Part shown: piece after piece, positions 1-64,000 of the stretch | How positions within the stretch are numbered: position 1 is the first letter of the stretch | Layout of the letters: every line of letters starts with the position of its first letter | NCBI GenBank assembly: GCA_024137785.1 | Contig: JAHRHZ010000068.1 | Location: 1,173,609-1,237,608 of the forward strand | From: Ginglymostoma cirratum | Taxonomy: Eukaryota | DNA: 64,000 bases | Direction of reading: 5' to 3' | Notes under the pieces: generated by a model | The model's input: the letters and a program-made list of their open reading frames with translations, nothing else | What the model was told of the DNA's origin: nothing | Database searches by the model: none | Translations under genes and position numbers: made by a program

Positions 1-204
1 AGGTGACTGTCATTCTTTGGATCATTTCTGAGGGTAATGCCTTGACAAATGAGAGTCAACTTGCCCTGTTTAAAAGTTAAATAAAGCTTGGCAATTAACT
101 GTCAGTCACTATCTAGCTGGTGCATTCTCCACTACAGTGCCTCTACTGCTCTGAATCTATGTGCCAACCTATCAGCACTCCCTTCTCATACGGTATAAGA
201 AGAT

Positions 205-547
205 TCTTTTTTAACTCATTTGTGATATGTGGGCATGACTGGCTGGTCAGCATTTACTGCCCATCCTTATTTGCCCAGTTAAGGGTCAACCAGATCATTG
301 TTGCTCTGGGGTCATGTAGGCAAGAAGGATGACAGTTTCCTTCCTAAAAGGACGTTTGTGAACCAGATGGATTTTTCCTGATGATCGGCAATGGTTTCAT
401 AATCATCATTTGACTCTTATTTCCAGATTTTTATTGAATTCAAATTCCAACATCTGCTCTGGCAGGATTCAAACCCAGATCCTCAGAACATTGTCTGGGT
501 CTCTGTATTACAGTCCAGAGACAATGTGGCTAGGATGTCACGTCCCC
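205..547 (-). mobile_element. tRNA-derived SINE (family A), internally deleted copy
   Basis: Reverse complement aligns by eye with copies at 19455, 27488, 32375 and 49512. It has a tRNA-like head with box B (gggtttgaatcc), the body 'gaatttgaattcaataaaaatctggaa' and the tail 'ggatgggcagtaaatgctg'. Confidence 0.8.
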
Positions 548-1150
548 TTCTCAATGGAGGTGATCGTGGGTTTGGAAGGTGATATCTTTGGTGAATTTCT
601 ACAATGCATCTTATTAATAGTACACGCTACTGCTACTCAGCGTCGGTTATGGAGGGTGTGAATGCTTGTGGATGTGGTGCCAATCAAGTGGGCTGCTTTG
701 TCCTGAATGGTATCAAGCTTTTTGAGCATTGTTGGAGCTACACCCACATAGGCAAGTGGTGGACAGCCTTCCTCTGATCTTATAATGGATGGAAGGTCAT
801 TGATGAAGCAGCTGAAGATGTTTGAGCCTAGGACACCACCATGAGGAACTCCTGCAGAGATGTGCTGGAGCTGAGATGACTGATCTCCAGCAACAACAAC
901 CATCTTCCTCTGTGTCAGGTATGACTCCAACCACCAGAGAGGTTCCTGATAGCAGAGATAAAAGGTACTGCAGATGCTGGAGAATCCGAGATAACAAGGC
1001 GTGGGGCTGGATGAAGGGTCTAGGCCCGAAACGTCAAGTTTTCCTGCTCCTATGGGGTTCCTCATAGCCATTGATTCCAGGTTTGCTAAGGCTCCTTGAT
1101 GCCACAATTGGTTAAATGCAGCATTGATGTCAAGTCCTGTCACATTCACC
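548..1150 (-). mobile_element. CR1/L2-group LINE reverse transcriptase fragment, interrupted at 954-1055
   Basis: ORF 637..1200(-) contains 'SAGVPHGGVLGSNIFSCFINDLPSII' (RT motif GVPQGSVLGP..F..FINDL) and 'LKKLDTIQDKAAHLIG'. The YADD region is missing. Confidence 0.85.
954..1055 (+). mobile_element. Short Penelope-type element with hammerhead-like core, subfamily 1
   Basis: Contains 'gatgaagggtctaggcccgaaacgtc'. Flanked by a 13-bp direct repeat, ggttcctgatagc (941-953) / ggttcctcatagc (1056-1068). Confidence 0.7.
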
Positions 1151-2519
1151 TCACCTAGATATTGGTGTTCTATTCCTTGACATTGGTATTCCTTGTGCAT
1201 TGTCCTGATGACTGCAAATGTAAAGTTTCAACAAAATGTGTTTCTTTCAGCAATACTGAAGTTCTGTACTATTGAACAGTTGTATATAATTTTATACTTT
1301 ACCTGTAGGTGTTTATGATTAAAATAATATTTTTATACTTTAACTGTCAGAAATTACTTAGGGTAAACTGATGCATTAAAATCATGATAGAACAACTCCC
1401 AACTGGACAACCCCTTGTTTACTGCTGTTGAATACTTATGCATAGTTTCTGGTTATAGTTTCCTAGCTGTTGAGCTCCAAGTTTTTGCTAAGGCCAGAGT
1501 AGGTCACGGGGTATTAACCAGTCATCTTGCTGAGGAAGGCAGTAAAAATCAGAGAATGAGTAAGGAAGGTTGAGATTGGATATTTTTTTCTATAGGTTAG
1601 TGTTACACTGGTTAAGATTAGCTGTCTGAACACAGAATAGGGAATGTGATGTGGGACTTAACCCACAGCATCACTCAATTTAGATAATCAGGTATGTCTG
1701 TGTTTTTTTTAATAGTCATTTGCAGGAACTAAAACTGTTTGAGAAGTTACATTTGGAACAAAGATTCAGACTTTTTTTTGAAAAGTGTGGAAGATTATCT
1801 ACTAACTACAATTCTGTTCATAATGCATTCATATGACTCCATCTACCGTCAGTGTGGAATATTGTTGTAAGGCAGCACCTCCTGTGCTAACCACTGAACC
1901 TTAAAACAACACCATTAGTATGCCTGCAGCCGACAATGTTCATAGCTTCCTTATAGTGATGACATTTTAGTACACTAGTGGGCGAGATCTTTGAAAAAAC
2001 AGCATTTGCTCTAAAATGTATGAGAAATGAATGCAAATTAAAATCAGCATTTGTTGATTAGTTGATTTTTACTTAAAGTACTAATATTTGGAAATCAAAA
2101 CCTGCTCACAAGAGTGCTCTGCAACTTACTTTTTAATAGATTGTGCATATAAAATATAGGTTAAAGCTCAAGTATATCAGAGAGAACTCAATGGAAACTG
2201 TGCAGGAAATTGCCTATTGGGAGCATTTTTACTGGGTAGCTTACCATCATTGGTCTAATTAACTAATTAGTGAGATGCTAATTACTGTACTGTATGCATG
2301 AATGCATGAGTAAGGGGAGTTATGTAACAGCTTTAATCTTCAATTAATATAATTTCACAGGAGGAAAAGCTATGTCAAGAGACTAAACTTTAGCCCTCGG
2401 ATACTAGATTTGCTGTAATCTTTTATAGTGTGGCACATTTTTGTTCTAAAGTAAATCGTAATTTGCAATGGTATTTATTACACAGTGAAACACAGTTCAA
2501 AACAAACCATCTGTCAATG

Positions 2520-2605
2520 CAGAAACACAGGAACAGAAGCAGACCAGCAGTTCTTCAAGCCTGAGCAACCATTCAATTAGATGATGGCTGACCTGTACTT
2601 CAGCA
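2520..2605 (-). mobile_element. Short CR1-type LINE 3' tail remnant
   Basis: 'aagcctgagcaaccattcaattagatgatggctgacctg' resembles the CR1 3' UTR copy starting at 31118. Confidence 0.5.
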
Positions 2606-5367
2606 AGATAGATGAAGCCAAATCAACATGACTTCGAACTTCTGTGTTGGGCATAACACCACCTCTTGTATAAAACAGCAAGTTTCCCAATTCTGAAGTG
2701 AAGGGATCTCAGAATTAAGAAATGTTCTGACCCTATTCACCCATTGTTACCTTTAATTAGTGTTCTCTACCAGGAACATGGGATCAGGGTATTTATGCTG
2801 TATTGTGTCCACACCTTCACACTGGTAACAGTGTACTTTTAATCTTTAACATTTTTAATTTTGTAAACGCTCTTGGTGTTTAGATCTTTGATTGATCATC
2901 CTTGGGATTTTAATATTAAGAAAGGATTAGCAGGGTGCTCTTCAATAGCATTTTACTGCTGTGTAGATATCATTTTGGAGTTCAGATAACCAGAGTTCTG
3001 TCTTCCCATTTTGAGTGTTGATAGTTTCCATTGCTCTAAAAGCAAGGCCTGTGCTCCCAAATTGTATAAACACAGCTTCAAAAATAGTATTATTAAATAG
3101 CATAAGCATCCCAAAATTTACAAAGGTAACTGTTAAATGATAGAATTCAATTCAGATAGTTAAATATTTAAACTTTTGTTTAGAAATGTTTTGCATTTGG
3201 AGATACAGCCACCACATAAATCATTTCCAGATAACTGCCTAAAATGGTCATTTTTAAACTTGGGCTGAACCTTTGTTCACTCCAAGCATTTATTTTTTAC
3301 ACTGTACATGTGTAATTTACTTTGGAACGCTGATACAATTCCAAATGGGTGATCTGTTAACCATACAAAAAGAAGGCATTTATTTTAAGATCTAGTATAA
3401 ACATGGTGATTTGTTATAATTTTTAAAAATACATTCACAATATAATTAGCAATAAATTAGATTAGTAAATTGTATTTTTACTATTTCTATGCTGTATAAT
3501 ATCAGATATCATTCCTACTTGCCTGCACTGATCATATCTTTTTATGCATTGCCCCGGATGGCATAGAGCAATGCAATGCAGAGGAGGAAATCGTAGTTCA
3601 AATCCACGTGCCATCATATTAAAAATAATATGAACAAATTACAGTTCTAAAATCTGTTTTCTGGGAATTTTTTCTCTCCCTTCCTTAGTCCCCTAGCTTT
3701 ACAAATTAACTCTGAATGAGAGTCTAAGCAGCCAAGTTGATCCCAGGGATACACCTTTGGATCTCTGAACCAGACTTGTAAGGAGCAGATTCAGGTATAA
3801 CACTTTTATGACGTTTCAAACCCTTGGCTGGTGGGAAAGAGATTAGCTCCAGTTTGGCGCTTACCCACAGTCATCTGACAGAGAACAAACTTGAGGAATC
3901 GTAAACAAAAATCTGCAAATGGCATTTTGTCTATTGACAATCTGGTTCAATTGCCCAGGCAACTTGATTGCATTCGTGCTTATTTTCCTTGCTCACATTT
4001 TAATGCCATGGGTCTGAGTAATGATGTTCTTATTATGGCAATGGGTAGACAGTTCCAGGATTCTAAAATAGTCACAATGAAGAAATAGTGATATGTAACA
4101 ATTCAGATGCTGGTAATGGTGACCCTGTGATTTTTCGACTTATATTATCCTAAAATATGAATTATGATATTTATTTCAATTAGCCTTATTAAACAGTACA
4201 CTGTTTCATGCTAAACTTGAATTATTTTTGCTTCCATGATAAACTTTCCAAACTGAGACTCTTGATTCTTTCAAATGGGAACATTTCAATGAACTTAAAG
4301 GCAGCACAAAAATGATCAGACTTGATGACTGATCAAACTTAGAAGACATGATCAAGAAATGAAAACTGGATTTATCACATCACAACTGGCTAAAGATAAA
4401 TGGTGAGTTGCTCTTGCCATCTGAAGCGGGCATAAAGTCAGTGAAACAATTACGCCATTGACTAAAGCTGGAATCAGGAGTACCGAGACACTTCTGGTTC
4501 AAGGTTTAAGCACTGTGCATAATTGTTGAACCTATTGCTATAATCCCCTGATTCTGGATGGCTGGCAGAAGTGAAGTTGACCAATGCAATATGTGTGATA
4601 AACATGCCTGACTTAAAACTCTGTTGTGAGAGATTGTTTAACGATATAGGTTGGAGCAATTGTAAAATACTGCTAACTCTGTTTATTAAAATAAACCAAA
4701 GTGATTAGCAACTTTTTACTATTAAAGAATAAATTCTGTTTCTGATAGATTTATCATGGAAAGATTGGGCTCAAAAACACGAAAGGACACCCAAAGCTGT
4801 GAAATGCAAAGATGCAAATATTGCAGTTGCTTTTTTGAGCCCTAATTTGAAACAAGATATGCAATCTATAAAAAGTATTACAACAGATTAAGTGAAATAA
4901 ATGATATTAAAAACCTCATTGAATCATAAAATGAAATAGAGGAAGATCAGTCAGCCCATCATGCTTTCATAATTTACAAATAAAGTTTCAGTTTACTATT
5001 GACTTTAGACCCAAACCAGTTCTATTTATCATATGTGACTCACTGCCTTATAGCACACTTACCTTGCAATCTTTTCAGCAATGTTACAGTCAGAAGGGAT
5101 GATTTTATAAATGTTTGCTAGAATTGGAATCCTTGGCTATCAGATGGAGTTATTGGGAAATGACGGCCACTTGACTCTCACTATACAAGTTATAGAATTA
5201 TACAATATAAAATGAGACTATTCAGCCCCTTTTGTTGCTGCCATCTATTTGGAATGTTCACATAAGGAATATTCATATAAAAAACACTCACTTGGATATA
5301 CAAAATTGACAGCTCTAACCATAAAGAAAATTAACATGAAAATATTAGAAAGAGAAATTAAAAGGAA

Positions 5368-5645
5368 GAAACAAGATATTTATTTGAATAGTGCTCTTCA
5401 GGATGTCCCGAAGAACTTTACAACCAACAAGGTAGTTTAAAAGTGTAACTCAAATGCCATTTGCAGGAAACAAACTCTCACAAACCAAAGTTGAACAAAC
5501 CAGCTGGTCATTTTATTGCAAGTGTTGATTTTGTTATCCAGAATTTTGAAAGTACGCTTCTATTCTTGCTTGAATAGTGTTTTGGATCTCATGGCACTGA
5601 ATGACAGCTGCTCTGACAGTACAGTGCTCACTCAGTTCAGCATTT
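5368..5645 (-). mobile_element. Degraded DeuSINE (SacSINE1/AmnSINE1-like)
   Basis: Reverse complement follows the recalled Deu-domain order (gatcc..aacactattcaagcaagaatag ... gtttgtgagagtttg ... gtaaagttcttcgggacatcctga). Related to 39490-39740. Confidence 0.6.
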
Positions 5646-7279
5646 TAAACTCATTGTAAAAATGAGGTGTTAGAATTTTAGTATATAAACAAGTAATCTG
5701 TTTATTATTACATTTGACTATTTTAACAATTTTGTAACATGATGTAATTTAAATAGCTAAAACTATCAAAGCTACAAATAGGGTAACCCCGTAGCTAATA
5801 ATGAATTGCAAACGTTCTCAGTTGAGACAGTATTTGCTAAGTTATTTTTGTTTGTTTACTAGCACGTATTTACAATTGAGGATCACATAGGAGCATAATC
5901 ACATTTCCCTAGCATGACGTATTGTTCTGAAAATGATTTACTGCTTGTCTGAATGTTCTCTTGCACCCTTCTAATACTTTGTTGACATACTTTTTATTAA
6001 ATATTGTGACCTTTAAAGTTGTTTGTAAAGCATGTTCATTCTAATTGGTTGTGACAGAGCAGCAACAAAACCGGTTGTTTCTTATGACAAGAGTGTGAGA
6101 CTATGGATGTGAATGCCTATATGCAGCTTGGTTGAACACAAGAGGGCAGATAATGGATGAGTGACAAGCAAAGAAAAAGATTGCACAGAATATCCAAGGC
6201 ATAGATATGGATTATATATGTAAGATTATTGCATTTGAGAATTTTAAAGTCATTAGACATTCCCTGATTGCATTGGATAAACAAAATGAAATGAAAACTT
6301 GTTGTTGCTAAATAAATGCAATCCCCTCTTAACAACGTTATAACTACTGGTGTGTAGAAGAACCTTATTAGCCTGGAGGTACAATTTGTTCATATCTCAA
6401 CAGCATACATTTCAACCAATGGCTTTGAGCCAAAATCATGATGTCACATCACCAAGGAACTGATGTCAGTGTTTGTAAAGCTTCTTACAGCAGTGCAGTG
6501 TAATATCACAGCAAGCAGACTGGAACCTTTCAAAGCAATGTAATTATAGTTCTGAACTGATTCTCCAGAATAAAGCCAGAACAAATCTGTGTTATGTTCA
6601 TGAAATTAGATTAGGATTGGTGAAACAGTAAGATGTGAAACATAACAGAAAACAGTTTATTTCACAGTAATCCTCACCCATATTTATTGTGATTAATCTG
6701 ATGGCCTAATTTGGGTTCCAGCAAATTAGTCCTGGAATTAGGTGCATACATATTGTTCCAACAGGTTATGGCTTGATAGAAGAAACAAATTAAAATTATT
6801 CCTGTGGGAAGCTACAGGAAGGCAATACTAACCTAGGTCATGACAAAGGCTGTTCAAAATTAATTATTACTTTTTCAGAGAGGACCCCGTATTTGACCAG
6901 TCCAAGCACTAAATGGAAATAGTGATTCATGTTAGTTTATTATTAATACACTGTTCAGTGACACTGCCACTAAGCCCAACTATAGTATTTTATCATAATA
7001 TTAATGGTTGAACAACTGAAAACATTCTATGTTAAGCTTTTTTCATTCTTAAAATTTAGTACAGATGTATAGAATAAATTGGCACAGAAATTCTGAGTAA
7101 TTCTTTTTTTGAGAGCTGACCAGTTGAACTAAGTTCTCAATATTACAAGCCAAAAGTGCATGTGCATTTCTGATTGGAGTCTGCCTGCCACAATTTTGGT
7201 TAAAGCAGATGCACTGACAGCTGTTGTGACAATGACAACATGAAGGCGGCTGAAAATGTAATCTAATTAGAAACACAGT

Positions 7280-7475
7280 AATATAGAGAGTTTACAGCGC
7301 AAAAGGAGAGCATTTTGTCAATCATGTTTCTGCCAGTCTAGCATCACACTCCAGCTCTTAGTCCATAGCCTTACAGTTTACAGTGCTTCAAGTGCACATC
7401 CAGATTTTGTTTTTAACATGTTGAGCATTCCTACCTCTCCCATCTCTTTCAACAGTGAGACCCACCAACCTCTGA
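7280..7475 (-). mobile_element. Degraded CR1-type LINE 3' end
   Basis: Same layout as other CR1 3' ends in the window ('tagagagtttacagcgcaaaaggag ... gtccatagcc ... catccagattt'). Confidence 0.55.
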
Positions 7476-7479
7476 CATT

Positions 7480-8380
7480 TGCAAGCCACATTTCTGATTT
7501 TCAGTGCCTCAGCAACTCACGCACCATGTGCTGAAGTTGCACAACACAACACGGTGCTAACCAGCAGCACTGTCCCACATCATCTTGCTCCCTGCGGGCA
7601 GAATGATATCTTTATCAGACAAAAAGGACTCTACTCCCTCGATGCAAACCTGTTTTTTCATCACAGACAATGGATACTGCAGGTTTGACTCAAAATCCTG
7701 GCAGTGGTCAAGGGCTGGTTTGTGATGCAGAGTGATGCCAAAAGACTGGGTTTAATTCCAACACGGTTGAGGGTACCATGAAGGACTCTCCTTTTCAATC
7801 TCTTCCCTCACCTGAGGCATGTTGACCCTCAGGTTAAGCACTATCAGTTGTCTCTAATGACAGAGCAGCCCTATGATCTGCAAGGACTATGGTGACTTTA
7901 CTTTGACCTTTATCAGTCATCTGTACCACTTTTATTTCAACAAGGCCACCAACCTGCAAATGGTGACTAGATGACAATCCTTGTCAGTTCCAAATATAGC
8001 ATATGACTCTAGTCAGCATTTGAGCACTGCTACAGAGTAAACTAACAATGGGAACAATGCTGACATTACCAAGCGACCATCAATGTACTTCAAGTAATAT
8101 ATCCACTGACTGGACAGGTTCTGAAAAGGGCTTGCTATGAACCCCTGAGTAGATATCCACTTTTGTCATCATCTGTTGTATGCCCTATTACTTTGTCATC
8201 ATGAAGAATTAGCTTTCACCACAATTAGCAAACAACAATTGCAGGACGAAGAGATGGAAAACGAAGTGGTAAACAAATAGGAAGAGGACTAAAGGTGGCA
8301 AACATACATGATTTTACCTGGCAGAGTTCTGATACTGGTTCAGTGAGGATGACTTCATCTAAACAGGCCATCCCATTCCC
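7480..8380 (+). mobile_element. PIF/Harbinger DDE transposase relic, split by a SINE
   Basis: Translations 'FIRQKGLYSLDANLFFHHRQWILQV..PGSG', 'QSSVPLLFQ' and 'LDR..GLL*TPE*ISTFVIICCM' match the HARBI1-family motif order NRKGFHSLNVQLVCDH..ILQV..YPGS.HD ... LDRSGGALQYSPE.V..CCMLHN. Stops and frameshifts are present. Confidence 0.75.
7712..7905 (+). mobile_element. Putative tRNA-derived SINE (family B) inserted in the Harbinger relic
   Basis: Box-B-like 'gggtttaattcc', internal hairpin 'acctgaggcatgttgaccctcaggt' and tail 'gactatggtgactttacttt'. It interrupts the transposase just after the PGS motif. Confidence 0.55.
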
Positions 8381-8625
8381 TCTTCACCAACAACTTCATA
8401 ACCTTTACAACTTTCCTTATAACCACCATCTGATTGCTTCTTTCACTGTAGCTTTGTACATCTTGACCCCATTTCATGTCAAAGGCAAACTCCGAAATCA
8501 TATCGAGAGCAAATTACCAAACAAATATTCTGATGGCATATCACCACTCACAAAGTGAGTCATGAGTAAGTCTTGTGCTATGTCAGTCCAGGTTCAGTCA
8601 ATAGTAAAGAGAAATAAATTGGCTT

Positions 8626-8976
8626 GGAGCAGCAAGGTGGTTCAATGGTTAGCACATTGCCTCAAAGCGTCAGGGGCCTGTGTTCAATTCCAGCCTCAGG
8701 AGACTGTGTGGAGTTTGCACATTCTCCCTGTGTCTACATGGGTTTCCTCCTGGTGCTCCAGTTTCCTCCCACGGTTCAAAGATGTGCAGGTTAGGTAGAT
8801 TGGCCATGCTAAATTGCCCCATAGTGTCCAGAAATGTGTAGGTTAGATGGATTAGCCATGGGAAATGCAAGGTTACAGGGATAGGGTAGGGGATGCATCT
8901 GGGCGAGATGCTCTTCTGAGAGTTGGTGTGGACTTGTTGGGCTGAATGACCTGTTTCCACACTGTAGGGATTCTCT
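8626..8976 (+). mobile_element. HE1-type V-SINE
   Basis: tRNA head (ggtggttcaatggttagcac ... gttcaattcc), V-domain 'tgtggagtttgcacattctccctgtgtct...gtttcctcccac' and CR1-like tail 'acctgtttccacactgtagggattct'. Confidence 0.9.
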
Positions 8977-10099
8977 GGAAATTGGCCATTTTGATGACTG
9001 AAAAAGACATTTCACTGGTAGGGATCATGGAGCAGTGGGGCTTGATTTCCAATGCACCCCTTCTGACACACTCCATTGAGGACAGTTCAGATCACTGGCA
9101 GGATGTCCTTCAGAATGTCAGGGCCTGGAAAGTCCAGGTATGTATTGCTGCATCTGAGTGTGAACTGCAGATTTCTGGTCTGCAAGCTCGTGTGGTCCTA
9201 CTAAAGGCATAAACAGAGTGAGAGACAGGAAAGCAGCCACCACGTCATCCTGAGAGCAAGTTGCAGAGAACATGTGACATTGAATAATGGTTCATTTACT
9301 CAGTTATCTTGACAAACCAGTCCTACCAGTCATTGTGTAAAAATGTTGTCTGCTCATCATTGTTTTTCAGTGAGATGGTAATATGTTTTAAATCTGCCTG
9401 CTCCACAAGGCCAGTAAACCTAGATCCTGTGTGGGCCTTCAGTGCTCCTTCTTTAAAAAAATAGGCTGGAGCTTCATAAACATCATCAAATTGTGGCCCA
9501 CTCCATGTGTGCTCTACACAGTGGAATGAGATATTATCTGGGTGAAGCAGAAATTCATAAAGTTACTACATGAATCATTGCAGCCCTTACATAGCACTAT
9601 TAGGCTATGCCGCTGATCTTTGTGTGGCAAGGAGGGGCCTGATTGCTTATCCAGGGTTGACAGAAATGTTCCCTCCTGCTGGTGGGCCTTTGTCACCGCT
9701 CTGTACAGCTCCCACACCTCTACCCTCTCACCAGCTTTTTGATCATACATTCCAGCCTGCCTCTGTGTAAGCAGCCATTGGATTCCTGTGGACTTTGAAT
9801 CAGCAAGTTGCTAACGGTATACTTTAGTACTGACAGTTCACCAAAGTTATTGTTATGAGATGCAATAATTAACTTCCACAAAATGAGTTTCCCTCCTCAG
9901 TACATACTGAATGTGTACCCCAAAGTGAAAATCAGTTTCATGCTTTCCCATTCTCAGGAATCGGAACATGGGAGGACTTCTCCGGTCATCTATTGGCAGA
10001 TTTTATTTTCCTGAATCAACGCAATGTCTAACAACCACCCCATATTGGAACATTTACAGTCAGTGAAAGATGACTTCACATAATTCAGTTCTGTCAAAA

Positions 10100-10870
10100 G
10101 TGGTCATCACGCAAGTCCTGTTTGGAATGCTGCAGATGACATGCCTGCATTGCAGGAGGGTGAAGGCAATGATTCTCCTGATGAACATTCTCATTTTCCT
10201 ACTCAGTTCGATGGTGCAGCTCTCACAGATTTTTATCATCCATCACACAGCCTTGTTGCTTCCTCCAGCTGCCAAGAACAAAACATGCAAGGATTAAGTA
10301 GTGTCCATTGTCTGTCTGTTATGCAATGAACCCCCAGGCCTGAACAAGTTTGGAACCTAATGTTGAGGAGACATCATAAGACCCACATTGGCCCCAGTGG
10401 AAGAGGGTGTTGTATTGCATATATGCATGAAACAGTGATCCGACCCCTAACTCTGGACAGAGCAGAGTACCACTGCCCCTCTCCCACCTCCATGTAAACC
10501 CATGGGAGATGAGCCACTGTGGGTCTGTTGCATCTTCACCACATGGCTGGAACCTCTGTCATTAGAAAGGTGCTTCACATCTGCTGGAGGGTGATGCTGC
10601 TCCTGGGCTTCCAGATATATGTGCTCTTCATCCATTCCTGTGGACACTCATAGTGCAGCAGCCACAGGGATGACCACAGCATCTGGGCCCACATCCACAC
10701 AGAACAGTTCCATTGAGCCAAAGTGGCCAGTGCCAGAAACTAAGCAGCTCCTCAGTAAAGTGGCCAGTCAGTGGCTGCAGTATACATTAATGCCAATTAA
10801 ACATCATCCTCCAAATGTTGGGATATTGGAATGTCTGAGGGCAATGGGGTGCCGCAATATGAACCTTTCA
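10100..10870 (-). mobile_element. Highly degraded Harbinger transposase relic
   Basis: Minus-strand pieces 'LNIRFQ..RPGGSLH...ILACFVL' resemble LKMRFRCLDRSGGALQY..IILACCVLHN, and 'CGT.IALR' resembles DCTHIALR. Many frameshifts. Confidence 0.45.
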
Positions 10871-13267
10871 CATCGAAGACCTGATTCTGTTGTATGTTGC
10901 ACAAGTCACGCGGCACTCATGTAGTAGGAGTTAGTGTGATAGGAAGAATGGAAACTTCACCCCTTCCCCATGCACATGACCCAAAAACAACAGCATTCTA
11001 TTTCTACAATGCTGTTCACATTTTATAGTCCAAGGTGTGACGTGAGAATCTCCTGGACTTTGGGCAAGTTATAACACCTTGGAATTTGTGAAAGTTTGTG
11101 AATTGTGGAACTTGCGTGAATCTTTATAGCTCACCTCGCATCACCTCTGCTTCACTGTCATTACCAGGATTAGTTGGCACTGATTAATGACATGGTCAAG
11201 ATTGCCTGTGGCCAGGAATTTTAGTTGAGGTAATTGGTTAATGTATGAAGTTCACATCCAGAATTGTCATAATAGAGTCTTTAACTCATACTCTGTGAGT
11301 GTTTGTTTAATGTTATTGCCCCTTGAAGGCCCTCACGTTGCTCACAAGCAAAGCCTGCTCCCTCACAGATGGAAACAAAGCTACAGACTCCACCCACTCT
11401 GGATATGGCAACAGTCATTTTCATTTCAATTGCACACTTACAATTTAGATGAGGATGGAAAACAACACTGGTCATACGTCATGGAGTGAGTCGCAGACTT
11501 AGCCTCTCAGTCTAATGACTCCTCAAACCTTCACGTTCCTTTCTGTCTTGCCCTCCCTGTTAATCCCACCAGGTTGGATCTTCCTCACATTCCAATTAAA
11601 CTCTCATTTAACTCTTCAACTCCCAATATACATCTTGAGCCCCAGGCATACAGCTTATTCATGCCAAACATTGTGATGCAATGCTCCCCCATCAAAACCA
11701 GGGTGGTGGTGTGACCATCAATGCTTTCCTCCTCCTACTGATACCCCTTTTCCTGCCCATCTCCCACCCCTATATGTTGAGTTGAAACCTTCACAATTAT
11801 TGTTCCTTCTTTATGGCACAGCAGAGGCCCCTGATAACCTCCCTTACCTTTCAGTGCATAGACCCTTAGACTGACCATCGTCTACCCTTCTGACCAATTT
11901 GGAACAACAGTGCAATAACGGATGAGTGACCAGACCTCTGACTGCTCTCCGTGCAGCTCCTCAACTGACTGACCACTAGTCCACTGACTGGTTGCACGGG
12001 ACTGAATATGGCTCGGTCGTCAGACTCTAAGATTATGTAACCTCTCACTCTGATTACCTCAAGCATCTGACTGATAGTGTTCACATCCCAGCACTGAGAT
12101 CAAGTGATGCTCTTTACTGACGGTATCAGTACTCTCTGACTTGGTGACAGTGCACCTGGACTCAACTGAGGGCTGCTTTCCTCAGACTTTCAGACACGGC
12201 CATTTTGTTGAAGCACATATGCCATGTTTGCCGCACAAGTTGCTGGCACATGTTGCAGGGTCAAAATAAGATTCTCATCTAGCTGTTAAAATCTGACGTG
12301 GAAAATTAGATTTTTATTTCTTAATGTTGAGAATCTTATTTTCTGCTGTCATCATAATTTACCAACAGACTCATTTATTGCCCATGTCATTAAGGCTGGG
12401 AAGATCCCACGCAATGTGTTTATATTTTCATATTTAGTAGGCATAGAACTAAAATTAAATGAGAAAACAATTGTTCTCTATCAATTCTTCTGAAGTAAGT
12501 CCTGTTCCCAAATCTGGTAAAAGAACTTCAAATGGTGGCAATTTCAAAGATTCCATGCAGCACCTAAACATAGGGATGATGTATGGGGCACTGTCAAAAT
12601 TGAATCCACTAATTTGGAATTAAGAAATACGGAGAGTATTTTTTCACTCTGTCAGAATATATTATAGTCTGATAAGGAGTGGAAAAAGGTAAAATTTCGG
12701 AAATAATGCAAATTAAATAAAAATGCAGCAACAGGTCTATAATAATGGGTGACTTGTATTACCTGGAAATGGACTTCTCAAAAAAAAAGGTAAGTGTAAC
12801 AAAGGCAAAGGATTTTTGCTTCCTAGACCAATTCCTGGGTCTTTGTCCTTTAGATCCAATGACAAAAGGCAATACTAGAGCTATGTTTCAGAAATGAAGT
12901 GGGAGAAATAAGAAATAAAATATTACAGGGACAGCAATGAAACAGTGTCAAAGGCCAGAATTTTACATTCTTTTGGGAAAGTCTGGGTTGTGTCAAGTTT
13001 TTTGCAATAAGGCCAAACAAGATTTCTCACCATATCTCGGCAAACTCATCTCATCAACTACCTACCTCACCTCTAGAGTGTCCCATCCTTCTGATTCTGG
13101 CCCCACCTTATCACTTGCCATTCCCAAAATAATTCACCACTCGACAGATCTGCCAGAATTCATTGGCATCTCTTGCAACTACACCATCTTTAAAAATCTG
13201 GTGGGTATCCAGACAAGCACTGTGAGTCGGGAGCTACCCTGCACAGTTCCTGATATTTTCCTTAGAC

Positions 13268-13493
13268 ATGGCATGCAGGGGAGAATTTACTCTCTGCTTT
13301 CCTGGCAAGGACCTGGAGTTCCTGCTGGACGGGGTGGTGCAGATCTGGGTCATACTCCTCCCCCAGGACCAGAAACAGAGGCCATGGCACTAAACCATGC
13401 TAGCTGGTTGCCACCTTGATCAATACAGTCTCAGCCAGCTGGAAGAATGCCCAGCACTGTAAGAGCGCTAATGACATTCTCCATTCCGTCAGT
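13268..13493 (+). mobile_element. Harbinger Myb/SANT-like (Myb_DNA-bind_5) partner gene, first-exon relic
   Basis: 'MACRGEFTLCFPGKDLEFLLDGVVQIWVILLPQDQKQRPWH*...VATLINTVSASWKNAQHCKSANDILHS' matches DLE.LLD.V....LFP...W.EVA..V...R...QCRK..NDL. It ends at a GTAAGT donor (13494-13499). Confidence 0.7.
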
Positions 13494-16169
13494 GTAAGTG
13501 TCACCATACACTTTCCTATACCTCACACATACACTGTCTCTGTTACTGTACCCAACTCCCACCAAGGTTCATGCTCTACCATCCTCACTATTTCCTGCAA
13601 TGACTTCCTTCACTCTCTCTCGCCCACTCCAACTCAACACCACAAACCCTGCGTTAACCTCGGCGCTGCCTATTCACCCACTCATTACACCACCCTACCT
13701 GTATTAAAAATAACAGTTGTGCCATGCACTTTCATCTGCCTTAATATCTACCTTTCTCTCATTCAAGGAGGAAATCTTAACAGGGCAGAAAGACTCTAGA
13801 CAGCTAGTGTGCTGCCTGATATTCAGCCCCTCAGCCTTTCATTAAGAGCATCCTGGGTCTGAGTGCCTCAAGTGGCTGACAGACCATTTCCAACCCCCCG
13901 GGGGTGGTATCAGAGGCTTCCCTCGACTTACTGTGAAGGGAACCCTGAGCGAAGATCATCCTTCTTGACCTGATTGAGGCCTATTGATAACTATAACAAG
14001 TTTCTTTCCTTTGTGTTTACACTAAACAGAAAAGCAAGACAGAAGCAAATGGGGCTTGGTATTTCTGCAAAATACAAAGCAAGGCAAGGCAGGCATGTTG
14101 TGTGAATCCAGATAGGTTCAGATTGACTGAGCCCCCTCAGATAACAGTAAGTGAGCATCTAAGAGATGCAGCCCGTTCTAGTCTGTGAACTAGACACATA
14201 ATCCCTGACCACACAGTGTCCTTGCTACAGCTTTATCATGAGAGTTGCTACTGCAACCCAAGGTGCATCACTGAAGTGAAAAACACCCTGTAAGTTGCTC
14301 AGAGATGTGCCATGGGGCCTCTTATAGACTTGGATGTGTCTGGTGCCAATGTCTGTGGATGTGGGATGGATGAAGCCTGTACCCATGATGCAAGTCTTGA
14401 GATCTTGTGCCCGTGTCCATGGAGACCCTTTGGAGAAAGAAGGCAGTGATCTGAATTCTCCAGGTGCCCACTCTGCTTTCCATGTTGTGTTTTCTCGGTG
14501 TTTAGCTTGTCTGGTGAGTTTGCTAAAACAGAAAGCTAAATATTGATTAAATGAGTCAGGCTGCCAACAAGGTATTTAGCAACAGATGTTCCTCCTTAGT
14601 TAGCAACTCGCCATGGCCTCGCAAGAAACTCACCATACCACTTGTGAAAAGCAGAAGGGATGCAGTGAGTTGCTTTGATGTTGAGACGGGCTTTGTCAGA
14701 TTTCTCATCTGATTCTGCCACACATCTTGCCACGGCCCTTATCACTCAGACCCTTACCAAGATTGCGCCACAAAATCACTGAATTATTTCAGTACAGAAG
14801 AAGGCCATTCCACCATTCCAGCCATCATGTCTGCACTGTCAGTAAACGTAGCCCAGTTATGTTTCCTATCAAAACTTCAAAGAGATTGCAACTAAAAGAT
14901 AAAAAATATTAGCCTAAAAATCAATCTCAGGAACATAAGAAAGGAACCATCTCAAATAAAGTACAGAGGAAAATAGGCAGATCATTCTGTAGATAAGTAA
15001 TGGGAAACTTTCAACAAGAAGGACTGAATTTTACCACGTTTTGGTTGCATGATTTTGTCAAATTTCATGGGCAGTTTATCTCCATGAAGCCTGGTGAGCA
15101 GGGTTAGAACAATGGAGGTATAGGGTAGGTGAGAGTGAGTGAGGGAAGATATGTTGCATGCAACAGTGAGAGTGGCAGAGCATGAGTCTTGGGTGGGAGG
15201 TGACTGCAGTTGAAGAGATGGCGTAAGTGTTGCTACCACATGGGGACAGCAAACCAAACCAAATCAGCCTTACTGCTACTGGATTCACAACACAATGAAA
15301 TCAATACATTCAATGACCCTCCAAACTGCCCAATTTTTTCTAACTAGACTTTATGAATTACAGAGCTTGAACACCAAGTTTATAAATTAAGCAAAAATTA
15401 ACAATGTGTTCTTTTAGTGTAACTTTAGCAGAACACATATAAACAACAAGGTAGTCTAATTAATATCTATGACCTCAAAGCCCAATTCACATTGGTTGTA
15501 AAACTCACTCACACAGATACAGATAGATAGATATAGTTAAGAGATAAATCAGAAAGGAAAATAAAAGAATTATAATTTGCTAGATCAATAAACTGTTTCC
15601 ACTGATTGACACGTAATGAAATCCTCAGACAATTAGTTGTTCACAGGCAATTAGTACTGTATATCTTGCTTGAATTCTGAAGTCACTGTTTAATCTAAAC
15701 AATTTCAGTAGACTCCTAGAAACATTTATTGAGTCCTTACAGACTGGGATTCTTTTCTCAGAACCTTCAACAATTTGAAAAGTGGAGAGAAACTAGAGAG
15801 AGCAAAACCAAATAGGACCATTTCTGAAAGTCTCCAAAGATCGCACTGCCTTCTGCCAAAAGCCAGTCTGAACCAGTTCTCTCTTGATTGACAAATTCAA
15901 CACCAAACTAGCTGACAGCCTTGAGCATAGCAACGGTTTGGTTCTGATTCGTTGACAGTGTCTTTAGATCAGTAATTAAGTTTTTCTTTACCGGCCCATT
16001 CCCAGCAGAAAACATGTGTCTTTGTTCCTTTCTTTTAAAACTAGCTGCAGTTGAACGTTTACAGTTCAGTTCTTAACTTTAACTCTCAGTTACAAGCCAA
16101 AAATGAGAAAAATAAAAGAAAAATAATGCTGGTCCCTATTGTATGAAGGAGGAGAGAAAGATAATGATA

Positions 16170-16400
16170 CATACACTGGAAGAGTGAGCAAGGACCGCTG
16201 ACCTTTCTCCTGTATTGTTGAATGCTCCTCCACATGGTTGACACCACACTGACTGGGTGGCAACCTCAGGCTAAGGTGACAGTGTCTGTCACGGCTTTCT
16301 CTGCCGATCCTGGGGGAAAGAACAGGCCTCCTCTGCACCTTCCCATTCAACAGGCCCTCCAGGTCCCTAGTTGCAAAGCAGTATATCAATTTCCCCTTCT
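16170..16400 (-). mobile_element. Second Harbinger Myb/SANT-like exon relic
   Basis: 'KGKLIYCFATRDLEGLLNGKVQRRPVLSP...VSVVSTMWRSIQQYRRKV' is homologous to 13268-13493 and ends at a GTATGT donor in the equivalent position. Confidence 0.7.
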
Positions 16401-16829
16401 CTGCAAAGTTCAGGACAAGTGTCAATGAGCCTTGCAGAGTGTCTATGGACTGCTAGCACTTGTTCAGATGCACATTTGCCTTCTGGCGCCAAGAATGTAT
16501 GCTTATTCTGGGATATCCTAGCAGTGGTGAGTTTTTCTAGCTATACCGAATGGTGGAATCTAGCTGGTATCAGACAAGAGTGTCACTATAGTGGAGGACT
16601 GGTAATTAACGGTCCAGATTTGGGACAATTGCATGATGGTCTCTGCATCTTCTTCTCACTTACTCAGGTCACCTCACCATCTTTCCCTTGCCTGTATCAG
16701 CAGTAGCAGCTGCACCACCCACCTTCATTTCACTCTATTGCTCCCTTTCTCCCAGTTCAGGAAGAGCCAAGGTGGGAAGTGAGATGAGATGACCGACATT
16801 CTGTTCCTCAGCCCCTCCAATGTCAATGT

Positions 16830-16880
16830 TAGAACGTAGAACAATACAGCGCAGAACAGGCCCTTCGGCCCTCGATGTTC
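16830..16880 (-). mobile_element. Very short CR1/HER1-like 3' tail insertion
   Basis: 'tagaacgtagaacaatacagcgcagaacaggcccttcggccctcgatgtt' is the reverse complement of a typical CR1 3' terminus with short tandem tail. Confidence 0.6.
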
Positions 16881-17325
16881 TGAATGTAACTGCCCCAAGC
16901 AACCAGATGACCATGTCTCAGATATCAAATGCTTCCTTTGATTTAGAGAGTGGGATCCCCCACTGTCTGAAGGGGGTGACGTAAGTGAACACTTCTCTTC
17001 TCTAATTCAAGATACGCCTCTCTGGTTGAAGCACATACAGTGTTTCTGCCACATACATGATTGGCACATGGCACAGTTGTAACACTAACATGCATAGTGG
17101 CATTCAGCAATATATCCCTCCCATGACTAGTGATTGCTGGCAACCATAACAAACTGTCTGGCTTTGTGTCTATGCTAAAAGACAAGTCAGGGCAAGGCAA
17201 GGTGGGGCAAGGCAGTGTGAACACCCACATTTCACAAACTGAGTGAGTGCTAAAAGAGCAAGTAACCCTGAGATGCAGCCTGGAACAGTCTGTAAGCCGG
17301 GTGCCTGTCCCTGAAAGCAAAATGC

Positions 17326-17935
17326 TCTCATAGCATCATAGGAATATACAGCATGGAAACAGACTCTTCGGTCCAACTCATCCATGCCGACCAGATATTC
17401 TAGATAAAACCAGTCCCATTTGCCAGCATTTGGCCCATATCCCACTAAACCCTTCTTATTCATATCCCCATCTAAATGCCTTTTAAATGTTGTAATTGTA
17501 CCAGCCTCCACTACTTCCACTGGCAGCTCATTCCATATATGCACCACTCTCTGTGTGAAAAAGTTGCCCTTTAGGTCCCTTCTAACTCTTTCCCCTCTCA
17601 CCTTAAACCTACGCCCTCTAGTTTTGGACTCCCCCATCCTGGGGAAAAGACCTTGCCTATTTACCTTATCCATGCCCCTCCTGATTTAAAATCCTCTACA
17701 AGGTCATCCCTCAGCCTCCGACACTCCAGGGAAAACAGCCCCAGCCTATTCAGCCTTTCCCGATAGCTCAAGCCCTCCAATCCTGGCAACATCCTTGTAA
17801 ATCTTTTCTGAACCCTTTCTAGTTTCAAAACATCCTTCCTATAGCGGGGAGATCAGAGTTGCACACAATACACCAAAAGTGGCTGAACTAATGTCCTGTA
17901 CAGCCGCAACATGACCTCCCAACTTCTATACCAAT
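17326..17935 (-). mobile_element. CR1 (HER1-like) LINE, 5'-truncated 3' end
   Basis: ORF 'MDKVNRQGLFPRMGESKTRGRRFKVRGERVRRDLKGNFFTQRVVHIWNELPVEVVEAGTITTFKRHLD' is the CR1 ORF2 C-terminus, followed by the 3' UTR. Confidence 0.92.
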
Positions 17936-18489
17936 AAAGCCAATAAAGCATTGTGATGATAGTTGGTGATATGCCTTAAAGTGCAGCATTGATGTGCAGC
18001 GGTGTACACTAAGCAGAACAGAGATGTGCCATGATGGAGCTGAAAGGCTGGCAAGTGTCAGATGCCAATGTCCGTGGACATGGGTGCCTACAGGTGCTGT
18101 CTATGGAGCCCTGAGATGTTGGTGCCAGATGTACAAGATGGTGATCCAGAGAAACAAACAGCTGGTTGGAATCATCTCCCCTGACTTACATGTCAGGAAT
18201 TCTTGGCTCAATGGGAAGCCACAGGCTAATCATGTGAGATTTGCTGTTAATAGCAATAACCTTCATTTATTAGCCTTTCATTGCTCTCTGATGAGAATTT
18301 CATCTCCATTAGAACACACGACTAGTTGTTCTAAATATCAAGAAAGGCCTCATTGGACTTCTCAAGTGGTTGTCCCAGGTCTTTCACCATGGCCAACGTC
18401 GTTCAGGGCTCCATAAGTTTCCACCAAGGTATTTGAGTCACCGACTTGATTTATTTACACAAGTAAAGAGGATTCAACTGGAGTTCCTT

Positions 18490-20060
18490 GGATGAACAGA
18501 TTCATTCAGATTGAAAAAAGAGAAAAAGTACTTATGGAGAGTGAACTCACAAACAAAAATCAAGTGGACTATATAAAAAAAAGAGGAAAACAAAACCAGA
18601 GGTTACAAAGACTAAGGGGAGTGGGATATAAACAGCAGCTAGCAGGTAACAAAAGGCATAATAAAGTATTATGTAGATGTATAGAAAGTAGGACCGATTA
18701 GAGATGAAGGAGGGAAATCTTATTGTACAACATGAAAGAAAAACGGTAGTAAACTTGTACTTCTCCACAGATTTCAAAGAATACAATAGAATGAAAATTT
18801 ATCCCTGGAGGAGGTGCATTAATTATATCATAGATAAGAAACTGAACTGAAAAATTTAATGAAATTGAAAATCAAAAGACAGGTTCAGGTGACTTCCAAA
18901 ACGCTCAGAAAGGAAATAGCTGATGTTGTGACTACAACTTTTAAAATATCTTTCAATATTGAAGCAATATTGAAAACCTGGAGGCCAATGTGATGCCTCT
19001 GTACAAAAATGGGCATGGATAAACACGGTAAGAAATGTCTAAACTTCTTAAAGGCCACAATGCAGTTTCAAATTAATTATCATTCGGTAAATGCAGCTTA
19101 ATTAATGGCAAGTACCACTTACTGATAAAGGAAATGCCATGTCTGAAAAATTGAGCTCTTTGAAGAAATAATGGAATGTGTAAATGAAAGAATGGCAGTG
19201 GATATTATGTGTATTTATTTTTAAAAGCCATTTGTTAAAGTGTTGCACAGGGACTTATGGCTAAATTAAGGCATATGGCTTTCAAGGGAATGAGACAGCT
19301 TGGAAGCTACTTAAAGGAAAGAAAACAGAGAGTACAGCTTAAGAGAATTATTTGGAGCAGGAGGGATGTAAACAATGGAGTCTCCTGGGGGTCAGTTTTG
19401 AGACCATTATTTTTCTCAATAGAAAGAATGATCTAGACTTGTGAATAGGAAGAGGGGGAGGGGATGGCCTTGTGGTATTATTACTAGACTGTTAATCCAG
19501 AGACCCACAAAGTATCTTGGGGACCTGGGTTTGAATCTAGCTATGGTAGATGGTGAAATTTGAATTCAATAAAATAAAAAACTAGAATTAAGAGTTTAAT
19601 GATGGCCATTGCCAATCGTTGGAAAATCCATCTGATTCATTAATGTCCTTTAGGGAAAGAAATCTACCATCCTCACCTCGCATACATGTGACTCCAAACC
19701 CATGTCAATATGATTGACTCTTAAAAAACTGCCCTCTGGGTAATTAGGAAAGGCAATAAATGCTAGCCTAGCCAGTGATATCTTCAACCTGTTAATGAAT
19801 GAAAAATTTCTTAGTTTTCAAGTATATTGGTACATACAAGGAACATAGTTAACTAAGAAAAATAGTGTAAGTCTGAAAGGACATGGATAGTTTAGTGGAT
19901 TGGGCAGTTGGATGTCAAATGAAACTTAATGTGAAAAAATATGAATAGAAATGTTGCGAGAAATAGTGGATAGGAAATACGTATTAAATGATAAAATTCT
20001 AAAAGCAGTAGGAGGTTTATGCATTCAGATATACAAAAATTTAAACGTGGGAGGGCAATT
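18490..20060 (+). mobile_element. Degraded CR1 ORF2 fragment, interrupted by a SINE
   Basis: Recognisable RT motifs: 'W-RANVMPLYK'-like at ~18980, 'aaagccatttgttaaagtg' (KAFDKV) and 'ggagtctcctgggggtcagttttgagacca' (GVPQGSVLGP). Confidence 0.7.
19455..19806 (+). mobile_element. tRNA-derived SINE (family A), near full length
   Basis: Box A 'tggccttgtggt', anticodon-arm-like 'gactgttaatcc', box B 'gggtttgaatct'. Body and tail are shared with four other copies. Confidence 0.85.
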
Positions 20061-22722
20061 TGGTAAACCTGCAAATTCACATCAGTTTCCAAAATTTCTG
20101 ACTAGTGACAGAAGCTATTTATATACTAAGTGAGGAAGGAATAGAAATTACTGAGCTTCTGCAGTGTCAATGGATGACCATTGACTACAGTGCAATATTT
20201 AGAGGCTTGCACACTGATTGTCACAGGAATGTAAATGTAAATGCACATAAGTTGATGTAATTTAGGCATTGGGATCACTTTGGGTCTATAAGCTGCTTTT
20301 CCTTCAAAGTGCTCAATGAAAAGGAGCCATAACCTGACCAAGGTGCAAACAAGCCTATCCTGCTAATAGCAAGTTCTGCCAATTCTATGTTTAGAACTCC
20401 TGAACTTGGTGTGGGAGTGTCTCTTGGCTCCAAAGTTGCTGGTTTCTACAATCTCTTGCAAAATCGAGGGGTCAATCAGCAAGGTGGTAATGCGATTGCA
20501 GAAGATATCTTTCTCCTGGCTTAAAATATATGCCAGAAGAAGGTGGTACTGGTAGAATGCCAGGGGGCAGAGTAAGATAAAAGCCATGGCCTGCGTTCAC
20601 TTACAGTGTGTCATTTGTCTTTTGATAGAAAGTGAAAAATGATATTTGATAGCTTCCTACTATAGAGGAGCCTCTGATCCACAATGTCAGTATACCTGTA
20701 TATATTTATAACTAGTGTTGAACAGATCTAGCCAATATTTTGATTCAGTTCAGAAAATGAGTAACTGCCTGACATCTCTTGACATGCATGTAATCAATGG
20801 CAGCTCCTTCTATCAAATCAGTTTTCTAGAGTGGAAAACCATGAAAGACACTTTATATCTTGTATTGGTTTCCATTTACTTTGGTTGTTATTACATATAG
20901 AAGTATTTCTCTTTGATTTTTGCAGGACCCATTAACACTGTCAGGGCCAAATGGAAATAGCCTGCCATGACCCTTGCTAGCTTCTACAACTCGTCCCACT
21001 TGACTGCAATTAGAACAATCAAACGCTCATGACACTAGCATTTGTGGGCAAATCAGTTTCTACACTGGGAGATACCTTTACATTGATTTCTCCCCTGTAA
21101 TGATTACAGTTAACATCAGAACCAAATACATCTAAATTTGAGAGTATCGTGAAACGGCTTCAGATAAGAATTCATGCATCGTTTTCTTTCACAAAACTAT
21201 AGACCACCAAGGATGATATTTCATGCACATGAACCCCTATCGTGAGGGAGTTCATTGTTAGTGCAATAAATAACCCAGGAGCTCCCTTTAGAAGACTTAA
21301 CCAGCTGTGCCCCATCAACATCCCACATGTCATAACTATAGTTAGGGTTGCACAAGGGATCACAGTCTGTGACTATTGCTGGTACAGAGTGCCATAATAA
21401 ATGTCATTCATGATCATCAAGCCTATTTTCCTAGTCGTGAACCTATGCAGTAGATCCTAATGAAAATTAGTTCTCCTGAATATGATCCTTGGCAGTTCCT
21501 CTACCCGCATTTCAATAAAGAATGGCAGCTGCTCACCATTTTCACACACCGTCCCACAGCATGGATTTGTGCACTGACTAAAATCTCTGCTGTCACCTAT
21601 GTATATATCACCATAATCACAGAGCCGATGAAACTTAAGCAGAGACTTCAGTCTACTGAAGTGTTCCCAAAACAGTTACAGAGGAATATTGTCAGAGTTC
21701 AGGGGAGTCAATGAGGCAGACATTCCCAAGAAAATCCATGTCTCAGTAAAAATGTGTATGTTAATAATACACTTTCTGATGTTAATAATGCACTTAATGG
21801 GGGAACTTGCATAAAGAAGCAGGTCATCTTTATCAATTGTGTGATTAGGGAACCTTCCAGCTACCAGATTTGGTTCTAATTCTTGCAAAAGGGAGTTGAT
21901 CATATTTCACTTATCTTCAGTGTCAACTGCTAAAAAACAAACGGTGTGAATAAGCACAAGAACACGTGTACTTCTTAAAGAAGAAGAGTGGGTCAACAAC
22001 AGCCATGTTTCTGTCGGTGACATGGAGCTGAATTTTACCAAAAAGTCCACAGTAAATTTCAGGGCGTTTCATGGAACATATCTCTCCGTGAATTCTGGTG
22101 AGTGTACCCTCATACATCCTCACGTTATTGTGTATGTACAATGCTGATATGGCACCGGCTTCACACTATCTTGCATTGACTAGCTGTGGAAGTACTCACC
22201 ACTGCTGGAACCTATTGGGATTCATGCCAAAAACACTATATTTGAAGCCAAATCAATCACTGCCAACCAAGAATAGCCCTTGACAGTTCACATAGTTGGA
22301 GGAAAGTAAAAATAAACAGCTTCAGACGACAAATAGATACCACGAGTGGCACTTCATTGGAGCTAGAAGCTCACATTCAGAAATGTATTATTAATTTACA
22401 TCCTCATCTGTCTGATTCATTGCCATTTTAGTTGTAGCTACAAGAATGAAGCTTCAGAGGCTACACATCTTTAGCTCCATATCATGTTGGAGCCCTGTCT
22501 AAGGGAGTCTTACTCTTTCTGTAATGCCTAGGTACCTCTACACAAGATGGTGGCAGAGCCTCTGGCCGCAGTTCCTCTGCTCCATCCGTTCTTTTTCCTT
22601 ATCTTCTCTCTTTCTCCTCCTTTTCTGCATTCTTTTTTAACTTCTGACTTACCCAGAGGAGAATGGAGGAGGTGAATCCAGACCGGAGGTCACTGCTGGC
22701 AAGACCCCAGAGGCGAGTCGAA

Positions 22723-22853
22723 GGAGCAGAAGCTGGCACGGGGAAGCAAGTCCTAGAGCGAAAGCTGGCATTGGGCAAGTGGGTACCGGAGTGAAGGCCG
22801 GTGCAGGAAAGCAAGTCCCGGAGCGGAGGCCAGCACAGGATGGGAAGTTCTAG
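22723..22853 (+). repeat. Degenerate ~32-bp tandem repeat, about 4 units
   Basis: ggagcagaagctggcacggggaagcaagtcct / agagcgaaagctggcattgggcaagtgggtacc / ggagtgaaggccggtgcaggaaagcaagtccc / ggagcggaggccagcacaggatgggaagttct. Confidence 0.7.
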
Positions 22854-23007
22854 AGAAAACACCTTGGAGCAACTGAGTGCTGGTGCGGAGCGGATTGGCG
22901 GCTTGGATCCGTGTCGGGACATTTGTTAGACTGGGGTCTGGTACTGGCAGTCAATCCACATATGAAAACCCCTGAGCTGAGCTATTGCAATACAATGTTT
23001 ATTTGCA

Positions 23008-23136
23008 GAGAGGTAGTGGGAACTGCCGATGATGGAGAATCTGAGATAACAAAGTGTAGAGCTGGATGAACACCGCAGGCCAAGCAGCATCACAGGAGCA
23101 GGAAAGCTGACGTTTGGGTCTGGACCCTTCTTCAGA
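23008..23136 (-). mobile_element. Short Penelope-type element with hammerhead-like core, subfamily 1
   Basis: Minus strand reads 'ctgaagaagggtccagacccaaacgtcag'. Exact 14-bp flanking direct repeat aatgtttatttgca at 22994-23007 and 23137-23150. Confidence 0.75.
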
Positions 23137-23769
23137 AATGTTTATTTGCAATTGTTTATCTGAGTGTAACGTCTATCCTTTCAACTTGCCTTTCAACTAT
23201 GTCATATTTCTAACTTGTACTATATATCACTGTAAAGTAATGAAACTACTTATCTATTTTATTCGTCTTTTTGTATCTAAAACTTGTACCGAGGTATTTA
23301 GTACCTAAGATGGCGCCATAAGAGGCAACATTGTAAACTTTTCACTGTACTCCTGGACTTGGGTACACGTGACAATAAAGGATATTCTTTTTCTATTCTA
23401 GGCATAAGATGTTGTCATTGGTTCAATGTGGGAACATCACATGTAGGCAAGACTTCAAACAAATTAAAGTGTTAACTTTTATTGAACAATTGGAAAAGCA
23501 AAGATAAAGCAAACAAGAAAAACTGCATTTGACTCTGGGAATAAACAAGAGCTGCTTATTTTTCAAGTAACAACAAATGTACAGTCAATGAATGATCACT
23601 TCATCCTCCTCTTATTCAGTGGAGATGGGTATCAACTAAGTTCTGTCTTGCTTGTTGTGCCTGACACTGCTGTGTTCTGTCATGCTAAGGGTACTAATGG
23701 TCCTACTCAATGTCATCTGCTTCCTCTCTGAAAGACTGCTGTCGCTCTCCCAACTCTTCAGTGACAATC

Positions 23770-24470
23770 TCATCCTCTCTCGCCCTACTCCAGTTGCGCA
23801 GAGTGCAGCCAGCAAGGATTATGCACACTCTGTCTGGATTGTACTGCAAAGCCCCAGAGACCTGTTTGATGTGTGGAAATTTATCTTCAGGATGCTTTTT
23901 ATGTGCTCTACCATGGTCCCAATGGAAGAATGCCTACACTTAACATCAGTCATAGGTTGTGTATCAGAGTCATTAGCCATGGCTGCAAAAGGTAGCCCTT
24001 GTCTTGCAATACTCATCCTTGTAGGGCATCTGGCCCTTGAAATAAAGCAGGAGTCTGAGAGATATCATGGACATACACATCATGGCAGCTTCCACGGTGC
24101 CTGGTGCAAACTTCTAGGGCTTAGATTTAAGATGAGAGGGGAAAGATTTAACAAGGACCTGAGGGGTAACGTTTTCACACAGAGGGTGATGGTATATAGA
24201 ACAAGCTGCCAGAGGAAGTGTTGGATGCAGGTATAATTACAATATTTAAAAGGCATCTGAATGGGTATATGAATGGGAAAGGTTTAAAGTGATATGGGCC
24301 AAAAGCTGGCAAATGGGACTAGATCAAATTGGGATATCTCGTTAGTGTGGAAGAATTGGACCGTAGGGTCTTTTCTATGCTGTATGACTCTATGACTGTA
24401 GGAGTCCTGAGATGCACCCCATTGTGATGATGGGTACCTGTGGCCAGTCAGCTGCATTGCAATATAAGGT
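23770..24470 (-). mobile_element. PIF/Harbinger transposase relic (best preserved), split by CR1
   Basis: Minus-strand translation 'AADWPQVPII' (GAIDCTHVAI-like) ... 'LLEVCTRHRGSCHDVYV..SQTPALFQG..G*VLQDKGYLLQPWLMT...VEHIKSILKINF..NRS-GALQYNPDRVCIILAGCTLRN' follows the HARBI1-family catalytic motif order. Stops and frameshifts are present. Confidence 0.88.
24113..24397 (+). mobile_element. CR1 LINE 3' end
   Basis: 'RFKMRGERFNKDLRGNVFTQRV' plus 3' UTR ending 'tgtatgactctatgact'. Homologous to 17326-17935. Confidence 0.9.
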
Positions 24471-26925
24471 ACCGACGAGGTTTAAAGTGCAAAGTGGACT
24501 ACTGTATCTCAAGTGAGTTGGAGATGTGCCATGATGATGTTGTGAGCTGGTATGTACCCAAGGCCAACCTCTGTGGATGGGATGGTACAGGCAGTCACCG
24601 CCTATGAGCTTGCCCTGAAGTGCTTGGGATTGCTGGTCAAGATGGAAACCCAGCGGAGCAGGCTGTGAGCTGGAGCTGCCAAGTATCTGTTCTGACATTC
24701 ATTTTAGGAATGTCGCCATCTCATTCCTCTCCACTGCGTTGTAGAATAGCAGACTGCATATCAATGAGGCGAGATTAGGTACTGATGAGACGTTAATACA
24801 TGCTTTTCCCTGCTCACCAGAGAGATTCTCAATTCACCATTCAAACCTCTAGTGGAAAATCAGATCCCTTCTTGATGTCGAGAATCTCACGTTTCCAATC
24901 ATGCCATACTTTACCAAAAGACTCACCATTGTCCATGGCATCCGGGGCTGGAAAAAATCACCTCATGGTCAAGGGCCCAGATTGCATTTAAACACAAAGT
25001 CTTCTGCAAAATGTTTTCCTGTTTCGAAATATAGCTCATTGTTTCCCTGTTGGGTGAATGAGGAGGGAAATCTGACTGTGTCTTGTTTGCCAAAGGAGAA
25101 TTCATCAGTCTGAAAATCAAGATATGAATGCATAACATTAAGAACCATGCATACAGAATAACAATGTTATGTCTTTGAATGAAGGGCTCATCTTCTACAT
25201 TCTCCTCCATTTTGGCCAGCAGACTGACTGACAGAGCACACATCAACAGACCCTGGTTCATGATGTGAGGAATCATCATTGTTGCCAAGCTCCACCCATG
25301 CGTTCTCTCACTCAATATGCATGTCGCTGGCAGCCAAAATACCCAGCAAAGGCTAAGACAAATCTTTAATCATGATGGGGCTTGCTATGCCAGAACCACA
25401 ACCATCCAATTTATATGAATTTAGCAATGTTAAAAATCATTGATAGTTACACAGGCCCTTAGACTCAGAATAGAAAGGATGACTTTGTACATTTGTTACA
25501 GTGCCCTACTATGAGCTATTTAAACCATTGAGTAGAAAGGATGTAAGGGGTCATTGTACCACCCCAACAATGATCCAGCAGTGTTGGCTCCCAAATCTCA
25601 GTATTACAGAAATCTTTACCCCAAAGGCTTTTAAATCTGTTAAGGGTGAGTACATACATTAACCAGTAAGTAACTATATAAAAGCAAGTAAATGTATTGC
25701 ATGAGGAATATTGTCAGGGAAGAATAATAGCTAGGTGAAGAAATTAACGCAATCAGTTTAGCAACTCAGGGCTAATGTATCAGCAACATGTTATTTGCTA
25801 GGTAAAACGATACTAAGAGGGGCAGGGCACCTGCCACACTTTGGAGATAATATTTTATCATAAGTCATGACAAAGTGTCCATGAAATGAAATCATGCATT
25901 TTAAGGGCAGAAATCTCAGCATTCTACTTATTATCCGTTATTTTCCTTCATCTCAAAACAAATTCAGCCACTGGAATCTGCACTAAAATCATCCAACTCC
26001 TTTGATTTGCTCATCCAAAGATAATCATATGATTTGACAAACAAATACGTTTTATCTTTGCAGGCTTGTCCTGAATGAGTGAGCTAGATCTTAACCACAA
26101 CATCAACAACTGCTGTGCAAACACAAGTTTGGTGCCTAGCATCCAGCATGATTAAGGTCAAGTAACAGGAAATATACAGCTAATTAAAAACTGATGGGGA
26201 TCTGGGTTTCAATTTCCTTTTTGTTCTCATTGTTTTTATCATCTACGTTGATTTTATGTTTATCATTGGTGTTGAGGTTATTTTGTTCATATTGTTCTCA
26301 TAGGGTGAAATCTTACAGAGAGTTCTGAGTGACAAGGGTTATGATATGTTTTATGGCAAAATCAGACGAGAAGTCCAGCAAGATCGATCTCCATGTTGAA
26401 AGCATCTCACTCCACATTCTATGCTTTCACCAAGCAATAAGTCAAAACTCTCACTAGGCAGCAGTGGGTTGCCATTTAAGGAGGCTTATAACTTGCTAAA
26501 AGTGTTGCGAATGGTTCAACTCATCTCATTAACGTTCAGCTTCTTATCTTACCAAATGCAACCAGCAAGCTAGACATGGAGAAATCTTGATGTGGAAATC
26601 AGAGCAGACAACTGGTGACTTTAACTCACCGCTTGCTCCTGTTAGTTAGGTTGCTCAAGAAGGTGGGCCATGATCAGTCCTTCAGGTCTATCCGTGGAAG
26701 CTAAGGGGAAAGGGACATGGGAAGCGAATACATAGGTTCCTGCTGCAGCATGGAGACATGGCGAGCTAATTTTTGGGATTGGCCAGGGGAAGGCGGGTAG
26801 ACAATTGTGAAGGGAGCAAAGATATCTGCATTGGGGGGAGAGGGGGCAAATTCAGCAAAGTGTAGATAGGAAGGGGGTTTATGTAGGGGAATTACATTGA
26901 TGGTTAGGAGCACCCTGGCTTCAAG

Positions 26926-26962
26926 GTGTGTGTGTGTGCATGTGTGTGTGTGTGTGTGTGTG
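26926..26962. repeat. (GT)n microsatellite, interrupted once
   Basis: Directly visible GT run. Confidence 0.95.
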
Positions 26963-27487
26963 GGCAGTTTGGAGGGGTCAATGAGCTGTTTATAACTATT
27001 CCTGGCAATGGTCTCTTCATACACCAGTGTCTGAGTGGTAAAGGTGGGGGAAGGTTGAAGCTTATGTAGACAGGTTGGGTGGGGACCTGTGATGTGAAGC
27101 CTACTGGGGGGGGGGGTGCAGTTCACAGGAAGGGAATTTGGACGTTTGGGGCATCATTTACACATTGTGGTAGAAGCTGCAATCCAATCTGAGGAACACT
27201 CAGTGTCACCTTCCATCGAAGTATACAATGGGAAAGAAAATAAACAATATACAATGTGGCTGCAACCACACTCAAAATGGGCAGGATAAGTGATTCACCT
27301 TTGAAGGAAGGACCTGCAGAACCCACTGATGTGAGGCCTTTTAAAGGGAAACAACATTACATACAGATGCATGCACTGTACAAGACAAAGACTTGTGGGA
27401 TGTCTAATGCCTGGCCATCTGAAAGCATTTATTCCCTATGTGTGGTGCACTTCCCTGCCCCAGATATTGCTGACCATCTCATTCTTA

Positions 27488-27841
27488 TTCTTATTCATTA
27501 GCAGGATGAGGATGCTGGCTAGGCAGCATTATTATCCATCCCTAATTGCCCAGAGGGCAGTTCACAGTCAACCACATTGCTATGGGTCTGGAATCACATG
27601 TAGGCCAGACCGGGTAAGGATGTCAGTTTCCTTCCCTAAAGGACATTAGTGAACCAGGTGGGTGTTTCCAACAATCAACAATGGATTCATGGTCATCATT
27701 AGACTCTTAGTTCCAGATTTTTTTTATTGAATTCACATTCCACCATCTGCCGTGGCGGGATTTCAACTCAGGTCCCCAGAATGTTATCTGGGTGTCTGGA
27801 TTAACAGTCCAGCGACAAGACCACTATACCATTACCGCCCT
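27488..27841 (-). mobile_element. tRNA-derived SINE (family A), near full length
   Basis: Reverse complement of the 19455-19806 type, well conserved. Confidence 0.88.
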
Positions 27842-30232
27842 ACTCACACCAACATTTATGGACACAGAGGCCGGGAAAGAGTAAGGATGTTCTTGGATAA
27901 GTATAATGATGCCAACAGAACCCATCGCCCTATATAAAATGTGTTCATCTTGCTTCCACAAGCTAGACCAGGCTTTCAACATAGACATCAATTCACTGTA
28001 CATCCTGCATGGACAGGAAGTTAGGGATCATGTTGGCACAGTTACATTCGGGGCTACTCAGAGATAAACAACCAGACGTATGGTGCAATTTAGAGAAACA
28101 TTCCAAATAACATACAGTGCATTGTCACCCATGCCACCAAAGTGCCCTTAAGTTTCCTCTCCCTCTCCCTCCCACTACAATATAGTCCACAGTTCTGCAG
28201 TTGAGGTGCAGGGACCCTTCTTGGCAGTGAAGCCATTGGCCCCTGGAGGTTTGTTTGGGAGACCGCAAAGACCTTTATGGCCTTGACATGCTGAGACTTT
28301 CCTTGCTGCATTCAATGGACCCTTCTCAGTTTGAACTTCCAAGGGTCGGAGAAAGACAGGCATGGTGGAGGTGGACAGTCTTCTGGAATATCCTCAGTGG
28401 AGACCCTGAGGGAGTTGCTTATGGTTCCTCTTCCTTCTGCTTGACTCCTGTCTTTTTGTGAGGAAGGGACATCTGGAGTGAGCGCCAGATTTCCCATCCC
28501 CCTTTAGTCCTAAGAATCAATGGCTGGAGAAATTGCTCTCATTGTGTTTATAATTCATTTTTACATAGCTTTTACAGTTTTATAGATTTTATGGCACGTG
28601 GACTGAAAAGATGGTTTACATGAAAGGAAAGGGTCAAGAAATTCAGTTCTTACTTGCGATTAATTGCATTGTACTTAGTTAATGTGTAGGTTGCTGAGTG
28701 CATTTGCTGTCATGTTAATGCCTTTGACAGCTTCCATTGATGCATTAGAGAGTTTCCTTTAGAAACCTTTGAGAGCTTTATTTTGATGTCTTGAAGATCT
28801 TTGATTTAATACTTTTTTTGAGAGCTTTGACACCAACTGGACAGCTTCATTTTTATGCCATCTGGCACTTGATAACTTTGAGCCTTTCTCTTGATCCAAA
28901 TGAGAATATTTAATGTCAAATGTGAGCATAAATGATGCTGAAATTTTCTGTCAGGGTAAAAACCTAAGAAATAAAGATTAGTGAATGCACCCTGGCATGT
29001 CATATCTGTCCAACTAGCCTCAAGTGCTGATCCATTCACCACATACCAGCAATCTCCATAAACCATGGCTCAAACATCATATTCACATACTTCACCTCAC
29101 AATCAGTCACACTATTAGCACTGCTAGAAAGTGCATACCCACAGCTCACTGTCTGCACACACACTGCAATTGTGGCAGGGATATCACTTAAAATCATTGC
29201 ACCATGCTCACTGACAAACTTCCCTCTCCTTTGAAAGACAATGTGACCCAAACATACAGTAGCATCAGCAGCAGCTAATTCATTTTGTGGAAGGCACAGC
29301 TACATTTATTAATTTCCAACGAGGAGATGGTGCTTTGATAATTGGAACAACTATCACTGTGGCCATTGCAGGAAGGGGAATGAAACCATCAAGAAATATT
29401 TGTATTATGTTCTTGCTGAATGTTCCTTCATACATCCAATCTCAGTCTCATTCTGCACAAGCTGGATGGCAAAGATATTGATGAGAAAACAACCCTCATT
29501 TCTTCATCTGAAACTCGAGCGCATCAGTTTAAACATTTGCACTCTGCATACTTTAATGGATAACATAGAGGGTCGTATCAAAATGCTGTGAGTCATTGGG
29601 ACTGAGTTGCCCATAACCAGAGCAGAGGGAAAGAATATGTTGGTATCAAATCACTTTATGGTGAATATAAGAATTTAATTGTACAAAACTCAGGTGAGGT
29701 CTTCAATGTAGGAAAATGCTAATGGGCATGCACACAGAAATGCTTGGTGCAATGGCCTTCCCTTAGAAAAACACTTATCATTGTATGTTATCTATTCTAA
29801 AATAGCATCCAATGATAAACGTAATAAAACGAGAAAACGTTAATAATGAGAAGACTGAAATTTTTGCTTTTTAACAGTTGGTTCATTCTGGGCAATCTAA
29901 GCCAAAATAGCAGTAAGCATGGACCATATTCTTTGCTTTGGCATCATTAAACCCATTAGACAAGTGATGAAAAACATTGGGGAGCTTTAACACTGATAAT
30001 TAAGTAATTAAGATCACAAGAAGGAAAAATACATTTCTAAATTTCAAAATACAACAAGGATTTTATATGTACATTTCCAGCATATCCCTACTGATTTTCC
30101 ATTAAAATTAATGTTGGCAGTGAGATGGCAGGTGGTCTGGAAACTTTCATAAGTACATTTGTTTTGTCTTAGCTCTCACTCAATTTCTTCTCTCCCCATT
30201 TGTTGAGACTCTTCAACCATTATCTTCCCATG

Positions 30233-30415
30233 AAGAAAAAATCAGTGTTAATGTTTCGGGTCCTGTGACTCTTGCTCAGCAGAGTTCTGAGGAAGGGTCA
30301 CTTGACCCAAAACGTTAACTCTGTTTTTTTCCTCACAGATGCTGCCAGACCTGCTGAGCTTTTCCAGCAACTTTTGTTTTTGTTCCTGATTTACAGCAGT
30401 TCTTTTGGTTTTTAC
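30233..30415 (+). mobile_element. Short Penelope-type element, subfamily 2, with two opposed hammerhead-like motifs
   Basis: 13-bp flanking direct repeat ttatcttcccatg (30220-30232) / ttatcttccaatg (30416-30428). Internal inverted repeat at 30243-30323. Confidence 0.75.
30280..30323 (+). ncRNA. Minimal type I hammerhead ribozyme-like motif (G12 mutated in this copy)
   Basis: CAGAGUU-CUGAGGA-A-GGGUC-ACUU-GACCC-(A)AAAC-GUU-AACUCUG gives a 7-bp stem I, a CUGANGA box, a 5-bp stem II, a GAAA box with G>A, a palindromic ACGU helix III and the NUH triplet GUU. Confidence 0.6.
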
Positions 30416-30769
30416 TTATCTTCCAATGCCTTTCTCAAGTCACCAGTATTAACATGTTTGCAATATCGCCAGTGATACAATGAGTATCATGAGGCCACTT
30501 AATTACAAAATATTTCAGCGATCAATTGTGTTCTCACTTGGGTCTAGAATTTTGACAATGCTGCACTAGTTTTACAGATGGATAATGAGCACAAAGACGT
30601 CCAAAATGGTTAATAGTGTGCATATTTATATTGGACGAAACTTAATTTCCCACTCAGGAGCAGGCACAGAGGTGGGGAGTTGTGGCCATAGATTTGTGAA
30701 GCAAGATAAATGTGCATTGCTGTCAATTTCCCAATCACCATCCCGTCCTATTAAGTCACGGTAAGGAAG

Positions 30770-31085
30770 GTCAAGGAAAGCCTTCCCACTTGGAGGCCAA
30801 TTGAGTGGGCATAAGTTTAAGGTGAGGACTAAGTGGTTTAGAGAAGATTTGAGGAAAGATTTTAGCCAGAGGGCGGTACAAATATATATCACACTGCCTA
30901 AGAGGATGGTGGAGGCAGGTACTCTTACAATATTTAAGAACCATCTGGATGAGCATTTAAAATGCCACGGCTTTGGAGGCTATGGACCAAGTGCAGGTAA
31001 ATGAGATGAACGTGGTTTGGTGTTTGCTGGTCAGTATAGCAACAGCAGGCCAAAGGGCCTGTTTCTATGGTGAGTCTATGACTCA
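30770..31085 (+). mobile_element. CR1 LINE 3' end
   Basis: ORF 30801: 'GHKFKVRTKWFREDLRKDFSQRAVQIYITLPKRMVEAGTLTIFKNHLDEHL..GYGPSAGK'. Confidence 0.88.
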
Positions 31086-31117
31086 ATAATTTGTGGTAAC
31101 TTAACATAAGTTCATCA

Positions 31118-31810
31118 AAACATAAGAAATAACAGCAAGAGTAAGCCAGTCAGCCCCTCAAGCTTTCCCCACCATTCAAGAAGATCATGGCAGATCTGCC
31201 CAAGGCCCCAACTTATCCTTCATGTCAGCTCCTCAAACCCCTCAACTTCCCAATATGGAAATTCATCTCCCTCCTCTTTAGACACTTACAGTGAGTGATC
31301 TGGTATCCATAGCCCTCTGGGGTAGGGCTCCAAACATTTACTACCTTCTGAGAGAGAAGAAATTCCTTCACATCTCAGGTTTAAATTAGAGTCCCCTTAT
31401 TCTGTAACTATGTTCCCTTGTTTGAGATTCCCCTACCAGTGGAAACATCTTCTCAACATCAACCCTATGAAGCCCCCTCAAAATCTTGTTTTTCAATAAG
31501 ATCACTACTCATTTCCCTAAACTTGAATGAATAAATGTCTAGCCTGTCTAGCTGTTCTTGATAAGTCAATTCCTTCATCTCAGAAATCAGCCTTATGAAT
31601 CTCTTTTCAACAACCTCCAATGCCAGTGTAGTCCTTTTTTAAACAAAAGGACCAAAACAATACATATTATTTCAGAAGCAGCCCATATGCAAGGCTGTTA
31701 ACGAGATTTTTAAATGCCAACCATACCACACCCCCTCCCCAGCAATAAAGTCTAAAGTTCCAATTAAATTCTCAATCATTTGCTGTACCTGAAAGCTAAC
31801 TTTCTATGTT
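31118..31810 (-). mobile_element. CR1 LINE 3' portion, degraded
   Basis: Begins 'aacataagaaataacagcaagagtaagcc..ccattcaagaagatcatggcagatctg' (CR1 3' UTR reverse complement), followed by ORF2 C-terminal remnants. Confidence 0.75.
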
Positions 31811-31974
31811 TTATGCTTTCATCACCTACCAAGTAAAGACCTCATCCTACCACAGCTGATATTCGTTTATGTCTTTGTTACCTCTCAGTTTGATTAATGC
31901 AATCCTGCTGGTCTCTCACTTTCTATCTTCCATGAACTTGAGGTCATCCAAAATTATGCTGCATATGTGGCACA

Positions 31975-32238
31975 GGTGGCATGGCAGCTCAGTGGTCAGC
32001 ATTGCTGACTCACAGCACCAGGGACCTGGGTTTGATTCCAGCCTTGGGTGACTCTCTGTGTGGAGTTTGCACATTCTCCCTGTATCTGTGTGGGTTTGCT
32101 CCAGCTTCCTCCCACAGTCCAAACATGCGCAGGTTAGGTGGATTGGCCATAGCAAATATAGGGTGCGCAGTGGTGGATCTGGGTGGGATGTTCTTTGGAA
32201 GGCTGAATGGCCTGCTTCCATACTGTAGGGATTCTATG
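31975..32238 (+). mobile_element. HE1-type V-SINE
   Basis: Clear homology to 8626-8976 (head, V-domain, tail 'tactgtagggattctatg'). Confidence 0.88.
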
Positions 32239-32249
32239 TGTTAGCTGCA

Positions 32250-33052
32250 GAAAGTCCCATTCACATATCACCCTTGTTCACTCTGATGCTTGTTAACTTC
32301 TGTCCAAAGTCTTTATTTTAAATTGTCTTCCTTGTTCCTAAATTACTTGCACTTCCGTATCCTTGTATTTTTCTGAAATTCATTCACAGGATATGGGCTG
32401 CTTAAGCCAGCATTGATTGACCATCTCTTATTACCTAGAAGATACTGATGAGTCAACCACTTTGCTGTGGGTCTGGAGTCACATCTGGACCAGACCAGAT
32501 AAAGATGGCAGATTTCCTTCCCTAAATGACATTAGTGAGCCAAATGAGCTTTTAAAACAGTCAACAATGTTTACATGGTTGCCAATGGACGAACTATTTA
32601 TTCCAGATTTTTTAGTGAATTCAAATTTCTCCATCTGCAATGGTGGGATTCAAACCCATGTCTCCAGATCATTAAGCTGGCGTTCTGAATTAGTCATCGT
32701 AACCACCACTGCCACGTTCTTCAGTCCTACAACCCTCTGAGAAATCTGCGCTCCTGAAACTCTGGCATCTTGACCATCAATTTTAGTTGCTACATCCTTG
32801 TGGCCATGCCTTCAATTACCTAGGCCCCCCCAAGCTCTGGATTACATTCCCTGCGGCTTTCTGTTTCTCCAGCTTGGTTTCCTCATTCTACACTGCTCAT
32901 TATGACCTCATCGTTGACCAAGCTTTTGGGATCTGACCTAATATCTCTTTAAGTGGTGCAGTGCCATATTTTGTTTTACAATGCATTTGCAAAACACTTT
33001 GAAACAGTTCTTTGTGTTAAGGATACTACGTAAATATGATATTGTTATTGTA
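32250..33052 (+). mobile_element. L2-clade LINE 3' end, interrupted by a SINE
   Basis: Remnants of FKI..LV, G.AF..LGP.LW..P and L.DQAF motifs, plus an L2-type tail ending 'aaatatgatattgttattg'. Confidence 0.55.
32375..32720 (-). mobile_element. tRNA-derived SINE (family A)
   Basis: Homologous to 27488-27841 ('gggtctggagtcaca..ccagacc..ttccttccctaaa.gacattagtga'). Confidence 0.82.
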
Positions 33053-34869
33053 CTGAGGCTGCCCAGTGAAATCTGGCAGTCTCCCAGTGTCCATGGGATG
33101 GGGGAGCACACCCACCTCAAATTGAGTGGCAAAGGCCCGCTGCTTTTACGATCTTGGGCCAGTGAGACCACAAACTCATTTCAATTCCAGGGTACCCTTT
33201 TCCATGGCTGAAATCCCAATGGTGGCTACCAGTGGCACTACAGGGACTGATTAGCTGGAAAATCATAGAGATGGGGCCTACACTCTTTGGGGATCTACAT
33301 GAGGCATAACCAGCATTCCTTAAAAGGAGCACTGCCCGGACAACCCCAAATCGACAATTTCAAATGAGTATCATTCCAAATGTAGATCTGGGAAAGGCCA
33401 GAATATTCTTGACAGCTCCACCATCAACTCACAGGCTCCTTCCAACCTCTGATCACTCCTCTTTGAATCAGAGCCACTCCCTTTCCTGGTTTTCCTTTTT
33501 CCAGGACTGGGAACACCCAGAAGCTGCCTGCAGTTCGCTGATCTGATGTAAATAAAGCCAGAGGCTGTTTATTGGGTGTGCCTTGGACCTACCCATTCCA
33601 GTACAGACATTGGGCATTATTCTTGGCCTATATAAATACATATATATAAATGACTCAGCTACTGACTGATTAGTTTTGTTAAGCAATCAAGAGGATGGTG
33701 GTAGTGTCTTACAGATCATTTGTGATGTCTGAATGATTGTGGTAACATCCACCTTTACATGTATATTGTAATCTGGAATGATGGGTGGTGATGGTACAGG
33801 TTTCCAACTGATTTCTGTCACAGGAATGGCCAGGAAACTGTACCACTCTTAACACCTGCTGTTGTGTGTTGGAAAGATTTGTAGGATGATAATCAACCTG
33901 TCAGACTAGAAGGAACAGGAATTATTTCCAGACCCTACAGGGAACGTTTTGACCTCCATAGCCTCAGCTATTCATTGCCCCACTTTCTATAATAAGAGAC
34001 TCCATCTGAAATCTTGGTCCCCTCAATTTACTACACACTGGCAGGCAGCCAAGTTCTGTTTAGTTTTCTGTAAATTGACAGCTAATTTCCACCATTTCAT
34101 GTTAATTAGGCTCAGCATTAAAATCACCATGGCTGCATTCTACAGCAGCCGGGAAACTAATGGAAACCAATGCTTCTGCCCCCGGGAAACTCACGGACCA
34201 GTTAAAATCCCCCACCCACTGATTTGACACTTTTGTTCCAGTCTCTCGCTGATATTGCAATTCCATTCGGTGACACTAGATGCCAGTCCTGTGCCTTCAA
34301 TTGGAATTCTTCACAGACCAGTCTGAGCACATACTCAAAATAATTTCACGCTGGATATGTTGTTTGCACATGCCTTGGATTTGTAATAATTACATTTTCG
34401 GATGCAATTTTCTATGCACAGAAATTGCACTGGCTTCAAAACAGAAAGCTAACTGCAAATAAACCCTTTAGTAAAATAAATGGATTTTAATTCTATTATA
34501 CTGCACACGTGAACACTTAGATATTAAACAGGATGTAGAGGATAAAGTAAATATAAGACTGAACCCTTGAAAGGACATTTTGCTTAGATCTATAAAGAGT
34601 TTACACAATTGAAATAGCAGCTTTATTGTCTCCTTAACCAACAACATTTTATGGTGTTAAAGTTAAACTTTGATACGAAACCGAATTTCTATTGAACATT
34701 GCTCCTGGCATAAACAGCCATAAAAAAAACTTAATTTTCTGTTCAAACACTTGAAGCTTTATCTTTGCAGATGCCATTTATGTTTACCTTTGCTAAAGAT
34801 CCTTGACAAACTGAATGTCTCATCAAGATCTTGCAAACTGTGGAGACCGTTGTTACTCCTTATAAGTGT

Positions 34870-35310
34870 AGAATCTGTATTCACCAAGATGATATCAGGG
34901 ATGGGGACCTGTAGCTGTGATTAGAAACTTGAGATGCTGGGGCTATTTTCACTGAAGCAGAGAAGTCTAAAATGACATTTAATCCAAGTTTTAAAATTAT
35001 GAGGTAATTTGATGGAATGATCAGAATGAGGCTGATTTCTCTAGCTGGGTAATCAGTGATGACAGGTCACTGATTACCAAACCAGAGGAAAGATAGAAAT
35101 ATCATCTAGGACAAGAGTAGAAAATCTATCCTTAAAAAGCAGTTTGTCGGTGTATGAAATGCTTTGCCCCAGGCAGAACCTATTGGAACTTTTAAGGAAA
35201 AATTTGATAGCTATTTGAAGCCTGACAAGATCCAAAGTTTTAGTGAGAAAGTGAGGCAGTGTAATTAGTTGTTGATTGCTTTAGGAAGAAAACAATGGGT
35301 TCATTGACCC
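34870..35310 (+). mobile_element. Old CR1 3' fragment
   Basis: 'ctggggctattttcactgaagcagagaag' (LGLFSLE.RR) followed by decayed C-terminal motifs. Confidence 0.6.
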
Positions 35311-36918
35311 AACTATTTCCCACCTTGTCCTGCAAATTTCTTTGGTTTGATGGATTCACCAACTATCCCTTAACATTTCTGCATTCAGTTTTGTATTGTG
35401 AATTTTGGAAATGCAGGGAAATATTCAGCAGTTCCATATTAATAAATTCTAAAGGAACATACGTGTAAATATTTTGGGTTGATCTTTAATTTTATTGATA
35501 TAGGTAGTCTCTTCTGAGATATGATAAAATGAGGGGGTTTTTTTTAGTATAGAAGCTTTCAATGCAGTAAACTAGGATTCTTAGGGATTCAGTTCAACCA
35601 ACCTTCTTTGAAAAAAGCTTTTAAAATGGTGCTATGTGCTGTGATTTAACAAGAAATTTCGATGTCAAAATTGACATCAGGCAGCAAGGACTTTGTGGCA
35701 TCCCAGCAACAACCATATTGGTTTACTAATCAAGTAACTAAAATTTGTTTAAGAAACAGGCACTTCAAGTCCACCATCCGTAATTGAACATTCGGGGAGT
35801 GAGAAAGATTAATTGAGGCCCTAATGTAAATTTCACCAATCTAACTACCAAAGGCAAATGTTTTAAATTCTGAAAGGTAATAACGTTTTCATTCATAAAA
35901 CTACATGAGGTTGGGTTTTCATAGTAAAAAACACATTAAAATGCTTAGATGAAATTTCTCTTTCTGCCATTGTAATAAAGGCATTAATCAGTCTATTATA
36001 AATGAGGTAGCACCTATGTTAAATCATATGAATGTGCTAAAGTGCTCCTTATGAATATCGTTAAGTGCAATTCAACACCCCCTCCCCAATGATAAAAGAT
36101 GCTGAATGATTCACTTCTAATTCATAACTAGTTTACAATGCTCTTATTCCTGTCACTAATCACTGAGAATTCATGTGTTGAATCTCAATCATGCTTCTTG
36201 CAATATCATAACCACATTCAGTGAGACAGTTTCCATAAAAACAAAAATAGCAGACATTTGGCAATAAAATGTCTGATATGGTTTAGACTTCTGAATACTT
36301 GGTTTAAATAAGAAACATATTAACTATCAAAAATGCAAAATTATGTTGTTTGACCTTGAATTTAGAGAGTAAATAACTTAATTAAAAATACAGTAAACAT
36401 CAGTGCAAGAAAAGCAGAAAATATCTGCATTTTCTTTCCATAAAGTGTTGAAAACCTAATAATGAAACAAGTCATTTGGCTTTGATTTTCTAAACTGTCT
36501 TCCTTCCATATTCTCTTTTTGTAGGTTACTACAGCCTTGGTAATTTTGCTTCCTTCTTTAATTTTAATGGGAACTGCACTAGAACACATGCTTATTTGAT
36601 GGATGTGACTAGTGACTTTTTAATCAATTAATTATTGCCACACTTATCCAAAAATTTAAATTCACACAGTGTGATCACACTGAGTAGTGAGGTACAGATG
36701 TAGAAACTCCACTATTCACTTAAACTATTCCTTAACTGTTTTTTTTGTTCCTGATGATAATTCTCACTGTGATAGCTCCTACTTACTCTATTAGACCTAT
36801 TATTTAAAAAGAACTGTTTCAGTGTGGGAAAGCTTCCAAAGACTGGAAGGGCCTAATGAGCATGCCCCTATTGAAACTACAAGAGGGCACAGGAAGAAAT
36901 CTAATTAAGGGATTGTCT

Positions 36919-37074
36919 TAAATAAAACAAAGAACTGCAGATGCTGAAGATCTGAAACCAAAAAGCAGGAATTGCTGGAAAAAATGAAGAGTCACTCGAC
37001 TGGAAATATTAACTTTGCTTTATCTCCAGATACTGCCAGACTGGCTGAGTTTCTCTAGCAATTTATGTTTTTGG
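36919..37074. mobile_element. Short fold-back Penelope-type element, subfamily 2
   Basis: Arms homologous to 30233-30415. 13-bp flanking direct repeat taagggattgtct (36906-36918) / taaggaattgtct (37075-37087). Core degenerate ('tgaagagtcactcgactggaaatattaac'). Confidence 0.7.
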
Positions 37075-38559
37075 TAAGGAATTGTCTGATCCATCTTAAT
37101 GAAACACCATCTCTAATGCTCTTCTTTCTGCTTTTCTTTACTGCTGTGATATCCCCTCAAAGCCCACATTTTCAAACAAATACCCAGCCTCATCTCTTAA
37201 ACTTTCACCTATGACTCTAGGCCTGTTACCCTTACTATTTCTTTTTGAAGTGATTTGGGACATTAAATGTGAGCTGATGGCGTGGTCAATAGTATGTACC
37301 ATGGATCATTTCACAGGATATTACTACAAGTGAAACAGTGGAAAATTGAGTTCAAGCATCAGAAATCTATTGCTTCTCCTGGTGCATAGGTAATAAAGCC
37401 CATTTTGTAAATAAGAGAAGAATTTTATTAATGGCTACTGTGCAAGTGAATCATCCAAACTAGAAAGCTATGTTAGCAGGTAGCAACAGACTGTACTGCT
37501 TCAAAAATTCTTCACTCTTGAGTTGGAGGAAACAAACTCACTACAATGTAACAATTCAGTTACACCCACCAGAACTGTGATGGCTCCCATGATGGAGTAG
37601 ATTTCAACTTGACCAACAGGCATTTATGAAAATGAACCATTTGAATTAAATATTGAATTGTGAAAAGCCTTTTTTGGCTGCATTTCAGAAAAAGTTCATA
37701 GCTTTTGACAGGGAAACAAACATAGGTCAACATTAGTTTTGATTTGGAGGCAAGAAAATTTTGTCCTTTAGCCATTGCCGAATATTAATAGAAGCACTAA
37801 CTTCTTTGGCCAGAGCTTTTTTTCCTTCTGACTGCTATTCAGGCATCCTTACAAAAAGTGTGGATGTGGAAGAGTCAAACGCATACAGCAGTTGTCTCGG
37901 CTGTCCTGTCCCTTATAATCAAATAACTAGCTGATACTTACAGAATTGGCAGAAATGTAAGGAACCATCTTTTAAATCATGCAACAGAACACTGACCCCA
38001 TTGGATTTGGCCTCTAAGTGGACCTAGAAAAATCATGAATGTACAGTGGTAAGAGCCAGGGGGTATGCAAAGTCAAACAATTTAGTAAGTTCTTACAAAG
38101 CCAATATTTAAAAAAAAGGCTTTTATTCTTAATTGCTCCAAGTGCAAAAGACAAAGTACGCAAAGAGGATTTGCATTTAGTGAGTTTCAATTGGAAACAT
38201 TTCTTGTTCTACAGAAAATTGACTGCCTAAAGAAAGATGCATTAGATTCTTTAAATCAATTGTATTCTTGTTTAATAAGATGATTGACCTGTCAAAAGTA
38301 TTAGATATATTCAGATTATTCCTGTTACACTTTAGGTAAACTCAAATCCAAAAATGGAAAAATGTGATTACTACAAAAAATTAGAACATTTTTCAATCCC
38401 TTTCAATATCGTGAACAAAATAAAAATGTAGCTTGTTGGTGGATGAGATAAATATGTGAACAGAAGGTAGCTAAACCATGAGACCAAGTGAAGAGTTAAA
38501 TTAGTGTTTGGTTGATATTTAGTTAGTATTATTGCAGATGCAATTTCTCGAGCTCACCA

Positions 38560-39430
38560 GATTCAGGGATTATGCCTGTTGATTAGAAAATTGCAAACAT
38601 CACTCCATTATTTAAGATAACCCTGGTATCTAGAGAGCTGTTGGTTTAACATCAATTATGGAGAAGTTACTGTAATCTATCAACAGAGGCAGAATGAACA
38701 CTTGAACAAGTAGGAGCTGACCAAGAAGTGTCAACATGATTTCTGAAGAGTAGATCATGTCTATGTGACTTGACTGAATTTTTGAGTTGGTTGTTAACAT
38801 AGATGGACAGGGGAGCGTTGGTATATGTTATCCATATGAACTTTCAGTGGAAATTTCATACACACAAAACACTAATAGCAAGAATAAGAACTCAAAAATT
38901 GGAGGTAATCTTGTGGCAGGGGGTACTAATTTGTTAGGAAGTAGGAGACAGAAAGCATGCATAAAGTGCATGTGTTTTGACTGATGACATGTCATCTGAC
39001 GAGATGTGATGCTCCAGAGAGATCTTTGCTGGTGTCTAAGCTTTATCGATAAATTTCTTGAAGGAATAGTGAGTTACATACCGAAATTTGCCATTGGCTC
39101 TCAGTTAGGAATTACAGTGAATTATACAGATGGCAGGAGAAGGTCACAAAGTGATACATATAAATTAAGCAAGGGGGCAACAGTTTGAAAAAATGAAATT
39201 TGATGTGGGAAAGTAATCACCCACTTTGGATTCAAGAGGGCCAGGTCAATTTTTTTTAAAGAGTGAACTAAAATGAAGAAAAGTAACATTGGGTGCCAAG
39301 ATATATAAATCACTAAAAACTAATGGACAGGTACAAACTGTAATCAAAAAGTGCTAATGGAATATTGGCCATTGCCTCAAAGGTTTGGAATACACAATTT
39401 CAGTTGTACATAATCTTAGTCCGATCATAT
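38560..39430 (+). mobile_element. Degraded CR1 RT fragment
   Basis: 'gattagaaaattgcaaacatcactccattatttaag' (DWKIANITPLFK), then YR.V.LTS, SQH.F..RSC and KFA-like remnants. Confidence 0.7.
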
Positions 39431-39489
39431 CTGCAGTACTGTGCTCTGGAATACATTGTTATCTTTCATATAATGTATTGAACAATCAC

Positions 39490-39740
39490 CCATCTGCCTG
39501 GCAACTAAATGTAAACAATCCCATGGCACTACTTGAAGATGAACGAGGGTTTTCAGCTTCCCCAGCAGTTATTTCTCAATTAACGATTGTTACCAGTCAA
39601 CTCATTGTTCTGTGCATGTTACGTATATGATTGCCATTTTTTCAGCATAAAAAAAATGAAGAGACCACAAATTCAAAAGTAATGAATTAGCTGTGAAGTA
39701 TTATAGAGTATCTTGTGGGTATAAAATACGTGATCATAAA
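39490..39740 (+). mobile_element. Degraded DeuSINE (SacSINE1/AmnSINE1-like)
   Basis: 'atgtaaacaatcccatggcactacttgaagatgaacgagggtt' matches the recalled Deu-domain core (gatgtaaaagatcccatggcactattt.gaagaagagcagggg). Later 'ttcaaaagtaatgaattagctgtgaagt'. Confidence 0.65.
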
Positions 39741-39759
39741 CCTCTACCTTATTTACAAT

Positions 39760-40140
39760 ATGCCTAAAACAATGGCCAAGGGCATGGTGCCCACAAAGGG
39801 TCCCAAGAAAGCAGCAACCAAGAAGCATGTCAAAGGCGAGAAGAAGTGTAGGAAAAGTTGGAAGGAGAGCTACAGCATCTACATCTACAAGGTGCTGAAG
39901 CAGGTCTACCCAGACACTGGCATCTCCTCCTCCGCTATAAGTGTTATCAATCCGCTCATCAACAGCATTTTCAAGCTCGTCGGCTGCAATGCCTCCCACC
40001 TCATCTGCTACAGCAAGTGGCAGACTATCTCCTCCTGGGAGACAGAGACCACAGTCTGCCTGTTGCTGCCCAGGGAGCTGGTCAGACACACTGTCTCTGT
40101 GGGTACCAAGGCAGTCACCAAGTACACCAGCTGCAAATGA
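39760..40140 (+). pseudogene. H2B: Isolated divergent histone H2B; open 126-codon frame, probably a pseudogene
   Basis: MPKTMAKG...[23 protein letters not shown]...[26 protein letters not shown] is colinear with H2B from ATG to TGA. Many conserved Arg residues are changed to Cys/Trp/His. No histone 3' stem-loop and no neighbouring histone genes. H2B homology is near certain; pseudogene status is inferred. Confidence 0.85.
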
Positions 40141-40193
40141 AGCATCTCATCAGACAATATTAGGACAGAGAATAAAATAACTAAACTGCACTC

Positions 40194-40393
40194 AGAGATA
40201 GCAAGAACCACAGATGCTGGAGTCAGAGTCAATACAGTGCGGAGCTGGAGGAACAGACAGGCCAGGCAGTATCAGAGGAGCAGGACAGTACACATTTCAT
40301 CAGTCCAGATGAACAGTCTAGGCCCGAAACGTCAACTCTCCTGTTCCTCTGATACTGCCTGACCTGCTGTGTTCCTTCAGCTCCATACCGTAT
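40194..40393. mobile_element. Short fold-back Penelope-type element, subfamily 1
   Basis: ~58-bp inverted arms (40231-40289 and 40335-40394) around 'cagatgaacagtctaggcccgaaacgtc'. Imperfect flanking repeat taactaaactgca (40178-40190) / taactaaaataca (40394-40406). Confidence 0.72.
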
Positions 40394-41302
40394 TAACTAA
40401 AATACATGGTAAATATTTTCTAATCAACCTATTCAGAGATATTACTACATATCCTTGCAGCAGATGGTACTGGTGTGTTTTGCCTATTTCTATCTAAGCA
40501 GTGCTTAAAATCCAATAGTTTATTTCTCCTAAATTTGATCCCAGTGTGAAGCCTGCTCATTTTGTTGCTCTAATGAAGGTTGAAGCTAGTCAACGTATTC
40601 TTTGACAGGCTGAAATCAACACTATTCAGCTGCTAAAGGATGAAATGACAGCTTATGAATTCAGTCTTGCTTGGATTGTGCACTTCTTTCATCCTTTCTT
40701 CCCATTCAACGTTCTATTTTGATACTTTCTTTGAATATAATTATTGAGACAAAGGACCAGTTTCATAAATATAAATGATTAACAAGGCTTAAATTTCTTG
40801 AAGAAAGATTTAAACTGCCGTAATATTGATCACGCTTAATATTTTATTTGTGAGGTCTAATTTTAAATGGTTAGTACTGTTTGACCAATATAAGCATCTG
40901 CCCTTAATATCTCCAGACAACGTACGTGCTTGTGACAGTAACTGCAAGTCATTTCTTTTAACATTGGGAATCTTGGGTATTTTCTCTGCCAGAGTAGTTC
41001 CTGGAAGGTTTTCTTTATATGGCTCATGCTGATATTATCCTATTTAATTGCATGGGACAAAAGTATTTACGAAAGAAAACTAAACAGTCAAAGGATAACC
41101 TCCTCCTTTCCTTAAAGAATAAATTAATGACAAGTTATATAAGAAGGATGTTGTTTGAGGTACTTAGATTATAGGGACTAAGGATTTTTATGTGCTCAGT
41201 AAGGAAAGCACAGAATCATTATTCTCTATGTTGACAGGCAACTGAGCTCTTGCATTCCCTCTGCCAAATATTTTTCCTGTACAAGGCTTAAAATGGCCAA
41301 GA

Positions 41303-41456
41303 TTAAAGACAGAATACTATTGATGCTGGAAATCTGAATCAAATGTAGAAAATACGAAGAAATTCAGCAGGTTATATCGGACACAAAAGTTAACTCTTTC
41401 TCTCTCCACAGATGCTGCTAGACCTGCAGAGTTTCTCCAGAATGTTCAGTGTTTAT
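41303..41456. mobile_element. Short fold-back Penelope-type element, subfamily 2
   Basis: Arms homologous to the 30233 and 36919 copies, core largely deleted. 15-bp flanking repeat ttaaaatggccaaga (41288-41302) / ttaaaatggtcagga (41457-41471). Confidence 0.68.
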
Positions 41457-43019
41457 TTAAAATGGTCAGGAATTGTCTATAATTTCAACTATCTCTTCCA
41501 TTTGGTACTAGTTATGATAGTTTTGATATAACTCGCTCTCACTTTGCCACTGCTTGGTTACAGACTAGTCATTTGATTTCCATATTATGATTTGCTTCTT
41601 CCTGCATTACTGAACTATTTATTGAGGAATTTATCTTTTATATTTTTATCATTTTATAATTGTATAATTTCTCTTCTTATATGAAGTGGTGGACAGTATC
41701 TTTTCTCTGTAAACTGATTGCAGGGGTGCTCCTTCTTCCACTTCAGGTAAATACACAGTGACTACCTCTGCACAAATTGCTCTGGAAGTTTAAACTTGCA
41801 ATGGGTGATTATCCGGCACTGGAAGGCTCCAAAGAGGTCCCAACGCTGAGTTAGAATCAGATAGTTCAAAGGGTTCTGATTGATTTAGCATAACAGTACC
41901 CAGGAAACCCTGCTCTGACTTCTGGTTAACTATTAAAAATGACACCTCGCCCTGAACCATCAATGACACCCAACCCCAGTCTAACCCTTGACTCCCACCT
42001 GAATCCCTAAATTCCCAACCTGATCCAAACCCTGACTTCCTGATCCACAACCAGGAATCCAGCTCCTGCTGACCTCAGGGAATCCCCGCAAATCCCCAAT
42101 ACCACCCACTCCCAACTCTTCACAGGTCCAAATCTCCTGATAGATTACACCTGGACTGACTTTTCCCATTCCATCAACCCACAATACCAACAACCAAACC
42201 AATCCCTCTACCCCACCATCCCCATTAAGACCAGTGCCAAAATACCATAAGCACTTATCCACTCACCTGCCACCTTGACTCCCATTCACTGGGCAACCAA
42301 TACCCTCCAACCACCAACAATGAGTAACCACACTCACCTGTTACTCCAACAGCTCATACAGCTGGGACCCTAACCCTTATCCACCTTCCACTCTTATTCC
42401 CTCAGCTACCTGGCACCCTACTACTAACCACCTCCCAACCTTAAATCCTCACCTATCTGTGCTGGTGAGGGTCAGCTGAGTTGGAGATCAGGTTATGTTG
42501 GATTGTGGCAAACTCAAGGGAATAGGTGTCAGTAATTTGGAGGCATTGAGGTGGTGGTCAGGTATCAATTTGAGGTCGGTCCTAGTGGGCCTTGTGAATC
42601 AGGGCTGACTGGGAATTTCTTCCTTTCTGTTTGCTGGTATTAGTTTGCACATTGATAATCAACCTGTATTTTATGAGCACACCTTCCTTGGTCATCAGCT
42701 CCTGGGATAGGAGTTGAACTCGGAGCTTCTAGCTTAAGTGCAACTGAAGACCTCATTGTCATCCAGCAGCTCACCTCAAAATCCTAGCAAAGTACAAGAG
42801 CCTAGATCAGAGGCAAAGCTAAATCCTTGATGCTGACTCTACAAAATAGTGTACCACTACACCTTTTAAGAATTCCCCCAATATCAATATAGATAATTTG
42901 AAGTCCGTCAATCGTATTTCAGAGTTCATACATTGAAATCAGTTTCAGCACCAACAAATTAATCATTCCTTCTTCATAAAAAAAACAGGCAAAATGAGAA
43001 GAGGTTGCTAGTTACAATA

Positions 43020-43153
43020 AAATAAAAGTACTGCCAATACCGTAAATCAGAAACAAAAACGAATACAGAAATTGCTAGAAAATCTCAGCAGGTCTGGCAT
43101 TATCTGTGGAGAGAAAGCAGAGTTAATGTAATGTGTCCAGTGACCCTTCAGAA
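43020..43153 (-). mobile_element. Short Penelope-type element, subfamily 2 (single arm)
   Basis: Reverse complement of 30285-30410 ('ttctgaagggtcactggacac...attaactctgctttctctccacag'). No clear TSD. Confidence 0.65.
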
Positions 43154-43384
43154 TAGTAATTTTCTGACCTTCATGTGACCTGGCCAATAGCCATGAAGAG
43201 GAACTGAGGAGCTGAAAAACTGCTAAAGAAACTTTACTCGTATTAATTAGCCTTTCATTGACCGCAGGATAGGTTGGAGAAATTTGGAAAATTTGAGTAA
43301 AAGAACAAGGCAGTAGTAGAGGGCGGCAATATGTCTAATGATAACCAGAGTCACAGGAGGTAACAGTGTGTACAAACACTAAAA

Positions 43385-45670
43385 CGCAGGATCTGGGTGT
43401 CCTGGTACATGAATCACAAAATGTTAGAATGCAAATATAAGAGGTGATTCAGAAGGAAAAGGGGATATTATCATATGTTGAAGGGGAATGGAATACATAA
43501 GTAGGGATATTTTGCTACAGTTGTACAAGGTATTAATAAAACAACATTTTGAGTGTTATGTATCATTTTAGTCTCTTTATTTAGGAAAGTACATAATTGG
43601 ATTAGACGTGGTTCACAGAAGATTCACTTGACTAATTCCTAGGATGAAAAGTTACCCTATGAAGGAAGCTTGCACAGTTTAGACCTGTATCCATAAGAAT
43701 GTAGAAGATTGAGAGGTGATCTTATTGGAATATTGTTGCTGAAAAGACATTGTAAAGATAAGGCCAGCAATTACAGACCAGTCAGTTAACTCTGGTAATA
43801 GGGAAACTTTTACAAACAGTAACCCACAGTAGTCCTGATGAAGTGTGTAAACCCGAAACAGCGACTTTCCCGCTTCTCTAGTACTGCGGGACCTGCTGTG
43901 TTCCTCCAACTCCACACTGTATCAACGCACAGCAGTGTGGTTGGCTCTTAACTGCCCTCTGGGATGGGCAATAAATGCTGGCCCAGGCAGCAATTCCCTC
44001 ATTTCATGGATGAACAAGACAAAATGTTCAGGATAGGATTAATAATCACACAGAGAAATGCTGGTTAATTTGGAAGAGTCAGCATGGATTTATTAAGGGA
44101 AAATCCTGTCTAACTAATTTGCTGGAATTTTTTTGAAAATAAATTGTTGATTACAGCAATGCTGTTCAAAAAGGCACTCAAATCAGTGCCACACAATTGA
44201 CTTGTGAGAAAATTATAGCTCATGGAATAAAAGGGACAGTAGTAACAGATACAAAACTGGCTGAGAGATGGGAAACAGGGAGTCTTGGTTAATGGGTTTT
44301 TTTTGGACTGGAGGAAGATTTCTGTAGGAGTTCCCCAAAAGTATTGGGACTTTTGCTTTTTCTGACATATGTATAGAAATAATCTAGATTTTAGTATGCA
44401 GGGAGCAATTTTAAAATTTTCAAATACAAAACTTGGGAGTACTATAAACTGTGAGGAGGACAGTGTAAAACTGTAAAAGGACATTGACAAGTTGAGGGAT
44501 GGACAGGTAGGTAGCAGATGAAGTTCAATGCAAAGTAATGTGAAGTGATACATTTTGGTACGGAGAATATAGGGAGACATTATGAAATAAAAGGCATTAT
44601 TCTCAAGGCTGTGCAGGAGCAGAGAGACCTGGGTGTGTCTGAGCATAAATCATTGAAAGTACCATTAAAGGGACAGCAGTAAATAAAGCATTCATTATTT
44701 CTGGTTTCATTAATATGGCATAGAGTACAGGAGCTGGAGATTATGTTGAACTTAAATAGGACACTAGTCAGACCTTATCTGGAGCACTGTGTATGGTTCT
44801 GGATCCACACTATAGGAAAGATATGAACATATTGGAGAGAGTGCCAAAGAGGTTTATGAGAATGATTCCAAAGATGAAAAACTTCAGGTATGAGGAGAGA
44901 TTGGACAAGTTGGACAGTTTGTCTTGAATATGAGAAGGTAAAGAGGAGATCTGCTAGAAGTTTTAAAGATCATGAACAGAGTGGCTAGGTAGACCAAGAA
45001 ACAGATCAAGAATGAAAGGACACAAATTTATAATATTTTGGACAAGAAGCAAACAAAAGATGGAAAAAATTCATTTAGTCAGTTGTCAGGGTATGGAAAT
45101 CACCACCTTCAGTGTGATGGGGGCAGGTTAACTTGACATATTCAAAACAACATTAGATGATTATTTAAATAAAAACAAAGTGCTGCATTCTGAGAAAAGA
45201 ACAGGAGATTGGCTGAAAGCCAATATGCTCAGAGGGCTGGTACAGGAATGATGGCTGAAGGCCTCCTTCTGCACCATAACAATTCCAAGATTCTGTGATA
45301 ACATCCTGAATGGACTTGACAGGTTGGATACTTTAAAAAATTTTCCACTTGTGGCAGAGACTAGAACTAGGAGACACAGGATAGAAATGAGAGATTTGCC
45401 CATTTAACACGAACTCGAGGAGAATTTTTTTTCTCTCTCAGAGAGGTGTCAGTTTGGGGAATTCTCCTCCCAGATAGCCATGAAGGCAAGAACTTTGAAT
45501 ATTTTTAAGGTAGAGGTAGACAGGTTCAGATCTACAAGGGAGACAAAGGGTATTGGGAAAAGCCGTGAATGGAGTTGAGGTAAAATCAGAACATCCATGA
45601 TCTTATCAAATCCCAGAGCAGACTTGAGGGCTCTACTCTGATTGGCCCTTCCTGCTCCTAATTTGTATTC
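43385..45670 (+). mobile_element. Stack of CR1 ORF2/3' fragments (43385-43755, 44030-45285, 45295-45670)
   Basis: Motifs RDLGVLVHES.., SQHGFIKGKSCLTNLLEFF, GVP, LVRPYLEHCVWFW.PHYRKD and two separate 3' UTR ends. Confidence 0.85.
43834..43923 (+). mobile_element. Short Penelope-type element with hammerhead-like core, subfamily 1-like
   Basis: 'ctgatgaagtgtgtaaacccgaaacag'. 13-bp flanking repeat aacccacagtagt (43821-43833) / aacgcacagcagt (43924-43936). Followed by a family A SINE tail to ~44020. Confidence 0.68.
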
Positions 45671-45879
45671 TTATATGCAAAAGTGGACCAGCAAATGCAG
45701 TCAAAGTGAGGAAAAATGGCTTTAATCTAACCGGAAGCGGGTTTGGGTCAAAAGAAATATTCAAGAACAAAAGTTGAGACAACGGGAATGTATTCAATGT
45801 TGGTAAAGACAAGCTGGCGAGGAGAGAAAGAAACAGAGTTTAACAACATTAGTCCGTCGAAGAGTAAGATACATACAAG

Positions 45880-47400
45880 GAACAGTAGTTAAAAAATTAC
45901 ATTTATTTGTATGCATGGAGTGTCCACAAAAAAGATTGATGCACTGGTGGTACAAATAGAAATAACTGATTTGTGCTTAATTGACATTACAGAGACATAG
46001 TTAAAGATGGCCAAAATTGAGAAATGGAGAGTCGAGGGTGCACAAAAAGACAGAGAGAATGGAGAAGGAAATACAATAGCCATGATAATAATGTATGACG
46101 TAAGAAAGGATCTTGGCTCAGAAAAGCAGGAAATAGAACCAGTATGGGTGGGGTAATCAGGAATGGCTAGGGTCAGTAAAACAGATGGACAGAGAATTGA
46201 ATAAATTACTGGAGTTTAAAACAAAGACAATGGAATGGTTGTGGGAGAATCTTTATATGGATGGGACCAATCAAATTGACCATGGTGATCTGAAAGATGA
46301 GTTTGTAATGTCTTCAAGATAGTCTGCTGCAGATTATATTGTGGGACCAACCAGGGATAAAGTTCTTTTAGATCTAATATTGTGCAATGACATTGTAATC
46401 AGTTATGTCATAGTTAAAATCCACTGAGAAAGAGGGAACAAAAAAAATATATTTAAATTCCATATTCAGTTTGAAAATGACATCCTCCAATCATAAACAA
46501 TGACCTTAAGTTTAAAGCCAATTACATAGGCATGTGAGGACAACTGACTTAGGTTGTTTGGGTCAATAGACTGAAAGGTATGCTGTTTTAAAAAATGGGA
46601 TAATGTAAAGAAACAATTTAAATGTTTAACAAAATGCATTCCATTGAAAGGTAACAACTCCACAAGAAAGATCCAAACATGCCTTACAAAAGAGGTTAAA
46701 GACAATATTAGTTTAAAAGGTGAGGTCTTTGAACATTGCAAAGAATAGTTGTCTGTCTGAGAATTGTGGGTATTTTAGAAAACAACAGAAGGACCACTAA
46801 AAAGTTAACAATTATTGAAAAAGTAGAATGTAAGAGTAAACTCATCAGGAATAAGTTTGTCTGTTAGAGAGGGGGGCAGAAGAAATTATTGTGGGTTGGA
46901 GGATATGGCAGAGACATTGCACAAACATTTTGTGAGGGAGACAGAAGTCAGCAGAGTTAAAGTACTGGGAGAAACTTGAGGGATTAAAATCCAACATCTC
47001 CAGGACCTGAGGGCCTATAGTGAGAAATGGTCTCAACAAATTGGAAGCTAGCAAATATAACACAACGATTCAAAAAAAGTGGGTCAGCGACAAAAGGGAA
47101 GCATAGGCCAGTAATCCTGACATCAGTCATTGGGTAAATGCTGAAATCTGTTGTTAAGGAAGACTTAACAATGCACACATAAAGCACAGTATACATAGAA
47201 CAAGTCAGCATCGTTCTGTGAAACAGAAATCCTGTTTGACAAATTTATTAGAGGTCTAGATGTATTGGGTAGGATGGATAACAACATGGAAAAGTTGGAT
47301 TTCCAAAAATCATTCAATAAGGTTAATACACAAGACAAGGGCTCAAGTAGTTGTGAATGTTATATTAACAAGGGTAGAAGACAGGAGTAGTTATCGGCTA
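45880..47400 (+). mobile_element. Degraded CR1 ORF2 fragment from the APE endonuclease into the RT
   Basis: Start resembles Y.NARS..NK.D.L..QIE...D.I.ITET; later PTRDK..LDLILCN, then .RPVILTSVIG.MLKS and SCLTNLLE. Confidence 0.75.
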
Positions 47401-47939
47401 AACATTACAAGTATGTGCATAAAACTACAGGACATGGAATAGACAGAGAATAGATGTACCCTGAAAGATTTGTGTGGCTCCTGATGCACTGACTACAAGT
47501 TAATTGCCTGCAAAGTTTAAGCTTTCAAAAGACAATTACCTTCTATTGCTGTAAAAAATGGGATGCAATTTGGCCTTTAATGTTGATCGTGTGCTGAGTG
47601 GTTTCCCATGATGGAAGAATCCAGGACAAGCCAAATGGGCTGTAAAAATCACTGACAGGTAAGTGGGCAATCTTTAATAGGACGAGCATCAATTGGATCT
47701 GTTCTGACAATAACTGGAAGATTTTGGTCATGCTGTTCATTCTTGTGTGGATAGTGGCAATGTTTAGTGCCATGGTGATCAAATCAGTGATAAACATTTC
47801 AGCCACACTCTGGACTGGCAGTTTCCAGTGCAATAGTTGCAGAGGAAGACAGTGAGCAGAGAAGGTGTACAATTCACCTGTCTCTCTTTTCTCTGGGTCC
47901 TCTTCTCACCCAACTGAGCTTTTTATATCTGCTCAACTG

Positions 47940-49020
47940 ATCTGGTGGCCTTCCAAGCAATCATCCTCTAGACAACAGCGATGATCTCCCAGTTTTCAGT
48001 GTCAATGTCTGCTATCTTCTTATCTTGATTGGAGGTGTCCTTGTAGCAGAGATATCGACACCCAGGAAATCATCACACAGTTGCCACTTCATTCTGCAGT
48101 CTTTAGATGCGCAGCCATCTTCCATCTGATGAATGTGACTGAGTCAGTACAAATGAATTGGCTTCATAACGAGTCAATGCTGATGGAATAAATATGCTCC
48201 AGGATCTTTGAGTCGGTGATCCTGTCCTGTCAAAAGATGCCAGGAATGCACCTGGGACAACAAAGGTGAAAGCTGCATGGGCTTCTCTCCTGCCTAGCAC
48301 ATGTTGTCCATGTCTCATCGCCATAGAACAGTGTGCTGAGGACACAGGTTTGATAATTTGCAGTTTGACATTGTTCCATGCTGTCTACTCAGCTTGGACT
48401 TAATAGCTGCAGCTTTTGTGATGTGTGTGTTGATTCCAGTATCAAGTGACAGATTGGTGATGATTGTTGAGCTTTGAAATGTGAAGTCATCAAGCCATCA
48501 ACAACTTCCAGTCGCGCATTATCAATGCTGACAATGACAGTTTGGCAGCATATCCTGGACAATTGCATGTACTTTCCTGTTGCTTATTGTAAAACTAAAT
48601 TCTTTACAGGCACGACAGAGTCTACCCATTTGCCACTGGAAGTACTCCTCAGTTTGGAATGTTAGTCTGGCATCATCAGTGTGGAGCAACTCTCTGATGA
48701 AGACTCAGCATACCTTTGACATGGATTTCCAGTGAACAAGTGTGAACAGCTTTCTACCAATCTCCGTAGCTGACCTAGAAGTATATGGCAGCAGCCAAGA
48801 GAAAAAAAGCTAAAAAGTGTCTGTGCCTAAATGCAACACTTTTTGGTCCCATTGTTGATCTCAAAAGGTTCTGTTTTTGTCCTCTCATAGCTGATTTATC
48901 CGTGCTGTTGTCATAGAAAGAGGCGATCCCATTGAACAGCTTCAGTGGGCAGGCAGTTTTCTTTAGGAGCTTAAATAAACAACCTCTGCTCACAAAGTTC
49001 AATGTTGTTGAGATTAATGG
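47940..49020 (-). mobile_element. RTE-clade LINE fragment
   Basis: Minus strand gives VLSTLFYGDETWTTCARQER....FHLCCPRCILASF-DRITDSKILE, then HIHQMEDG.RI.KD and RYLCYKDT, typical of the RTE RT C-terminal region. Frameshifted. Confidence 0.75.
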
Positions 49021-49037
49021 AGTCAATATTGTGATCT

Positions 49038-49234
49038 TCAGATAAAAACATAAAGTGTGGGAAGATCTCAGCGGGTCTGGCAGGATCTGTGGAAAGTGAA
49101 ACAAAGTTTGGAATTCTTGAGTCCCAAAGAACCATCATGCTGGATTTGAAATGTTAACTCTGCAGATCTATTAGGTTACTCTAACACTTCCTGTTTTTAG
49201 TTCAGATCTCCAGTATCTGCTGTATTTGGCTTTG
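49038..49234. mobile_element. Short fold-back Penelope-type element, subfamily 2, degraded
   Basis: Arms homologous to the other subfamily 2 copies. 12-bp flanking repeat atattgtgatct (49026-49037) / atatagtggtct (49235-49246). Confidence 0.62.
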
Positions 49235-49511
49235 ATATAGTGGTCTCCTTTGTTAATGGCATTTCTCTTGCAGGTACCTGATGAAGGTGATCATGTCAAT
49301 TGCCATAGAATAGCTAAGACCAATGCCATGGAGAAACAGCAATTGGTTAATATGTAGAGATATATATCCAGAATTAACAATAGCTCCTTTGATAATTCAT
49401 ACCCCTTTGCAACTATTATGAATAGCTAGCAGGTTTTATTACTATTGCACGGTGACTACAATCACTCAACTAAATGCTAATTAGACATTGGCTTCCTTTA
49501 TAACTTTAAAT

Positions 49512-49849
49512 GGGAGGTGGGTGGTACAGTGTTATTGTCACTGGACAGGCTGATATTCTGGGGATATGTGTCCTAATTCACAGTGGCAGATGGTGACATT
49601 TGAATTCAATCTTTAAATATCTAGAATTAAAAGCTAGCTCGACGGTGACCATGTAACTGCTGTCATTTGTCATAAAAACCCATCTGGTTCACTAACGTCT
49701 TTTAGAGTAAACTTGTTGTCCTTACCTGGTCTGGCCTACATGTGACTCCAGATCCATAGAAATCTGGTTGACTCTTTACTGCCCTCTGGGATGGACAATA
49801 AATGCTGGTCCAGCCTGTGATGTTCACATCCCATGAATGGATAAAGAAA
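49512..49849 (+). mobile_element. tRNA-derived SINE (family A)
   Basis: Homologous to 19455-19806 over the body and tail. Confidence 0.85.
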
Positions 49850-52800
49850 ATTGTTAAATTAGTCTTTTTCACTTGAACTCACACTCATTATAGAAAAAAG
49901 TTGAATTTCCACTGGTCAATGTATTTTACAGCTTGTATTTAATTGAAATCTATTTATTTCTGTATTTCTATCAAGATCAGTTTCTATGAAAAAAAGTTAT
50001 TTTTCTAATGGACCATATTGTAAGTATATTTCATGCAAATCTACAACTATAAACATATACAGTAATAACTGCTGGAAAAATAATTTAACAGTTAATTCAA
50101 AATAATCTTGATCAGGATTTTAGAGCTACTAGGTAACCTATTTCCCTCAGTTATACTCAAAATTTGCATCATGCATTAGATAACACTCCTAAAGTTCCTC
50201 TAAAACAATGGTTTGAGGACATATTCATTTATAAATAGTTTGATAGTAAAGTAACAAATGTCCTCTTTGTCAAACTTAACAGTATAAGAGGTATAAAACA
50301 CTGAAACTGTGATTAGTATTTTTTATGATTAAAAAGTACTATATTCTACAGGGAATGGTAAAATTCTAGTTTCAGACTCAAATCAATCCTATAATGTATG
50401 TGGTACCACTGGGGGCTGTGAGACAGTGGAAAGATCCACCGGGAACTGCGCTGTAATAAAATAATCAACATATCTCACTTCCAGGCGTCTTGTCACTTGT
50501 GAGTACTGCACTCTGAAGTGTTCTGATTATGGGAGGGGTTCAGCAACTGAAACAATGTGGTGTTTTATTGTTTTCCTTGGCTTTTCATAGAAGGGAAGGA
50601 TATTTACTGTTAAATGGTTAGGAGGCCAACTTTTTTCCATCCTGTGTATTTAGATATGCTGTCAATAATCATGACAGAATTAATGCAAATCTATTTTTTA
50701 ATATTGTGTCTGATCAAATCACACAGTTTGAAATGAACTCTAATAAATTACTCAAGGTCATTTGATAGCTGAAGACCAACATAAACAGACTAGTAAAGAG
50801 ATCGATATATTTTTGTGTCCATAAACTATCAAGAAGTTAGATTAAGAGCTAAATAAATGATAGCAAGAAGAAAAATTATACAATATTTTAATAGTCTCCA
50901 GATTGGACAGCACAATGCAGACAAAGAACAAAAAATGTTTTTTGATTAAAGTGCAGTATTCATCTGAGGTATTTGTAATTTTTCCTTGAGATCTTATTTC
51001 ATCTCTGATTCAGTTTAGGTTCAGTAATGTGAAACCACAAATGCATATTTAGCAGAAGAATAGCATATTTAGAGGTTGTGGTCAAGCAAGAAATATGATT
51101 TATAATCTTTGAATCTATTATTGTGTAAAATGATTTTCCCATCAGTTGTATTAATTTACCTAGGTATTTTAACAATGCATTTGTAAGTAAAGAATAATAA
51201 CAAAAATACTTGAATAAAATTCGTACGAGGTACACTGAGAGCACATTAACTCCTTCAGGATGCAAAGGTTTCAGTGTATTTCATTAGTACTCTGATTTTT
51301 TTTATTTGGTCTTGATCTAAACATCTTTAAGATTCATTTGATGGATAGTCCATTTATCCACAATATTTTAATATGACTCATTCAAATTGCAAGGATCCTT
51401 AAAGTTGTTGTATTTACCACGTCTGATCGCCGATTTTCAAGGTACTTACATATTTTATGAACTGTAACAACCTGGTTTTCTGGAAATGTAATGTTTTATT
51501 AATTTCATAATGAACTTGAAGAATTCATAATAGTAGTCAGAATTCAAGCATAATCAACCACCAAAGATTTAATTAATCTATTTAGTTTGAAAATGAAATG
51601 TTAGTTTCTGAACATTATTCCATCTAAAACGATTGAAGATCACAACATTGTCTGGTTTCCTAACTTTATCTTTGCTGCCAAATTTTAGTTATATTGTATA
51701 AATTCTGGTCTTTAAAGCCAAAAACGGCTTCATTCCACCTTTAGTATCATAGAATTAAACCTTAATGCCTTAAGGGTGACAATAAGAGAAGTTAATGAGA
51801 TAGTAGAACCAGTGCCAACTTCCCAATCATAAGGACAATTATCATATTGTTGTACCGCCTAAAGATAAGTCACTGGTTTTAGTGGGGAAATTAATGGTAT
51901 AATCATCTACAATCACTGGTGAGAATACCATCGAAGACTCACTTTGAACAAATGAGTTTTAAACACTTAGGATGGTTCAGTTATATGTATTTCAAATCAT
52001 TTATCTTCCTTATGTTGATGTTATAGGGCCTGTCACATCCAAGCACTCTTCCATAACACTAAATATGAGAATCACACACCTTTGTTGTGGGGGAAGAAGA
52101 CCCAGATTTTAGTCATTCACTTGGATACCTGTGTCTGTTTACACAATATACCAAAGGGTGTCAAAGTATTGTGATGAGGAATGTGTGTTTCAGACCAAAA
52201 TATTCCTTATTAGTGATTCTATTCTAATGTCACTGTGTATCAGATAGTAAAAAGTGATTGTACAAAATTGAGATTTACATAATATAAAGTTTTTTTTAAT
52301 ACCCTAATACAAAGTAATTGACAGCTAGTCATCATTAGACAAAGTGACTACATTTTGCATATCACAAAAGGGAAAAACTTAATTTCAATTCTGATTCTAA
52401 TATTGGAATGGATTCAACACATTCATATTTCATGCACCTACCCCCCCAAAAATTAAAAGTTTAACCAACTTTCGGATTTGTTCTTAATCTTGCTTTAGTT
52501 TTCTACTGAATTCTGTCTTAAGGATGGAGACAAATGTTTGCTGATGCATAGGGACATTCATGTCTATAGGTTTTACATGTCACAAATATCCAAGACATAA
52601 GAAAATATTGTGAACAACATCGAGGTGGAGAATGCAACTAATTATAAAAGCTAAATCTTTGGACTCCTGTATCTTAGAAATCAATCTACTTTCACGTATC
52701 CACCATACATATTCTCAGGCAGTACACAGTTTAGTTCAGCTAAAAACATATAAACATATCTCTGTAGTTGGCCACCAGGACCATGGGGATAGCTTATTGC

Positions 52801-55800
52801 ATAAATTACACCTAACAAACCTCAATTGAAGTCTCTAAGTGTCCTGCTAAGCAATATGGTATGATAAAAATGTAATAGTTGCATCCTCAGGCATTTTATT
52901 GTCTTTGTAGGTGGAAAGATGGTGTAGATTTGCATGTACTGTTTTGTTTGGGGTTGGCTATATGATCAATAGGAACATTTGAACAGCTGCAAAATTGTAG
53001 AGGTGGCTTTAGGCTGTGAAGTTGTTGATAAAGCAATAGATGAAATTAACAAATTAAAGATGCAATAGGGAAACTAATGAAGATAAAGTTTATAAAATAA
53101 AATAAATTTAAAAGTAATAAAGTATAAACAAAGATGTATAATGAAACTGGCTGAAAAAAGAAACACTAAACTAAAATGTTTTTTCAACTTTTGTTAAGTA
53201 TAGAATTGGAAGTAACATTAAGTCTATTAGCTTCTGAAAAGAGATAAGGAAAGTTAACAATAAATTATTAAGTTGTCGATTACCAACATCTTAGATGGCT
53301 ATGTCAAAATTTGCAATGTGTTAGCCTCCAAATTCTATTGTTGCTTTATATGTATGTGGCAATTATTATTTTTAAACATTGAACAAACTTTATTGAGTGA
53401 GGAGAAATTTTCTTTTCAAATTCAATGGTGATATTGCCATGCAGAGAAAAAATACCCTATGAGGCTCTGTGAAATTGTTATCTCTAGATTCTCACTTACA
53501 TAAACATGGCACGCCTACAGTCAAACACTTGTTGTATGTATGAGTTTCTTTTCAGACAGTGAGATGTTTTATTTGGAGAAAGGATTTATATTCTGTTTAT
53601 ATATTGTTGGTAAACAGGCAAGAAACAATGGAAGGGTACTGGGATAGGAATGAAGGAAAACTGAAAGAATATGGGAAGAAACAAAGGTTGTAAGGCGAAT
53701 CAAAAATCCTGAGGAATACGCTCTTCATGAACATCAAGCGTTATGGAATGATATTAGTTTATATTGTGTGGTTGCAATCCTGTTTATTTGAGGAAATGTA
53801 AAGAAATTTAAGTCACCAGGCTCCGGGAATCCCAACTTCCACATCTACCCTGTAAGTAGTCCAGCACTCATCAATCCCTCTTGTGCTCTCAAATGGTTGC
53901 AAGACTGAACGAACACATCATGAGGACATGAGTGTTTTAGCTGCGAGGGCACTTTCCCTGGCTAGATTTAAGGAAATTCCTGTACATACGCTGTTTGCCA
54001 GAGCATCAGGGATGGTGTAATGTTATCCACTGAGATGAAATTCAGGAAGTAAACAATCTGGCTGATCCATAACCTACAGGCATTGGTGAGACTACCTTTT
54101 CAAAGTGTAAATTGTTAAAGGGTAAGAGTGTAAGAAAATCCAAATGAAATTTGAAAAGAAAATTTTGAAAAACGTTAAACAAATTGATAAAAAGGTGAAA
54201 AAAATTAAGTTGGTGCATGTATCGGGAAGATGCCCAGCCGTAAGTGTTACTGTGTCTGCGGTCCTCTCCCTTGAGTTGCATACATGACCACAGCATCGAC
54301 AGGTTCCCTACATGTTGATATATCCAAACAGCAAAATCAATCCCGTCAGCAAATAGTTTTGAACAATGAATCCATCCCGAATATTAAACCATCTTTGGTG
54401 TAGCATTAATGTAATGTAGTAAGCACAGGGTGGAGACAGTCCATACAACTCACACTAACTCCACATATACCAGCCTAAATTGATGCCTGACTATGTAGGT
54501 ACAGTATGAGTACAAATAACAACATATAGAATTAGGGTATGCAACTACTGGAGCTTATGTCTATAAAAAGGTCTACATTTCTGGACGTCAATCACGGATG
54601 TAGTCTATAGAAGTCAACATTCATAAGCCCGATTAAGTATCGATACCATTTGAAGAACAGTATGCTATACAGTTGGACGTCCATACAGGTAAAACCCACA
54701 ATAATTTAACGCTAATTTACAAAACATCGTCGATACCCCTTCAGAAAAGTTAAAGTGCTCCCTGCGATGTATCCGGGCATAAAGCGCTATTCTTCATGAT
54801 CATTTTAAAGAGTGGTATAAGCATTAAGCGAGCCAGAGGGGTCAGGGAAAATCGGACTGCACAAGGTTATTCCGAACGATTTACTCCCCGAGATGCGTAC
54901 CATATGGTTAACATCTCTAGAATACTACAGATGTGGCAGACTGAATGGACACCAACCATGCTTAGTATATGAATTAATCTTTCCAGAAAATCTTTACAAC
55001 ATTCGCGGCTGAAACAAAATTCAATTACTTTGCAACCGTAAGTACCATGGAGACCAGAACAATGGAAATGAAATATCGCGAAAACCCATTTGTCCGATTT
55101 TAAAATAGTTTTCACTGGAATTTTAAGATTTTGAAATAAAAATGCAGTTATTTTAGGAGGAAAAACCCTCCATGTAATATGATATAATTTGCGAAACCAT
55201 CCATCAGATGTTTAGTTGATCTTAATGCTATAAAACCAAATACACTGAATTGGTATAGTTCCATTTCGAATTGAAAAAAAAATCATTTAAATATAGAATT
55301 AATGGCATCATTGAAAAAGAGTCTCATCGTGTAACGATAAAATGAGTTGAAAATACGGTTATTAAATCAGGCATGTGCTTTTTTGAGAAAAGATTTTGAG
55401 TCGAAACGCCCATAAAGTATTCAGAAATGATAGTTGGATTAACTTTGCAATAAAGTTTAATATTTAGCTTGCATGCCGGATTTGTTTGTTATTAACTCGT
55501 TATTTGTTGCCGCTCCGTGTTTGTGCTTTGCATTTCAAAACAACAACAAAATAAAATCAGCAGCCAGGTAAGTCCAACAGGCTGAATTTAGAACCGCTAA
55601 ATCTCCACACAGTTATCCGAAACGTACAGGGACGGTCACAATTTGATGGAATTCGGATTGAACCGTCGGCACATTCCTTGCGTTCAGGGACGGAGATCGC
55701 AAAGTCAGAAACGGTGTTAGGAATTTGCTCGGAAGGGGTTCAGGAAAAGTGCAGGCAATTCAAACGAACTGGGTTACTTTCTGCTACTCGAAGCTATTCG

Positions 55801-56999
55801 TTAGGTGGGGGATACATCCCAACGATTTTCGGTTTCCACCTTGTTAACAAGGGGGAATTTAGTTTATTTTGCGTACAATGGGCTAGTATTTACATAGCTG
55901 GGAAGATCTGCGGGGTTCGCCAGAAGATTCATGACTCACGATTTTAACAGTTGTCCAGGTATTTGATGTGATAAACACGTCGTGGATTGGCTTCAACCGG
56001 TTCTATAATTGCATCCAAAGTAATAACTTGAATAAAAAGCGTTCCTTTTATAATTTGAATGAAACCTAAATGTGACAATATTATCATTAGATTCTAAGAA
56101 TTCTGACTTTTTGTTCTTTTCAATCATGACGCCTACACGCATGAAATATTTATAATATTCCTAACTTTGTACCATTTCATCTGCATCGAATCGCGCTCAA
56201 ATAATACTGCCATTGTATGTGCATTATTTCCTCCTTGGCGCTTCCCGATTTTTTTTGTAACCAGGGGATGGCGTTCCAGGCTCTTCATTTGCACAAATCC
56301 ATCTCTGAGTAGAACGGAGACTTGAGAGAAATCCGCCACTCTTCAGCACGGCCTCTGATGGTCCCTGTAATAAATTAAGCGTCATTTATAAATAAATTTA
56401 TACCTCTGCATTTCAGTCCTTGATCAAGGACAGGCAAGGTTTCAGAAAGATTTCAGTTAAATTGCAGATTAATGTTACGTTCTAGAAGTGTTAATTGGAC
56501 TACTGAACCGATTCGCAAGCATTTTTCAAGAAAAGAAAAATCGCCCCATCGGGTTCGTAATTAATGTTATTATTATCAGGCTATCAAGGAAAAAAAATCT
56601 CTCGCAGTTTGGTGTGCTCGATTGTTTCGGGAAGAGTTATATGTCAATTCCAGTAATCAGCAGAGTCACAATGTATCAGAGGACGGATCTTGAAAGGAGA
56701 CTGAAGGTTTAGAGGACCCTATCCTACTCCGCTATGGTGGAGTTAAGGCTGATCACACCCAGGCAATCATATCAAAGAGGATCCTCTCCGTTCGCCAAAG
56801 AGCTCAAATATTGGCACCACAAAGGTGCACAACAAATCATGAATAAGAAACGACATAGATTACAAGTTACAAACTTTACCCCCTACATCTTAACCCCTAC
56901 CAACTTAACTTTATTTTGTTATTTTATTCGGACTAAACAATAAATAAACGCTTCTGGCCGTGGTGACTGAATGAGAAAGACAGACACACAGAGAAAAAA

Positions 57000-57260
57000 A
57001 TGACACGTGCAGACCGGCACTTCGCAGCTTGTCCTCGTTTTGCTTTGAAATGGTCAGTGGAGTAAGATAACAGTAGGTTTGGCACTCCACAGATTGACAC
57101 TTTCTACTTCCTGACAGGGTTGTCCTCTTGCTGAACTTTCACCTCCCGAACCCAACTGCCTTCATTGGCCAGAGAGCACCGAGCGAGCCGAGCCGAGGTG
57201 GGGGGAAGAGGAGCGCAGCGCTGCGCCTCCCGGAGTCGGCTTGAGCTGCTTGGCCCAGCA
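57000..57260 (+). promoter_or_regulatory. Candidate core promoter of an unidentified + strand gene
   Basis: E-box CACGTG at 57004-57009, inverted CCAAT (ATTGG) at ~57164, and a GC-rich tract directly before a candidate first exon. Confidence 0.55.
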
Positions 57261-57289
57261 GCTGTCTGCTACAGAGAGAGAGGAGCGCG

Positions 57290-57326
<37 letters not shown>

Positions 57327-57385
57327 TTTCAACATTTCCACAATCACTTTCATTGCTTCTTCAGAGTCCAGAAACGAGAGAGACG
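57240..57385 (+). other. Candidate non-coding first exon (5' end approximate)
   Basis: ATG-free leader with a (TC)n(AC)n tract, ending at donor ACG|GTGAGG (GT at 57386). Confidence 0.5.
57291..57326. repeat. Compound microsatellite (TC)10(AC)8
   Basis: Directly visible. Confidence 0.95.
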
Positions 57386-57574
57386 GTGAGGTTTTTTTTG
57401 GTGATTAGACAGAGGATTGGAGGGGTGGTGTAGTGACTGCTTTATGTGTGGTGCTCACGCCAAAGTTGCTGTAGCCGCCCTGTGTTGCAAGCAGAGATCC
57501 TGAAGCAAGCAGCAGCTTTCTCCCCCCCTTCTCTGAAAAGCTCTGATACATGTTGTTTACACAGCAGGTGGATA

Positions 57575-57582
57575 TGACGTCA
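57575..57582. promoter_or_regulatory. Full palindromic CRE (TGACGTCA), with nearby forkhead site TGTTTAC (57554-57560)
   Basis: Exact consensus matches inside the CpG island. Function not shown. Confidence 0.45.
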
Positions 57583-57928
57583 GGGGCCAGCTTACAGCAA
57601 AAAATAACAACATCCAACTCCGCGATTTGTATCTTCCAACCCCCCCTCCTCCACATACACACAAACCACTACTCCAACAAAAAAAAACTCATTAAGTTCG
57701 CTAGAATTGTGAATAATGAAAAGTGGAAGGGGAAAGCGCTGCGGGAGCATAGGGAAAGATCTGATCAAGTGTTGAGCTCGGTCCCGGCTTTCTAGTTGGT
57801 GCTGAAGGGATTTTTGTGTCTTTGGAAAGCGGCTGCTCCACAACGTAGTGCCCGAGCGGAGTAATATATTGTTATTTATTGTGTGCTTGTTGCATGCTTT
57901 CTCGTACACAATCGCATGTGTGTTGCAG

Positions 57929-57977
57929 GGTCAAATTATCTCCTGGTTGCCCAACAACCTAAAAGCAGCACCAACTG
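57929..57977 (+). other. Candidate 49-nt ATG-free exon
   Basis: Acceptor ttgcag| at 57928 and consensus donor CTG|GTAAGT at 57978. Confidence 0.5.
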
Positions 57978-60900
57978 GTAAGTTTGAATTTCATTCTTCT
58001 GTCTCTCCCCTTGCCCTTCTCGCTTTCAGGTTTAACTCTTTCGGCTTGGCTTGGCTCTAATTTCCTGCAAAGCCCCACGTGCAGTTTGGGGTGTTTTACA
58101 GAGAGGAAAAAAAAATGTTTGTCGTTTGTCAAAGTGGGTTTTGATAAATAATTTGCATTGGCAACACAGACACACACACAGATACAACTGCTGCTGGAGT
58201 GGTTGTTGTGGAGGGGGGGGGGGAGGAGGAGGAGGATGTGGGGTGTAAGTTGAGGTGTGGGAGTCCCCGGGGCTTGTTTTAGCGTGAGGTTATTCACCAA
58301 GAGTGGGTCAGTTTGAGGGAGTTGAGTTGCGCGAGGTTTCTCTTTCTCCTCCTGCAATTTCGCTGTTGTTTCCCGTGGAGTAAATCGGCGGAGACTTGAC
58401 AGGCTGGAGGAGACCGAAAGGGATCTCTCCTCTAGGATCACACCATTCGTGTAGGGGGAAATAGCCACATAATGTGCGAACCGCACGGGGGAAAAGGGAA
58501 CTCCTGAAACTTGTCACTTTTATTTTTTGTCACCGTCCTGTACTTTTCAGAAAGACCCATGCGAGCTTGGACGGGTTAGGGTTAGCATGTCAGCATCGAA
58601 TTACCTAGGAAGTCATCGAAGTTACGGGGGTGGGTGGGGGGAGGTGGAGGAGGTAATTGAGGCTCCGCGGTATCATTTAGTCATAGTTTAAGCAATCGGT
58701 ACGGTATTCTATGGAGTTTTCTCTACTAGATATGTCTTGGGTTGGGGTGGAGGGTGGTTGCTGGGGTTGGGGGTTGTACAGTAACTTAGTGCGAAGTCTG
58801 GCCTCTGATCGCCAGCTTTTCCAGTACGGCCCCGAACACACTTCATCGCCACTTTCTCCAGTTGGCGGGCCGCTGGAAGCTCCAACACTGGGAAGTAAAG
58901 AAACCCACAGCAAGAGGTGCTGCCGATTTTTGACGTCCTTTAAAAGTTCGATCGAGCAAGAAACGCGCTGCTGCTAAGCCCGGGCAAGTTGTAATTCGCA
59001 CGGCCTCCAGTGTGAGAGAGAGAAGTCACCACCACCTACCTAATCTCTGTAACCGAAACAAGTAGCAGGCTCTTTTTTGTGTGTGTTACAGAGACACACA
59101 ACGCGCGGCCTCCTCCTCTTCGCCACCACTCCCACCCCCCCATCCACACCTCTCACTGGGAGGTGACATTTCGCCACGGGAACAGGAAAGTCCACTCCTC
59201 ACTGTCCCTGATACTAGGGGAGGATGAGGTGAGGTGTCCAACGCTGGTACTTTCTGTGGTAGTGGTGGGGGTGAGGTGACTCAGAAAGGGGTCGGAGGGG
59301 TGAAAGAAGCGAGATGTTTTCTAGATGACCCTGAAATTTCCCAGTACCAAATTGTTTACAGAGATGGAGAGTTGCGCCCACCACCCCCCCCCCAACACTT
59401 CCAGCTGCATCTGGCGCCTCCGCGACTTTGTTGTTAACTTGGTGTTTGTTTAACTTTTTCTTGTTGATGAAAGGACGGAGCTGCGGCTGTACGAGTAGCC
59501 GCCGAGTCTTTTGTTATGGTAATACCGGTGTTTAGTCAGATCCTTCCCTGCGAAAACTTTCCTGTCAGAACTGCTCGCGCGCGACAGGCGTTCTCGATCC
59601 CCTCTCAAACAGAAACACACACACACAGAATGGAACAGATCTCACGTTTCTTTTCCCTCAAAAGAAGGCGGCTCTTCAATAACACACACACAAGAAGAAA
59701 ACAATTTTTGCATTGGGTCACATATCGATTCGGCAGCTGCTCCCTGACTCAGTTTTTAGCCTGCTCCCCTGAAAGTTTGCTCGTTTGACTTCGCCGAATT
59801 TTGGCGGCTGCTGGGCGGACAATGAGTTTTTTTGTGTCTGGCGGGGACGGGTGGGGGGTCGTGCGGGCTGTGTTTAAAGAGGACAGCGTCGGTAAAAGCA
59901 AGGTACTGCTTTTGTTAAAGACAGGTTCATGACAAAACGTGTGGAAAAGGCAAAGTCAACCAAGGTCCTTCCCCCCCCCCACACACACACAACCCCCCCC
60001 CCCACTCCCCCATCAGATTTAGGACCTGTTTTTGCAGCACCTCTTGTAATTTAGTTTTGGTCACTTCTCATATCCTCCAAGGTTGTAGGGACTGTAAAGT
60101 TGTGTTGGCGGTAGGGTGGGAGTGTTGATGTTTAATGTTAAGCCACAAAGAAGAAGACAAAAATCCACAAAAGTGGAATTCAACTCCGCCCCCCCCCCCA
60201 CACACACACACACACTCTTCAATTTGGATTACCCAGTGTCTGAGAAAATCGCACGAAAGCAAACAGCCCGTCGAGAAGCGAACCTTGACAACCCAAGAGC
60301 AAAGTCAAACGGCGCGCACATCAAACAAAGTCCGTGCTGGGCCGTTGTCAAGGGTCCGCTCTTCGGGAGGCTTTCAACCGTGAGCGCAGGCGTTGCTGTC
60401 TCGTCGGCTCTGCACAACAAACGCCCGCGCACACAATTGGAAAACCAGAAAGAGGGAGACGATGTGAGTGGAAGCGACCACTTGCTTCACATCAGCCCCA
60501 AAACCTCCACTGGTCCAGAGGAACTTCAGAAAGTTTCTGTGTTAAGACAAGATTCAACCTTTAAACACCTCAGCATTTGAGTCATCAGAATCATGTCTGC
60601 CTAAGTCCATTCTTAACAAGTTGGGGCATAAGGGATGATTATTTAGACCGAGATTTCGTCTAAGCGTGTCTGTGTAGGCGCATATATAACTTGTATGCAA
60701 TGAACAGTTTTTAAAAAAAATCTGCATTATTATTTAGTAATAAAATCATATTTATTACCGACATTGTAGTTCGTTTGGTTAAGGAGCAATGATCCAGGCA
60801 TTGACGATAGATTTTCGTTGGATCATGCTGTTGAAGTGCAATTTTGTTATCAGTTGTCAAATAATGGATGGAATAAGATCAAGCAATACTTTACGGATAC

Positions 60901-63900
60901 AAAATTTAGCATTGCAAAAAATGACTGGTGCAACACCTGAATTATTTATCTCCAGACTTAACATGCATTGATAGCTAGCACTAGTGTGAACAGATTGGGA
61001 CTTCGTTAAAAATTAGTTATAGTAGGGACATGGCTGAACTTTTATTAAGATGACAGAACAGGGTTCAATTAGTGTTTATCTACAAGTTAGTTATAAAGAG
61101 ACTGAGTTAAGCTTAACACCGGTTAAGCTTCAATCTCCTGTCAATACTGTACACAGTGTGATTAAGAAATGTAAAACTAAGTATCAATATTTGCTGATAC
61201 TAATTTTTGTACTTCATACAAATGATCCCAGTTTCACCAGATAAACTACAACAAGGCAGCATATTTTAATACGTATAATGTCTGTATATTTTAGTTAAAC
61301 CTGCAGAACTATGTTACGGTTGTAATTTACTTAAGTATATGCAATTCACTGAATGATGTTTTTACATTGACACTATTTGTAATCACATGAAATGTAAACA
61401 ATTTCAAAAGCTAACCTAATTTCCTATCTATAGTCATTACATCCATGTATCTCAATATCAGTTTTTATATGACAACATTACACAGAAACACATTTTTATT
61501 TGTAGCTATTAGTACATGTTCAATTATAAAAATAGATGATTTATAAGAATAGATGAAAGTAACGAAAAAAGTTGACAGATATTAAAAAGTGCCAATTGAA
61601 CAAAATAGAATAATTAAGTACACACTAACGTTAAGAGAAATGTAATAATACTTGAAAATTTTTTGGAAAAGGTTATTTAGCTATAATGTTGACAAAGAAA
61701 GGAATGCTGTGTTTTTGTTAGGCAACATTGACGAGAGTATATTGAACCTGTCAATCAGCAGTAGAGTCTTCCTTCTTGTGGTAGTTGAGTCACTTACTTG
61801 CTTTGCACTGTTGTGGCTGTAGATTTGAGTCACAGCACAAGCTGACATTTGAAAATATCAACTGTGAGGTCTGAACTAACGACTGGGACCCTACCGGACC
61901 ATATGAGCAGTTAACCATTCTTTCAACTAAATAAAGCTCGTGGAATTGTTGATCTGTGATTGAGTGGAGAAGTTAGAAATTCAAAATCTTGCAAGTTGCG
62001 TGTTATCTAGGAAACTCATTAGTGTGGTTATACCGGTGGCAAATCCTGACAATTCACATTAAGCTAAACTATATATTATAATGAAAAAAAAATTCACACT
62101 TTACATAGTGTAAGCCATTGACAGGTTTAAGCTATTTGTTATCGCTATTATGTTATTTCATATATGGTTATCTTTATGGATGGTAATCAGAACTATTTAG
62201 AAATTAGGATTTTCCATCTTTAATAATTAATCAGATTCCTTCATTTCACTTAGTATGGATGTTACTATGTTAATGAGATTCAATACATTAATATTTGCCA
62301 GATATGCTTAGTGAATGCTGATTGTCATGCTGAATGTACATTAACAGCTATTGCCATTTTATGGCAAATAATCAGTATTCATACCTGTACATAAATTCAC
62401 AAAAATTGCTGGACATGCAATCCATAGTAAAAAAGTAATTGGCTGTTAATGAATAAAGTTGGCATTAGGTATTGGGGAATTAATGATTTTTGAGAACAGT
62501 ACATTAGCAGAGTGCTGACAGACCTAATTACATATAAAGTAAGATGTAGATATATGGTTTTGTATCTGCAGATCAATATACTTCCCAAAAGAATACCAGA
62601 TTCTCTAGGGAATTTTTATATAATGGGTTCAGTTTGACTGTTTGCCAATGGCTTTTGTCAACCAGCAATAACATTATGAATAGGTTTTAAACCACTTCTA
62701 AATGCTGGCTAAGCCTGTATACATTTTGTTTTGCTTCTTAAATATCTGAAGTACTTTTTCTAAACTTATTTCCTTCAAATTTTCAACAGTTTACCGCTTT
62801 ACTATATACAAGTTTATTTTTGCATACCGCATGCATGGTGTTTAGATGTGAATGCAAATGTGAAAAGAAATCACTTCTCAGATTTTGCAGGCAAGCTGAA
62901 CTGATAGAGAAAGGGCTAACGATGCATGACTCTTGAATACCAGCAACACATTCTGTGCAAACTAACAAGCCTACATGAGAGCAGTTGCAGCTAAAGTAGT
63001 GTTTGATTACTTTCTTTCTGAAAGATAGTTGTTTATTGAGATCTGACTAGTTTTTATATGTTCAGGAGTACATATATTTTTAAGATTATTGGAATGGTAT
63101 ATTTCAACTCTGCAAGTGATTTTGATTAATTTGTTTGCATTTCCCCATTTCATTGAATATGTATTGACTTATGATCAATTTAATTTTGTTGATTTCTTCT
63201 TTTAATTTGCCTGAAAAAAAATTAATTTTTGGCTGTGAATGTCTCTAAATGTTTTCAAATCATATTTGATTGATTGCACATAAGGTATCTTGATCTGAAG
63301 ACTGAGGATTCTGCTTTGAAAGTAGACTAAAAATGGTTTCATTCCACCGTTTGATTATAGTGTTCTTTCACTTTGTTGTAACTGTAAGCTAAAAGCTTAT
63401 TTCTGTCAAATTTTATGACTTACAAAAATCAACTCCAGTAGTATAACAAATAAAGCACTTAAAACTGTGATTAAAATCCTCTTTAAAACTGTAATGAGTT
63501 TAAATTTACATGTTTGTAAGCATAACACTATTTGTTTACACTATGTCCAGAAGGCCTGCCGCCAGTCCATTTATGATAATATGCCATAATAACATTTTTC
63601 CATATATAGTTTGAAGACAGAAGTATTATATATTATTGCAGTTTGTCATTATCTTTGATTGACAACCAGCTTTACAGATCCAATGTAAACAGTGAATGTC
63701 ATTTGCTGCAATGATTGAAGTTTTAACAGCTTCAAAATGGAAAGAATTGAAATTGTGTTCTTTTTCCACTTTAAGAGACTACATAATTTTGTGCGGACTG
63801 TTGATAAACTACAGTCACAGTTGTGTGGGCGATTCAGTTTTAAGGAGCTCTGAAATGTTAATAAAATCTTACGATGTTAAGGGTGGTCCATATAAGCAGA

Positions 63901-64000
63901 TTCAGAAGTTTAACACTTTGTTTCAATAAATGCATAGAAATAGACTCAATGATTAAATACTTGGCTAGTTTTTGAGGAAATAAAAGCTGAACAATTTAAT

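Follow-up and report, generated by a model that had tools for sequence, protein, structure and literature searches.

Nine related short inserts in the window (the whole 64,000-nucleotide stretch that was analysed) each consist of a single arm or of two arms placed head to head; an arm is all or part of the hammerhead-to-tail stretch, about 95-135 nt long, of one of three Penelope-like families. The parent families carry open reading frames (ORFs) and can provisionally be called Neptune-type. We believe that the inserts are probably run-off cDNAs, made when reverse transcriptase (RT) reached the 5' end of a capped RNA. Such stubs would be dead-end by-products and not a separate ribozyme-driven family, because their likely template was the capped front end of the element's mRNA. 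With somewhat less assurance we extend the proposal to Penelope-like elements at large, which may routinely make strong-stop-like cDNAs from the capped leader, primed twice at two internal sites and integrating directly.

The inserts and their parent elements

The inserts are 90-203 bp long, and eight of the nine are flanked by direct repeats of 12-15 bp; profile scans of the window gave no tenth. The original prediction located all nine, with one start now corrected from 40194 to 40191, and its eight flanking repeats with zero to two mismatches were also found again. Below, positions within an arm are counted from hammerhead C3 (negative, upstream), and TSD is the target-site duplication.

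954..1055, no strand, family A1 head-to-head pair with a 6-nt junction overlap
953-1015, minus, tailed arm of 954, +67..+127
1010-1054, plus, clipped arm of 954, +2..+46
941..953, plus, left TSD of 954; right copy 1056-1068; 13 bp, 1 mismatch
23008..23136, minus, family A1 solo arm, tailed; inner end at -5, G12 of the core lost
22994..23007, plus, left TSD of 23008; right copy 23137-23150; 14 bp, exact
30233..30415, no strand, family B pair; TSD 30220-30232 / 30416-30428, 13 bp, 1 mismatch
30231-30279, minus, clipped arm of 30233, 0..+49
30283-30414, plus, tailed arm of 30233, -4..+134
36919..37074, no strand, B-like pair; TSD 36906-36918 / 37075-37087, 13 bp, 1 mismatch
36924-36982, minus, tailed arm of 36919, +74..+132
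36986-37073, plus, tail-less arm of 36919, +5..+96
40191..40393, no strand, family A2 pair (true extent of the 40194 insert); TSD 40178-40190 / 40394-40406, 13 bp, 2 mismatches
40195-40298, minus, tailed arm of 40194, +20..+124
40301-40398, plus, tail-less arm of 40194, -5..+92
41303..41456, no strand, old B-like insert; TSD 41288-41302 / 41457-41471, 15 bp, 2 mismatches
41378-41457, plus, arm of 41303, +15..+98
43020..43149, minus, family B solo arm, tailed, +5..about +137; a deletion damages the core; a TSD was looked for and none found
43834..43923, plus, family A2 solo arm, tail-less, -4..+87; TSD 43821-43833 / 43924-43936, 13 bp, 2 mismatches
49038..49234, no strand, degenerate B-like pair; repeat 49026-49037 / 49235-49246, 12 bp, 2 mismatches
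49043-49130, minus, arm of 49038 (profile scan)
49124-49228, plus, tailed arm of 49038, weak at 13 bits (profile scan)

Most of these inserts are inverted arm pairs. They fall into at least three families, where two subfamilies had been proposed: A1 (954, 23008), A2 (40194, 43834) and B with B-like (the remaining five). The stretch 41303-41377 resembles, by eye, a degenerate minus tail arm, and lies under the profile threshold. At 23008 the first 4 nt of the arm are common to the TSD (microhomology). The repeats with two mismatches, each weak alone, are counted because they are located at the insert ends; in a loose repeat search five of the nine inserts score at least 10, compared with 8% among 150 positions drawn at random from the window. 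The host of the 954 insert is an RT-bearing LINE fragment (RVT_1 match), and the target site is empty in 10 paralogous alignments. The fold of 40191..40393 is a single long hairpin (-107 kcal/mol) with the ribozyme buried. A spurious match to plant MIR533 was seen at 40194 in the Rfam scan, which gave a tRNA-like match over none of the nine inserts.

The wider census covers 836 kb (after exclusion of four of ten additional 100-kb stretches, which read as N) and contains 164 insertions, or one per 5 kb, so that the great abundance suggested for the family holds. Of these insertions 135 are shorter than 300 bp. Their outer ends are fixed at about +93 and at +127 to +135. There are 49 pairs, each within a single family and 44 of them with exactly one tail, and the solo arms comprise 62 tail-less, 51 tailed and 2 clipped; occasional two-copy tandems occur beside the solo and head-to-head units. 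A repeat score of at least 9 is reached by 49 of the 164 insertions compared with 0.5% of 600 swapped-flank controls, and the TSD mode is 14 bp. Solos carry TSDs (95 of the 115 have none at the threshold used) and are therefore insertion products and not recombination relics. A paralogous empty site with a single target copy was found for 8 of the 49 TSD-bearing census insertions, 954 among these. Since in addition the TSDs abut the insert ends, the suggestion that the units were inserted short, and not eroded from long elements, is upheld; their variable length supports insertion by target-primed reverse transcription.

The link to a Penelope ORF, for which the original prediction recommended a search, exists: 29 of the 30 best GIY-YIG loci have an arm on their own strand, some 370-400 nt further downstream; the ORF-linked copies all lie elsewhere in the genome and none in the window. 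Identity with these ORF-linked ends supports the suspected Penelope origin, including the guess that the inserts might be Penelope fragments. Two of the ORFs (L123 and L132) match RVT_1 and GIY-YIG; the RT is followed by a C-terminal GIY-YIG domain, contiguous with the repeat, as in Penelope-like elements with an endonuclease (EN+). Separate ORF-linked ends exist for families A2 and B, with proteins mostly 45-70% identical to the A1 query, and four long ORF-bearing insertions (L131, L132, L137, L149) have the architecture of the short inserts. Other EN+ features are the pseudo-LTR (pLTR) in partial tandem (L259) or inverted arrangement with a one-sided tail, found in the pairs described above, and TSDs of variable length (9-20 bp, mostly 12-16) in the absence of a poly(A) tail. 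The Neptune clade is defined by a CX2-5CxxC linker between RT and EN (PMC8557442). This linker, DKG and a CCHH motif in the EN are present, by eye and for family A1 only, in the L123 and L132 translations; the clade name is provisional because the linker is also found in Nematis.

The inner end and the joining of the arms

The inner ends are concentrated at one position. In the 21 nt from -12 to +8 there are 89 of 204 arm ends, compared with 10 in the 48 nt from -60 to -13 (p 5e-35; 31 and 2 in A1 alone), while 67 arms begin at +9..+90. An initiator-like motif (YYANWYY) covers the A at -4 in A1, A2 and B, and a TATA-like box is located 31, 31 and 29 nt above it, respectively; both motifs are short, read from the consensus and predicted only. 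A full-length copy (L246) begins at -5 and continues through the arm and tail into the 5' part of the ORF, and L259 has the same arrangement together with an upstream TATA-bearing partial copy. Short stubs have no upstream TATA-like box, and they are probably mostly dead ends. Raw reads (X21) over the arm and the ORF leader showed no pile of starts, both strands being read equally; read set X22 gave 13 and 380 reads. The promoter of D. virilis Penelope is internal and TATA-less (PMC2377424), so the promoter type is not general.

In family A1 an untemplated G often precedes the inner end. Genome-wide searches with A1 gave 2393 matches with a purine at -5 (63 G to 37 A among 100 matches listed), 729 with G at -6, 1328 with A or T at -6 (29 A among 100 matches listed) and, as a control, 518 with a purine at -7 (39 G to 61 A among 100 matches listed). 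The G:A ratio differs between -5 and -7 (p 0.001; hand-counted from the first 100 matches listed of each search). Among the first 20 listed matches with G at -5 there is no variant of a long copy, and in 3 the partner arm supplies the template. Family B shows no significant excess (49:51 versus 39:61, p 0.2, first 100 matches listed), and neither does the local sample once the cases templated by the partner arm are set aside (7 G of 16 non-C, p 0.26); the census part of this sample has the extra G in 2 of 8. In copies that run past the tail into the leader (+213, +279, +436), a G links each to -4/-5, and a single G occurs in 4 of the 6 listed joints that return to -5/-3 with letters between. 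Untemplated G is a mark of capped templates in L1 and SVA (PMC4859970).

We presume the following course of events. Pol II would start at the initiator-like A (-4), driven by the TATA-like box of a partial copy that lies upstream. The GIY-YIG endonuclease may cut the two target strands about 14 bp apart, and each nick would prime RT at the tail end or at the pLTR end, which are two internal sites of one repeat region. Where this region serves as the transcript leader, RT would run off after 95-135 nt and could often add a base opposite the cap, seen as G on the sense strand; where it serves as the 3' repeat, both arms would be long. Joining of the two cDNA ends with trimming, small overlaps or small insertions would give the palindrome, and a single arm could alternatively be joined to the target alone. 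The ribozyme would be a passenger, its cut site not setting the unit limits.

It is also possible, in our opinion with a rather low probability, that the stubs are ordinary 5'-truncated copies of the 3' pLTR, RT having stalled or been released at the 5' edge of the hammerhead or at a ribozyme dimer. The spike of inner ends does coincide with the 5' strand of helix I; as -4 is also the 5' edge of this helix, its position fits a structural stop as well as a start site. Published insertions are normally severely 5'-truncated and lie next to an inverted copy (PMC8557442), the long arms show that the 3' repeat is used, and the G excess in family B is weak. However, a structure should halt RT on its 3' side (+31) and not after it has been unwound; the full-length L246 ends at the same base, as do, with the G, the copies that hold leader-only sequence past the tail; and the promoter-like motifs are in register across three families. 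The census pairs are 42 short with short and 7 long with long, with none mixed (p 1e-8), which also speaks against truncation, although the lack of mixed pairs is perhaps partly a bias, the references having been extended only about 1 kb upstream; two long-short pairs (L245, L249) occur among 30 loci with the 5' part of the ORF.

The palindromes might instead arise by self-priming fold-back of the cDNA or of an antisense template, with endonuclease trimming of one end to leave the tail, as has been put forward for Adineta elements (PMC3846280); we regard this as improbable. In its favour, derived bases are shared within pairs at 0.041 per site versus 0.029 between insertions (29 of 40 pairs, p 1e-4), and some centre junctions are perfect small palindromes. 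The shared variants can also be explained by one source RNA, by subfamily structure or by gene conversion, and many junctions hold untemplated bases. In 21 of the 42 short pairs the tailed and the tail-less arm each hold sequence that the other lacks, so neither was copied from the other; the tailed arm is the clipped one in 21 of the 42, an outcome that fold-back of the cDNA could not produce. The tail-first version of fold-back fits just 6 of the 42, and tailed and tail-less arms each occur solo in similar numbers. Hit pairs about 456 bp apart that share a rare base were considered as same-template evidence and rejected, since the hits flank N runs at palindrome centres.

The hammerhead motif

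The description of the inserts as hammerhead-bearing stands at the family level. In 34 copies 91.5% of cells are paired, covariation exceeds 500 of 500 shuffles and slid controls reach at most 50%; the invariant core columns of this set are no evidence, because the rows were picked for an intact core. The core, the extra base, helices I and II and a palindromic helix III agree with the minimal hammerhead of Penelope-like elements. An intact minimal core was found on either strand in 0 of the 9 window copies, 41303 lacking the CTGANGA half entirely, and in 35 of the 111 census arms that span the motif. Rfam hammerhead models gave no match at E<=5 across the window, which is no evidence against hammerheads because minimal motifs lie outside these models. 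In the copies seen, the frame that begins with the ATG in the core is short.

The unit boundary lies mainly at -4 and not at the predicted cut (+28). Five of 68 placed partial arms begin at the cut, with no clear peak, and 23 more could not be placed. A non-C before the cut gave 693 exact matches, a count without a neighbouring-position control; among the 100 listed, whole motifs with a point mutation make up about half and palindrome centres about 14.

The original prediction suggested a separate non-autonomous, retrozyme-like family mobilised by a Penelope element; to this, or to a MITE-like version, in either case with short master elements mobilised in trans, we assign only a slight chance. 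The outer ends are very uniform and there are thousands of look-alikes of about 200 bp; of the 35 intact-core arms in the census, 16 are short; non-LTR retrozymes are themselves pLTR-derived, with solo monomers common (10.64898/2026.07.22.740005). Against this, the centre junction differs between copies, so there is no master unit, and the master-element reading is rejected on this ground; the units form a continuum, co-linear, with ORF-bearing copies; head-to-tail arrays are absent from the window; no window core is intact, and arm pairing buries the ribozyme. Unit ends that lie mainly away from the predicted ribozyme cut and the missing TATA-like box may further disfavour a retrozyme-like family. 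The MITE version, which would require a fixed TSD and true terminal inverted repeats, is excluded by TSDs of 12-16 bp, ends made unequal by the tail and solos with no inverted repeat.

That -4 is a splice acceptor, or that the templates were ribozyme-cut RNAs, is very improbable: the 5' end of helix I is the downstream limit of an intron in D. virilis (PMC4209133), a pyrimidine tract with CAG at -4 exists in A2 and B, and 3 of the 15 top read joints have one side at the predicted cut, but A1 shows the same spike with no AG at -4 (for which splicing is rejected), no common upstream exon is attached, and starts at the cut are as few as given above.

Meaning and comparison with known systems

Returning to run-off from the capped leader, we consider the elements ordinary Penelope products whose value is mechanistic, since their junctions likely record how Penelope-like elements insert. 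If the proposal is true, the stubs, about 0.7 million in the genome, would preserve a fossil record of where transcription starts, of both RT starts, of the 14-bp stagger between the nicks and of how the ends are joined, and inverted pLTRs would arise by double priming on sense RNA and not by antisense self-priming. Testable signs are a sharp initiator start with a cap-like G, one tail per pair, unmixed arm lengths and clipping of the tailed arm. For annotation, each stub belongs with its parent Penelope family and should be entered neither as a MITE nor as a retrozyme or miRNA hairpin. Long hairpins, by the hundreds of thousands in introns and UTRs, might also supply dsRNA.

The structure of paired arms plus tail is already published; the start-site and cap evidence was not found in those accounts, and the origin of inverted ends and tails is called undefined (PMC8557442, PMC11167929). 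EN+ Penelope-like insertion units are described as a 5'-truncated copy with an adjacent inverted copy and a 30-40 bp tail at one end (PMC8557442; Adineta Pen2a, PMC3846280). Common to these and to our inserts are head-to-head inverted arms, a one-sided tail of about 34 nt, TSDs, partial tandems, TATA- and Inr-like pLTR motifs and solo pLTRs. What differs from these accounts is the predominance of very short insertions that stop at one base position, and the misfit of the published antisense self-priming to half of the short pairs.

For PAc (Poseidon, Anolis carolinensis) in vitro, both strands are cut and extended, ribozyme cutting is dispensable, and the tail is bounded by two internal RT starts, which lie 110-150 nt into a leader that contains a hammerhead (PMC11167929). 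We propose from sequence the same tail boundaries here, in elements that have a Neptune-type Cys linker unlike PAc; genomic run-off stubs, cap-derived G and arm joining are not described in that paper.

The predicted motif resembles metazoan minimal type I hammerheads of Penelope-like elements in its CUGANGA core, extra base before helix II, G10.1-C11.1, GAAA, palindromic 15.2/16.2 and 4-bp helix I, and differs in a helix II of 4-5 bp instead of 7-8 (PMC4209133). The same source credits dual opposite-strand motifs and many single motifs to truncated elements, and its Results and Discussion do not mention sharks. Non-LTR retrozymes are likewise pLTR-derived, non-coding, hammerhead-bearing, dependent on Penelope-like proteins and present in a chondrichthyan; their definition demands tandem units in head-to-tail order, a complete ribozyme in every unit, and a circular RNA (10.64898/2026.07.22.740005). 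Unlike those, our units are solo or head-to-head, with mostly broken cores and with limits at a start-site-like position and at RT starts.

As in L1 twin priming, priming at a second nick would give the inversion, and untemplated G occurs at full-length 5' ends (PMC4859970). Unlike in twin priming, both arms copy one sequence from two fixed starts. Retroviral strong-stop DNA is a short cDNA that extends from an internal primer site to the 5' end of the RNA; the short cDNA proposed here would, in contrast, integrate directly, with no template jump.

The nine inserts of the window

All nine related inserts of the original prediction are found at their sites in the window, and eight of them carry the 12-15 bp flanking repeats ascribed to them, with 0-2 mismatches (49038 was read from the printed letters). 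The flanking repeats of five of the nine exceed a loose chance level of 8%; the three inserts with weaker repeats were counted because of the repeat position. Below, an arm is the stretch of ~95-135 nt from hammerhead to tail, a pair is two arms head to head and a solo is one arm; A1, A2 and B are Penelope-like families.

Features of the window (inserts are named by their start)
954, 30233, 36919, 40194 (40191-40393), 49038: pairs
41303: probably a pair too
23008, 43020, 43834: solos
637-1227 (-): RT-bearing LINE fragment (RVT_1, 2e-5) with insert 954 inside
39697-40140 (+): degenerate histone H2B-like reading frame (Pfam Histone, 3.6e-9), probably a pseudogene, ending ~50 bp ahead of the 40191 insert
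40244-40381: A2 palindrome matching plant MIR533 (45 bits, under the gathering score of 80)
276-510, 19456-19806, 27525-27840, 32416-32691, 43928-44028, 49646-49855: dispersed repeats (SINE- or LINE-like), unrelated to the inserts
8658-8977 and 32006-32238: dispersed repeats of the same kind, unrelated to the inserts
17358-17629 and 24104-24374: dispersed repeats of the same kind, unrelated to the inserts

Going by the MIR533 match, annotation could mistake such stubs for miRNA hairpins. The inserts had been described as hammerhead-bearing; the Rfam check gives no hammerhead match in the window, and none of the nine has an intact minimal core. Considered by family, the motif has the minimal type I hammerhead form presented in PMC4209133: helices I and II have 91.5% of cells paired, with some two-sided changes, in rows picked for intact cores, and the core is intact in 35 of 111 census arms. 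In pairs the ribozyme is buried inside a long hairpin. There is no clear peak at its cut site among arm starts, and the cut-site position occurs in 3 of the 15 top read joints.

Parent elements and abundance

Arm coordinates are relative to hammerhead C3. For 40194 and 30233 alike, the 30 top-ranking genomic matches, chosen for likeness and hence biased towards full length, consist of two arms of one sequence, both directed outward from a centre whose junction varies between copies; the outer end of one arm is fixed at +124 to +135, and that of the other falls ~34 nt before it. The supposed link to Penelope elements holds: among the top 30 GIY-YIG loci, 29 have the arm in the same orientation 370-400 nt downstream. 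Frames of 615 aa (locus L123) and 714 aa (L132) contain RT, a Cys-rich linker and GIY-YIG, a layout that is Neptune-type according to PMC8557442. Families A2 and B have ORF-linked ends of their own, and long insertions (arms of 0.45-2.6 kb, one tail) have the same build; the short inserts are thus the small end of a continuum.

The census covers 836 kb of non-N sequence, drawn from the window, the flank on its right and six stretches elsewhere, after removal of four further stretches that read all N. It contains 164 insertions, one per 5.1 kb, and 135 are under 300 bp. There are 49 pairs, each within a single family; 44 of these have one tail and no more. The remaining 115 insertions are solos (tail absent in 62, present in 51, clipped in 2). 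A TSD score of at least 9 is reached by 29/49 pairs and 20/115 solos, versus 0.5% of swapped flanks; the TSD length mode is 14. A one-copy target is seen in paralogues of host repeats for 8 of the 49 TSD-bearing insertions, including 954, whose host LINE fragment has paralogues with the empty site. With a genome size of 4.36 Gb, a rough extrapolation gives ~0.85 million insertions, 0.7 million of them short.

Outer ends at loci L301-L360 often have, by eye, 2-4 nt in common with the TSD start, which suggests primer-template pairing at initiation. Runs of N occur at palindrome centres with a junction on both sides (L325/L326, L331/L332, L359/L360); they are possibly assembly gaps from hairpins, and the counts may be slightly inflated.

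Inner ends and the formation of pairs

Starts of the 204 census arms that extend to an outer end fall at -12..+8 in 89 cases, at -60..-13 in 10, further upstream in 38 and at +9..+90 in 67 (p 5e-35 for the spike at -12..+8). The young family A1 alone, with a known upstream reference, gives 31 starts in the spike vs 2 at -60..-13. A TATA-like box stands 31, 31 and 29 nt above the -4 A in A1, A2 and B, respectively, and an initiator-type YYANWYY spans this A in all three. Locus L246 begins at -5 and continues via arm and tail into the ORF 5' part; L259 has the same layout plus an upstream partial copy carrying the TATA-like box. The arm thus serves as the 3' repeat and, probably, also as the opening 130 nt of the transcript. 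The hammerhead-core ATG is in frame with the ORF N-terminal part, with two stops between (L246:430-900, L259:345-900). In poly(A) reads arm depth is ~10x that of its flanks and the ORF leader is covered as well; no pile of read starts is seen in these reads and both strands are equally covered. This coverage comes mostly from copies within host transcripts.

The census pairs are 42 short/short, 7 long/long and 0 mixed (p 1e-8); the set of 30 ORF-5' loci includes 2 mixed pairs. At least one arm reaches the spike in 39/42 short pairs. In 21 of the 42 the tailed arm is clipped and the tail-less arm is whole, therefore neither arm was copied from the other. Fold-back self-priming, the origin of palindromes proposed in PMC3846280, cannot make these 21; it fits only the 6 opposite cases and perhaps the 12 with both arms whole. 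Derived bases common to both arms are slightly more frequent than expected, which could have several causes. The short-pair pattern agrees with the in vitro behaviour of PAc: cleavage and extension affect both strands, two internal starts delimit the tail, and no ribozyme cut is required (PMC11167929).

A cap-like G and known elements

A1 counts are exact genome-wide matches, with base ratios from the 100 matches listed per search. A purine at -5 gives 2393 matches (the 100 listed split 63 G:37 A), G at -6 gives 729, A or T at -6 gives 1328 (29 A among 100 listed), and a purine at -7 gives 518 (39 G:61 A among those listed, equal to the background of 40%); the G excess at -5 vs -7 has p 0.001 among matches listed. 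The first 20 G(-5) matches listed include 0 long-copy variants and 3 templated by the partner arm, 17 being not templated by it; about 8 of the first 20 A(-5) matches listed are, by eye, palindrome overlaps. Where copies extend beyond the tail and into sequence of the leader alone (+213, +279, +436), a G likewise links them to -4/-5, and a single G is found in 4/6 of the listed read/contig joints back to -5/-3 with intervening letters. In L1 and SVA, an untemplated G is the accepted mark that the template was capped (PMC4859970). Two results count against a cap signature: the ratio in family B is 49:51 (p 0.2), and the G excess is not significant in the small local sample. At L308, L313, L316, L346 and L356 the 5' junction carries a second copy of the opening 6-7 nt of the A1 arm, with G between the copies, as if the RT had re-copied the template end.

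Inverted copy, tail and TSD are already published. Main texts of the open literature yielded no paper covering short shark-type Penelope stubs, and none describing, for Penelope elements, run-off that ends at a capped start or a G derived from the cap. We believe that the value of the finding is a testable insertion model, not the element itself. The suggestion of a separate retrozyme-like family is not supported: non-LTR retrozymes are defined as head-to-tail arrays in 10.64898/2026.07.22.740005, and the inserts are not such arrays. Adineta pLTRs likewise bear TATA- and Inr-like motifs (PMC3846280); the promoter of D. virilis Penelope is internal and TATA-less (PMC2377424).
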